Shown in pieces: positions 1 to 64,000 of a DNA stretch of 64,000 nt (positions are counted from its first letter, which is position 1; each line of letters opens with the position of its first letter). The position numbers and the translations under genes were made by a program. This DNA comes from Eledone cirrhosa (Eukaryota): contig OZ024752.1 in NCBI GenBank assembly GCA_964016885.1, forward strand, positions 40,238,001 to 40,302,000, written 5' to 3'. The notes below the pieces were generated by a model that ran no database searches, was not told where the DNA came from, and saw only the letters and a list, made by a program, of their open reading frames with translations.

Positions 1-445
1 TCCCATGATACCTCTACAACCCAGCAAGGGTTTGAACTTACCTAATAAGCATAAAGGAATGATTTGGTGCTCTTAATAGTTAATGTAGCACCATTTTAAA
101 GGGTTTTATTTGTTGATATTGACTCCAGTACTTTCAGTCAAGTTTTTTTTTTGTTTTTATTGATCTCTATTTCTCAAACTGTGGAGTTACAATACAAAAG
201 GACAACATAAATAAAAATATAAACACACACACATGTAAGTGTACAAAGAGCTTCTACACAGTAAAATTCAAGAGGATGGGAAGACAAAAATAATGTGTGG
301 GAGAGAGATTGGGAGAAGAAGAAAAAAGAAAGAGCAAAAGAGAAGTGTGATAATGAAAAGAAAGAATAATGTATTCGGAGAAACAAAAAAGAGGATAGTA
401 AGAATCCTACAAATAACCTAGGGTTTCCATAATATTCATAGTTAC

Positions 446-585
446 CTCCAAAATGAATCATGTTCTTCAACATGTTTGCTAAATTTTGCATCAGTCCAGT
501 GGATATATTGGAATTCTTTTGCAACCAACTCCTCTGTTTCTCTGCTGAACAGGATTCAGCATGTGGAAATTTTCCAGCAGAATTT
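446..585 (-). CDS. Exon 32, module 6B (NSAGKFPHAESCSAEKQRSWL...)
   Basis: 140 bp, phase 2-1; next exon expected beyond the window start. Confidence 0.85.
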
Positions 586-3500
586 CTAGAAGGAAATTGC
601 ATAAGATTAAAAAAAAAATTATGAATATTTTGGATGATGAACGGCCTTCAGGAATGAATTTATGTACTGAGGTTCCACTGTATATCTACGAATACAGTAA
701 GCTATATTTCCTTCTCATTTTAAAATAATTGTTTCTACTTTAGGCACAAGGCCAGCAATTACCCAGTACATTACTGGTACTTTGTTTTATCGACCCCGTA
801 AGGATGAAAGGCAAAGTTAACCTCGGCGGGATTTGAACTCAGACTGCAAAGGGACGTAACTATGCTAGAAAGCATGGCATCCAACCCTCTACCGATACTG
901 CCAATTCACCGCCCTTCTCATTTAAAAATAATTGTTTCTACTTTAGGCACAAGGCCAGCAATTACCCAGTGCATTACTGGTACTTTATTTTATCGACCCC
1001 GTAAGGATGAAAGGCAAAGTCAACCTGGGCGGGATTTGAACTCAGATCGTAAAGGGACGTAACTATGCTGGAAAGCATGGCGTCCGACCCTCTACCGATA
1101 CTGCCAATCCACTAAGCTATGGTTTCAGGGTTATTTGACATGCTATTTCTAGCAGATTGAGTGACCAAGTAGAGGGAGCTACTTGAAACTATCATTGGAA
1201 GCTATTCATTTAGTGAAACTTTCTTTTATTTGAAATGTTAAAATAGAAAAAAGAAAATAAATTATATCTTACATGATTGTCCTTGGACTTATGTCAACTC
1301 TATTGACATCAAGTTGAAGATCACAGGCGAGATATCTTAACAACTTATGTTTAGGAGACAAATTTATTNNNNNNNNNNNNNNNNNNNNNNNNNNNNNNNN
1401 NNNNNNNNNNNNNNNNNNNNNNNNNNNNNNNNNNNNNNNNNNNNNNNNNNNNNNNNNNNNNNNNNNNNNNNNNNNNNNNNNNNNNNNNNNNNNNNNNNNN
1501 NNNNNNNNNNNNNNNNNNNNNNNNNNNNNNNNNNNNNNNNNNNNNNNNNNNNNNNNNNNNNNNNNNNNCAAATTTATTGTATTATTTCCCAGCTCTAGTT
1601 CTTTAAGCCATTTCTCAAATGTGCCACTCATCTGCATAAAAGAATTACATTGCTTTAATTGAGAGAGTGTAAAATTATTTTGTATTAAATGATATTATAA
1701 AGATGAGAATTGTGCCATTTTATTTAATAGTCTATTCCATGAATACTTGAATTCAATTGTCTTCAAATACTTCAGTAATGTAGAAATGCAAGTTGTTATT
1801 GTTTAGCCACTTGGATGAAGCAGAGCAGATCTATAATCAATGTCATTTCAGCTACAATTATTCCATATTTTCGGGCTGTGTAAGCTGAACTAGACTATCT
1901 AATGTGTACTTCTTTTTTAAAGATGATAACTTGTGTAGTTTCAGGGAAATTTGGCTTTTATTTCTAAGATTAAGCAACTAGACACCTCAGATTAAGCAGT
2001 AAAAACTGAATTGTATTTCAGTGTCACTTCAAGTTGTCAACAGTAAAACAATATATCATCATCATTGTCATCATAATTGTTTTTACATCCATTTTTCCAG
2101 GCTTGCATGGGTTGACAGGCCCTTTTCAATACACCATCTCTCCACACATCGTGATCCTTCATCATCTTGACTGTGTTTCAGTGATTTGAGATTACCTCTC
2201 ACCACTTCTCTCCAGGTCTTTCTTGGCCTTCCACTACTGCAGCTTCTTGGCACTTCTTCACTCAGCAATTATCATTCATGTGTGTCACATGTCCATACCA
2301 AATACAATAGACTAATATAATATGGCTAAATGCAAAAAAAGCATTCATACTGTGTCATCCTTTACACAGGGTAACATGCGACATTTTCAGGCCTTTAGGT
2401 AGAGGGACCTGTTTGAAAAATATATTGCAGTCTCTATCCAATTACATGATCAGTATGTGAACACATACTTTACTATAGATCAGTGCTTCTCAAACTATCT
2501 GATGTGGCGGACTGGCATTTTTTATTTCAATATGCCACGTACCGCTAATATTTCGTAGTAATATTAATTTATACCGGAAACGATATATATAATGAATATA
2601 ATAATAGTTGACCATTTTTTTATCTTCTATTTATTTTGTAAACAAATAATACAATATCAAAACATATAAAAAAAGTAATAAAAAAATTCCTCAAATGATT
2701 CCTTAGCATGGCCTGGACACTGGCCGTGTACCGGTAGCTGATGACTCACATACCGGCACCGGTTCGCTGACCACCACTTTGAGTAGCACTGCTATAGAAT
2801 ACATATATGTCAAAAGGAGTAAGAAAAAAAGAAAATGACATTGAGAGATGAAGTTTGACATGAAGAGGTATGATGGCTCAATAGATTCAAGTTGATTCTC
2901 AAACATTTTGCAGTTTCTACTTACATCTCCAAGAGGAATACTGGAAAGAGTTTCAAAGATTTTCCAGTCTTTTAACATTTGAAAAATATTTCCATTGAGT
3001 TGCGCTGAAGAAGTAAAAGAAACATTTAAGATTACGTATGATTTTGTCATAGATCTAAATAAAGTTTGAGTGTTGATGTGTGGATGTGAAATGTTTGTTC
3101 TGAAGTGGTGCAAATTGCAGCAAACAAGACAATGTTTTACAGTATTTAATTGTGTCCTACATTCTTAGTTTATATCTTATCAGGTTCAACTTTGTATTTC
3201 ATATTTCTGAAGTTAAAGTAGGTACCAAATTCATTTTGAGCTGATATTCCACTCTGCTTCACTCTGTTTGTCATGTGAAGGAATGCAATTACTACACTTC
3301 AATAAGTTTATTACTAGTAATTGCAATAATAATAATGGGCTCTGATTTAGGCACAAGGCCAACAATTTTTTAGGGGAAGAGGAAATCCGTTTAAATCGAC
3401 CCCAGTGCATTACTGGTACTTTATTTTATTGATCCCGACCCCATAAAGATGAAAGGCAAAAATAACCTCGGTGGGATTTGAATTCAGAACATAAAGGACG

Positions 3501-6500
3501 TAACCATATGCCACAAAGTATGTTGTCTGAAACTCTACTGATACAGCCAACCTACAGCAACCTCTTGTAATAATAATTGTTTCTACTTTAGGCACAAGGC
3601 CAGCAATTACCCAGTGCATTACTGGTACTTTATTTTATCGACCCCGTAAGGATGAAAGGCAAAGTCAACCTCGGCGGGATTTGAACTCAGATCGTAAAGG
3701 GACGTAACTCTATGCTGGAAAGCATGGCGTCCGACCCTCCACCGATACTGCCAATCCACCGCCCTAATAATAATGATAACGAGGATAATGATGATGAAGA
3801 TCATGATAACAGGATAATGACGATCATAGAGATGGTAATGGTTATAAAAACTTACCAAGTGAAGGTCTCAATGAGAGTAAATAATTGATGAGATTATCAG
3901 CAAGTGTTATGGAACTTGAATTCAAGAACTTTTCTAAATCATTTATGGGTTTTATACATTGTTCAATATGCATCTTCAAATTTTCAACTGTGTTGAGAGA
4001 GCTAAAGAAAATTAAAAGAGAAATTAGCTAAAGTTTATTAGGCACACTCCACAATGGGTCAACATCCACAGGGCAATCCAATGGACAACATCCACTTGCT
4101 TCAATGCCACCTCAATAACACAAATCTATTTTTTATATACTTGTAATTTGTACCTTAGTTTAGATTTATCGATTTGTTGGACACAGATCACAATTTCTTG
4201 AAGAATTTTTGCTTCAGGTCCCCTGCTGACATTCATTACAATAGTTGAGACCATTCTTATCAGATCCTCGATCTAAGAAAATAAATTTAAAAATATTTAC
4301 CTGACAATAAAAGTTGATTCTGGTTTAATTTCAATCATTAACATTGATTAATTAATAATTTAATTATAAAAGCATTTTGTTGACATATTTAAGTAATAAA
4401 AAGATAGATTTGATTATTTCCAATTTCGTTATTCAAGGCACCATTCGCGAACCAATACGTTTTATGTTCGGTAAAGTTGTTCGTGCTGAGAGGTAAACAC
4501 TGCGACGGCTTCAATAGAGTACATGGAGGCCATGGAGTTGGCACAAGGAATGAGGAAGGATTCAGACTTCTAGAATTCTGCGACGCCAATGACATGTCGA
4601 TATGTAACACAAACTTTAAAAAACCCGACAACCACCTGATCACCTATAGATCAGGGGAGCACTCTAGTCAGTTAGATTTTATCCTCATCAGAGGACGTGA
4701 CAGATGGACGGTCGTAAACACAAAAGCCTTCCCTAGTGAGGAATGTACATCCCAACATAGCTTAGTTGTCAGCGACCTCACGGTCAGAACTAGACGAGCC
4801 CTGAAACAGAGGCCAACCTGGAGAAGAAAGATCTGGAAGCTGAAAGTCCCCTCAACCAGTAACAGATTTAAAGATATTTTACTCAACGCCTACGACAGTA
4901 AAGAAGAACAGATAGAGACATTTAACGTAGAAGAGAACTGGGAGTTCCTAAAAAATAACTTACTAGAGGCGACGGATGAGGTTTGTGGCTGGAGTAAGAC
5001 CTCAAGCAGGAGGAGAGTGACTTGGTGGTGGAACAATAAGGTAGATGAAGCAGTCAAGGCCAAGAGACAGGCATGGAAAGAATGGAAGAACGGGGGGAGC
5101 AGGGTACATTACATAGAGACCAAGAGGGAAGCTAGGCGACAAGTATACTTAGCTAGGAGGGAAGCAGAGGATAGAAAATTCAAGCATGTTTTACAACGTG
5201 AGGACCAGAAACAGGAGGTATTCAAGATTGCGAGGCAGTGTGTCAGAGATAGTTGTGATGTCATTGGAGAGAAGTGTATCCGGAATGATAAAGGTGAGCT
5301 TGCCCTCACAAGTGCTGAGAAGAAAGATGCATGGAAGAGTCATTATGATAGATTACTAAATGAGGAGAATGCATGGGAAGAAGAGACCCTACCCCACGTA
5401 GACCCTATAGAGGGACCAGCAGTACAAGTCAGCGGCAGCGTAGTAAGTAAGGCAATCAGAGATATGAAGATAGGGAAGGCAACCGGTCCATCGGGTATAG
5501 CTGCCGAGATGCTGAAGGCATCTGGGTCTGTAGGTCACACTATAACCACACGTATCGTTAACCAGGTAATACTAGAGGGGGCCATACCAAAAGATTGGTG
5601 CAGTAGCATCATTGTCAACTGCTACAAAGGTAAAGGCGATGCACTAGATAGAGGAAACTATAGAGGTATAAAGTTGATGGACCAGGTCATGAAAGTAACA
5701 GAAAGAGTTATAGCACAGCTGATTAGGGACCGGGTGAATATAGACGAGATGCAATTTGGGTTTGTTCCAGGGAAAGGCACCACTGATGCGCTCTTCCTTG
5801 TGAGGCAATTACAGGAAAAGTACCTAGCTAAAAGTAAGCCACTCTACTTGGCATTTGTCGACCTTGAGAAAGCCTTTGACAGAGTTCCACGTGCAGTAAT
5901 CTGGTGGGCTCTTAGAAAACTAGGAGTAGATGAATGGCTTGTGAAAGCGGTACAAGCCATGTATAGGGGAGCAGTCAGCAAAGTTAGGATTGGCAATGAG
6001 TATAGCGAGGAATTTAGCGTACAGGTTGGGGTCCACCAGGGCTCTGTTCTTAGCCCTCTCCTGTTCATCATAGTCCTGCAGGCAATAACGGAGGAGTTTA
6101 AGACCGGATGCCCATGGGAACTCCTGTATGCTGATGACCTCGCACTCATAGCTGAATCTATGGTAGAACTAGAGAATAAATTCCAAACCTGGAAGCAGGG
6201 ACTAGAGAGAAAGGGCCTCAAAGTCAACATGACAAAGACTAAGGTCCTTATAAGTAGACGAGAAAACAGAACCCAGATCCCCTCAGGGAAATGGCCTTGC
6301 TCAGTATGTAGGAAAGGTGTAGGTAGGAACTCCATTCTTTGCCCCAAATGCAAACAATGGGTACACAAGAGATGTAGCGGGATCTCAGGAAGCTTAATTA
6401 AGAATGTAGGATTCACATGCAGCAGCTGTGCTGAAACAGCAAGCAAACAGCCACAGGAAACAAGTACCACCAATCTCTGGGAGGGCCCTGTAGAAACAGT

Positions 6501-8428
6501 AGACAGCTTCTGCTACCTAGGTGACCGAATTAGCAACGGAGGTGGGTGCTCAGAAAGTACAATAACTAGGGTAAGAACGGGATGGAAGAAGTTTAGGGAA
6601 CTACTACCACTGCTAGCTGCAAAAGGCTTCTCCCTCAGAATGAAAGGCAGACTGTATGATGCGTGTATCCGAACAGCGATGTTGCATGGTAGTGAGACCT
6701 GGGCGCTGAAGGTGGAAGACTTACGTAGATTAGAGAGAAACGAAGCCTGCATGCTCCGATGGATGTGTAACAGTAATATACGTGAACGACAAAGCATAAA
6801 TGAATTGAGAGAGAGACTGAGCATAAGAGGAATCAAATGCTGCGTGCAGGAGAGGCGGTTACGCTGGTATGGACATGTGATGCGTATGAAGGATGACAGC
6901 TGCATAAAAAGGTGCAGAGCACTAGAAGTTGATGGAAACCGCGGAGTGGGGAGACCCAAGATGACTTGGGATGAGGTGATAAAAGCCGACCTTACCCAAC
7001 TACACCTCTCAAAGTCAATGACACACGACCGTGACTTCTGGCGTCACGCAGTAATACAGGGTACCCGACCTCCCATGGGTACATGCTGAAGCATATAAAC
7101 AATATGCCCCCCCCCCCACCGCAAGGTGGTCGTGGAGGTGCCACGGCAAAAAAGCACCCAGCCCACACTGTAAAGTGGACGTGTAGGCGCCACGAAAAAG
7201 CACCCAGCACTCACTGTAAATGAGGTTGGTGTTAGGAAGGGCATCCAGCTGTAGAAATCAAGCCAGATCAGTTCCTGTATGAGCAAGGCATGGTCAGCCG
7301 ACCAGACACTGCCCACAACAGGACAACCCGTCTAACCCATGCTAGCGTGGAAGAACGGACGTAAAACGGTGATGATGATGATGATGATGATGAAGTTCCA
7401 CTGTATTTATTTAGAATAAATAGTAAAAGTTAACCCTTTATGGTCCAAGTTCAAATCCCGCCGAGGTTAACTTTGCCTTTCATCCTTACGGGGTCGATAA
7501 AATAAAGCACCAGTAACGTACTGGTCTTGTGCCTATACTAGAAACCATTATTCTCTCGCTAAGAAATCAAGGGAAATAACTCTGACTGTTTCTATAGCAA
7601 TTGTCAGCAGAAATACAGCCTTCACCATTGTTTAATGGCTCTGTGGTAACATGAAGTTGATTGTTACAAACATTTCTATATAGTAAATATAAAAATGTTC
7701 AAAATGAGCAACTGTTATATCATTCTTTGAGTAACAAATTCTTTCTATCTAATAAAAATTAACAAGAAAAATCTTACCTGCGATAATGGTATATTTGACA
7801 TGCCAGGCATCAATAAAGATTCTGGAAAAACACATTGAAATAATCAGCAGAAGTGATTGAAGAGTTAAACTTAGAGAATTAAATGAAAAATTTATTGGGT
7901 ATTTTCCTGACGGTAGAGGAGGTAAAGAAGATTACATTTATTTGTCTAATTGATACTAAAATGTTTTACAAGAAAACTGAAACTTTGTAAAGCTCTTGTA
8001 TTGTGCTGTAAAAAATATAAATATATTTTCTTTCATTCAGACATTGTTTTAATTAGTTAGAGAGAAGGAAAGTTGGAGTAGTATTTCCCTCCTTCTATAT
8101 AGAAAGGGTGATGGATAGACTGACAAACATGGCTCTTATTATAGAATAGATTTCTGAGTACAAAGATACACTCATAAGATCAATGGATACATGCCCACTA
8201 AAATGCCCACTTTATACATGCCCACTAAAATGCCCACTTTATGTATGGGCAGCTATTCCCCAATTATGTAGGCAGAGACTAAGAGAAAGGGTAGATAGAG
8301 ATAATTTAGTTAGTAAGGGAGAGTGTGTTCATGTATACCTGTCTATGTGTGTCTATGTGTGTGTGTGCCTCTATGTCTGTTTCTATATTTATGTCTACAT
8401 TGGTTTAAACGAAGCAGTAACACAGCAG

Positions 8429-8459
<31 letters not shown>

Positions 8460-11400
8460 ACACACACATGATGATCATCATCATATATATATTCAACATC
8501 CATCTTCCATGCTAGCATAGGTAGGAATATATATATATCATCATCATCATTATGTTTACGTCCGCTTTTCCCTGCTTGCAAGGGTGGGACGGGAACTGAT
8601 TCTGGCTTGATTTCTACAGCTGGATGCCCTTCCTAACACCAACCTCATTTACAGTGAGTGCTGGGTGCTTTTTTACCGTGGCACCTCCACGGCCACTTTG
8701 TAGTGGAATGATAGGGATCCCAGTCCCTATCATCTCATTTCTACAGCTGGATGCCCTTCCTAACACCAACCTCATTTACAGTGAGTGCTGGGTGCTTTTT
8801 TACCGTGGCACCTCCACGACTACTTTGCAGTGGAATGATATGGACCCCAGTCCCTATCATCTCATTTCTACAGCTGAATGCCCTTCCTAACACCAACCTC
8901 ATTTACAGTGAGTGCTGGGTGCTTTTTTACCGTGGCACCTCCACGACCACTTTGCAGTGGAATGATATGGACCCCAGTCCCTATCATCTCATTTCTACAG
9001 CTGAATGCCCTTCCTAACACCAACCTCATTTACAGTGAGTGCTGGGTGCTTTTTTACCGTGGCACCTCCACGACCACTTTGCAGTGGAATGATAGGGATC
9101 CCAGTCCCTATCATCTCATTTCTACAGCTGGATGCCCTTCCTAACACCAACCTCATTTACAGTGAGTGCTGGGTGCTTTTTTACCGTGGCACCTCCACGA
9201 CTACTTTGCAGTGGAATGATATGGACCCCAGTCCCTATCATCTCATTTCTACAGCTGAATGCCCTTCCTAACACCAACCTCATTTACAGTGAGTGCTGGG
9301 TGCTTTTTTACCGTGGCACCTCCACGACCACTTTGCAGTGGAATGATATGGACCCCAGTCCCTATCATCTCATTTCTACAGCTGAATGCCCTTCCTAACA
9401 CCAACCTCATTTACAGTGAGTGCTGGGTGCTTTTTTACCGTGGCACCTCCACGACCACTTTGCAGTGGAATGATAGGGATCCCAGTCCCTATCATCTCGT
9501 TTCTACAGCTGGATGCCCTTCCTAACACCAACCTCATTTACAGTGAGTGCTGGGTGCTTTTTTACCGTGGCACCTCCACCACCACTTTGCAGTGGAATGA
9601 TATGGACCCCAGTCCCTATCATCTCATTTCTACAGCTGAGTAAACTGGAGCAATGTGAAATAAAGTGTCTTGCTCAAGGAAACAACACATCACTCGGTCT
9701 GAGAATTGAACTCACAACCTTTTGATTGCAAGGCCAATGCTCTAACCAACTAAGCCATGTGCTTCACAAACAAAATTTGATAGAATAAGAATTAGAGTGG
9801 AATATATACTGGGGACAGACTTACCCAATGCTCATTGACTGACTGAAATCACTCAAAGTATCAGAATAGTTACACTTACCAAGCTTTTGCATTAAAGAAT
9901 TTAACTCTCGATTATTTAGTTCTATGACTGCATGCATTGTAGAATTTATTATTGCTGATAACCATTCTTTCTGATCTTTTGGAGTACATTCCTTTTGTTT
10001 ACTTGTAAAAACATTCCTATTGTGAAAAAAAAGTAGAAGAAAAAAGTAAAAAAAAAAAGAGTAAAAAGAAAAATTCAGTTCATTTATTTATTGCACATGG
10101 CTTAGTGGTTAGAGCATTGGCCTTGCAATCGAAAGGTTGTGAGTTCAATTCTCAGACCGGGTGATGTGTTGTTTCCTTGAGCAAGACACTTTATTTCACA
10201 TTGCTCCAGTTTACTCAGCTGTAGAAAGGAGATGATAGAGACTGGGGTCCCTATCATTCCACAGCAAAGTGGTCGTGGAGGTGCCACGGCAAAAAAGCAC
10301 CCAGCACTCACTGTAAATGAGGTTGGTGTTAGGAAGGGCATTCAGCTGTAGAAATCAAGCCAGCAACAATTGCCGTCCCACCCTTGCAAGCAGGGAAATG
10401 CGGACGTAAAATGAAATGATGAATGAATGATGATTGATGTATTATAAATATGGAAGAAATCTACTATATTCAGACCTAGAGAGGGATGGGCTCTGCTGGA
10501 TTTTAAAATGCCGTAGAAACATTGCATGTCTATCCGGCACTCCTACGACTCCCTCAGGAGTTACGGGACCATCCATCTATTCATATTATAAATGTGAAGA
10601 ATTAATTACAATGCCTATGTCCTAAAAAAACCCCAGCTAATTCTCCTTCAAATCACAGTCTTCTGTCATAAATAGGACTCATATGGTGTCATACCTAGCA
10701 TAAATGATACATCTAGTATACAAATAAAACATGTAGTATACAAATGAAACATGTAGTATTTAAATAAAACCTATTTAAATGAAACATGTAGTATTTAAAT
10801 AAAACCTATTTAAATGAAACATGTAGTATTTAAATAAAACCTATTTAAATGAAACATGTATTTAAATAAAACCTATTTAAATGAAACATGTAGTATTTAA
10901 ATAAAACCTATTTAAATGAAACATGTAGTATTTAAATAAAACCTATTTAAATGAAACATGTAGTATTTAAATAAAACCTATTTAAATGAAACATGTAGTA
11001 TTTAAATAAAACCTATTTAAATGAAACATGTATTTAAATAAAACCTATTTAAATGAAACATGTAGTATTTAAATAAAACCTATTTAAATGAAACATGTAG
11101 TATTTAAATAAAACCTATTTAAATGAAACATGTAGTATTTAAATAAAACCTATTTAAATGAAACATGTAGTATTTAAATAAAACCTATTTAAATGAAACA
11201 TGTAGTATTTAAATAAAACCTATTTAAATGAAACATGTAGTATTTAAATAAAACCTATTTAAATGAAACATGTAGTATTTAAATAAAACCTATTTAAATG
11301 AAACATGTAGTATTTAAATAAAACCTATTTAAATGAAACATGTAGTATTTAAATAAAACCTATTTAAATGAAACATGTAGTATTTAAATAAAACCTATTT

Positions 11401-14400
11401 AAATGAAACATGTAGTATTTAAATAAAACCTATTTAAATGAAACATGTAGTATTTAAATAAAACCTATTTAAACGAAACATGTAGTATTTAAATAAAACC
11501 TATTTAAATGAAACATAGTATTTAAATAAAACCTATTTAAATGAAACATGTAGTATTTAAATAAAACCTATTTAAATGAAACATGTAGTATTTAAATAAA
11601 ACCTATTTAAATGAAACATGTATTTAAATAAAACCTATTTAAATGAAACATGTAGTATTTAAATAAAACCTATTTAAATGAAACATGTAGTATTTAAATA
11701 AAACCTATTTAAATGAAACATGTAGTATTTAAATAAAACCTATTTAAATGAAACATGTAGTATTTAAATAAACCTATTTAAATGAAACATGTAGTATTTA
11801 AATAAAATCTATTTAAATGAAACATGTAGTATTTAAATAAAACCTATTTAAATGAAACATGTAGTACGTAGTACGTATAGTATGAAGCACAAGCCAGTCT
11901 ATTGATTGTTATGATGGCGATGAGGATAGTGATGATGGTGGGGAAGTTGATGATGGTGAAGATGGTCGTGATGATGGTGGGGAAGTTGATGATGGTGATG
12001 ATGGTGATGATGGTAGTGATGATGGTGGGGAAGTTGATGATGGTGATGATGGTAGTGATGATGGTGGGGAAGTTGATGATGGTGATGATGGTGATGATGG
12101 TAGTGATGATGGTGGGGAAGTTGATGATGGTGATGATGGTAGTGATGATGGTGGGGAAGTTGATGATGGTGATGATGGTAGTGATGATGGTGGGGAAGTT
12201 GATGATGGTGATGATGGTGATGATGGTAGTGATGATGGTGGGGAAGTTGATGATGGTGATGATGGTAGTGATGATGGTGGGGAAGTTGATGATGGTGAAG
12301 ATGGTCGTGATGATGGTGGGGAAGTTGATGATGGTGAAGATGGTAGTGATGATGGTGGGGAAGTTGATGATGGTGAAGATGGTAGTGATGATGGTGGGGA
12401 AGTTGATGATGGTGATGATGGTAGTGATGATGGTGGGGAAGTTGATGATGGTGAAGATGGTCGTGATGATGGTGGGGAAGTTGATGATGGTGATGATGGT
12501 AGTGATGATGGTGGGGAAGTTGATGATGGTGAAGATGGTCGTGATGATGGTGGGGAAGTTGATGATGGTGATGATGGTAGTGATGATGGTGGGGAAGTTG
12601 ATGATGGTGAAGATGGTAGTGATGATGGTGGGGAAGTTGATGATGGTGGGGAAGTTGATGATGGTGATGATGGTGAAGATGGTAGTGATGATGGTGGGGA
12701 AGTTGATGATGGTGATGATGGTGAAGATGGTAGTGATGATGGTGGGGAAGTTGATGATGGTGATGATGGTAGTGATGATGGTGGGGAAGTTGATGATGGT
12801 GATGATGGTAGTGATGATGGTAGTGATGATGGTGGGGAAGTTGATGATGGTGATGATGGTAGTGATGATGGTGGGGAAGTTGATGATGGTGAAGATGGTA
12901 GTGATGACGGTGGGGAAGTTGATGATGGTGATGATGGTAGTGATGATGGTGGGGAAGTTGATGATGGTGATGATGGTCGTGATGATGGTGGGGAAGTTGA
13001 TGATGGTGATGATGTTAGTGATGATGGTGGGGAAGTTGATGATGGTGAAGATGGTCGTGATGATGGTGGGGAAGTTGATGATGGTGATGATGGTAGTGAT
13101 GATGGTGGGGAAGTTGATGATGGTGATGATGGTAGTGATGATGGTGGGGAAGTTGATGATGGTGATGATGGTAGTGATGATGGTGGGGAAGTTGATGATG
13201 GTGATGATGGTCGTGATGATGGTGGGGAAGTTGATGATGGTGATGATGTTAGTGATGATGGTGGGGAAGTTGATGATGGTGAAGATGGTCGTGATGATGG
13301 TGGGGAAGTTGATGATGGTGATGATGGTAGTGATGATGCTGGGGAAGTTGATGATGGTGATGATGGTGAAGATGGTAGTGATGATGGTGGGGAAGTTGAT
13401 GATGGTGAAGATGGTCGTGATGATGGTGGGGAAGTTGATGATGGTGATGATGGTAGTGATGATGGTGGGGAAGTTGATGATGGTGATGATGGTAGTGATG
13501 ATGGTGGGGAAGTTGATGATGGTGAAGATGGTAGTGATGATGCTGGGGAAGTTGATGATGGTGAAGATGGTAGTGATGATGGTGGGGAAGTTGATGATGG
13601 TGAAGATGGTCGTGATGATGGTGGGGAAGTTGATGATGGTGATGATGGTAGTGATGATGGTGGGGAAGTTGATGATGGTGATGATGGTAGTGATGATGGT
13701 GGGGAAGTTGATGATGGTGAAGATGGTAGTGATGATGCTGGGGAAGTTGATGATGGTGAAGATGGTAGTGATGATGGTGGGGAAGTTGATGATGGTGATG
13801 ATGGTAGTGATGATGGTGGGGAAGTTGATGATGGTGATGATGGTAGTGATGATGGTGGGGAAGTTGATGATGGTGAAGATGGTAGTGATGATGGTGGGGA
13901 AGTTGATGATGGTGATGATGGTAGTGATGATGGTGGGGAAGTTGATGATGGTGATGATGGTAGTGATGATGGTGGGGAAGTTGATGATGGTGATGATGGT
14001 GATGATGGTGGGGAAGTTGATGATGGTGGGGAAGTTGATGATGGTGATGATGGTAGTGATGATGGTGGGGAAGTTGATGATGGTGGGGAAGTTGATGATG
14101 GTGAAGATGGTAGTGATGATGGTGGGGAAGTTGATGATGGTGAAGATGGTAGTGATGATGGTGGGGAAGTTGATGATGGTGATGATGGTAGTGATGACGG
14201 TGGGGAAGTTGGTGATGGTGATGATGGTAGTGATGATGGTGGGGAAGTTGGTGATGGTGATGATGGTCGTGATGATGGTGGGGAAGTTGATGATGGTGAA
14301 GATGGTAGTGATGATGGTGGGGAAGTTGATGATGGTGATGATGGTGGGGAAGTTGGTGATGGTGATGATGGTCGTGATGATGGTGGGGAAGTTGATGATG

Positions 14401-17400
14401 GTGATGATGTTAGTGATGATGGTGGGGAAGTTGATGATGGTGAAGATGGTAGTGATGATGGTGGGGAAGTTGATGATGGTGATGATGGTGGGGAAGTTGG
14501 TGATGGTGATGATGGTCGTGATGATGGTGGGGAAGTTGATGATGGTGAAGATGGTAGTGATGATGGTTATGATGATGATGGTAGTAACAATGACACTGAT
14601 GAGAGGAATACTTGTAGAGGTTTAAATATGAAATCATAATTTTAAGTAAACCCTTACATTAGAACCATTTCATTAATCTTTGTAATATCAGTAGTGTTTA
14701 TGTGACACAGGATTTTTGTAAGTTCAAGGATTACAGGCAGTCCACCATATGTTTTATTATCATTTATTACATCCATTATTAATTTTTTCAGCATCACATT
14801 TTTCTGAAAGAAATAAGGAAATTGTTGAAAATATATATAAAATATATATACAAAAAAATACACCCCCGTCCCACAACGCCCACCCCATCCACACCACCCC
14901 TTTCAATGTAAAGTTATATTGGTACCACAACATCCAGTCCGAAACAAATGAGGTCGTGTAGGTGTCACGTAAAAAAAACACACACAGTCCACGCTGTAAT
15001 GTGGCCGTGTAGGTAACACGGTAAAAACCTCCCAGTCCATACTGTAAACGTGGTTGGTGTTAGGAAGGGCATCCAGCCATAGAAAACCCGCCAGACAGTC
15101 CACGCTGTAATGTGGCCGTGTAGGTAACATGGTAAAAACCTCCCAGTCCATACTGTAAACGTGGTTGGTGTTAGGAAGGGCATCCAGCCATAGAAAACCT
15201 GCCAGACAGTCCACGCTGTAATGTGGCCGTGTAGGTAACATGGTAAAAACCTCCCAGTCCATACTGTAAACGTGGTTGGTGTTAGGAAGGGCGTCCAGCC
15301 GTAGAAAACCCGCCAGACAGTCCACGCTGTAATGTGGCCGTGTAGGTAACATGGTAAAAACCTCCCAGTCCATACTGTAAACGTGGTTGGTGTTAGGAAG
15401 GGCATCCAGCCGTAGAAAACCCGCCAGACAGTCCACGCTGTAATGTGGCCGTGTAGGTAACATGGTAAAAACCTCCCAGTCCATACTGTAAACGTGGTTG
15501 GTGTTAGGAAGGGCATCCAGCCGTAGAAAACCCGCCAGACAGTCCACGCTGTAATGTGGCCGTGTAGGTAACATGGTAAAAACCTCCCAGTCCATACTGT
15601 AAACGTGGTTGGTGTTAGGAAGGGCATCCAGCCGTAGAAAACCCGCCAGACAGTCCACGCTGTAATGTGGCCGTGTAGGTAACATGGTAAAAACCTCCCA
15701 GTCCATACTGTAAACGTGGTTGGTGTTAGGAAGGGCATCCAGCCATAGAAAACCCGCCAGACAGTCCACGCTGTAATGTGGCCGTGTAGGTAACATGGTA
15801 AAAACCTCCCAGTCCATACTGTAAACGTGGTTGGTGTTAGGAAGGGCATCCAGCCGTAGAAAACCCGCCAGACAGTCCACGCTGTAATGTGGCCGTGTAG
15901 GTAACATGGTAAAAACCTCCCAGTCCATACTGTAAACGTGGTTGGTGTTAGGAAGGGCATCCAGCCATAGAAAACCCGCCAGACAGTCCACGCTGTAATG
16001 TGGCCGTGTAGGTAACACGGTAAAAACCTCCCAGTCCACACTGTAAACGTGGTTGGTGTTAGGAAGGGCATCCAGCCGTAGAAAACCCGCCAGACAGTCC
16101 TATGCGAGCAAGACAACCACTCTTGCCTCAAGTGGGAAAACTCCCGTCCAAACCCATGCAAGCGTGGAAGATGGACGTTAAACGATGATGATGATGATGA
16201 TAATGATATACATGAATGTTGCCAGAGTATTTTAAAGAATATTAATAACATTATCATTTTTTTTGTTTGTTTTTTTATAACACCTGGCAGGTCTTACAAA
16301 TCTGTAGAGTTTCTCATATTGACTTATGTCTTATCTCCCTTTGTTAACAACAGAGGTAGTAGTTCCCCAAATGTTTCCACCCAATTCTTATTTTGGCTAT
16401 TTTACTTTTGGTGCACCTTCAACCACTGCTAATTTGGTCACTTAGGTAACATAAATTTTGTCTCCTTGTTTGCCTGACTATACTGGTTAACAGGGAAAAG
16501 AGATTCTGCACTTAAAGTTTACACTGGGTTTACAAATTGAGCAATTTGGCCAATTCCTTAATAACAGCATGATTCTGTTTATTTTTTCCTGCTTACAAGG
16601 ACTGTAATATTTGCTAAGATTACTCTAAAGCCTTGGAAATTACTACAACAAATCCAACCAAAGTTAATAACTTGATTTTTTTCAGAGCTGGTCTCTTACA
16701 CTATGGTGCTTACTTTAATTATTTCTTAATATAATTCCCTGCATATAATCTGTGTGTTCAGCTCCTTTAGAACACCAAAATATTCTTGTTTAATTAAATA
16801 ACACACACAACCATTAAAAAAAATAAGCTATCGGAACATTTAGAAGATTAAAATTCTTAGAAAATGTAGAAATTTCAAATGCAGAAAATAACTGTAACTA
16901 TATATGATTGTTATAAATAATAGCTTAGAAACAAGGTAAAATACCCCTATAGACAGAAAAATGTGGCCAGAAGCTGCTATGTAGTAACCATTTCTGCTGG
17001 CCACTTTACTCTGTTTAGAGTCTGTAATATTTTTATTTCACATAAACATACATGCACATATCCAATATCTTTTGGAAATCAGATTGTAACTTACTTGGAA
17101 AAACACTTCTTTTTCTAGCAAATTTTTTACAAATGATCGTATAGTTGTTAAGTTCAGTGGAGTTATTTGTTTGATTATTCCTAGATAAACAAAGAAAATT
17201 TGAAAATTTTGCAATGAAAATTTTGCAGAGAGCCAGAATGAATGCTGCAATGCATTCTATCTTACAGTCTTAACAATTCTGTCAATTTGATACTTCTGTG
17301 ATACATGCCAACCCCAAAATACTATAATTTTTTTTCTATCTTATTCATATAGAAAATACATAAAATGTAAAAATAAGTAGCAAGTGAAAATAACAGTTAT

Positions 17401-18770
17401 CACGCTTATAACAATGTATATCATCATTGGAAATTTTAATGTAAAAAACAAAATCTGTGCATTTGTAGATACTCACTCTTAAAAACATCAATTTCTATGC
17501 TATTATTTTTTGCCAACATTTGAATCATATTACTGGTGAAATTAAAGGTTCTCTTCAACCATTGTTTTTGTTTTTGTGCCGGACAGTAGAAATCTTTTTC
17601 TAACGAATCCAAAGCCTTCCTGGAAAAAAAATTTTAAACTAAGAATTTCAACTCTACAATTGACTACTATGATGCATAAATATATACATACATATATATG
17701 TGATATGTGTTTATTTGAGTGTGTATAGATACATACATATATACATATGTATATATGTGCTTTTGTGCATGTGTGTGTGTGTGTGTGTGTGCATAGATAC
17801 ATGCATACATATGTACATACATACATGTACATGTGCTTACATACATACATACATGAAACAATGACAAAGGTGGAAGAAGAGCAATAATGCAATACCAGTT
17901 CTATTCTTAGAGACAAAAATCATTGCTAGCTGCTGAAAGAGAAGGTGAAGAAGTGTACCATGATAACTTGCTAATTGATGTAGAATAATGAAATGTGGGA
18001 TAAGTAGGGACATGTAGTGTGATACCAAAACATTGTAAAGAAGGGAGAGCTCACTGTGCAAATTGAGATGTAGATTTATTGGTGTTCACTGTGTTTATGA
18101 AGCAAATTTTTCAATAATGCAATTATATTTGCATCATATGTTTTAAGAAAAATAGTCAAAAATGTATAAGACAATGTACCATATAAAGTTTTCATCAATT
18201 TTTTCAGTTTCGTCAAGTTCAAGGCCAAGACCACAGGCAAGGAATCCAAGCATTTCATGATCCAGGGGTACAACCTTACTATTATTTCTTATCTTCAAAT
18301 CCTTAAACCATTTGATGAAAAGGGCATCCATCTGAAACACAAGGGAAAACAAAACCCCTCAATAAGGACAAACTAAAACAATGGATGTACAAATGTACTG
18401 AACTTACTGAACTTATTTATGGTTGTAAGTTCAGATTTTAGTGATGCCATTGTGTTGTGCTCCTGAGCAAAACATCTAATTTGCCTTGTAAGATTCTTCA
18501 AGTATTGAAGAAGCTTGAAGCAGTTACAAGCTGAAATTAGCTGAGCTCAAGGTCAAATCTCAGCCTCGATTGGCAGTATTGGTAGAGTGTCGGACACCAT
18601 GCTTCGCGGCATAGAGTTACAGCCCTTTACATTCTAAGTTCAAATCCTGGCGAGCTTAACCTTGCCTTTCATCCTTGCGGGTAGCTAAAATAAAGCACCA
18701 ATAATGAACAGGAGCCGGTTTAATTGACTTTCCCCTCCCCTAAAATTGTTGGCTTTGTGCCTAAAACCAT

Positions 18771-18808
<38 letters not shown>

Positions 18809-21800
18809 TTAGTGGTATTTATTCTGTCTCTTTGCATTCTGAGTTCAGATCCCACTGAGGTTAACTTTGCCTTTCATCCTTTTATGGTCTAGGGCAGTGT
18901 GTGTGTGTATGTATGTATATACATACATATGTACATGTGTATGTGTATCATCATCATCATCTTTTAATGTCTGCTTTGCTTGCTAGTAAGGGTTGGGCAG
19001 ATCTACATAGACCAAGTCAATACTGAAGTGGTTCTACTGACCTCTCTGAGAGTCTGGGGAGGGGGATCTGTATCTTGGTTAGGGGATGAATGGGTAAACA
19101 TCAGTGGAATACACGCCATACTTAAAAATAAGTAATGATTAGCATCAGGAAGTGCATCTAGCCATAGAATATAGCATCAAAAAGCCTTGTCCAATCCATA
19201 TGAGCATGGAAATTTGGCAAATGATTAATAGGAGATAATGAATATCACCAAAACAAATCTTCATTGCTGTTGTCTTCATTATATATTCACTTGTTCTTCA
19301 TTATTATTTCATAATCAAAGGGCGGTGGATTGGCAGTATCAGTAGAGGGTCGGACACCATGCTTTCCAGCATAGTTACGTCCCTTTATGATCTGAGTTCA
19401 AATCCCGCCGAGGTTGACTTTGCCTTTCATCCTTACGGGGTCGATAAAATAAAGTACCAGTAATGCACTGGGTAATTGCTGGCCTTGTGCCTAAAGTAGA
19501 AACAATTATTATTTCATAATTATAATATATATTAATGGGTATGAAAGTAAGTCTTCTAATCACTTATATTTCTCTGTATCTCAGTGAAGTAGATGAGGGA
19601 AGTCAGTATTTTACATTATTGCCTAGTCTGTGGTTTGAAAAAATAATATTTTACCTCACCGAATATAAATGGCGGTATGCAATTTGTTTATTGAAATAAA
19701 TGAAATTTAGGTTTACGCTTGTAGTTGGAAGCTTCTGGAAAACAGCATCAATCGCACCTCCTATTTGTTCTCTTGTTAAATTTCTCAATATGCTTATTTG
19801 GGGTTTTTCTGAAAATAATTTAGAAGAATGGAAATTGGCTGATATTTATTTTTTCTGCATATATAATGTAATACATATCATCATCACCCTTGTTTAACAT
19901 CTGTATTCCCTGCTAGCAAGGGTTGGGCAGATCTATATAGACCAAGTCAGTACTGAAGTGGAGCTACTGACCTCCCAGACAGCTTGGTGGTCTACATCTT
20001 AACACAACTGAAGAGTCCTCCTAGTCATTTGTTTGGCAAACTTTCTACGGCTGGATGCCCTTCCTATCATGGCACCAATATGACCACTTAACAGGGTGGA
20101 CTGGATGTTTGTTTTGTCATAGTACCTGCACAACCATCTTACAGGGTGAATTGGGTGTTTTTCATCCTGGCAACAGTTTCACCACTTAACAGGGTGAACT
20201 GGGTGCTTTTTTGTCATAGCACCAGCATGATAATAATCACCATCTCCATTTGTGGAGAGGATGGCATCTTGCTTCAAATATTCTTCCTCCCAATAAAAAC
20301 TATTCCACCTATGTTATGAAAATGCATAGAAAAATGGCTGAGAAAATAATTTCTTAAATCTGTGATTACTTTTTCTTTTTTTCTCTTTAGTAATGCAACT
20401 TAGGGTTACTATTTTGTTGTATCAAATCTCTAGGTGGTAGCCTGATCAATGAAGTATCGTGTATACTTGAATATTTAACCACAAAATAGATGGTAGAAAG
20501 GAAGGCGCTTATATTTAGGGTCAATATTTTGACAATTTTCACTGACTTCAAATTTTATGAAAATAAGGTTTGGATTGTTGCTCATTTCTCAGGCATTAAA
20601 TAGTGGGGTTGGCTTATATGAGGTTATTGATTTAGTTCAGCAAACTACAGTTTATTCCAAGTTACGTTTTTATTTGTATTATTGACAAAATATATACCTA
20701 TGAAAACACTGATAGACTTTGTGATTCTTTTGAAAATATCTGTAAGACTTTCAGATGAAGAATTGAGAAGACTTCGTAACAAAGCATCTCGATTTTTAGA
20801 ATTACATTTTAAACCACTTTCTGTGATAAGCTGGACAGCAGCCCTAAAAATATATACATGGGTGATTTAAAACCACAAAGAAATCATAATACATCGTACT
20901 TAACAAACTGTGGAATATATAAGTTATCTCTAAATACCTACCTAATTTTAACTGGTTATCTGTTAACTATGACAAACTTTTATTCATTTCTATTCATTAT
21001 AAAAAATTCATAATTTCTATCAATTCTATACTCAGTAACTCAACATGTAAATACTATATGTTCAGTAAAATATATTTTTTATTGTGAAAGATTTTTTTCT
21101 TATTAGAAAAATAAACTTCACTTGGTCATTCCATGAGAGTGTGTTGGTTAGCCTATGAACTTTTCAGCTGACCCTCGTATGTGTTTACATTACAGGATAT
21201 ACATACTCATCATCATCATCATCATCACCATTTTACGTCCGTTCTTCCACGCTAGCATGGGTTAGACGGGTTGTCCTGTTGTGGGCAGTGTCTGGTCGGC
21301 TGACCATGCCTTGCTCATACAGGAACTGATTTGGCTTGATTTCTACAGCTGGATGCCCTTCCTAACACCAACCTCATTTACAGTGAGTGCTGGGTGCTTT
21401 TTCGTGGCGCCTACACGTCCACTTTACAGTGTGGGCTGGGTGCTTTTTTGCTGTGGCACCTCCACGACCACCTTGCAGTGGGGGGTGTGGGGGCATATTG
21501 TCTATATGCTTCAGCTTGTACCCATGGGAGGTCGGGTACTCTGTATTACTGCGTGACGCCAGAGGTCACGGTCGTGTGTCATTGCCTTTGAGAGGTGTAA
21601 TTGGGTAAGGTCGGTGTAAATATATTCATTGATGAATGAACTACTTACTTTATAGTTCTTGCACTAGTTAGATTGTTAGCCATATGTTTGATATCACATA
21701 ATATTGCTACCAGCATCCTTACTTCTGATACATTGACAGAATACTGAATAGTCTTGATCAGTTCAGGTAATATTTTCTCCATCATCACAGCAGACTGAAA

Positions 21801-24800
21801 TATCAAAAAAAAAAAAAAAAAAAAAAAAAAATCAGCATAATGTACAGAACGGTAATCTTAAAAATTAAATAGAAAAAATTAAATAGAAAATAAGAGTGGA
21901 ACAGCAACATCACAACTTACAATTAAGGACAAAATGAAAACACACACACACATAGAACAAACAACCAACCAACAACATGTAAATAAATAAACAAATAGAT
22001 AAATGAACACAAACACACACAGACACCCGGATGTGGTGCATGCGCAAACTGAGCACACAACACACACACAGAAACAAAATGGCGTAGGACAGAAGAAAGG
22101 AAAGGCACAGAAACAAAGAAAGGAATCCCCAGTCACTGAAGAGGTCACAGAGTGTGTGACGAAAGGACTATGACTATATATAAACAACTATCTGGTTGTG
22201 GAACCAACCAACCAACCAACCAACCAGAAATTTATAAGTTTGTAGATTTGTAAATTTATAAATTTATAAATATATAATAAATTGAAGTGAAAGCAACTGG
22301 TGCGTGTGTTTCTTATTGGCAACATGACCCTCCCAAAGTATAACAATATCGGTTTCAACACACGATTTCAGATAAAGAATCTTGCTAAACAAATTCAGAA
22401 ACGGTAATCTTAAACTTAAGATTATACTCACACTTAAATATATATATATCAGAATTAGTAGCTTCCTGAACTTTTTCTATCCTATTCTAACTGTTATGCT
22501 CTCAGAGCAACATCCACCATTACTAATTATATCCTTGGTAGTAGAAGCTATCAACCATTTCTATGAAGCCTTTAAGTAATCATTATTGACAATTGTAAGG
22601 GCGGAGGATTGGCAGTATCGGTAGAGGGTTGGACGCCATGCTTTGACACATAGAGTTACGGTCCTTGCCATTCTGAGTTCAAATCGCGCCGAGGTTAACT
22701 TTGCCTTTCATCCTTACGGGGTCGATAAAATAAAGTACCAGTAATGCACTGGGTAATTGCTGGCCTTGTGCCTAAAGTAGAAACAATTATTGACAATTGT
22801 AATAAAATAAAATCTCACTTACTTGTATCACAGGTATTTGGGAAATCAAATCTGAACTAACATTCTGTAACTGTGACAAAGTAAGATTTTGTATTGTAGT
22901 TTTATTCAATAAACCTGTGCAAAAAGAAAATATATCAAGAATTACTGATGCATTGACATTGATATATTTCAATGTTATATCGTACTAGGGAGTATAGCTA
23001 TAGATTTTTAACCAACACTGTATGATAAGACGTGTGTAAACACCTTATCTTTATATAAAGTATCTTTGTGGGCAGAAAAAGAGGGATCAGTTTAACAAAT
23101 TTCAGTCTTGCGTTAGGATTTCATAAGCAATTAAGTATTCTCTTTACCAGTTAATGAAAGCACTGCTTTAGAGCAGCAAGTGGTAAAGCAGAGGTTTATA
23201 GTTTGTTTACGTAAATAAATAAAGAATTATTATTATTATTTCAGAATAAAAGGGCGATGGATTGGCAGTATCAGTGGAGGGTTGGATGCCATGCTTTCCA
23301 GCATAGTTACGTCCCTTTACGATCTGAGTTCAAATCCCGCCGAGGTTGACTTTGCTTTCATCCTTACGGGGTCGATAAAATAAAGTACCAGTAATGCACT
23401 GGGTAATTGCTGGCCTTGTGCCTAATGTAGAAACAATTATTTCAGAATAACAAAATATATAAAATAAATAACATCCTCAAAAGAAAAAGAAAACACTTAT
23501 TGATCCCCAAACTACTTACGAATCATAGGGCCAAGACTTGTTAGGAATTCTGGTGACCACTGTGTAAGGGTCTTTTCTGCAGAAGTAACAATGTTATTTA
23601 ACCACATTCTCTGTTGTTGAATACTACAGAATTCTACCTCACCAATGGCTTCAATTGCCTCTCTAAAAGATAAATGTTTTGCAATGAGATGATTAAAATA
23701 ACCATTTATTAATTTCACCTCAACATAGAGATTTGCATTTGTATGAGTTAATAAAATGTTGAGTAATAAGATTGAACGTTTAAAGATAGCAACAAACTCT
23801 CACCTCACTGTAAATATGAGGTCAGACAAATCCTAACTGTAAACTACCGCAGCACATTGTGCATATTGAGTTTTATCATTAGGTTGCAGTTGGATTACCT
23901 GGGCATAGCTTGAAGAGAAATTGGCTTCATCAGGCCAAATTTATTTAGAAACACTATATGGACTGGGAGCGCTTTGTTGTGACAGCAACACAACCACTTA
24001 ACTGTGTGGAGTGGGCACTTTTTGTCATGTCACCAATAGAAAAATTGTAATAAAAACAACAAAAATAACAATGACAGAAAGTTAATAAAGGACATACATG
24101 ACTAGTTTAGGACTGAGTTTTGCCAGACTTCTTTCATCTATACCACATGCTAGCTTTCCAAGCAAATGAATATGGTAAAGTGTTATGTTTGAGATATTTC
24201 CTGACATGGCAGTTCTTAGCCAACTTTCAAATAAGATGTTCAACTGAAATATAAAATAATACAAATTATGAGGATAATTCTCTAGTCATATTAATCTTTA
24301 TAGAATGTATAAATTTTTAAAAGTTTACTATGGTACATTTTTGACAAGTGTGGTTAAATATTTATTTATCAGCAAATTTAAGTGCAGATATAGCCATGTA
24401 GTTAAAAGGATCCCCATTATAATTGTTTCTACTTTAGGCACAAGGCCAGCAATTACCCAGTGCATTACTGGTACTTTATTTTATCGACCCTGTAAGGATG
24501 AAAGGCAAAGTTAACCTCGGCGGGATTTGAACTCAGATCGTAAAGGATCCCCATTATAATTGTTTCTACTTTAGGCACAAGGCCAGCAATTACCCAGTGC
24601 ATTACTGGTACTTTATTTTATCGACCCCGTAAGGATGAAAGGCAAAGTTAACCTCGGCGGGATTTGAACTCAGATCGTAAAGGATCCCCATTATAATTGT
24701 TTCTACTTTAGGCACAAGGCCAGCAATTACCCAGTGCATTACTGGTACTTTATTTTATCGACCCCGTAAGGATGAAAGGCAAAGTTAACCTCGGCGGGAT

Positions 24801-27800
24801 TTGAACTCAGATCGTAAAGGATCCCCATTATAATTGTTTCTACTTTAGGCACAAGGCCAGCAATTACCCAGTGCATTACTGGTACTTTATTTTATCGACC
24901 CCGTAAGGATGAAAGGCAAAGTTAACCTCGGCGGGATTTGAACTCAGATCGTAAAGGATCCCCATTATAATTGTTTCTACTTTAGGCACAAGGCCAGCAA
25001 TTACCCAGTGCATTACTGGTACTTTATTTTATCGACCCCGTAAGGATGAAAGGCAAAGTTAACCTCGGCGGGATTTGAACTCAGATCGTAAAGGATCCCC
25101 ATTATAATGCCATAGGTATCATAATGTTGTGACATTTTTGTATTTTATCAAATATCAGTCTGAATGGCATCAATTAGGTACTGACTTGGTTTGTTAGTAA
25201 GGAAAGTAGATGTTAAAGTTAATGATGATAATATTTTGTCTTTGTCCAGTAACTCCTGAGAGAGTTGTAGGGGGCGTCGTATTGACATACAGCATTTCTA
25301 GAGCAATTTAAAACCTTGTGGAGTTCATCTCCTCTTGAGGTCTAAATACAGCATATTTCTGTTCATGAAAGAGTGTTTTTTTTCTTACTATTTATTTATT
25401 TGTTAATTTATTTATTTAACCAATATAAACGTCCGTGTAGAGCTAGTAAGCCATGACAAACTAGGGGAAGTATTTAGTACTTCTTACAGTTGAGAAACAA
25501 AAAAAAGAAGATGCACAGAGATAAATGAATATAAAAATAAAATAGGAATAAAATAAAATAAAAAATTTAAATAGGGAAGGCCAACTGGAGGCAAAATAAA
25601 TATTTAAAAAAATAGCATGAAAAAATAAACGATAAAAGATAGCAAATAAAGACTTAATTTGAAAAGAAACTTACTTGGCTTGGTTGGAAATTCAATTTTC
25701 CCAACTGTCTAACTACCTCTTCTGATGAAAAATTTAATTGTTTCAGAGCGTCAGTAGATATTCCTGTTACGAGTGAACCTAAATGAGTTATGTTTCCTGC
25801 AGACCAGTTCTTTACATCACCTAATGACTACAAACACCGAGAACAAATAGATAATGATTTATTAGTTAGACACAAGATTTGTTAGATATTCATAGGGAAG
25901 AAAAAAATATATTGTATGACAATGTATGAAGCTGAATTTTCGACTTTTAAGGACTGAGAATATATATACTTTTCTTAAAACATTGCTGTAATGTTATATG
26001 ATGGATCGCTGACAAGTTGAGTACCTTTTAAATAAGTCTGTCTCAGGTGGAAAAATTCACTCTAAATTAATTGGCACCGACACCCACTGTGGTTGCACAA
26101 AGAATCTGTGTGTGAGTAAGGAATTGGGTATCCTACTCATGTTACATCTGTCCAAGAACAACTCCCAATAAAACAATGGAAATAAGTCTCATAAATGAAA
26201 TTATAAGTGCATAAACAGACTATAAAGTAAAGGGACAAATGCCTCAAATCCCCTTTACAACCAAATCTCATCAAATGTTAAGTTACTATCTTGGAAAGAG
26301 GCATATTGGATAGTGAATTCCCAAATGCACTGGGTTAAATGCTTTTGATTATAGAAAAAAAAAAAAAAAATTATAAGTCTACTTTATCAGGGCTGACTTA
26401 GGATGTAACAACAACAATAATAACTAACTATCTTATAGGTAAGAATGTTTTGAAACAGTAAGCGAGTTTGAAATTAGAAATAGAAGCTTTTGCCGTCTTT
26501 TTGATTAAAAGAATTTTAGCCTGATAGTCGGGTTTAGAAACCTCAAAGAAATGGAAAAAGATGAATATTGACGTCTATTTCTTTGAGGGTTCTAAACTCC
26601 ACTATCTGGCTAAAATTTCTTTAGTCAAAAATAGGGCGAAATTTCTATTTCTAATTCAAACTCGCTCACTGTTTCAAAACATCCTTACCTATCATTATAC
26701 TTGCTAAGAATGTAGCTTTTAATTTGAATGGAGGTGATGTGTTGGTTTAATGGTAGCACAGTGGTCTGGATAACCAAAGATGTAGGTTCGTCTCTTATGT
26801 ACGTCAATACTTATCTTTTTCCATTTCTTTGAGAGTTCTAAACCCCACTATCAGGCAAACATTTTTTTAGTAAAAAGTACAGCGAAAGCTTCTATTTCTA
26901 ATTTCTAACTATCGTATTTATTTTCAGGCACAAATTTTCACTCTAGTGGAATCTTAAAACTTACCCTGTTTAATTGCTCCATTAAACTCTGAACTTGTTT
27001 AGAAGTAAAATTATTAATCGGTGCAAAAATCTGGATGCATTTTTTAACTTCCTCTTTGGTTATAGATTGAATTTGATCAAGTGTAAAAGTTTTAACAAGT
27101 GTGTTGATGTGAGTTATATTTTTGCAGTTTAGTGGAGCTGCTTGGGTGTCAGGGCGTGTTTCTGATAAATTCAAAGTAAAACTTATTTTTAAATCTCATA
27201 TTAAAAAAAGATTCAAAATCGGGGGAAAACAAAATTAATAAAACATGGAATACTGTTAAAAAATCTTCAATTAATTTACCAGTTATGAATTGTATGACGG
27301 TCATAGCTGAACTTGTTTAATCATCATTGTTTTTACATCTGTTTTTCCATGCTTGCATGGGTTGGACCGATCCTTTTTAACACAGCATCTCTCTACATGT
27401 CACATTCCTTCATCATCACATCCACTCTGAGTTTCAGCAATTTGAAATCAGCTCTCACTATCTCTGCCCAAGTCTACATTGGCCTTCCTCTACTGTTGCT
27501 TCCTTCCACTTGGCTTTCTTGGTACTTCTTTGCTCAGTGATCACCATCCATGTGCATCACATGCCCAAACCATCACAATTTTCTCTCTTGCATACTATTT
27601 CTAATTCCTCTTATTCTCAGTTTTGTCTGATCTATTAATATATCTTATTACATCAATGGTTTTACGCTGTATCCCTGGTGAAGATATTTAGTTATTAACA
27701 TTATAACTATCGTAGGTGTAAATAATTACCATGGAGGAACATGATTCCTTACTGTAACAGACCACAGTGGTAGGAAATGGGTACAAGCATAGCTATGTGG

Positions 27801-30800
27801 TTATGAAGTTTGTTTTGCAACCATGTGGTTACTAGTTCGATATCAATACACAACACCTTCAGCAAGTATCTTCTACCATAGCTTAGGTCAATCAATATCT
27901 TGTGAATGAAAATTGGTAAACAGAAATGACACATAAGTCTGTTTTATGTCTGTGCAAATATATATGTATATATATACACACACACACACACACACTTATA
28001 TCAATCATGAGGTTGTGAGTTTGATTCCTGGACCAGGAAGATGTTTATATCTCATTCTCACTTCAGTTCTCTTACTCCCTGTCCTTCTCCGGAAGAAAAC
28101 TGCTGTTACTACTACTAACTACTACTACTACTGCTACTGCTACTAACAATGACGACTATTTCTACTATAAAATGCATCCACTTCTTTGTGGTGACATGAT
28201 AAAACCTTTCCATTTCAAAATCCAACATTAACTGCCTCAGTTCTTCACTGGATAATTCTGTACCTTCCTCAATGAGTCTCTTCGATGTCTTGAGAGGTCT
28301 TCTGTGTTTGTGTTTCTCATTAGTGGCCTTCCATAGTAAAAGTTTAAGTAGCAGGTTTGTTACTTATCATCATCATTTTAATGTCTGCTTTCCCTGCTAG
28401 CAAGGGTTGGATAAGTCCACACAAACCAAGTCAGTATTGAAGCAGAGCCACTGATCTCCCAGACAGACCAATGATATGTGTCTTGTTTATGTACAGTTTC
28501 ACATTCCACCGAGTGTTCAGGAGAGGTTGCCATGCCTTTGATACAATTATGGATCCTACCAACCCTTTGTTTGGCAAAATTTCAATGGCTGGATGCCCTT
28601 TCTATCACTATATATATATATTTCTCTGTAATTTCATATGTATAGTCATTTATAATCCTATTTTAAGAAATCTCATATGTTCAAAAAACATAGAGCTGTC
28701 ATAATTATTATATTTACATATTAGAGCACAGAAACTATCTTTGGTTAAGATACGGCTTTTAGGAAGAAATCTGATTAACTGACAAATTATTTCATAATGA
28801 TTTTAATAGCAGTTGGACTGCTATAGATTAGTAATCAATACTTTTTGGTAAACTCACTAAACAAGATTTAGATTAAATGTGTGATGTATCACTGTTGGGA
28901 TAACAATTTGGTACAGCAGATAAAAAAACAAATAGCTGTATGCTTAATTTGAAATATTTCTTGAAAAAAAAAATCAACAAAATATTATTTACCTCGCTTT
29001 GTTCGGCTGGTTGTATGTTTGCTTTCATACTCTACCTGACTTCGAGTTTTCAGCAAAAATGGTATCATGTTATAGCAAAGATTGAAGTTCAGGTTATTTT
29101 CGTTGTCCATTTTTTGGCAGGTAGTTATCATTGAATCAAAGGAATTAGACCAACTTTCCTAAACCAGAAAAATAATGATAAAAATAAGGGTTTTTGAATT
29201 AGGCACAAGGCCAACAATTTTGGGAGAGGGGAAAAATCAATTAAATTTAATCCAATGTATTACTAGTATTTTATTTTATCGATCATAAGGATTTCAAATT
29301 AGAACGCAAGGGGCCGTAACTCTATGCCGCAAAGCATTTTGTCTGACACTCTACTGGTATTACCAATTAATTGAGAAAATCAAGATAAATCTTTTCACTA
29401 AAAGTTATTTTCAGTACCAAGTTTTACGAACAAACACTAACGTACTTTAGGAATGGCTTTTCTATCCACATGATTCCAAGTTTCAACAAAAAGACCAACT
29501 TTTTTTAGATCATCTTCTGTCATCATTGGTAGTTTATTCCTGAAATTTGGTAAAAATCAACAATATAAGAAATTTAGGAAATATGTTTTTCTACTTATCC
29601 TTTCTAAGGATAAGTTCTTTATAATTATAGAACCTCTCATTATTATTTTGTTGCTGCTGTTGTTATTAGGGAAATCGGTAAATAAAGAATAATCTAAACT
29701 AAAAATAGCTTGAAATGTTTTATGCATTAGCTTCTGTAATTAGTTTAAAAAGAAAAGAAAAACAGTCGAAAACAGGTATAACTACATAATAACTGATTTA
29801 AAATACAAACCAACAAAGGAGCCCCTACATTGTTGTTTGACCTGCTGGAAACAGCAGACAAATCAACCTCAAATTACACAGTATCTTTAAAATGTAAGGA
29901 AACATTACATAATGTAGTCATATTTAAATAAGACAGGATGTCAAGATTGAAACACCTTTGAATATAGGCCTGCTTGAGGTCTAATTTGGGCTTAAACAAC
30001 AACAATGCTTGTAATTATTGGTTTGTAACAAAAATTATAGAGCAAATAAGTGAATATATCCTATGAATATATAAAACGATATATATTATATGCAAGAATT
30101 TGAGTCAGAGACAAATCTACAATATCTGATATCAATTTGTATAAATAACATTTCAAATTGTTTATAATTCTTACAGAATGAAAATATAAATATTGACAAT
30201 ATAAACATAAATATTATATACAGTAAATTATGGCTAGGACCCTTATAAATATAATACACAAACATATATAATCAAAGTGAAGAAACAGAACAAAAAAAAC
30301 CTATTAATTCATCAGTGTGTACATCAATCTGTCACACACCACAAGAGTAATTCTTTTTGTATTTTAATCTTGCCATTGTTACATTTCTTTCTTGCCAGAC
30401 ATGTCAGTCATTAAAATATGTTTAAAAATCTTTCCAATTACTGAATTTGTTGAATAGAACCAACATTACTTACTTATATATATTAAACAGTTTCTTTCCT
30501 GTAAAGTTCATTTCTTCATCATTATGAATGTAGAACTGGAGAACGGATGCCCAAGATAGCAGCTGATTTGCTGTTACATTGCGAATGTCATTAAGTATGA
30601 TGTAATTCAGAAGATTGCCAAGCTCTGATAATTCGATTTTTTTTTTCAAAACCAACTAAAAGAAAGGAAAAGAAAAACATATATCATCATCATCATCGCA
30701 TAAACGGTAGCTTTCCATGCTAGAAAGGTCTGGAGGATTCTACATAGACCAAGTATATATATATATTCATTTCATTTTACGTCCACTTTTCCCAGCTTGC

Positions 30801-30965
30801 AAGGGAGGGACGGCAACTGATTCTGGCTTGATTTCTACAGCTGGATGCCCTTCCTAACACCAACCTCATTTACAATGAGTGGTGGGTGCTTTTTTGCCGT
30901 GGCACCTCCATGACCACTTTGCTGTGGAATGATATGGACCCCAGTCCCTATCATCTCATTTCTAC

Positions 30966-31021
<56 letters not shown>

Positions 31022-34000
31022 TTATATCTTATGAAAAATACTGTCTATGTAGCTCCAAATCAATCATTATCGCATAATTATCAAAAGCACTCGTAAAAGT
31101 GCAAATACTTTTAAACATTATTGTGATATTATCATTTTAGCATCAGACTTTTAAACAAACTTATAATTTTTTTATGTTTTGACAAACATTTCCTAAAATA
31201 ATACTTCTTTCGAACCCAAGACACATAATTAAAACACAAATTCCTATCACCAAGCTACATTCTTCCCCCTAAAACAAGGCATTTATCAACCATTCAAGTC
31301 AAATTGCCTGCTTGAACTTATAACTTGCTATCTGTTCACTTTCCTGACATTTGTACATTATTCTATGTACTATACATGCACCTTTGATGAGTTGTAGTGC
31401 ACCTGAGCACTGTACACAATAATTTCATTATTATTATTATCATTATTATTTCATTATTATCTTGTGAAGTCTTTGGGTGAGATTTGGAGTCTGTTTGTAC
31501 AAACACAAAGCAAAATCCAATCATCTAAATAATAATAATAATTGTTTCTACTTTAGGCACAAGGCCAGCAATTACCCAGTGCATTACTGGTACTTTATTT
31601 TATCGACCCCGTAAGGATGAAAGGCAAAGTCAACCTCGGCGGGATTTGAACTCAGATCGTAAAGGGACGTAACTATGCTGGAAAGCATGGCGTCCGACTC
31701 TCCACCGATACTGCCAATCCAATAATAATAATTACTAATTTTAGCTTAAACTCAGCAAATCTGGGTAAAGGGCAAAGTTTATTTAATCAACCCAGTACTT
31801 AACTATTACTTTATCTTATCAACCACAGAAGAAAGGAAGACAAAGCTGACTTCAGTGTAATTTAAACTCTCCAATTTAAACTCAGAACATGAAGAGCTAG
31901 AATAAATACCATAAAATATTTTGTCCAATGCTCTAATGGAGTCTGCCAATAATAATTGTTTCTACTTTAGGCACAAGGCCAACAATTACTCCAGTACATT
32001 ACTGGTACTTTATTTTATTGACCCCGTGAGGATGAAAGGCAAAGCTCACATTGGCGGGATTTGAACTCAGAACGTAAAGGGATTTAACTCTATACTGCAA
32101 AGCATGCTCTACCGATACTGCCAAGCCATCGCCATTAATTTTATGTGACTCAGCTGCCCCCAAACATCTTGAATGCCACAAGTTGAACAAAATTCTTTGT
32201 AGATAATTCTTGGTATTTTAGAATTTTATTCCGTTTGGCTGTGGATACAGCAATCAACACCTTTACCACAACATCCAATTGAAAGTTTTGATATTTGTAA
32301 TCAAAATTTAATTTAATTGAAATTGAGAATAATATAATTTTAAATTTCGCAAATACTTTGAAATATTGGTAAGGTTACCTTTATGCAATATTTTGTCAAA
32401 TGCCTAGCTTCTTCTTCAGGAATTTTCCTTAAGTCACTCGCACCAATCAATTTACACAAATGTATCTTCTTTTCAATAGGTAAATTTAATTTTTTCAGAT
32501 CACTGAAAGGTGAAAGAAAAAAAAAAATTCAATACTTGCTTTTTGATTTCCACTAATGTTTAAGTTTATATCTATCAAAGTTGTTTTATTGTTAGATTTA
32601 ATGTAAATAATCTCTTTTTATCATTGCCAATGTCACTATCACTTCTTGTCATCATCAGTAAGATTGGCAGCAAAGGTAGTAGCAACAGCTTAAACCCCCC
32701 TTTCACAATTACGATGAAGATAGTACAGATTTTTATAATAGAACAATCAACTTCTTGATCACCTTCATTGTGACTCCAAGTCTACCTCAGTCCACTCTAG
32801 GCTCTGTTTCTTTTTTCTGCTGCCATCTCAAACTAGTTAGTTACTATGTTGATATTTATCTGTCTTTCTTACACAGTCTCTCTCTCTCTCACTATATTTC
32901 TCTCTTAACATTTCGTATGGGAAAAATAGTTTCAGTTTATGAACATTTCGGGTGACAAGTAACCTTCAGGAATGAAGTAAGTTTGTGAACCAAGGTTCCA
33001 ATGTATATGCCTCTTACAGTTTACTTTCTTGTGCACCTTTCATTTCATCTTCCTACTTATGCATACCCCAAAGACTGCCTTCTTCTGTATTTATTCTTAT
33101 AGTCTATCCACTATAGTTTGTCTACTTATGGTCTGTTTTGATAGACATCCCTTATAATATTCCCTTTCTTAGGTATCCTATACAATATCACATCACCTAG
33201 ACATCCTACACAGCATCACATGTCTTAGACATTATTAATAATATCCCCCGTCTAAGATAACCTTCATAGAAGATGATGAACAACAAGATCCCAGACCTTA
33301 TTTGCTTGCTGAGTTGGGGTGGAACTCATCAAACTGAACTAAGGAAAGCAATGTTTCCATAGCTGATAATATCTACTGGTTGCAACTCCTGACAGAAAGA
33401 TCAACATGAAATAAAGTGTCTTACTCAAGGACATAACACATCGCCCAGTCTGGGAATCAAACTTGCGTGCCTTCACAACCTTTATAATATCATATTTCAT
33501 TGTTTCTCCCTTCTTACACATACACTGCATATAACCTAGCTGTCTTTGCTAGAGAGGAAACACTTCGTCTCTCAACAATACAAACATGAAGTTGAATATC
33601 AAGTCACATACAAGAACACATTTAAAATTACAAAATGTACTCCAGAGTAAAATATAAAATATATCTGATACAAAACATGTTTACCTAGTATTGGTGTACT
33701 TCAGAAGGCACGATATTTTCCATAAAAATTTGGTTTTCTTTTCTTTTTTCATTTCAAACAACTTCTCTTGTACAATTTTTTTAGCAAGTAACTTTTCCTG
33801 GCAAAACAAAATCAATAATATGTTTAATGTTTTGAAAGATAAACTTTATTCACAATTGTATAAATAATGTTACAAATTGTTTATAATTCTTACAGAATGA
33901 TAATATAAACACAAATTATATATACAATTAATTATTGCTAGGAACCTTATAAAAATATATAATCAAAGCAAGAGATAAAAACAAAACAAAAAACAAACAT

Positions 34001-36703
34001 CACAACAATAAGTACATCAATTGGTCACACACCACATGGTTCATTGGAAATTTTTGAGGCAAGCCAAAGTAAATATTTAAATGGTATACATCATACAGAA
34101 TGGGGTCGTTCCGAAGGACTGGCGTAGCAGCATCATCATTAACTGCTACAAGGGTAAAGGAGATGCCCTAGATAGTGGTAACTATAGAGGCATTAAATTA
34201 ATCGACCAGGTCATGAAGGTCACAGAAAAAGTAATAGTGCAACTAATCAGAGAACGAATTGATCTAGATGAAATGCAGTTCGAGTTTGTGTCAGGTAAAA
34301 GTACCACAGACGCTCTTTTCATTGTACGACAACTACAGGAGAAGTCCCTAGCTAAAAGTAAACCCCTATACTTAGCTTTTGTCGACTTGGAGAAAGCCTT
34401 TGACAGAGTCCCCCGCTCCATTATCTGGTGGGCTCTTAGAAAACTAGGTGTTGATGAATGGCTTGTGAGAGCTATACAAGCCATGTATAAAGAAACAGTC
34501 AGCAAGGTTAGAATTAACAACGAATATAGTGAAGAGTTTAGCGTAAAAGTTGGTGTTCATCAGGGCTCCGTTCTTATCCCCCTACTATTTATTATTGCCC
34601 TTCAGGCTATAACAGAGGAGTTCAAGACCGGCTGCCCATGGGAACTCCTATATGCAGATGATCTAACGCTCATAGCTGAATCAATGGCTGAACTAGAGAA
34701 GAAATTCCAAACATGGAAGCATGGCCTAGAATCAAAAGGCCTTAAAGTTAACTTGTCTAAGACTAAAGTTCAAGTTTGTAGGAAGGAAAATAGGGCACCG
34801 GTCCCATCTGGGAAATGGCCATGCTCAGTGTGTAGGAAAAGAGTAGGCAGAAACTCCATTTTATGTCCCAAATGCAAAGTATGGGTGCATAAAAGATGTA
34901 GTGGGATCACAGGTAAGCTAACTAAGAATATAGATTTTATATGTGGCCGGTGCTCTGGTGCAATAAGTAGCAGCAAGTGCCCACAGAATACTAGCTCATT
35001 CCATTGCACAGATGGTTCTATAGAAATAGTGGACACCTTCCATTACCTGGGTGACAAAATCAGCAGTGGGGGAGTGTGCTCTGAAAGTACAGTAGCTAGA
35101 GTCAGAACAGGATGGAAAAAGTTCAGAGAGCTTATACCACTATTGGCCGCTAAAGGGTTCTCTCTAAAAATGAGAGGCAGGCTGTATGATGCCTGCATAC
35201 GAACAGCAATGTTACATGGCAGTGAGACCTGGGCATTGTGTGCAGAGGATATATGCAGACTCGAGAGGAATGTAGCTTGCATGCTCCGCTGGATGTGTAA
35301 TAGTAATATACGTGAACGGCAAAGCATAAACGAACTAAGGGAGAAATTAGGAATAAGAGGGATCAGATGTTGTTTACTCAAGAGAAGACTACATTGGTAC
35401 GGTCACGTGATGCGCATGAAAGACGACAGCTGTATAAAAAAGTGCAGGGCGATAAAAATAGACGGTAGCTACGGAGTAGGCAGACCCAGAAAAACCTGGG
35501 ACGACTTCATAAATTCCAACCTCACACACTTACACCTCTCCAAGACAATGTCACTGGACCGAGATCTTTGGCGCTACACAGTAATACAGAAGACCCGCCT
35601 TGCCTAAGTACAAAGCGAAACCTACTACAGTCAGTAGGCACCTCTAACAAAAATACACCCCTGTCCCACAACCCCCACCCCATCCACACCACCCCCTTCA
35701 ATGTGAAGTTATGTTGGTACCACAACATCCAGTCCGAAACAAATGAGGTCGTGTAGGTGTCATGACAAAAAAACACACAGTCCATGCTGTAATGTGGCCG
35801 TGTAGGTAACACGGTAAAAACCTCCCAGTTCTATACTGTAAACGTGGTTGGTGTTAGGAAGGGCATCCAGCCGTAGAAAACTCCCCAGACAGTCCTATAG
35901 GAGCAGGACAACCAAATCTTGCCTCAAGTGGGAAAACTCCCGTCCAAACCCATGCAAGCGTGGAAGATGGATGTTAAACGATGATGATGATGATGATGAT
36001 GATGATGATATACAAAAATTTCAGTACTAGACTGGTACTTTTTTTTATCAACTTCGAATGGATGAAAGGAAAAGTTGACCTCAGCAGGATTTGAACTCAG
36101 AGTGCAGGGAGTCAAAACAACTACTGCAAATCATTTATCCCATGTTCTAATGACTCTGCCAATTCACTGCCTTTTCTTTACTCTTACTTAATTTTATTGA
36201 CTTTGAACGGATGAGAGATAAAGTTGACCTTAAAGGGATTTGAACTCAGAATATAAAAGGCTATAACTAAATACTGTAAGGTATTTTGACTGATGTTTTA
36301 AGGATTCTACCAATATGATAATATATACAGTGCACATCAACACTATAAAAGGGATGTATGAGCTGTGGAGAAAAATAATTGTTTCTGATTTAGGTACAAG
36401 GCCAACAATTTTAGGAAGAGGAGAAATCAATTAAACCGACCCCAGTACATTACTGGTGCTTTATTTTATCCATCCCGTAAAGATGAAAGGCAAAGCTAAC
36501 TCTAGCAGTATTTGAACTTAGAACGTATAGGGCTGTAACTCTCTGCAAAGCATGTTGTCCAACTCTCTATCAATACTACCAATCCACCATGGAGAAAAAT
36601 AAATTCACAAAGTGAAGAAATTATCACTGTAAACATTTGTGAATGTATGGAAATTTATAATAAACAAGTCTCACCCTTGCAAGCAGGGAAAACCGGACGT
36701 AAA

Positions 36704-36735
<32 letters not shown>

Positions 36736-39700
36736 TAACAAGATACCAAAAATTGAAATAGAAAAACTCATAAAAAGCATACAAACAGAAAATAAAATAA
36801 GATAACTGACTACACATAAAAAAGATGATCCAGTACAAACCAATGTACTCATTACAACAGAACTAACTACATACAAAATACAAAAGATAGAAAACAACTT
36901 AAAATGAGCCATTGAAATAGTCAAAAATATTATTGAAAGCCCCTTAACCCTTTAGCATTTACATTACTCTATATATACTATTATATTTTTATGGTAAACA
37001 CTTTATTTCACATAATTATCTCACATAATATTGAATCTATGAGATTTTGATATTATTTATTTTGAGAACAATACCTTAACATAAGTATGAGTGGCCAGTT
37101 ACAGCCGGTTTGAACAGAAATAGGTGAGAGGATCTTAACCGGATATGGCTGGTTTAAATGCTAAAGGGTTAAAGAAACAAAGCAGTACACCAAATAAAAA
37201 TAAACACAAAGAATAAATAAATAAAAATAAACACAAAGAATAAATAAATAAAAATAAACACAAAGAATAAATAAATAAAAATAAACACAAAGAATAAATA
37301 AAGAAAAATAAACACAAAGAATAAATAAATAAAAATAAACACAAAGAATAAATAAATAAAAATAAACACAAAGAATAAATAAATTAAAATAAATACAAAG
37401 AATAAATAAATAAAAATAAACACAAAGAATAAATAAAGAAAAATAAACACAAAGAATAAATAAAGAAAAATAAACACAAAGAATAAATAAAGAAAAATAA
37501 ACACAAAGAATAAATAAAGAAAAATAAACACAAAGAATAAATAAAGAAAAATAAACACAAAGAATAAATAAAGAAAAATAAACACAAAGAATAAATAAAG
37601 AAAAATAAACACAAAGAATAAATAAAGAAAAATAAACACAAAGAATAAATAAAGAAAAATAAACACAAAGAATAAATAAAGAAAAATAAACACAAAGAAT
37701 AAATAAAGAAAATGGAAAATGAGGAAGACCACAGAAGTTCAAATGGAAATATTTAACATAAATTGAATTATTAAACTTTATTCTACAAATTTCAATTCGA
37801 TCATATGATAAATGCAATAGAAATAGATAAAGAAAAAGAAAAAAATGAATAACTTAAGAAAAAGGAGGAGGGACTGGCAGCCTCTAAACTGCAGATTTGG
37901 CAATATACTTCAGTTATTCCCTGCTGACAAAATGGTAAAGACATTGCCACAGAAAACAGCCAGTAACACCTATTGCATCAGCCACTCCACCTCACAGGGA
38001 TTCTTCCTCTGGTAGGATGCAAAGGAAAACAGCAGTTCGTGGGACAAGGACACTAAAGGTCTTGTCAGCAACTAACATGAAAAAGAAGCAGTTGTCAGTC
38101 AAGTTTTGGTATTTGGCAATTTTCCTTGCCCTTGCGTTAAGGACGGCAATACCTGGGCTTTTGGCCAATATTTAACAAATTATGCAGCTACCATAAAAAT
38201 ATACCCTTAACTCTACAAAATATGAAAACATATCACAACAGAGAAACCATTGAATGGATCTAACAAAGATAATAAAGAAAATATATAAAAATTGATGAAC
38301 ATGGAGCAACCAAAACAATTGCCCAAGTTAGAAAATAACAAGCAGCTGTATGAAGAATAATTAAATATAACAGGAAACTCTCTGTCCATGGAAACTAACA
38401 ACACAAATATCAACAGACTGAATGATAATGCTGGCAGTAATTGCTCTGATGGGTATAGAGAGGATAACACAGAGAACTACTTCAGTATTACCTCTATCAA
38501 ATTACAACGTGCAGAGAATATTTAGTTGATCTACTACTAGAATTATTTCCTGAAGTAAATCAATGATTTAGCTATTGATTTAGCTATTGGTTAAGTGATT
38601 GAAATGTCATGATAAAAAACACCCAGTTCACACTGTAAAATGGTTGTGTAGGCAACAGGGAAAAAGCACCCAGCACACACTGTAAATCTGGTTGGCGTTA
38701 GGAAGGGCATCCAGCCATAGAAACCAAGCCAAAATCAGTTCTGTATGAGCGAATCACAGTCCCCCAACCTGATCCATCACAAAGGGACAACCCGTCCTAC
38801 CCATGCTAACATGGAAGATGGATGTTAAACGATGGTGGTTAGAGAATTGGATTCACACTCGTGAGGTTGCGAGTTTGATTCTTGGACCAGCCAATGCGCT
38901 GTGTCCTTGAACAAGACACTTTATTTCATGTAGCCCTTTCTGCCAAGTTGTGACCGGCAGATAGTATCAGCAATGAGATTAAGGATAGTGGTTAAACAAG
39001 TGAATAATTGAAATATGTGTTCATAGGAATAAGAAGAGTTGCTTATAGATTAAGAATTCAAATTTGAAGCAAGAATTTCTTGTTTGCTTTCATAAATCAC
39101 TTTATTTAACTTACTCTGAATTATCTCAATCTATCCAGCAATTGACAATCAGTACCACCAGACTGGAATTGTTATTTACAAATAGACTGATATATAATCT
39201 TGGTGAATATTTATTTGTCAAATGTTTCATGCTATTAAACTGGGAGTTTAAGTACTGACTCTTAAAACAAAAATTAAATTTGGTAATGATTATAATTCTT
39301 ACCACTCTAGAACTCATCACATCCTCATGCTGGCAGATTACACTCGCTAAAGTTAGTAATTGGTAATTTTTTAGGTTTTTAATGTCATTTTCTCGCAATA
39401 AAGAAATCATTTTGCCAAGTTTCTGGGGCATTGTAGCTGTAATGTTTCGAAGTACTTCATGGCATTTCTTGTAAACAATAATTTTCTGTCAAAAATAAAA
39501 GATGAAAATATATTTAATATATATAGTATGGTTAAATTGCTGCCATTAACTTAATTTAAGGACTTTTAAAGAAAAGTACATATTGAATATATAGCTGTTG
39601 TTATTTAGTCCCAGGTTATCTCTAATCTATTTAACCTGTAATTAAATACATTTCAACCATGACAATCCTATCTTTTTTTCTGACAGTAGTAAGAAACTCT

Positions 39701-41424
39701 CAGGAGAGCTGGACAGCAGAAGATCTTCAAAGAAGAACCTCACCCCCTCACACCCACTCATGCAAGTGTTTCAGCCCTTGACATATTGTTCCACAGATTA
39801 CATTATCCAATCAGTCCTTCTCTGAGATGGTAGGATTTGGTTTCAGGGAAATTTTGTTGTTATTTCTACCAGATCAAATGATTCAGCAGAGGTTCCCTTG
39901 TAAGATTTGCTGCTAATGCTCAGTAAATATGTTTGTTTCACATGTGTAACAAAATCCCAACATATATGATATGGTATGGACCTGTAACTCCTAAGGGAGT
40001 TGTAAGGATACCATATTGACATATAGTGTTTCTTAGGGCAGATCTAAGTTGTCATAACTGGATACCATAAAAATCATTCAATCTGAAAGCTTAAATCCTA
40101 AGGCTACAACTATCAATTAATACTTTGAGCAACATTTTGATGATGGAACTTACTTTTACTTCAGTTAAATTCAAAATCTGAAGGTCTGGTAGCATACTGC
40201 ATAATATTTTGGATGGCATTTTCAAGATTCGCTGGAAAGGTACTTTGTTGAAAAAGGTTATATTGGGCAATGTTGTTGCATTCTGGTTGTTTAATATCTG
40301 GAATTACATAATAGAATGTTAGATGAATTAAAAGAATACAATTTTCTCAGACAAATACATAATGTAAAGCAATTGCTTTACTGATTTACATTAAAAGTTG
40401 AAGTAACATACTTTTATTCTTTAACTGCTTTCAGTCATCAAACTCTGCCAATGAAGGTCTTTTTTGTTTTTTTACCAGCCGTAGAAAGCTTGTCAAATGA
40501 GGGGTTAAGAGGATCCTTCAGTTTGTGTCAAAAGGCATGACAACTTTTCCTCTGCACTTGATAATGACTGTATATAAGTGGGATACATACCTCCCCAGCC
40601 TGTCTGGGGTGTCAGAGGCCCTGCTTCAACACTGACTTGGTCTATGTAGATCTGTCCAACCCTTGTTAGCAGGGAAAGCAGATGTTCAATGGAGATGATT
40701 TCTCTGTGTTTTTAAGATGCATTAAACTGTTTTATTATCCATATATTTTACCAACATACTCTATTTGGTAATTTAAATAAAATGGAAGAGACTGCTCTTA
40801 AAATTAAAGGAACAAAATAAAACCTACTACTTACTTCTTTTAATAATTTCAGTTCCAAGTCCTTCACTTTGGAAGCCTTCTTTCGTATTTGGATGTTTGT
40901 TTGATTAGAGTTTGTCTTTGAATCGTTTTTAATCAGAACATCAGAGTATAAAATGATGTTCATAGGTAAATCATCGAGAAACATTTTCATCTCATTTATA
41001 TCTTGGTTTGACTGGGAATCAGAATAAAAGCAAATTAAAATCCATAACTTACAATGGTAGGATTTTTATTCATTTATATACTCCCTCATATGCACAAAAA
41101 TCTGTTTACATGACTACATTATGATTTTCCCCTCACTATCATGTACAGAGACATAACTAGAGAAAATAGTGCCAATGGCAAACTGTAACATTGCATCCAT
41201 CCCTGCCAAACATAATAATTTATATAAATGGTTTAACGATCCTGCCAACATAGTGCTTCTCACCCATGATAATCAAAGTCAAATCATACAGCTGAAGAAG
41301 TTTCTCTTTTCATTTGTATTTTATCTGATGAAAGCGCACCATAATTTGCCTTGGTTGCCCTTGAAATATGTATAATAAAATAAATATGGTTTTATAAATA
41401 TAGTTTCCATTTATTAATATATTG

Positions 41425-41463
<39 letters not shown>

Positions 41464-44400
41464 CTGACTTTAATAGAAACACACACTCACCACATACAGT
41501 CTATGACCCTCAAAGTATACACACATACACATACACACCACACATACACGTACACATACACACCAGCACTATTGACTGATCCACACATTCAGCCAACACT
41601 ACTTCATCCATGCTTTCATGTAAGCATGCCCCCCCCCCCCACCTCTGCATCATGGTGCCATCCAGAGGACCTCTTTTTTTCACCCACCTCTACAATATCT
41701 CCTCTCTCCCTCTTTCCTACTCTCTCTCTCTCCCTCTCCTTTCAATTCCCACCTCTTTTCCATATTTTACCTCTATCTCCTTATATTCTTTCTTTCCTGA
41801 TGAAGGATTACCATCCAAAACGTTGAAGACACTCTGTTAATTCCCTTTCTTTACAGTGTTAAACTAATAACATTCATCGTATTGTTTTAAATGTTTTTGA
41901 TTGTTGTTGACCTTGTACTATGAGAAGTTAGACATAGTGAAGAGTAACAGGAAATGGTAGATACTTAGTAGTTGCTAACTGTCTGTACCATTTTACTGGT
42001 ACAACACTGTGTCCATTGTTAAAATGCTTAACTTTCAATGTTTCATATCACATAGGTGTATATATATATATATATATATACACTGTTAGTCATTTTAGTG
42101 CCATAATAAAAAGCACTCAGCCCATGCTGTAAATGTAATTGGTGTTAGAAAGATTATCCTGCCGAAGAAACCAAGCTAGAAACAGTGATGATGATGACAA
42201 CGCAGTTTGCTTTTGTAATCAATAGGAGGATTGTATAATTGATAAATGGTTTGTTAACTTGCATTTTTTATGTCTAATGCTGATCACGAGTCATGTGAAA
42301 CTAATGGTAATCTTTATTTGTGTAATCTACTGTGAATATTTATATGTAGATCATATCTCACATCCTGCTCCAACATAGATTATTACTTCAAATTATTTGA
42401 TCAATTTAGTTACTTCTACCTTAATGCCTTTAAGGTAGTTATAGTATGAATCTTATTTCTGTACTTTATCAATCAATCAAATTTTTACAATTGGTGCAAC
42501 TATCATTAGAATTCTACTTTGGATGTTTCCACGGTTAGCAGTTGCTACAGGTCTGTATCCTCTTTCATGCACAGAAAGGCTGCAATATTATGACCTGATT
42601 AGTCCTTGATGTTGTCAAACAAGGATTTTCTTTCTCTGCTTCTTCTTTGGCTTCCCTCAACTGTACCCTGAAGGATGGTTTTAGATAGGGAGTCATGGCA
42701 GGTTATATAACAATACAAGACAAGCTTCCATTTTTTACCATCACATCGAGTAGTTACTGTTTGTATATTTGTTGAATTGCTGCCTAACAAAGTTATTTAT
42801 CTTGTGCTCTGTGTACAGGATATATTGCAGCCATCTGAAGCATTTGAGCTCAAATGCCAATATCTTCAGGTTAACAGGAAAACAAAAGTCACTTTTCATA
42901 CATTCTATAATTAAATATTAAGTATACTTACCATGTTATTCTTTTTAGCTTCCAGCAGGGTTTTTCTGGCCTGTACATTTTAGAGAGAACAATATGCATT
43001 AAATTTGTTTTTAAATATTCACCTTATACTAACTTTGTTCAATCTTAGTAAATGCATGTTTTTTTTAAGGGGGTGGAGGTCAAAGGGCGTGGAACAAAAA
43101 GGGTTGAGAAATATTGCTCTAGACAGACTTTTCATTAGACCTGGAAAGTAGATGGGCTCTGACAGGTTTTAAAATGCCCTAAAAATGCTGTATGTCAATA
43201 TCAATCGTTCATTTTGTTTTGAACTGTTTCAGCTCCATATTTAAAAAGAGGGTAATTGAAATACACTGGGTAAAACATTACTTTGTTTTGTTGTATTTGC
43301 CTTTTGTATTTTTCTGCCACATTGTACTGGCTTTTTGAAACTTATCAGTCTTTTATTACATATTCACAATGCTTTGTATTAACTACATTCATCATCATCA
43401 TCATTTTTATGTCTGCATAACCACTAGTTTAGTGTCATTGTTTTGGGAGTAAATTTGCATATTCTCACATTATTATTTTGAACTTTGCCTTTCATCCTCA
43501 CGGGGTCGATGAAATAAAGTACCAGTAATGCACTGGGTAATTGCTGGCCTTGTGCCTAAAGTAGAAACAATTATTTTGAATTGATAGCTCATTTGTTGTG
43601 GTCTTTCCTAACCTTTCTTAACTAAATAATGAATCCAATATGTTTACTTTATATATTAGAAGTTAACACAGTCAGTAATTTATAACTAAAGTACACTAAA
43701 AGTTGGCTCATTGGTTACTTAGATACCAATGTAAAGAAGACTAGTCCAACCTAACATAATTTAGCTGGCTTGATTAATAGGGCAACCTATTCACATTCAT
43801 AATTAATTACCTAATTTGGAACAGATGCTATATTAAAACAGTCATAAAACTAATAGAGCTGAACCAATGCAGTAATTAATTATTGAATGTACACTTTTAC
43901 ATGGCAAGTTATATAAAATAAATGATCTCTTCCACTGGCAAAAATACATAAATTATTTTTGTGCTGGTTTGTACAGAATATATAGAATATTGGATAGAAT
44001 TATTCACAGATGTACATAGCAATCCCACCACGAGTTATTCCCCTCCTGTCATATATATCATCATCATCATCATCATTTCATTTTACGTCCGCTTTTCCCT
44101 GCTTGCAAGGGTGGGACGGGAACTGATTCTGGCTTGATTTCTACAGCTGGATGCCCTTCCTAACACCAACCTCATTTACAGTGAGTGCTGGGTGCTTTTT
44201 TGACGTGGCACCTCCACGACCACTTTGCAGTGGAATGATAGGGACCCCAGTCCCTATCATCTCATTTCTACAGCTGAGTAAACTGGAGCACTGTTAAATA
44301 AAGTGTCTTGCTCAAGGAAACAACACATCACCCGGTCGTGTGTTGAAACAAATATTGTTATATTTGGGGCATGGGAGGGGAGGCGGCATATTGTTATAAT

Positions 44401-45125
44401 ATTGTTTCTACTTTTGGCACAAGGCCAGCAACTACTCAGTGTATTACTGGTACTTTATTTTATCGACCCCATAAGGATGAAAGGCAAAGTTAACCTCGGC
44501 GAGATTTGAACTCAGATCATAAAGGGCGGTAACTCTTTCTGCAAAGCATGGTAGTCGAGCCTCTACCGATACCAGAAATAATAATAAAACACACTCACTG
44601 TTTGGTTTGGGTTGGTTTTCGCTTCTGTGTCTTTTATATCTCCATAGTTAATTTATCTGTCAATCTATGTTTATCATTGATTGACCAACGATTAAAAACC
44701 AAACAGTGAGTGTGTTTTATTATTATTTCTGGCAATATTATAACAATATGACCCTCCCCAAAATATAACAATATATATATATATATATGGAGGCACATGG
44801 CTTAGTGGTTAGAGCATTGGCCTTGCAATCGAAAGGTTGTGAGTTCAATTCTCAGACCGGGTGATGTGTTGTTTCCTTGAGCAAGACACTTTATTTCACA
44901 TTGCTCCAGTTTACTCAGCTGTAGAAATGAGATGATTGGGACTGGGGTCCCTATCATTCCACTGCAAAGTGGTCGTGGAGGTGCCACGGCAAAAAAGCAC
45001 CCAGCACTCACTGTAAATGAGGTTGGTGTTAGAAAGGGCATCCAGCTGTAGAAATCAAGCCAGAATCAGTTCCCGTCCCACCCTTGCAAGCAGGGAAAAG
45101 CGGACGTAAAATGATGATGATGATA

Positions 45126-45160
<35 letters not shown>

Positions 45161-45730
45161 GTGTGTGTGTAATAAATAATTGAGACAGTTTTATTCGTAC
45201 ATTTTCATTTTATTCTAATTCCATTATATGTATTTCAAAGATGCAAAGGTAGTTATATAATTGTTTCTACGTTAGGCACAAGGCCAGCAATTAACCAGTG
45301 CATTACTGGTACTTTATTTTAGTTATATAATAACCACTCAGCACATTTTCTTCAGATGAATCGAGATGAGTTTTTCTATCCATTGATATGCTACTGGTTT
45401 AACGTGTTGTTAATATCGCTGTCCATATATATAAATATATACACCCGCCCCTCCTCTCTCTCTCACACACACACACACACACTATATATATATAATATAT
45501 ATATAATATATATATAATATATATAATATATATTATATATATATTATATATATATAATATATATATAATATATATATAATATATATAATATATATTATAT
45601 ATATATATAATATATATATAATATATATAATATATATTATATATATATAATATATATTATATATATATATATTATATATATATTATATATATATATTATA
45701 TATATATATATTATATTATATATATTATAT

Positions 45731-45761
<31 letters not shown>

Positions 45762-48700
45762 ATATATATTATATATATATTATATATATATATTATATTA
45801 TATATATTATATTATATATATATAATATATATATATTATATATATATATATTATATATATTACATTATATATATATTATATATATATATTATATTATATA
45901 TATTATTTTATATATATATATGGGTTAGACGGGTTGTCCTGTTGTGGGCAGTGTCTGGTCGGCTGACCATGCCTTGCTCATACAGGAACTGATTTGGCTT
46001 GGTTTCTACAGCTGGATGCCCTTCCTAAATGAGGTTGGTGTTAGGAAGGGCATCCAGCTGTAGAAACCAAGCCAAATCAGTTCCTGTATGAGCAAGGCAT
46101 GGTCAGCCGACCAGACACTGCCCACAACATGACAACCCATCTAACCCATGCTAGCGTGGAAGAACGGACGTAAAACGGTGATGATGATGATGATATTATA
46201 TATATATTATATATATATATTATATATATATTATATTATATATATATATATATTATATATATATTATATATATTATATATATATATAATATTATCATCAT
46301 CATCATCATCATCACCGTTTTACGTCCGTTCTTCCACGCTAGCATGGGTTAGACGGGTTGTCCTGTTGTGGGCAGTGTCTGGTCGGCTGACCATGCCTTG
46401 CTCATACAGGAACTGATTTGGCTTGATTTCTACAGCTGGATGCCCTTCCTAACACCAACCTCATTTACAGTGAGTGCTGAGTGCTTTTTCATGGCGCCTA
46501 CACGTCAACTTTACAGTGTGGGCTGGGTGCTTTTTTGCCATGGCACCTCCACGACCACCTTGCAGTGGGAGGGTGTGGGGGCATATTGTCTATATGCTTC
46601 AGCTTGTACCCATGGGAGGTCGGGTACTCTGTATTACTGCGTGACGCCAGAGGTCACGGTCGTGTGTCATCGCCTTGAGAGGTGTAATTGGGTAAGGTCG
46701 GCTTTTATCACCTCATCCCAGGTCATCTTGGGTCTCCCCACTCCGCAGTTTCCATCGACTTCTAGTGCTCTGCACCTTTTTATGCAGCTGTCATCCTTCA
46801 TACGGATCACATGTCCATACCAACGCATCCACCTCTCCTGCACACAGCATTTGATTCATCTTATGCTCAGTCTCTCTCTCAATTCATTTATGCTTTGTCG
46901 TTCACGTATATTACTGTTACACATCCATCGGAGCATGCAGGCTTCGTTTCTTTCTAATCTATGTAAGTCTTCCACCTTCAGCGCCCAGGTCTCACTACCA
47001 TGCAACATTGCTGTTCGGATACACGCATCATACAGTCTGCCTTTCATTTTAAGGGAGAAGCCTTTTGCAGCTAGCAGTGGTAGTAGTTGCCTGAACTTCT
47101 TCCATCCCGTTCTTATCCTAGTTATTGTACTTTCTGAACACCCACCTCCGCTGCTAATTCGGTCACCTAGGTAGCAGAAGCTGTCTACTGTCTCTACAGA
47201 GCCCTCCCAGAGATTGGTGGTACTTGATTATATTATATATATATATATATATTATATATATATATATTATATTATATATATTATATATATATATATATTA
47301 TATATTATATATATTATATATATATGGCATGTGGCTGAGTGGTTAGAGAATTGGATTCGCAATCGTAAGGTTATGAGTTTGATTCCTGGACCAGGCGATG
47401 CGTTATGTCCTTGAGCAAGACACTTTATTTCACGTTGCTTCTTCTACCTGGAGTTGCGACCGATAGATAGTATTAGCAATTGGAAAGACCAACGGAAACA
47501 TTGTTCCCTCAGTCCGATTTGACGAAAGTCGATCGTTCCTTCATATTATATATATATTATATTATATATATTATATTATATATATATTATATATTATATA
47601 TATATTATATATTATATATATACACACTACACATGCTAGCAGAAAACCACCCGAGGGGTGGTTTTTCTGCTAGTATTAATAATTGTTTCTACTTTAGGCA
47701 AAAGGCCAGCAATTACCCAGTACATTACTGGTACTTTATTTTATCGACCCCGTAAGGATGAAAGGCAAAGTTAACCTCGGCGGGAATAATAGACAACGTG
47801 GATGTTATAGTAGTTTCTGTTATAATCGAAGCAGTGTGGGGGACGATTGTAAACAAAATAAATCGAGGGAAAACATAGAAAAAAAAGAGGCGGAGAAAAA
47901 CCGAAAAACCCGTTGCCACTCCTTTAATCCAATAATCATTTTGTAAGTCAATTTTAAATAGTTTTCAACTAATATTAACCACGCCTCATATATACCTCAT
48001 TGGCTATGGCACAGTCTCTATACAAATAGCATTTTATGTAATACACAAAGAGTGGGAGGAAAAGTTTATTAAATCACCCCACCTATTCCACCCCCAGTTC
48101 TTGACTGATAATTTACTTTTGATCACTGGCATTTCGTATGACACTTATGGTACTGTCAATCTACTTTGGTAAGACATTTAATTCTAAATGTTTCTGTATA
48201 TCTTACTGAAAATAGAAAGGCACTCTACTGATGCCAGCGTTCTTGGCCCCCGGACTACATCTCTTCTCACTGCTATTGGGGCGCAGTTGGCTTCTTGAAG
48301 TGCTAAAATATATAAATATATACACAGACGTCCCACATCACGAGGCTTCCTCCTCAAGCGGGCCGTCGTCTTTCCGACTTTACAGAGGAAGTCAGCAGAG
48401 CGAGTGCTGCACGCACGATTGTGTATTAATGTATGGTTATCTGTACAAAAAGAATAATAAAGGAATAAGAAAAAAGACAAAAAAAACCCCCAAAAACACA
48501 TACTTTTTGTTTATCAGCTTTCGATATTTGCTTCACTGAGGGATAATTCTTATTGATGCCTCTTTTTAAAGGTTCCATGAAACATATTAAACTAAAAGAG
48601 AAAAATTTATTACACGTTATTATAACGGACAATAAGTAACATAACTTACTAATATCACAACATTAATGGAGTAATAGATAGTGGATTGGCAGTATCGGAA

Positions 48701-51700
48701 GAGGGTCGGACGCCATGCTTTGACGCATAGAGTTACGGTTCTTGCCATTCTGAGTTCAAATCCCGCCGAGGTTAACTTTGCCTTTCATCCTTACGGGGTC
48801 GATAAAATAAAGTACCAGTAATACACTGGGTAATTGCTGGCCTTGTGCCAAAAGTAGAAACAATTAATGGAGTAATAGATACCAATCTGAAGAAAGCCAC
48901 CGTGCTGAAATATACTGATGACATCAAGCTGTACCTTGAGATAAAAAGGACAGATCCTGTACACTATATGTCTCTTCTGCAATTAGACCTGGTCACAATG
49001 CAACAATGGATTACGGACTGGCAACTCAAGCTGCATGTGCACAAGTACCACCATGCATTTTTGGAAGGAAATCCCAGCTTTCACATACTCCCTCCACAAC
49101 ACAAATCTCAAAAAGTCTTCTTGAGAACGTGACCTGGGCATTGTGGATTGGCAGCATCGGTGGAGGGTCGGACGTCATGCTTTCCAGCATAGTTATGTCC
49201 CTTTACAATCTGAGTTCAAATCCCGCCGAGGTTGATTTTGCCTTTCATCCTTATGAGGTCGATAAAATAAAGTACCAGTAATGCACTGGGTAATTGCTGG
49301 CCTTGTGCCTAAAGTAGAAACAATTATTGTCAACAGCGATTTGCGTTGGACAAAGCATATCTCTAAAATTGTCAAAAAGACCGAGGGTGTTTTAGCATCA
49401 CACAGTAAGACCTTTGTCAGCCGCTCTCTAGCTAGCTATCTAACACTTAGAATTTGCATAATCAGGCTGGAACCCCTATCTTGCTCAGAATATTGATATC
49501 TTGGAAACTGTTCAGAGACGTGCAACCAAACGAATACCCTCCATTAGCCATCTACCATACTCTGAACACCTTGCTTCCCTACATTATATATATATGGAGG
49601 CACATGGCTTAGTGGTTAGAGCATTGGCCTTGCAATTGAAAGGTTGTGAGTTCAATTCTCAGACTGGGTGATGTGTTGTTTCCTTGAGCAAGACAGTTTA
49701 TTTCACATTGCTCCAGTTTACTCAGCTGTAGAAATGAGATGATAGGGACTGGGGTCCATATCATTCCACTGCAAAGTGGTCGTGGAGGTGCCACGGCAAA
49801 AAAGCACTCAGCACTCACTGTAAATGAGGTTGGTGTTAGGAAGGGCATCCAGCTGTAGAAATCAGGCCAGAATCAGTTCCCGTCCCACCCTTGCAAGCAG
49901 GGAAAAGCGGACGTAAAATGATGATGATGATGATGATGATGTGTGTGTGTATCAACTTCTACTTTGGTTTTTCTGCACTCATACATTTAATTTTCTATTA
50001 GTAAACATCACTTACAACGGGCGAAGCTTCTCGTCGACATCATTCAAATTATTTGAATTCAAGGTGGAAATGGATAGTTCACAAAATTCTGTTGGCAACA
50101 GGCATGTAATGTTGATTTCATCCCACTTCAGCTGAAAACACAAAATCATTTATGCTATTACTTTATTGATGGTTGGTGATAGAACGGAATGTATTGAAGA
50201 GCCCCGAATGCTCAAATGTTATTTATTATTCCTGGCATCTAACCAACGTGGAAGAGGGGAGTGGCAAATAATACAATAAAAAAAATCTCCAAAGATTTAC
50301 CCTGTGGATTTAGACAAGCATTTTGGAGCTTAAGTTATAAACCCCCCCCCCCCCCCCCCCCATAATGTAGAATGATTTTAAAGTTTTGATAGTTAAAAAA
50401 TTATGTCACTGATGATTTAAAATAATTTTGTTTCAATATACTTCAGCTTTAGTTGTTTTTGCTACACTGATTTTCTATTGACTCTAAATATGTTAGTTAA
50501 TAATAATACACATATAAGTATATATACTTAAGCTTCCTCCAATCCCCAAACCGTAACCTAAGCTAGATCAACGTTTCTCAATCTTTTTACCTTTGTGAAA
50601 CCCTTGAAATAGTTTTCATGTTTCAGGGAGCCCCTATATAAAAATCATTATATATCATTATTAATATCTATCTCTTTTATATTTTTAGTGTAGTTCGCGT
50701 GGTAACATTTTTTTTTTCGGATAACTAGCTTCTTTATGATTGTTTCTTATCAGATCAACAAATATATGAAACAAGATTTAATATAAAATCTAAAGGAATA
50801 CACATTCCTTACCGGGATAATGTCTGTATCTTCACATCTGGCGCTCACCAGCTTTCTCTTCAATGCCTTCAATTTTGCTGGTGGAGATTTTTTCTTGAAA
50901 GATACTTTAATATCTTCCCTGATAATTTCTCCAATAGATTCGTTCAGAAACAATAGTTTACTTTCTAGAGTTGTAAATGCATCTGTCATGGTGTCCAATT
51001 TGTCTATGACTAACAAATCATTGTCTATTACATCAGTTGAATCTATTTAAATAACAATAATAGTAATGGTTTCTTATATAGGTACAAGGCCAGCAATTTT
51101 GGGAGTAGGGGCAAGTCGATTAAATCGACCCCAGTGCGTGACTGGTACTTTATTTTATCGACCCCGTAAGGATGAAAGGCAAAGTTAACCTCGGCGGGAT
51201 TTGTACTCAGATCATAAAGAGCCGTAACTCTATGCTGCAAAGCATGGCGTCCGACCCTCTACCGATACTGCCAATCCACCGCCCTGTCTAATAATAATAA
51301 TAATAATAATAATAATTGCTTCTACTTTAGACACAAGGCCAGCAATTACCCAGTGCATTACTGGTACTTTATTTTATCGACCCCGTAAGGATGAAAGGCA
51401 AAGTCAACCTCGGCGGGATTTGAACTCAGATCGTAAAGGGACGCAACTATGCTGGAAAGCATAGTTACGACCCTCCACCGATACTGCCAATCCACCGCCC
51501 TGTCTAATAATAATAATAATGATAATAATAAAACATTGGTATTTGTTGACTAGGTGCAAAAGCTCTATATTTCTAGAACATGAAATATGTATTGTAACAA
51601 AATTAACTCTGGCAACCCAACACTCCACCTAACAGGAAATAAAAATAGAATCTCCTTCAAGTTATACTTTACCTACAAATGTTGTGTTCGAAATCAACAC

Positions 51701-51760
51701 TAGAAGCGATGCAATCAGTCCAAATCCAAGGAAACTGAAGGAAAATCCTTCAATTGCCAT
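446..51760 (-). CDS. Large secreted or cell-surface helical-repeat glycoprotein, mesothelin/otoancorin/stereocilin-like; 32 coding exons in window, 3' end outside window
   Basis: Hand-spliced chain of 32 GT-AG exons with every phase compatible and no stops (about 4201 nt, 1400 codons). Signal peptide, many N-x-S/T sequons, and motifs such as LGDVKNWSAGNITHLGSLVTGIS, LLGKLACGID and QWSPEFLTSLGP that resemble otoancorin/stereocilin repeats. Family call is by motif recognition, not a database search. Confidence 0.85.
725..1112 (-). mobile_element. Two tandem Nin/Deu-like SINEs
   Basis: Both preceded by near-identical flanks CCTTCTCATTT(T/A)AAAATAATTG. Confidence 0.88.
1273..1631 (-). CDS. Exon 31, module 6A, split by the assembly gap (MSGTFEKWLK...LRYLACDL...)
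   Basis: 149 bp and phase 0-2 once the 10-bp overlap across the N gap is merged. Confidence 0.85.
1369..1568. other. Assembly gap (200 N)
   Basis: Run of N; both flanks carry CAAATTTATT. Confidence 1.
2057..2302 (-). mobile_element. Old RTE 3' fragment
   Basis: GRPRKTWREVV peptide and degenerate CAT tail; similar relic at about 27320-27630. Confidence 0.7.
2481..2791. mobile_element. Non-autonomous hAT (Charlie/Buster-type) element
   Basis: TIRs CAGTGCTTCTCAAA / TTTGAGTAGCACTG; 8-bp TSD CTATAGAT/CTATAGAA. Confidence 0.88.
2925..3004 (-). CDS. Exon 30, module 5C (QLNGNIFQMLKDW...IPLGD)
   Basis: 80 bp, phase 1-0. Confidence 0.85.
3330..3764 (-). mobile_element. Two tandem Nin/Deu-like SINEs (older and younger subfamily)
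   Basis: Similarity to the 19320 consensus. Confidence 0.85.
3856..4001 (-). CDS. Exon 29, module 5B (SLNTVENLK...C...LNSSSITLAD...)
   Basis: 146 bp, phase 2-1. Confidence 0.87.
4154..4272 (-). CDS. Exon 28, module 5A (IEDLIRMV...IVICVQQIDKSKL)
   Basis: 119 bp, phase 0-2 using the AG|GTACAA donor. Confidence 0.8.
4477..7089 (+). CDS. RTE LINE endonuclease/reverse transcriptase ORF (partial)
   Basis: 870 codons without a stop; the annotated start lies in flanking DNA and is not a real start. Confidence 0.9.
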   Translation: MFVLRGKHCDGFNRVHGGHGVGTRNEEGFRLLEFCDANDMSICNTNFKKPDNHLITYRSGEHSSQLDFILIRGRDRWTVVNTKAFPSEECTSQHSLVVSDLTVRTRRALKQRPTWRRKIWKLKVPSTSNRFKDILLNAYDSKEEQIETFNVEENWEFLKNNLLEATDEVCGWSKTSSRRRVTWWWNNKVDEAVKAKRQAWKEWKNGGSRVHYIETKREARRQVYLARREAEDRKFKHVLQREDQKQEVFKIARQCVRDSCDVIGEKCIRNDKGELALTSAEKKDAWKSHYDRLLNEENAWEEETLPHVDPIEGPAVQVSGSVVSKAIRDMKIGKATGPSGIAAEMLKASGSVGHTITTRIVNQVILEGAIPKDWCSSIIVNCYKGKGDALDRGNYRGIKLMDQVMKVTERVIAQLIRDRVNIDEMQFGFVPGKGTTDALFLVRQLQEKYLAKSKPLYLAFVDLEKAFDRVPRAVIWWALRKLGVDEWLVKAVQAMYRGAVSKVRIGNEYSEEFSVQVGVHQGSVLSPLLFIIVLQAITEEFKTGCPWELLYADDLALIAESMVELENKFQTWKQGLERKGLKVNMTKTKVLISRRENRTQIPSGKWPCSVCRKGVGRNSILCPKCKQWVHKRCSGISGSLIKNVGFTCSSCAETASKQPQETSTTNLWEGPVETVDSFCYLGDRISNGGGCSESTITRVRTGWKKFRELLPLLAAKGFSLRMKGRLYDACIRTAMLHGSETWALKVEDLRRLERNEACMLRWMCNSNIRERQSINELRERLSIRGIKCCVQERRLRWYGHVMRMKDDSCIKRCRALEVDGNRGVGRPKMTWDEVIKADLTQLHLSKSMTHDRDFWRHAVIQGTRPPMGTC
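4492..7393 (+). mobile_element. RTE-clade LINE (family 1), 5'-truncated, uninterrupted ORF, (GAT)n tail
   Basis: ORF 4477-7089 has the C-terminal part of an AP endonuclease (TYRSG..SQLDFIL..SQH), an RT domain (FVDLEKAFD, GVHQGSVLSP, YADD) and a C4HC3 PHD-like finger; followed by 3'UTR and GAT tail. Confidence 0.97.
7778..7821 (-). CDS. Exon 27, module 4C, shortened (SLLMPGMSNIPLSQ)
   Basis: 44 bp, phase 1-0, tttttccag/GTAAG. Confidence 0.75.
8538..9766 (-). repeat. tRNA-derived SINE with RTE tail whose internal 127-bp segment is amplified 8 times
   Basis: TTTCTACAGCTG recurs every 127 bp from 8611 to 9627; single-unit versions at 10093, 44789 and 49596. Confidence 0.95.
9880..10016 (-). CDS. 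Exon 26, module 4B (NVFTSKQKECTPKDQKEWL...)
   Basis: 137 bp, phase 2-1. Confidence 0.85.
10093..10432 (+). mobile_element. SINE with RTE tail, same family as 44789
   Basis: Near-identical to 44789-45124. Confidence 0.9.
10716..11866. repeat. 35-bp AT-rich minisatellite, about 31 copies
   Basis: Unit AAAACCTATTTAAATGAAACATGTAGTATTTAAAT, with occasional 3-bp deletions. Confidence 0.97.
11910..14585. repeat. 39-bp GAT/GGT-derived minisatellite, about 2.7 kb
   Basis: Unit GATGATGGTGGGGAAGTTGATGATGGTGA(T/A)GATGGT(A/C)GT. Confidence 0.97.
14658..14803 (-). CDS. Exon 25, module 4A (KNVMLKKL...KILCHINTT...)
   Basis: 146 bp, phase 0-2. Confidence 0.87.
14853..16207 (+). repeat. RTE family 2 3'UTR fragment with a 111-bp unit amplified 10 times
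   Basis: Matches about 35648-36008; ACAGTCC recurs every 111 bp from 14984 to 16094. Confidence 0.95.
17095..17180 (-). CDS. Exon 24, module 3C (IIKQITPLNLT...VFFQ)
   Basis: 86 bp, phase 1-0. Confidence 0.85.
17477..17619 (-). CDS. Exon 23, module 3B (KALDSLEK...CPAQKQKQWL...)
   Basis: 143 bp, phase 2-1. Confidence 0.88.
18180..18331 (-). CDS. Exon 22, module 3A (MDALFIKWFK...LGFLACGL...)
   Basis: 152 bp, phase 0-2. Confidence 0.88.
19320..19512 (+). mobile_element. Approx. 190-bp tRNA-derived SINE with Nin/Deu-like core and (ATT)n end (representative; more than 20 copies in window)
   Basis: B box GAGTTCAAATCCC and core GCCTTTCATCCTTACGGGGTCGATAAAATAAAGTACCAG. Other copies near 725, 925, 3330, 3570, 7445, 18568, 31535, 31950, 36375, 43480, 44400, 47678, 49143, 56007, 62895, 63036 and 63763. 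Confidence 0.9.
19717..19808 (-). CDS. Exon 21, module 2C (KPQISILRNLT...LPTTS)
   Basis: 92 bp, phase 1-0. Confidence 0.85.
20698..20843 (-). CDS. Exon 20, module 2B (AAVQLITESGLKC...LNSSSESLTD...)
   Basis: 146 bp, phase 2-1. Confidence 0.85.
21208..21615 (-). mobile_element. RTE family 1, 3' fragment
   Basis: Reverse complement matches about 6986-7393, including the CAT tail. Confidence 0.95.
21649..21794 (-). CDS. Exon 19, module 2A (SAVMMEKILP...AILCDIK...)
   Basis: 146 bp, phase 0-2. Confidence 0.85.
22131..22175 (+). ncRNA. Hammerhead-like motif
   Basis: AGTCA-CTGAAGA-G-GTCAC..GTGAC-GAAA-GGAC-TA-TGACT; perfect stems I and II, minimal stem III. Confidence 0.5.
22599..22790 (+). mobile_element. 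Nin/Deu-like SINE with long TSD
   Basis: ATTATTGACAATTGTAA on both sides. Confidence 0.9.
22823..22914 (-). CDS. Exon 18, module 1C (LLNKTTIQNLT...IPVIQ)
   Basis: 92 bp, phase 1-0. Confidence 0.88.
23251..23442 (+). mobile_element. Nin/Deu-like SINE with TSD
   Basis: ATTATTTCAGAATAA on both sides. Confidence 0.9.
23520..23662 (-). CDS. Exon 17, module 1B (EAIEAIG...CSIQQQRMWL...LGPMI)
   Basis: 143 bp, phase 2-1. Confidence 0.9.
24098..24243 (-). CDS. Exon 16, module 1A (LNILFESWL...LGKLACGID...)
   Basis: 146 bp, phase 0-2. Confidence 0.9.
24405..25108 (-). repeat. Five 137-bp tandem units of a truncated SINE plus its target-site duplication
   Basis: AAAGGATCCCCATTATAAT occurs 6 times, 137 bp apart, separating 5 SINE bodies. 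Confidence 0.95.
25675..25827 (-). CDS. Coding exon 15 (SLGDVKNWSAGNITHLGSLVTG...QPSQ)
   Basis: 153 bp, phase 0-0; clearest otoancorin/stereocilin-like motif. Confidence 0.9.
26435..26692. repeat. Long imperfect inverted repeat built from a third SINE-like family
   Basis: Arms about 26435-26552 and 26577-26692; a related copy with a tRNA-like head lies at about 26731-26910. Confidence 0.85.
26965..27161 (-). CDS. Coding exon 14 (TRPDTQAAPLNCKNIT...EQLNR)
   Basis: 197 bp, phase 1-0. Confidence 0.9.
28993..29158 (-). CDS. Coding exon 13, ends in furin-type site SRTKR
   Basis: 166 bp, phase 0-1. Confidence 0.85.
29446..29539 (-). CDS. Coding exon 12 (NKLPMMTEDDLKKVG...AIPK)
   Basis: 94 bp, phase 2-0. 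Confidence 0.83.
30474..30655 (-). CDS. Coding exon 11 (LVLKKKIELSELGNLL...LFNIY)
   Basis: 182 bp, phase 0-2. Confidence 0.87.
30768..30968 (-). mobile_element. 3' part of RTE-tailed SINE, truncated at TTTCTACAG next to (TA)n
   Basis: Matches one 127-bp unit plus tail. Confidence 0.85.
32379..32502 (-). CDS. Coding exon 10 (DLKKLNLPIEKKIHLC...KYCIK)
   Basis: 124 bp, phase 2-0. Confidence 0.85.
33685..33797 (-). CDS. Coding exon 9 (EKLLAKKIVQEK...LLKYTNT)
   Basis: 113 bp, phase 0-2. Confidence 0.85.
34091..36008 (+). mobile_element. RTE-clade LINE (family 2), 5'-truncated within RT, (GAT)n tail
   Basis: ORF 34081-35607 is homologous to family 1 (YADD, PHD-like finger) with a different 3'UTR; candidate TSD TATACA at 34085-34090 and 36009-36014. 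Confidence 0.95.
36948..37168. mobile_element. piggyBac-type MITE
   Basis: TTAA on both sides; TIRs CCCTTTAGCATTTA / TAAATGCTAAAGGG. Confidence 0.85.
37193..37712. repeat. 27-bp A-rich minisatellite, about 19 copies
   Basis: Unit AAAATAAACACAAAGAATAAATAAA(T/G)A. Confidence 0.95.
39303..39485 (-). CDS. Coding exon 8 (KIIVYKKCHEVL...VMSSRV)
   Basis: 183 bp, phase 0-0. Confidence 0.88.
40154..40297 (-). CDS. Coding exon 7 (ILNNQNATTLPNIT...NLTEVK)
   Basis: 144 bp, phase 0-0. Confidence 0.85.
40835..41011 (-). CDS. Coding exon 6 (SNQDINEMKMFLDDLP...KLLKE)
   Basis: 177 bp, phase 0-0. Confidence 0.85.
41317..41382 (+). ncRNA. Minimal hammerhead motif, paralog of 60823
   Basis: TATTTTAT-CTGATGA...GAAAT-ATGT-ATA-ATAAAATA; downstream sequence also shared with the 60823 copy. 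Confidence 0.55.
42540..42870 (-). mobile_element. Old RTE/BovB-like LINE 3' fragment
   Basis: Peptide LSKTILQGTVEGSQRRSRERK..FDNIKD. Confidence 0.7.
42932..42970 (-). CDS. Coding exon 5, 39-bp symmetric microexon (ARKTLLEAKKNNM)
   Basis: Phase 0-0, tacag/GTAAGT; weak pyrimidine tract and not required to keep frame. Confidence 0.6.
44058..44337 (-). mobile_element. SINE with RTE tail, 5'-truncated
   Basis: Reverse complement of the 44789 family. Confidence 0.9.
44789..45124 (+). mobile_element. Full-length tRNA-derived SINE with CORE/Meta-like body and RTE-derived 3' tail (representative copy)
   Basis: A box TGGCTTAGTGG, B box GAGTTCAATTC, core CCTTGAGCAAGACACTTT, tail shared with the RTE 3'UTR, GAT end. 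Confidence 0.9.
45484..45920. repeat. Degenerate (TA)n tract
   Basis: Almost pure A/T alternation. Confidence 0.95.
45921..46194. mobile_element. Fold-back RTE 3' end (palindrome, arms about 108 bp)
   Basis: 45921-46028 is the reverse complement of 46041-46148; GAT tail follows. Confidence 0.92.
46293..47227 (-). mobile_element. RTE family 1, 3' fragment
   Basis: Reverse complement closely matches about 6461-7393; embedded in (TA)n. Confidence 0.95.
48504..48591 (-). CDS. Coding exon 4 (LICFMEPLKRG...KADKQK)
   Basis: 88 bp, phase 2-0, ttttag/GTATG. Confidence 0.8.
48681..48864 (+). mobile_element. Nin/Deu-like SINE with 19-bp TSD
   Basis: ATTAATGGAGTAATAGATA at 48662 and 48863. Confidence 0.9.
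48882..49581 (+). mobile_element. Decayed CR1/L2-group LINE RT fragment, split by a SINE at 49143-49327
   Basis: Peptides LKYTDDIKLY..LQLDL..W..DWQLKL, RDLG/IIVNSDLRWTKHI and LETVQRRATK.IP. Confidence 0.8.
49596..49940 (+). mobile_element. SINE with RTE tail, full length
   Basis: Near-identical to 44789-45124. Confidence 0.9.
50016..50131 (-). CDS. Coding exon 3 (LKWDEINITCLLPTEFC...KLRP)
   Basis: 116 bp, phase 0-2, cag/GTAAG. Confidence 0.88.
50813..51042 (-). CDS. Coding exon 2 (DSTDVIDNDLL...RCEDTDIIP)
   Basis: 230 bp, phase 1-0, tag/GTAAG. Confidence 0.88.
51060..51500 (-). mobile_element. Two tandem Nin/Deu-like SINEs directly upstream of the exon 2 acceptor
   Basis: Both end in GCCCTGTCT followed by (AAT)n. 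Confidence 0.88.
51673..51760 (-). CDS. Coding exon 1, signal peptide MAIEGFSFSFLGFGLIASLLVLISNTTFV
   Basis: ATG at 51760, hydrophobic stretch, GTAAAG donor phase 1. An upstream tttttacag acceptor at 51939 implies a further non-coding 5' exon. Confidence 0.85.
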
Positions 51761-52071
51761 TTTGGCGTATGTCTCTTTAAAAACTTTTCATGCAATAAGG
51801 ACGAAAATGGCTTCAGTTTTCTTCAGAGTATTAGACTTCTGTGTATTTCAGCTATCTTTTGAAACCAACGGGAAATGATCGAATATTATAACCTATTGTA
51901 TTCTTTCGTACTTGTCAAAAGATATTCCTTCTGTATTCCTGTAAAAATATGGAACAAAAAATTTTATGTTGGCATGTTGAATATTTTTGCTGCCTCACTC
52001 TCTCTCTCAAACTGTCTTTCACTTGTCTTACTGATATTTAGAAAAATATGTAAGTATACGTATATATAAAT

Positions 52072-52241
52072 GGTGAAAGCGCATGGCTTAGCGGTTAGAG
52101 CATTGGGCTTGCAATCGAAAGGTTGTGAGTTCAATTCTCAGACCGGGTGATGTGTTGTTCCCTTGAGCAAGACACTTTATTTCACGTTGCTCCAGTTTAC
52201 TCAGCTGTAAAAATGAGATGATAAGACTGGGGTCTCTATCA
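52072..52241 (+). mobile_element. Head and core of the same SINE family, lacking the RTE tail
   Basis: A/B boxes and core present; similarity ends at GGGGTCTCTATCATT. Confidence 0.8.
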
Positions 52242-52741
52242 TTAAATTACCCAAGACACCTCCAACAAGATATACCTTGGAGGAGGCCAGCTAAACCTGC
52301 ATAGGTGTGAGCTGTCACACACACATATATAAATGCATATATGTATAACTGTATTATTAAAAAGTTTCTTTTGATTTCCCCGTGATTCTATGGTTGAATT
52401 CACTAGCCTGCACTTTAGCCAAGTTTCTTCTAACCTACCTTCAGATGAACCAGACTTCCGAGTAACATTTTGTAAAAGCAAACTTATATAATATATATAA
52501 CCAAAGTATCGTCTTCCTGTTTTCTTTCGGTTGCAAAGTTTTTCGAAATATTTACTTTTGCGTTCACAGTTTGATTTTTTTTTAGTTTCAGAAGATCCCG
52601 TTAAGGGTGAAAGCAGCGATTCTTTGCTTAAACTTTAATCTGTTATTCTAATAAATATTTGCTCTAGGGTTCTTATATATTTGATATATATTTATCCTTA
52701 TCGAGACCTCTTTTGATTTTAGTCTTCACATTTATTATTAT

Positions 52742-52789
<48 letters not shown>

Positions 52790-53021
52790 AGGTGTATTAT
52801 TGGTTGTCAAACGGTCCAATAAAAAATTTTGTTAGCAATATTAAGTTCTCCGCGGTTTTGTATATCTCCAATTCCATTTATGGGAACAGCTAGATGATGC
52901 AAAACGGAGTATTTGTATCAAAATAAAGATCCGAAGGCATGGTATAAATTTCCAATCATTTTAATCAGGACACATGTTTCAATAAGCGATAGAGAGACAT
53001 GGCAGAACTAATGGTAGCTCT

Positions 53022-53588
53022 ATGGATGAACGGACTCTTACACGTGCGGTGAGTCGGGTCACCCCAACTCCTGGGAATTTACCCATAGAGCACACAAGAA
53101 CTGAGACCCGACCCCAGAGGTACCGTGGTTCCTCTGGAACTACCTGGGCTGATAGCAGAAAATGTAATTGCAGGAACACTGCCACTTGCCCCTTGGCTGG
53201 GAAATGCCTCACCAAAAACATAGTCTACGACTGTAAGGTCTCCACTTTAGATAGAACCTTCAGGTATGTTGGGGCAACGGCCACTGAATTTAATGGTAGA
53301 TGGTATAATCACTGCCATACCTTTAATAGATTAGATAAAAGAAATAGCACGGCGCTTTCTGAATTAGTCTGGAAGCTTAAACAACAGAATATAGACCACT
53401 CCTTATCCTCGTCCATAATTTGCTCAGCCCAGCCGCATAACAGCAGCACTGGCGTTTGTAATTTGTGTATAGCTGAAACCTTTAATATTATTAGAGGCGG
53501 CCCCCTATTAATCAATAGGAGAGCAGACCTTTTCAGCAACTGCCAACATAGAACCTCGAAAACCTTCTGTAGGATTTTTGGAAAGTAA
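53022..53588 (+). pseudogene. PLE GIY-YIG endonuclease domain fragment (no RT)
   Basis: Motif pattern as above; RT absent upstream. Confidence 0.85.
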
Positions 53589-55000
53589 CCTACCACTAAC
53601 TCCTCCCTCTCTACCTTAGCCATAGAGTTCTCTCAATTAGCAAAAAAACAGACAATCACACACTCAGGTAGCTAGTCAGTGAAGATCGTTTGCGCACTTA
53701 CAAACGGTACTCGGCCTGTTTCCACAGAGTTCTCACAGCCGAGTGCACATTAGAATACCTAGTTAGTAAATAGTTAGAAAGATTACACACTCAGGTAAGA
53801 CCGCTTACGCGCATTCACCATTACTTTAGGACACCCTAACCACTGAGTTCTCTCGGTTAGGATATAGCTAGACGTATTACACACTCAGTTAAGACTAATT
53901 ACGCTATCTATACATAACTCTACACACAGTACCCGGTTTTCTTTAGACACTGAGTTCCCACAGTTATTACTGGTCACGTTCCTATCGATTGGATACTACA
54001 CTAGGTTTTGATCCGTAATCATCTAACCATGGAGTGCTCACGGTTACAGATTTGACAATAATACTTACACACCATTAATGGGCTTACACACACTCTCTGG
54101 GTTTTGCTATTATTTGTTATTTTATTTTGCCTTTTGTGTTGGATAACACACCTCCACCACTCAAACACCTATCTTAAAATCCCAAGGGCCCATATGACGG
54201 GAAATCGCACATACTGATACCTTAACCCAAGTACCCAACCCTACACAGAGCCCCTTGGTGGCCTACATAGCGGTTGCTTGCACACACAGATTTGGGGACT
54301 CAGATTCTCAATGGGACAACGGCACATACTGTGTTCGATATGAGCTGACTACTTGCTCTTCACAGAGATGTGCTTATACCTAAACATACACTCTTTTGGA
54401 CGTTACAGATGTATATATACCATAACATACACTATTTGGAGATACGGATGTTACAATTCAATCTATACACGTATAGCAGAACACTGAATTGAACATACTT
54501 GCGTGTGTATAGGGTTGCGGTTGACCCAATTTTTTCCAATTTACATCGTCAAATTGAGATTTGACCAATATAACATTTGTTGTTTTGTAAACTAACTTTC
54601 GGTGAATACTATGTTGGTATATTTGTATTTTTATTTTTTCTTTAACCTCGTGTCGGTGTGTGTGAGTGTGTGTGTGTACTCACTCACACTGTGACCGCCT
54701 ATAGTTCTACAGATTTGATGCTGTGTTGGTATGTGTATATATATTTTTTTCTTTGACCTCGCGTCATGTATATGTGAGTGTGTGTGTACCCACTCACATT
54801 AACTGTGACCGACTGTAATTCTACAGATTTGATTGATGTCCAGCGTCTTTTACAGCTATTGGGAGACTTGATAGTTTTATGACCCTAACTGAGGACGATA
54901 GCAGTCGCCGTGTTCTGACTGCTTGATCTTCATATGAGGGACTAAACTCTGTGAGTGAACATCGTTAATTTTCTCCCTAATATCAAGGATTTGAAGACGA

Positions 55001-55090
55001 TTCATTTTCACCTGACGAGATCAGTGATAATCGATCATGGCTACACGATCGATCTATCTCTTATTGAAACATGTGTCGTGATTAAAATGA
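55001..55090 (+). ncRNA. Type I hammerhead ribozyme in the PLE terminal repeat
   Basis: CTGACGA at 55012, long imperfect stem II, GAAAC-ATGT-GTC at 55066-55077, stem I TCATTTTCAC/GTG..AAAATGA. Confidence 0.75.
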
Positions 55091-55125
55091 TTGGAAATTT
55101 ATACCATGCCTTCGGATCTTTATTT

Positions 55126-55166
<41 letters not shown>

Positions 55167-55169
<3 letters not shown>

Positions 55170-56847
55170 GCAGACAGAAAAACAGTTACAAAAAGCAATA
55201 CATAACATTATACTTGAGTCAATTACGCAACAGAATGGTAGCCTGTTTGTTATCGATGCTCCGGGTGTAACTGGTAGAACCTTCTTGATAAACCTATTGT
55301 TGCTTAAAATCCGACAAGACAAAAAAAAATTGCTTTAGTGGTTGCTTCATCTAGTACTGCCACCGCACTTTTACCTGGAGGCGGGACAGCTCAATCTGCT
55401 TTCAAATTGGACTTGGGCTTCAGTTTGAATGAAATGTCCGTGTGTCATATAAAGGACGCTTGAGCTGCCCAAATATTGAAAAAAATTGTCGAAATTTTGC
55501 ACAGACTCGCATTGGAGACATTGGAAAGAACACTGAAATATATCTGGAACAGCACAACAATCATCTGAGGAATTACTGTCGTTTTATCTGGGGACTTCCG
55601 AGAAACTTGACCTCTGATATAAAAGGGCATTCGCGCTGATCGAATTTGAACACGCCTAAAATCGTCAACTTTATGGCCACGTATCACCAAACTCAAGAAC
55701 TAACATGAAGGCACAACTTCACGGGGACAACGTTTTGTAGAGTTTGCACGAACATTTATGAAACTTGGTGAAGGCAAAATATCTGTTAGATATTGTTTCT
55801 ACATTTGGCACAAGGCCAGCAATGATCCAGTGTATTACTGGTACTTTATTTTATCGACCCCGTAAGGATGAAAGGCAAAGTTAACCTCGGCGGGATTTGA
55901 ACTGAGTCCGTAAAGGAACGTAACTGTATTGCAAAACATGGCGTCCGACCCTCTACCGATACTGCCAACTGTTAGATATTGAAGGATGTTTTGATCCTTC
56001 ATTATTGGCGGTGGATTGACAGTATCGGTAGAGAGTCTGACAACATGCTTTGAAGCATAGAGTTACGTCCCTTTACGATCTGAGTTCAAATCCCGACGAG
56101 GTTAACTTTGCCTTTCATCCTTACGGGGTCGATAAAATAAAGTACCAGTAATGTACTGGGTAATTGCTGGCCTTGTGTCTAAAATAGAAACAATTATTTT
56201 GTATTGTTCCGGAAAGCGTTGATAGCTTAATTAATCAAGTGTCCCTCAATTTCGAAATCCGCCATTCCAACGAGGCGTGGCTGCGTGAAACAACAATCCT
56301 TGCCCACCAAACCATTACAATGAATTAACAAAAATCTCTCACAGATGTCCCCTTTCGTTTCAAACGATTGCAATTCCCAATGAGAGTCAGTTACGAAGGT
56401 CAAACACTGTAGGTTGTCGGTCCGAAGGTCAAACACTGTAGGTTGTCAGTCCGAAGGTCAAACACTGTAGGTTGTCGGTTTCCATCTAGTCCATCTAGAA
56501 CAGGGCTGTTTCTCACATGGTCAATTGTATGTAGGTTTTTCCAGAGTAGGAAGCCCTCTCAAACTCTACATATATGCTCCAAAGAAAAAAAGTAAAAGCA
56601 TAGTAAATACTGAAGTACTGTAAATGTTTTATAATTTTCGTAGAATACATTTAAAAAATTATTTTCTTTATTACTTTCTATATTTAGATATTCTAAATAA
56701 AATTTTAAAATGATGTTATGCAATATCTAAATACCTTATAAGATCTTTTATTTTAAGGAAAATGGGCCTTACGATAGATGCCAACAGGTGCCTTATGACT
56801 AGATATTAGCACAGTATAGACCGGGCCGAAGTCCGGGTGACCGCTAG
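55167..56847 (+). mobile_element. Decayed Helitron with PIF1-like helicase remnants and 3' hairpin plus CTAG
   Basis: Frameshifted peptides IDAPGVTGRTFLINLLL, VASS..A.ALLPGG.TA.SAFKL, LSGDFR, FKRLQFP, GQTL, CFSHGQLYV..SRV; hairpin CCGGGC-CGAA-GTCCGG then CTAG at 56844. Confidence 0.88.
55796..55968 (-). mobile_element. Nin/Deu-like SINE inserted in a Helitron
   Basis: TSD CTGTTAGATATTG at 55783 and 55969. Confidence 0.88.
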
Positions 56848-57117
56848 CGCGCGCACACACACATCACATCTCTCTCTATCTCTCTATATATACATAGAAA
56901 TATGTGTGTGTATGTACTATATCCACTTATATATATATATATATATATACATATATATATACACACACACATATATATATATACACACACATATACACAC
57001 ACACATAAATACAAATATACATCTTTCTTAAACAAGGCTCAGAATTAGGAAGATCACATTAGAGTACTTTAAAATAAAGTAACCCATATGCGTATTTTCC
57101 TAGAGGCAAAATTAACT

Positions 57118-57131
57118 CTGTGTGTGTGTGT

Positions 57132-57204
<73 letters not shown>
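57118..57204. repeat. (TG)n microsatellite
   Basis: Direct reading. Confidence 0.97.
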
Positions 57205-57206
<2 letters not shown>

Positions 57207-57378
57207 GAAGTAAGTAAATTTATTAAATTTCCGTTCATATTTCAAAATAATATAAAATAAATAAATTTACATACAAAGTTGAGAAAACTTTTCATTCACC
57301 TGTATATCTGTTATAATTGCGTATGATGGTCGTAACTCACCTGCTTACGGGACCAACCTGCTCCCTTCTTCTTCCTCT

Positions 57379-57414
<36 letters not shown>

Positions 57415-57746
57415 ATTTTTGTTTTTCTTTCCGCAATTACACCAGTGATGTTTCACTGTGTGATACGGATCAGTTGTCGGCAAATTATTTGGGTTTCTAT
57501 GTAAACAATTCGTTGCCGGAGAAGTATTCGAGGAGGATGTGTTTACGAACCCAGTGAAGCGTCACGAAGTATGACAAAGCAGACGATATTTCAAAAACAA
57601 AAAACAAAAAACAAAAAAACAAAAAAACAAAAAACAAAAAAAAAACAAAAAAACAAAAAACAAAAAACAAAAAACAAAAAAACACACACACATAAAAGGA
57701 TGGTAAGAGAGTCATGTGATAAACAGATGACACTTTTAAATGACAG

Positions 57747-57748
57747 GA

Positions 57749-57784
<36 letters not shown>

Positions 57785-57788
57785 AGGA

Positions 57789-57824
<36 letters not shown>

Positions 57825-57884
57825 AGGAAAGAAAGAAAGAAAGAAAGAAAGAAAGAAGGAAAGAAAGAAGGAAAGAAAGAAGGA

Positions 57885-57932
<48 letters not shown>

Positions 57933-57992
57933 AGGAAAGAAAGAAAGAAAGAAAGAAAGAAGGAAAGAAAGAAAGAAGGAAAGAAAGAAGGA

Positions 57993-58024
<32 letters not shown>

Positions 58025-58272
58025 AGGAAATAAAGAAAGAAAGAAGGAAAGAAAGAAAGAAAGAAAGAAAGAAAGAAGGAAAGAAAGAAGGAAGGAAAGA
58101 AAGAAAGAAAGAAAGAAAGAAGGAAAGAAAGTAAGAAAGAAAGAAAGAAAGAAGGAAAGAAAGAAAGAAAGAAAGAAAGAAGGAAAGAAAGAAGGAAAGA
58201 AAGAAAGAAGGAAAGAAAGAAAGAAAGAAAGAAAGAAAGAAGGAAAGAAAGAAAGAAGGAAAGAAAGAAGGA

Positions 58273-58327
<55 letters not shown>
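57747..58327. repeat. (GAAA/GGAA)n polypurine tract
   Basis: Direct reading. Confidence 0.97.
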
Positions 58328-58480
58328 CTGACGGGGGAAAAGGACGGAGAAATAGTTGGCAAAAAAACAATGAAACGTCTTAATAACCTACTCAAGCAAG
58401 AGAAATCAATCATATATAAAATCAACTATATACTAGATCGATGTATTTCGTGAGGAGTGTTTTTGAACGTGCGTATAAAT

Positions 58481-58492
58481 TGTGTGCGCGTG

Positions 58493-58535
<43 letters not shown>

Positions 58536-58829
58536 GTGTGTTTGTGTGTGTGTGTGTGTGTGCATATGTTTGTGCTTGTATGTGGGTGAGTGTGTGTATG
58601 TGTTTGTGTGAGTGTGTGTGTGTGTGTTGGCATATGTTTGTGCTTGTATGTGGGTGAGTGTGTGTGTGTGTGTGCATATGTTTGTGTTTGTATGTGGGTG
58701 AGTGTGTGTGTGTGTGTGCATATGTTTGTGTTTGTATGTGGGTGAGTGTGTGTATGTGTTTGAGTGAGTGTGTGTGTGTGTTGGCATATGTTTGTGCTTG
58801 TATGTGGGTGAGTGTGTGTATGTGTTTGA

Positions 58830-58865
<36 letters not shown>

Positions 58866-59281
58866 ATATCTTTGTGCTTGTATGTGGGTGAGTGGGTGTA
58901 TGTGTTTGTGTGAGTGTGTGTGTGTGTGCATATGTTTGTGCTTGTATGTGGGTGAGTGTGTGTATGTGTTTGAGTGAGTGTGTGTGTGTTGGCATATGTT
59001 TGTGCTTGTATGTGGGTGAGTGTGTGAATGCTTTTGTGTGAGTGTGTGTGCATATGTTTGTGCTTGTATGTGGGTGAGTGTGTGTATGTGTTTGTGTGAG
59101 TGTGTGTGTGCATATGTTTGTGCTTGTATGTGGGTGAGTGTGTGTATGCTTATGTGTGAGTGTGTGTGTGTGTGCATATGTTTGTGCTTGTATGTGGGTG
59201 AGTGTGTGTATGTGTTTGTGTGAGTGTGTGTGTGTGCATATGTTTGTGCTTGTATGTGGGTGAGTGTGTGTATGTGTTTGA
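58481..59281. repeat. TG-derived compound minisatellite
   Basis: Recurrent core GCATATGTTTGTGCTTGTATGTGGGTGAG separated by variable TG runs. Confidence 0.93.
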
Positions 59282-59427
59282 GAGAATGTGAGATGTGAGA
59301 AAAACCACAGACCCTCCATCTCAACTCTACTTTTGAAAAGCAGAAGAACTGCGAAACCGGTAAAGGAACCAAATAAATATATATATTTAAAAAAAATAAG
59401 ACTCCAGTTGCATTTTCGATTTCATCT

Positions 59428-60705
<1,278 letters not shown>

Positions 60706-60822
60706 TATATGCAAAAGTTCTATTTAAAATTGTTGGGATACAACAAGTAAGACAGCTTCCAAAAATAATGGTTGCATTTAATAGGGTACGTCAAAATTAT
60801 TTATAAAACTGTTTATATATTG

Positions 60823-60887
60823 TATTTTGTCTGATGAAGGCATACCATATTTTAATTTGGTATCCCTGAAATATGTATAATGAAATA
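60823..60887 (+). ncRNA. Minimal type I hammerhead ribozyme motif
   Basis: TATTTTGT-CTGATGA-AGGCATACCA..TGGTATCCCT-GAAAT-ATGT-ATA-ATGAAATA. Confidence 0.65.
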
Positions 60888-61026
60888 AATATGGTTTTAT
60901 AAATATAGTTTCCATTTCTTTAATATTGTATAGATATATATATTTACATATATGAAAAATTCGGGACCCCGACGGCTGAGCTCAGGCCGTTTCAATAGTT
61001 AGATCCGAACTTTTTACCGCCTCCAT

Positions 61027-61072
<46 letters not shown>

Positions 61073-61111
61073 ATATATATATATATATAGTATATATATA
61101 TATCCATTACA

Positions 61112-61179
<68 letters not shown>

Positions 61180-61188
<9 letters not shown>

Positions 61189-61614
61189 AAATTAAGTGTG
61201 TGTGTGTCTGTGTGTCTGTCTATTACCTATAGGGGCCTACATCTTACGACCGATTTTCATGAAACTTTACAGGCTCATACATTAGTCATCGGGGAGTGTT
61301 ATCAGCGTATCGTTTTTTTTTATTCCGAGGTCATTCTACAGATAAAAATCGATAGGGGGGGTCACCTTTTTTTTAGGTATCGAAAAATAAGATTTTTGGC
61401 TCTAGCTCCCACATTTTGCCACCGATTTCGTTCAAATGTTAAAGACAAATAGAATTTATCATTGCACATCCTGTAATGGCTTTATATTTTGCATTTGTTC
61501 TTCTGGGACGGCGTGGCAGCCGCTTAGATATTCAAAAATACCACTTTTAGACTCAAATTTCCACTTTTTCAGCTCTAGCTCCCAATTCAGGAGAGTCAAC
61601 GGTCATCCAGTAGT
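61180..61614 (+). mobile_element. Probable non-autonomous Helitron-like repeat
   Basis: TATATATAAAA start followed by GTCT/GTGT repeats; 3' end degenerate. Confidence 0.4.
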
Positions 61615-61693
61615 GTGTAGATATTTATATATTCTGTGTAGATATGTATATGAATATATATGTGTGCATGTACACACACACACACACACACAT

Positions 61694-61747
<54 letters not shown>

Positions 61748-62177
61748 CCCATGCTCGCGTGGAACATGGACATTAAACGATGATGATGATGATGATGATG
61801 ATGATATATATATATATATATATATATGAAAAGTATGTGTACAAACCAATCAAGAAGGCGAGATAGTATAATCGATAATTTTTATTTTTATGAACTGAAT
61901 TTTGATATGATTTCTGAAACAATTGTAAACCAATAAATATTTGTTCAATAATTCGGCATATTGTATTCTCTAACAATTTCATCATCATCATCATCATCAA
62001 CGTTTAACGTCCGTGTTCCACGCTTGCATGGGTTTGTATATATATATATATATATACAAGTTAATATAAATTAATATATATGATAAACACAAATACCAAC
62101 ATATAAGTGTTTGTAAGTAAGACCCCGACGGCTGAGCTCAAGCCGTTTCGACGGCTAATTCTGTACTATATATAAAA

Positions 62178-62236
<59 letters not shown>

Positions 62237-64000
62237 GTGACATGGAAATAATTGGTTTGGTGCCAAAGCACGTTGTTACCCCCCCCCCCCCCCCCCCGGT
62301 CTTTGTTTGGATATCATATTCTAGGAGAAGGAAAACACTGATGTAAAAACCTGCAACTGAATAGCAGCCAATGTTATTGATCTGTTCTTCGTTTTTGGAT
62401 ACCTATCATCATTGTTGAGAAAGTGTCATTGGTCCAGTGCATGGCCTTTCTGCACTTAAAAAAGCTTCAAGCACAGACATCACTTGATCTAAATGTCTTA
62501 TATGTGTGTTGCATGAGCTTGCCTGGTCATAGCTGAAAAGGTTTTTTTTTTCTTTCTTTTTTCATTGCAGCCTTTATAGAAAAGAATATTCATTCATTCA
62601 TTCATTCATTCATCGACTACTGTCGAGATGACGGATCTCACTCTCATGCCCCAGAATCCAGGAACCCCCGGTGCAGTTAGTTGCGAAATCCATCATCTTT
62701 TCAAATAGCTAATAATTCTTTCACATGTGGGTGCCACTACTACACACATGTGAAAGAATTTGACAGCCAAGTCTTGAAGAATATAAGTCCTTGACATAGC
62801 TAAAAAGTCAAGTTCATGCCTCACACATGTGACAAAATTATCAAGTGATGATATTTCTTGAAAGCAAGATGCGGCCATCAAATATATATTCATTAATTGT
62901 TTCTACTTTAGGCACAAGGCCAGCAATTACCCAGTGCATTACTGGTACTTTATTTTATCGACCCCCGTAAGGATGAAAGGCAAAGTCAACCTCGGCAGGA
63001 TTTGAACTCATAATTTGATTTAATAATAATAATCATTGTTTCTACTTTTGGCACAAGGCCAGCAATTACCCAGTGCATTACTGGTACTTTATTTTATCGA
63101 CCCCCGTAAGGATGAAAGGCAAAGTCAACCTCGGCGGGATTTGAACTCATTAATGTATTTGTTTTGCAAGATTCTTGATGTGGAATCGTGTTTGGAAACA
63201 GATATTGTTATATTTGGGGATGATGATGTAGAAACCATTGAAATAGTACGGAATATATATAAGAATTATACAAGTTACAACTCAAGATTAATTCTTCTGC
63301 TCCCAAGATTGGTATTAATAAAAGAGGAATGCTCGTGTTTTTCTTAATGTAGACATAGACATTTTCTTACAATGGTTACATTGTCGACAAGGTTCCAGTT
63401 TTCATTGCTGGGAACAGACAGTGTACCCCCCCAAAAAAAACCCTGTATATAGTTAATTAAGGATGCATCATCATAATCACTATTTTAACATCTACTTTCC
63501 CTGCAGGCCAGGGATCTATATCTTACTGATGTACTCCTTCCTATTGATATAACAATCTATACTCAACAATTTTCAGAAGCTAAAGTTTATTCTTATTTAT
63601 TGAACATAATGATATTTCTGTAAGTTTGTTTGTCCTGGTGTCTTACTGAGAATAAATTATGAAGGCAAATATTGTAAAGAAACTTTATACAATAGTAAGT
63701 TACCAACATGTTAGTGCATGTGTTTGGAAATATAGTGTTAAACTTACAAACAAACATATTTTATTTGCCTTTCATCCTTACGGGGTCGATAAAATAAAGT
63801 ACCAATAATGTACTGGGTAATTGCTGGCCTTGTGCCAAAAGTAGAAACAATATTTTCATCAATATATTTGCAATAAACATTAATATTATTTCCTTTTTTC
63901 GTATCACCCTCATCTTAGTCAATGGTGAATCTTGTAAGTCAGTATAAGATGACTGAACAATTTTACTCATCTTCTTCTAGAACTTCAGTATTTTTCTTTG

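Follow-up and report, generated by a model that had tools for sequence, protein, structure and literature searches.

The window, by which we mean the whole 64,000-nucleotide stretch that was analysed, is AT-rich animal DNA with about 30% repeats. On its minus strand, at 446..51760, lies a gene fragment of 32 coding exons and 1400 codons that corresponds to unit 1 of a two-unit protein and is open at the left edge. Minus-strand splice-site scans produced a chain of 28 exons, and four further exons were placed from orthologs; the junctions come from splice signals and orthology. The spliced model has 4201 nt and no stop in its 1400 codons, with AG at 31 of 31 acceptors and GT at 32 of 32 donors. 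It starts at an ATG at 51760, has an in-frame stop 30 nt 5' of that ATG, and ends open at a phase-1 donor at 446. A preliminary description had listed 32 exons and at least 1400 stop-free codons in a protein still open at the window edge; our independent chain agrees with it in count, length and end points, exon 32 ending in that phase-1 donor. Searching with residues 1-1432 of the O. sinensis ortholog, tblastn finds 30 matches at E<=0.05, all 30 on the minus strand, which touch 27 of the 32 exons. For the exons left untouched (1, 4, 5, 24 and 27), the identity to the ortholog is 16/29, 14/26, 3/12, 8/28 and 8/14; exon 5, with 39 nt, is the weakest of the model. There is a good acceptor near 51939, which suggests that this mesothelin-like gene has additional non-coding exons upstream. 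Between 52000 and 64000 we saw no convincing second coding gene.

Read in the direction of transcription, exon 1 (51673..51760) supplies the ATG and a signal-peptide-like hydrophobic stretch in aa 1-29, and residues 2-29 are the only hydrophobic stretch in the window model. Exons 2-6 (40835..51042; 51042-50813, 50131-50016, 48591-48504, 42970-42932 and 41011-40835) encode a leader, aa 30-246, with 4 Cys and no family signal. Exons 7-13 (28993..40297; 40297-40154, 39485-39303, 33797-33685, 32502-32379, 30655-30474, 29539-29446 and 29158-28993) encode what we call the N-half, aa 247-581, with 8 Cys and with homology to the unit-2 N-half of the orthologs. One base ahead of the next intron stands RTKR (aa 578-581, 28994..29005), a predicted furin-type site. 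This is the single occurrence of R-x-K/R-R in the window model, and the three orthologs have RIKR there. The mesothelin-like domain begins in exons 14-15 (25675..27161; 27161-26965 and 25827-25675) with Cys 594/623. The model includes 40 sequons, 27 of them in aa 582-1400, in line with the many sequons noted at the outset; over 1000 shuffles the count averages 15.3 and never exceeds 27. Five other candidate exons (26765-26689, 26541-26429, 40703-40591, 43140-43023 and 7906-7778) were rejected because nothing in the O. bimaculoides ortholog matches them colinearly.

From exon 16 onwards the intron phases run 0-2-1 for six rounds, with exon sizes of about 146, 143 and 90 nt; two exons of the sixth triplet are inside the window. 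Each of these modules has one Cys in its first exon and one in its second, 25-30 residues apart, and the pair aligns to the mesothelin Cys pair spaced 26. Module 1 (22823..24243; 24243-24098, 23662-23520 and 22914-22823; aa 699-825; Cys 731/759) is canonical and completes the mesothelin-like domain. Module 2 (19717..21794; 21794-21649, 20843-20698 and 19808-19717; aa 826-953; Cys 858/887) is missing from the O. vulgaris model. Module 3 occupies 17095..18331 (18331-18180, 17619-17477 and 17180-17095; aa 954-1080; Cys 986/1016), and module 4 occupies 7778..14803 (14803-14658, 10016-9880 and 7821-7778; aa 1081-1189; Cys 1113/1139). The most divergent copy is module 5 (2925..4272; 4272-4154, 4001-3856 and 3004-2925; aa 1190-1304; Cys 1219/1244). 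Module 6 is represented by its first two exons (446..1631; 1631-1273 and 585-446; aa 1305-1400; Cys 1337/1366), all modules being on the minus strand. Exon 31, the first of these two, runs across a scaffold gap of 200 N (1369..1568) whose flanks share a 10-nt duplication. The frame of the exon is unchanged with or without the gap and the 10-nt duplicate, and the ortholog runs through, so the gap looks spurious; by the ortholog alignment, exon 31 lacks no coding sequence. In the orthologs, module 6 is followed by an acidic linker and then by unit 2.

Leave-one-out profiles recognise modules 1, 2, 3, 4 and 6 with 25.7-52.4 bits, scores reached by none of 500 shuffles in each case. The corresponding profile misses module 5 (1.8 bits, with 114 of 500 shuffles as high), and its assignment therefore rests on phase, size and Cys. 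Repeat expansion, proposed in the preliminary description, is seen as six phase 0-2-1 exon triplets that each carry a Cys pair. The same description overstated a repeated W..L..LG.L.C motif: W-x4-[LI]-x2-LG is found only at residues 655 and 782, and the other copies retain just L/I-x-C and a second Cys. In a tree of 20 module rows, modules group by position across species, which indicates that the expansion predates these species and that the copies have not been homogenised. The node that unites modules 3 and 6 has values of 89/92, is unstarred and is one where long branches meet; that modules 4-6 arose from 1-3 by a block duplication is a guess. Any three consecutive exons preserve the frame. 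Exons 27-29 are absent in 7 of 7 O. bimaculoides cluster members and present in O. sinensis and O. vulgaris, and exons 19-21 are absent from the O. vulgaris model; such whole-triplet differences among Octopus models could stem from loss, skipping or annotation error. Splicing from a second strong donor at 9825 (minus strand), 55 nt beyond exon 26, to exon 29 would keep the frame, and an acceptor further upstream, at 7906 (minus strand), lengthens exon 27 to 7906-7778, out of phase with exon 28. These two sites make alternative splicing around module 5 possible. We rejected 4001-3856 as a mutually exclusive exon because O. sinensis has it in line with 7821-7778 and 4272-4154.

The window also holds several kinds of repeat. 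The intron between exons 27 and 28 contains a LINE-type element (4414-7086, plus strand) with an 891-codon open frame including RVT_1 and a PHD finger, which we take to be RTE-like; it sits within the exon triplet that is absent from the O. bimaculoides models. Its 3' part recurs at 46293-47226 as a 96% copy, and 34081-35604 holds a truncated relative at 77%. Satellites cover 10742-14567, with a 35-bp unit (32 copies) followed by a 39-bp GAT-rich unit (68 copies), and the frames of more than 900 codons at 11881-14636 are satellite and not coding. Pieces of dispersed repeats are amplified head to tail at 8610-9639 (127 bp x8), 14984-16100 (111 bp x10) and 24405-25108 (137 bp x5). Two weak tRNA-family matches on the plus strand, 26736-26806 (32.8 bits) and 52084-52141 (29.6 bits), are probably SINE heads; the former overlaps the minus-strand exon-like stretch 26765-26689, which is absent from the O. 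bimaculoides ortholog.

Searched with a profile built from five exons, a set of 1.84 billion representative sequences yields 5 matches at E<=0.001. The best is P0001, the uncharacterized O. bimaculoides LOC106874393 (XP_014777596-603) of 2400 residues. Two others are in the family, a bird otoancorin (P0005) and an unnamed protein (P0003), and the remaining two (P0002 and P0004) were set aside as unrelated repeat proteins. Two further orthologs, O. sinensis LOC115212334 and a predicted protein of O. vulgaris, came from a second search. In a word-limited search with the near-full-length protein, 3 of 1294 candidates qualify, all from Octopus. None of 7998 candidates is a shorter relative when we search with unit 2, again in a word-limited search, and from neither search does absence in squid or other molluscs follow; none of 34 candidates scored in a word-based protein search with exon 15 alone, from which proteins longer than 2000 residues were excluded. 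The Octopus orthologs have about 2,200-2,400 residues and are all labelled uncharacterized or hypothetical. They are collinear with all 1400 residues of the window model at 48-51% identity (665/1372 or 48.5% for O. sinensis, 655/1274 for O. bimaculoides and 598/1240 for O. vulgaris) and share its basic site; residues 1-1432 of O. sinensis have 26 Cys, as does the window model, at matching positions. We infer that the window's host is likely an octopod and is further from the three Octopus species than these are from each other. They differ from the window gene by an S/T/R-rich insert after the leader, which the window gene does not have, and the O. bimaculoides and O. vulgaris gene models each do without one exon triplet, not the same one. 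In P0001, residues ~215-395 are 13- and 19-residue S/T/R-rich tandem repeats that vary among the O. bimaculoides RefSeq isoforms; in O. sinensis this region is reduced to a short form, and the window gene has none.

The complete orthologs are tandem doubles. Residues 422-1019 of P0001 align to 1757-2346 of the same protein with 21% identity over 607 columns (E 4e-30). Comparing unit 1 with unit 2, the z-scores are 27.2 for the N-half, 18.9 for the C-half and 0.5 for the leader; 9 of 12 Cys are exactly aligned, and the basic sites fall within 5 residues of each other, whereas just 0.1% of 2000 shuffles have a basic site in the same 11-residue slot. In each unit R-x-K/R-R, which we take to be the furin consensus, stands at the junction of the two halves, as RRKR or RRRR in unit 2. 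Orthologs have hydrophobic stretches at both ends and none internally. At the C-terminus, two of the three Octopus species have a hydrophobic tail after small residues, presumably a GPI signal, and the O. vulgaris model is without it. As far as the sequences indicate, only unit 2 ends in such a GPI-like tail. The window covers unit 1, and unit 2 is taken from the three Octopus species on the assumption of orthology. Between O. bimaculoides and O. sinensis, the putatively anchored part after the second basic site, which we call the stub, is 91% identical (286/315) versus 72-85% in unit 1. The tandem double orthologs with a basic site before each mesothelin-like domain, and the six-fold exon triplet, are new here.

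The placement of the gene in the mesothelin/otoancorin/stereocilin family, put forward in the preliminary description together with a Pfam and structure check, is borne out by Pfam on the ortholog, by an independent profile and by two fold searches. The Pfam Stereocilin family (PF21058) scores 54.7 bits on P0001 and 58.2 bits on P0008 with a cut-off of 26.6. The scan missed P0016 and P0017, for both of which a precomputed table lists PF21058. A scan of 27 of the 32 exons one at a time gives 0/27 matches to a family model, and PF06060 has no match on the ortholog at E<=0.1; the Pfam test is insensitive, as the bird otoancorin itself matches neither family model. A separate profile was made from three sequences that exclude unit 1, namely O. 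bimaculoides unit 2, the bird otoancorin and P0003. Residues 593-823 of the window model score 78.3 bits against it, and aa 582-825 score 84.2 bits, a value reached by 0 of 200 shuffles. Against the family profile, modules 2-6 score 0.4 bits and 33 of 200 shuffles are equally high. The closest named match aligns P0001 2109-2389 to otoancorin 831-1110 with 23% identity (E 1.9e-18), and identities to named family members are 12-23%.

An AlphaFold model of O. sinensis 614-880, built with 7 rows including otoancorin, is all-helical with pLDDT 72.5 and pTM 0.57. With this ortholog model, Foldseek places mesothelin at ranks 1-8 of at least 500 matches (best E 8.7e-5). In VIA-align, mesothelin holds ranks 1-4 among 48,161 chains; its best Z is 12.2, short of the value of about 13 under which the tool urges caution with helical repeats, and the best unrelated Z is 6.3. 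The best VIA-align fit has 179 aligned residues at rmsd 6.8 and puts model residues 5-205 on chain residues 303-495, so the segment after the basic site aligns to mature mesothelin from its start. The fold fit is loose overall (TM ~0.4, rmsd 7-11 A). A phmmer search of P0016 against the PDB returned 2 weak matches and no mesothelin, and in a profile search the designed helical repeat 9zem ranked above mesothelin (mesothelin E 0.0012). Atlas scores of 0.82-0.91 are leads only. The Pfam pass on the ortholog and the two fold searches point to Stereocilin and mesothelin and not to an unrelated family. On the sequence comparisons, the protein is a member of the mesothelin/otoancorin/stereocilin superfamily by homology in the shared C-terminal domain, and ortholog residues 614-880 are modelled as a solenoid of short helices like that of mesothelin.

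The protein is predicted to be a glycosylated, disulfide-stapled helical solenoid, and we read it, with a probability of roughly 0.55, as a cell-surface precursor that is GPI-anchored, cut at furin-type sites and used for adhesion to a glycoprotein coat outside the cell. The chain would be secreted and N-glycosylated, unit 2 would receive a GPI anchor, as the hydrophobic tail of the orthologs suggests, and cuts would follow RTKR and the polybasic site of unit 2. Three products would be expected: a soluble piece from the N-terminus, an anchored mesothelin-like stub of ~300 residues and, between them, a piece of ~1480 residues that comprises mesothelin-like domain 1, modules 2-6, the acidic linker and N-half 2. 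The conserved stub may then bind the glycoprotein matrix, as mesothelin and otoancorin do, and the faster-changing repeat arm may extend or cross-link it. If both sites are cut, the repeat arm would be shed or held non-covalently, not anchored. The preliminary description had guessed at a surface tether; with orthologs that are tandem doubles with two furin-type sites, that guess is weakened for the window part, located as it is ahead of the second predicted cut and lacking an anchor itself.

As to the tissue, we lean tentatively, at somewhat short of even odds, towards the male reproductive tract or gametes. We do so by analogy with testis-expressed otoancorin homologs of deuterostomes, and because of the fast divergence of unit 1, a rate that is not scaled to that of the whole genome. 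An otoancorin homolog is described as expressed in Botryllus testes (PMC4523013), and otoancorin as up-regulated in the testes of crown-of-thorns starfish (PMC9759900). Skin, sucker, gut or another mucous surface is a possible but weaker candidate, the statocyst is doubtful, and some other tissue is unlikely. At the speculative end, we consider improbable a two-headed furin-processed precursor in which the shed arm, gaining and losing whole exon-triplet modules from one octopus species to another, is a species-specific sperm, spermatophore or egg-coat adhesion protein; on this reading the cleaved mesothelin-style precursor layout would also extend outside vertebrates.

The same features can be read in other ways. 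The protein could stay uncleaved as a long GPI-anchored rod between the cell and a gel above it, in the manner of otoancorin in the ear; the statocyst, with its statolith or cupula above the rod, would be one example. Otoancorin is the closest named sequence match, the bird otoancorin is without R-x-K/R-R, and statocysts are described as having macula-statolith and crista-cupula systems (PMC6597576). However, a basic site recurs in both units and in each of the four sequences on a background of ~50% identity, and the main text of a cuttlefish endolymph proteome names none of the three family members (PMC6597576), although a membrane protein need not occur in endolymph. We regard an uncleaved rod as possible but doubtful. 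Alternatively, the glycan-rich arm may be the working product, a secreted matrix or mucus protein of skin, sucker, egg case or spermatophore, with the stub as a delivery handle. That 27 sequons out of 40 fall downstream of RTKR, that modules 2-6 retain their Cys pairs yet carry no family signature, and that O. bimaculoides has added variable S/T/R-rich repeats all speak for a matrix product, which is nonetheless unlikely in our view, since conservation is highest in the stub (91%) and this points to a binding role of its own.

A quite improbable alternative is that annotation has fused two neighbouring paralogs, so that the window gene would be a stand-alone secreted unit 1. The units are indeed homologous and joined by a low-complexity acidic linker, and the window stops before the junction; against a merger, the models of three species and a UniRef model for O. 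bimaculoides carry the two in one chain, neither a signal peptide nor a GPI-like tail occurs internally, the phase-1 donor left open at the end of exon 32 is what the orthologs call for, and the unit leaders are not detectably related (z 0.5). Convergence of an unrelated helical-repeat protein on mesothelin would fit the 12-23% identity to named members and the loose structural fit. It is very improbable and already largely refuted by the Pfam pass, the 78 bits of the independent profile, mesothelin at the top of both fold searches and the collinear Cys pairs.

Our literature searches returned no paper on the octopus gene, which supplements or expression tables in subscription journals may list. 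Nor did we find a description of a layout with two precursor units per chain and a symmetric exon triplet repeated six-fold around the mesothelin disulfide. Most of what is known about the family comes from human deafness genes and from a cancer antigen. Here an unnamed Octopus protein gains a family assignment; invertebrate members having been reported already, membership alone is unsurprising. A statocyst role, if true, would be a molecular parallel between the balance organs of cephalopods and vertebrates.

Amongst the known systems, mesothelin (MSLN; PF06060; PDB 7u9j, 8cx3 and 7ued) is the best fold match of the octopus domain. Mesothelin is described as furin-cut from a 622-residue precursor, with a mature start at E296 and disulfides C302/C326 and C442/C468 (PMC10035497). 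According to the same source, its layout comprises a signal, an N-half, a furin site, a solenoid with two Cys pairs and a GPI anchor, an arrangement that the octopus protein is predicted to share. The two Cys pairs of the mesothelin type are present in the octopus domain, the second one aligned to mesothelin: Cys 594/623 and 731/759 in the window have spacings of 29 and 28 with the pairs 137 apart, compared to 24, 26 and 140 in mesothelin. The octopus basic site, a predicted cleavage site, also fits the furin site of mesothelin in motif and position, and homology of the octopus N-half to MPF is a lead only (atlas 0.89). Mesothelin has 622 residues and one unit, and the octopus protein has ~2400 residues, two units and a six-fold module. 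Otoancorin and stereocilin are described as GPI-anchored and proposed to bind glycoprotein gels (PMC2628672). The C-terminal domain of otoancorin (OTOA) and stereocilin (STRC; PF21058) is homologous to that of octopus, a statement that for stereocilin comes from the family model and not from a direct comparison with an STRC sequence. The bird otoancorin has 1134 residues, a single such C-terminal domain and no R-x-K/R-R, and the two octopus N-halves do not match it in a pairwise comparison that uses one sequence and has low power (z 2.1 and 0.3). By these comparisons, the octopus protein is neither mesothelin proper nor otoancorin proper. The otoancorin homologs of Botryllus and the crown-of-thorns starfish, which we know from their descriptions (PMC4523013, PMC9759900), place the family outside vertebrates, with expression in the testis. 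Finally, P0003 is recognised by PF21058 and resembles both halves of the octopus protein, from which it differs in having 1097 aa and no furin-type site. The same domain occurs in it several times, with few Cys, which is another repeat-expanded layout.

Follow-up and report, generated by a model that had tools for sequence, protein, structure and literature searches.

What gene carries a three-exon unit repeated six times in a row, and how did the repetition arise? In the window analyzed here (64,000 nucleotides of the genome of the octopus Eledone cirrhosa), 17 module exons lie on the minus strand, each with an AG acceptor, a GT donor, and an open frame, and their intron phases run 0-2-1 six times in a row. 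These 17 exons are real, with a per-exon identity of 38–77% to three Octopus orthologues: LOC106874393 (O. bimaculoides), LOC115212334 (O. sinensis, hereafter P0010), and a hypothetical protein (O. vulgaris, model P0011), all annotated merely as uncharacterized or hypothetical. The orthologues keep the exon-level order, at about 50% identity to the window protein. A sequence-only reading of the same DNA had grouped the exons into A-B-C modules of 146/143/92, 146/146/92, 152/143/86, 146/137/44, 119/146/80, and 149/140 bp, and all of these sizes, together with the reported phase pattern, were recovered in the exon chain. The 149 bp of exon 6A hold when the flanks of a false 200-N gap (1369–1568), which falls inside this exon, are merged on their 10-base overlap, but not when the exon is read across the gap. 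As that reading also proposed, each of the 12 A and B exons encodes exactly one cysteine; none of the five C exons carries any. There is no 6C, which had been placed outside the stretch shown: in all three orthologues, an acidic, Asp/Lys/Gly-rich linker follows 6B. Two further candidates were ruled out, namely a 149-bp form of 2C (an alternative donor is present, and the orthologues fit 92 bp) and the open frame at 23848–24017, which is absent from the orthologues. The features are listed in Table 1.

Table 1. Exons and motifs of the first half and module array, in window coordinates (phases as start-end; fractions are identical residues).
Feature	Position	Strand	Evidence
First coding exon with start ATG, putative signal peptide; donor in phase 1	51673..51760	-	Open frame from ATG; hydropathy peak at residues 2-11; 16/29 identical to P0010
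u2-u13, twelve upstream exons, N-terminal and MPF-like part of first half	28993..51042	-	Splice sites, open frame; 42% and 54% identical to P0010
Furin consensus R-T-K-R, aa 578-581, immediately N-terminal to mesothelin-like part	28994..29005	-	RX[KR]R scan; same place in P0010, P0001, P0011; putative cleavage
u14, 197 bp, 1-0, two Cys, start of mature-mesothelin-like region	26965..27161	-	Splice sites and orthologue alignment
u15, 153 bp, 0-0	25675..25827	-	Probable STRC exon 24 counterpart; C623-G650 spacing equals STRC C1491-G1518
1A, 146 bp, 0-2	24098..24243	-	24/49 to P0010; orthologous region inside Pfam Stereocilin match
1B, 143 bp, 2-1	23520..23662	-	22/47 to P0010
1C, 92 bp, 1-0, end of first otoancorin-like half	22823..22914	-	24/31 to P0010
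2A, 146 bp, 0-2	21649..21794	-	22/41 to P0010
2B, 146 bp, 2-1, weak GTATAT donor	20698..20843	-	25/48 to P0010, alignment unbroken across boundary
2C, 92 bp, 1-0	19717..19808	-	14/31 to P0010
3A, 152 bp, 0-2	18180..18331	-	24/50 to P0010; paralogue of 6A, z 13.7
3B, 143 bp, 2-1	17477..17619	-	24/47 to P0010; paralogue of 6B, z 9.8
3C, 86 bp, 1-0	17095..17180	-	8/29 to P0010, 11/29 to P0001
4A, 146 bp, 0-2	14658..14803	-	23/49 to P0010
4B, 137 bp, 2-1	9880..10016	-	20/45 to P0010
4C, 44 bp, 1-0, shortened (24 aa in O. sinensis)	7778..7821	-	9/15 to P0010
5A, 119 bp, 0-2	4154..4272	-	15/40 to P0010
5B, 146 bp, 2-1	3856..4001	-	21/48 to P0010
5C, 80 bp, 1-0	2925..3004	-	12/25 to P0010
6A, 149 bp with gap closed, 0-2	1273..1631	-	Overlap of gap flanks; 29/50 gap-free to O. 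bimaculoides
6B, 140 bp, 2-1, last module exon	446..585	-	23/46 to P0010

The predicted protein comprises a signal peptide and two otoancorin-like halves of ~660 aa, with a furin motif in each. The signal peptide is predicted from hydropathy, at the hydrophobic residues 2–29 of the window model. The 3′ end of the gene lies beyond the window, and the second half, which follows the acidic linker, is known from the Octopus orthologues alone; P0010 and P0001 end in a hydrophobic, GPI-like tail, a putative anchor signal. The region encoded by u2–u13 and the C-terminal half of P0010 are homologues (21% over 692 columns, E = 5e-35), the first half ends at module 1, and the half-to-half alignment stops at aa 823. 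Module 1 also resembles unit Z, the C-terminal unit of the second half (hhalign probability 94%). Module 1 is the regular end unit of this first half, not the product of a triplication of unknown origin, and modules 2–6 are additional copies.

Profile and fold comparisons place the gene in the mesothelin/otoancorin/stereocilin superfamily, in agreement with the earlier OTOA/STRC guess. The Pfam Stereocilin family (PF21058) matches the orthologue P0001 at residues 866–1026, module 1 included (E = 1.2e-14), and P0006 (E = 1e-15), both with scores above the curated cut-off. Precomputed annotation assigns PF21058 to all three orthologues; hmmscan found no match to it in P0010 or P0011, and a Pfam search with 23 single window exons gave nothing significant. 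The leading Atlas clusters were Otoancorin (0.92 and 0.91). The superfamily fold is an alpha-helical solenoid of ARM/HEAT type; the AlphaFold model is all-helical, with a mean pLDDT of 49.7 (mostly 60–78 over residues 1–110 and 160–220, mostly below 50 over modules 2–6). Mesothelin was among the leading Foldseek matches (E = 6e-4), with structures at ranks 5, 6, 8, 13, 15, and 43, and model residues 1–196 align with mesothelin 303–507. Z scores for mesothelin (VIA) were 5.7–6.1, a range in which unrelated helical proteins also score; the u14 region of the model gave Z = 6.1 against the mesothelin N-terminal domain (rmsd 2.2, 56 aligned). A sequence search of the PDB produced no meaningful match. 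The predicted helical rod is likely lengthened by the six three-exon units.

The modules are related to one another, as had been claimed: for seven of the 15 pairs, none of 300 shuffles reached the observed similarity. A blastp comparison of P0010 with itself found no internal repeat, so the homology is seen only when exons anchor the comparison. The introns gave no similarity signal, no self-blastn match touches an exon, and DNA-level similarity is significant for modules 3 and 6 alone (z = 11.5). The similarity of period three that the sequence-only reading described is strong for this same pair only (z = 20.6; hhalign probability 98%). Similarity between modules 2 and 5 is not significant, being reached by 23 of 300 shuffles (hhalign 2.7%), and module 1 is nearer to 3 and 6 than to 4. 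The motifs cited for each pair are literally present (LNSSS..L.D in 2 and 5, C....Q..WL..I..S in 1 and 4, LAC.L.[LFI] and C...KQ..WL in 3 and 6); however, the exact 1-4 motif is confined to the window species, and a looser LNS[ST] is common to 2, 4, and 5 across species. Exons 2B and 5B do share a length of 146 bp, but their cysteines sit at +12/36 and +14/34, and the equal length came about differently in each. In the profile comparisons, module 4 scored 82% against module 1 and 13% against module 2, while module 5 stayed below 3% against every other module.

Modules 3 and 6 were grouped in all eight module trees with a support of 85–98, and modules 2, 4, and 5 also in all eight, weakly (UFBoot 66–80); inside the latter group, four trees favored (4,5) and four favored (2,4), the pair (2,4) reaching 78 and 85% when module 5 was removed. 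The expected pairs 1-4 and 2-5 appeared in no tree. The module history is weakly resolved, and 3-6 is its sole solid pair.

These trees bear on the history proposed from the sequence alone, in which modules 1-2-3 arose first and one nine-exon block was copied to give 4-5-6. Under it, 6C would have been lost later and the fast divergence of 2, 4, and 5 would mask the 1-4 link. It is not the best-fitting history: the best tree uniting 1-4, 2-5, and 3-6 ranked 58th of 945 in both alignments (delta lnL 7.3 and 6.6; KH p = 0.05–0.06), although the AU test does not reject it (p = 0.09 and 0.17), leaving it among the 450 and 474 of 945 trees that pass. The weak link is 1-4, whose branch is fitted at zero length; trees with 2-5 and 3-6 but without 1-4 ranked sixth and third in the two alignments. 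In simulations under the three-pair tree, the observed likelihood gap was never reached (0/70 and 0/20), in a test that takes no account of gaps or shifts in composition and whose tendency to over-reject is known. A block copy would account for the sister pair 3-6 sitting three positions apart, for the best raw partners among modules 1–3 (1 for 4, 2 for 5, 3 for 6), and for the equal length and cysteine offsets of 1A and 4A. However, the features shared by 1 and 4 also occur in 3 and 6 or in unit Z, which makes them ancestral. Copying of a single nine-exon block is only partly supported by the sequences, and we regard this history as rather unlikely.

Duplication of a two-module block, with one module copied again afterwards, would be the more likely course of the two. 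Growth through duplication of three-exon modules is itself supported, and we consider it somewhat better than an even bet that the six modules are copies of one three-exon unit, of which the five extra ones likely derive, through tandem duplications that kept the frame, from the last unit of the first half and are predicted to extend its helical solenoid as a glycosylated spacer. Unequal recombination within introns would add or remove three exons at a time, and the frame would be kept because the unit begins and ends in phase 0, just as the C-A-B register begins and ends in phase 1. In the likeliest order, module 1 was copied once and the copy doubled; a copy of the pair [2,3], made as one block of six exons, then yielded [x,6]; and x was doubled into 4 and 5, with loss of the last C exon. 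All duplications would predate the split of Eledone cirrhosa from Octopus.

Whole cassettes also appear to differ among the octopods. All six modules are present in O. sinensis, and every window exon aligns to P0010; 4C-5A-5B is missing from seven of seven O. bimaculoides models, with a module number constant among these isoform models, and module 2 (2A-2B-2C) is missing from the O. vulgaris model. The possibility that module 5 is a false exon set, raised by its absence in O. bimaculoides, was ruled out by its presence in O. sinensis, O. vulgaris, and sequencing run X4. Evidence from this run consists of one exon-exact piece and bin depths, among the matches listed: a 4534-nt contig contains 5B edge to edge with no differences, and the bin depth at 4C is 7.5 against 7.4 expected for 44 bp. 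Alternatively, regulated splicing of cassettes might give one animal rods of several lengths, the Octopus differences being isoforms rather than genomic losses. The skips among the orthologue models comprise exactly three exons each and fall in two registers. At an identity of 97–100%, O. vulgaris and O. sinensis still have models that disagree on module 2, and the donors of 2B, 2C, and 3A are weak. Nevertheless, one and the same cassette is missing from all seven O. bimaculoides isoform models, whose module content is constant; the sole cDNA-like contig (run X4) is consistent with inclusion of every exon; and the O. vulgaris model is accounted for no less well by an error of gene prediction. 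We judge regulated splicing improbable.

As for function, a glycosylated spacer in an adhesion protein is the likeliest role, and tether lengthening by the modules is plausible. Modules 1–6 carry ~21 N-glycosylation sequons, and the ~575 extra residues would determine how far a matrix-binding, mesothelin-like head at the N-terminus stands from a GPI-anchored second half. Between O. bimaculoides and O. sinensis, modules 1–6 are 73–89% identical and unit Z 96%, the lower conservation expected of a spacer. The array is flanked on either side by a furin motif conserved in the orthologues; cleavage at both would sever its covalent link with the anchor. The array could then be a released, multivalent component of a matrix or gamete coat instead of a tether, a ~1500-aa middle piece with six diverged mesothelin-like domains binding glycoproteins. 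Human mesothelin offers a precedent, its soluble MPF being released by furin, and lectin activity has been proposed for the superfamily (PMC2628672); Botryllus otoancorin is expressed in testis (PMC4523013). Fast protein evolution (about 50% identity between octopods) and a furin consensus before both mesothelin-like parts would suit such a product. The W/LG motifs that are conserved in module 1 and unit Z have disappeared from modules 2–6, a loss that fits relaxed constraint equally well as new binding sites, and we hold the released component to be unlikely.

The protein can be set beside its relatives. Otoancorin and stereocilin are anchoring proteins of the human inner ear, where they attach acellular gel to sensory epithelium. 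Like these two (Sathyanarayana et al. 2009, PMC2628672; PF21058), the octopod protein has a signal peptide, an all-helical prediction, and, in the orthologues, a GPI-like hydrophobic C-terminus. Unlike them, it has two otoancorin-like halves, five extra modules, an acidic linker, and about 2400 aa, and an inner-ear role is not to be assumed for it. The human mesothelin precursor (MPF, furin site, and GPI-anchored mesothelin; PMC10035497) likewise has a furin motif directly before the helical region, which in the octopod model aligns with mature mesothelin from residue 303. Two cysteine pairs occur in like order (625/654 and 763/791 in P0010, plus one per module, by position only); their spacings are 29 and 28, those of mesothelin 24 and 26. 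The A/B pair of each module would form a disulfide like mesothelin C442/C468. Mesothelin has a single such unit of about 300 aa, whereas the octopod protein has the second Cys-pair unit six times and the precursor-like layout twice.

Exon-shuffling theory holds that phase-symmetric exon sets are duplicated in tandem in extracellular proteins. The octopod array shares with this classic process a frame-neutral, multi-exon cassette in tandem and introns diverged beyond recognition; it differs in that three exons, joined at introns of phases 2 and 1, make up a cassette that cuts through a solenoid and does not enclose a free-standing class 1-1 domain. The repeat is a real and ordinary kind of exon duplication, and both the family and the process are already known. 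New, within the searches made, are the architecture of two otoancorin-like halves with five extra terminal-unit copies between them and what looks like the gain or loss of entire cassettes in the octopods. Word-based searches with the module and C-terminal regions returned three Octopus proteins only, which does not imply confinement to octopods; a word search with u14 for longer proteins gave no match among 21 candidates, and two profile-search hits (P0002 and P0003) were discarded as low-complexity repeats.

If confirmed, the architecture would identify the ~127-residue segment of the mesothelin/stereocilin solenoid that tolerates repetition or removal, a matter of relevance to the design of shortened STRC constructs. 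It would also single out by name a protein that may attach matrix in the statocysts or gonads of cephalopods. A bolder idea, to which we give little credence, is that in octopods a disulfide-stapled segment of the ancient mesothelin fold, cut at introns shared with human STRC, acts as a copy-number dial. The protein would be an otoancorin that is doubled, processed twice by furin, and variable in rod length, by whole three-exon cassettes, between species or isoforms. Such a dial might adjust how far a hair-cell-to-cupula or gamete-coat link extends, and it would reveal what the modular unit of the mesothelin solenoid really is. Exons 25–27 of human STRC are together 390 nt long and bounded on either side by phase 0 introns (c.4701+1, c.5091+4); module 1 measures 381 nt. 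Its outer boundaries, mapped by residue spacing and not by alignment, match STRC c.4701 and c.5091 and are likewise in phase 0. If confirmed, the architecture would also suggest an intron pattern predating the mollusc–vertebrate split. A further STRC exon boundary lies between c.4519 and c.4549.

The repeat-rich animal DNA of the window bears a gene on its minus strand, for which a splice-site scan and hand assembly recovered 32 coding exons. They begin with the ATG at 51760, reach exon 6B at 446 and keep a frame open across 1400 codons. The gene contains six repeated modules, whose first, second and third exons are called A, B and C. The sizes that the sequence-only reading had given for 17 module exons are all exact matches, and the phases run 0-2-1 six times over, as it had claimed; all 17 exons have canonical AG/GT ends. 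Given general phase frequencies, the probability that 15 more introns would follow the phase pattern of the first three by chance is ~4e-8. One Cys lies in each of the 12 A and B exons, again as read, and none in the five C exons. The 200-N gap within coding exon 6A is an assembly artefact with flanks overlapping by 10 bases; once these are merged, the exon has the expected 149 bp and aligns without gaps to O. bimaculoides.

Searched with a profile built from all six A exons, 1.84 billion proteins yielded three matches: O. bimaculoides LOC106874393 (E 1.8e-14) and two low-complexity artefacts, which were discarded. A region search added the O. sinensis orthologue P0010 (LOC115212334) and O. 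vulgaris P0011. Identity between the window model and P0010 varies by region between 42 and 55%, which makes the source an octopod other than these three species. P0010 contains counterparts of all 17 module exons. The phase 1-1 cassette 4C-5A-5B is missing from all seven O. bimaculoides models, and the phase 0-0 cassette 2A-2B-2C from the O. vulgaris model. The third exon of module 6, which had been placed outside the window, does not exist, since the orthologues run from 6B directly into an acidic linker. An Arg-rich tandem repeat of ~19-32 aa occupies residues ~215-400 of the O. bimaculoides models P0001, P0004 and P0009, with a copy number that varies between isoform models; in O. sinensis this stretch is much shorter, and the window model lacks it.

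The sequence-only reading derived modules 4-5-6 from modules 1-2-3 by copying of a nine-exon block, with the pairs 1-4, 2-5 and 3-6 expected. The last of these holds: 3-6 has the top module-pair score in the window (127, z 20.6; others: 1-3 92, 1-6 91, 1-4 73, 2-4 66, 1-2 64, 3-4 54) and is present in eight of eight trees, built from eight alignments of 24 module sequences (UFBoot 85-98). Neither 1-4 nor 2-5 appears in any of the eight, all of which contain a (2,4,5) group (UFBoot 66-80); pair 2-5 scores just 39, a value reached by 23 of 300 shuffles. With module 5 left out, (2,4) is recovered at 78 and 85%. When all 945 trees were scored on two alignments, from which O. vulgaris rows were excluded as near-duplicates, the best tree with all three pairs ranked 58th on both (delta lnL 7.3/6.6), although the AU test does not reject it (AU 0.09/0.17; KH 0.05/0.06); 450 and 474 topologies survive, and trees joining 2-5 plus 3-6 reach ranks 6 and 3. 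Under simulation on the three-pair tree, the 7.3 gap was reached in none of 70 cases when nine rival trees were compared and in none of 20 when 102 were, the test being liberal. The motif reported as shared by modules 2 and 5 is present but not exclusive, as module 4 of the orthologues has it too, and the exact 1-4 motif exists but is species-specific. Because of these tree, simulation and motif results, we prefer duplication of a six-exon block of modules 2 and 3, then the copying of one single module, an order that tandem duplication permits. The nine-exon block duplication seems rather unlikely; it draws support from hhalign, which among modules 1-3 pairs module 4 best with 1, module 5 with 2 and module 6 with 3, a pattern qualified by the closeness of module 1 to nearly every module and of module 5 to none.

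A 4534-nt contig of sequencing run X4, which is not on record as RNA, covers exon 5B from one edge to the other without a single difference (record positions 3930-4075). Exon 5B begins at CDS 3687, so 243 nt of the contig precede the modelled ATG, plausibly as 5' UTR. Bin depth for 4C agrees with 44 bp (7.5 observed vs 7.4 expected); that for 5A fits as well (23 observed vs 19.9 expected). Judged from this offset and the bin depths, the contig is compatible with all exons being included.

Regarding family, the Pfam Stereocilin profile matches residues 866-1026 of P0001, spanning module 1, and Otoancorin clusters are given in Atlas for the orthologue model P0006 at 0.92 and 0.91; hmmscan did not find the family profile in P0010 or P0011. 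By sequence comparison, the protein consists of two otoancorin-like halves: when P0010 is aligned with the window model, its C-terminal half matches residues 167-823 of the latter at 21% identity across 692 columns (E 5e-35), and the half-to-half local score is 415, against a maximum of 75 in 100 shuffles. Module 1 closes the first half. At the end of the second stand a paralogue of this module, termed unit Z, and a hydrophobic tail; modules 2-6 and the linker lie between the two halves. Unit Z (P0010 2207-2333) is the most conserved part measured, at 96% when O. bimaculoides is compared with O. sinensis, a sign that constraint falls on the mesothelin-like unit nearest the membrane.

Mesothelin folds as a mixed ARM/HEAT solenoid and contains the disulfides C302/C326 and C442/C468 (PMC10035497), and its superfamily was proposed to comprise superhelical lectins (PMC2628672). 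AlphaFold gave a weak model for P0010 618-1433 (pLDDT 49.7), with which Foldseek placed mesothelin structures at ranks 5, 6, 8, 13, 15 and 43. The structure-alignment method VIA matched model residues 1-62 to the first domain of mesothelin and 1-196 to 303-507, with Z of 5.7-6.1, values that unrelated helical proteins reach too.

For human stereocilin, variant tables (PMC6295269, PMC12722244, PMC8755823, PMC4302246) place one STRC donor at c.4701 and another at c.5091, each in phase 0. On these entries, the enclosed exons 25-27 measure 390 nt, compared with 381 nt for module 1, and an exon boundary lies just upstream of the Gly motif in both genes. In addition, 27 residues separate C1491 from G1518 in STRC and C623 from G650 in the window model, the mapping being based on residue spacing, not alignment. 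The internal STRC phases, not found in print, are presumably 2 and 1.

The likeliest role of the module array is that of a spacer, because the modules are predicted to be helical, carry ~21 sequons, can be lost as cassettes in gene models and are less conserved (73-89%) than unit Z. The main objection comes from two furin motifs, one preceding the mesothelin-like part in each half: cleavage at both would detach the array from its anchor. A reproductive role may also be considered, given that Botryllus otoancorin is expressed in testis (PMC4523013). No account of such an architecture appears among the papers listed on otoancorin with repeats, on cephalopods or molluscs and on invertebrate evolution, and it is probably new; mechanism and family are already known.

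Features of the window by position
Position	Strand	Feature
1369-1568		200-N gap
3856-4001	-	Exon 5B
4414-7089	+	LINE with unbroken 891-codon frame, 4C-5A intron; reverse transcriptase (RVT_1, E 7e-32) and PHD finger
8610-9639		Near-identical tandem array, 127 bp x 8
11911-14567		39-bp satellite, 68 copies, 4A-4B intron
14984-16100		Near-identical tandem array, 111 bp x 10
24405-25108		Near-identical tandem array, 137 bp x 5
34081-35607		Second LINE copy, 508 codons
51761-51938	-	5' UTR portion of signal-peptide exon
52986-53588	+	200-codon open frame, no Pfam match
~55200-56700	+	Degraded stretches with a possible resemblance, by eye, to Helitron helicase
57341-57410	-	Probable non-coding first exon, strong donor

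The two segments upstream of the ATG have lengths that agree with a leader of 243 nt in the X4 contig. The 39-bp satellite, four frames of which are open for >880 codons (Asp/Gly-rich on the plus strand), is most likely non-coding. The three tandem arrays are assembled from fragments of the short dispersed repeats with which the introns are filled, and are products of recent local amplification.
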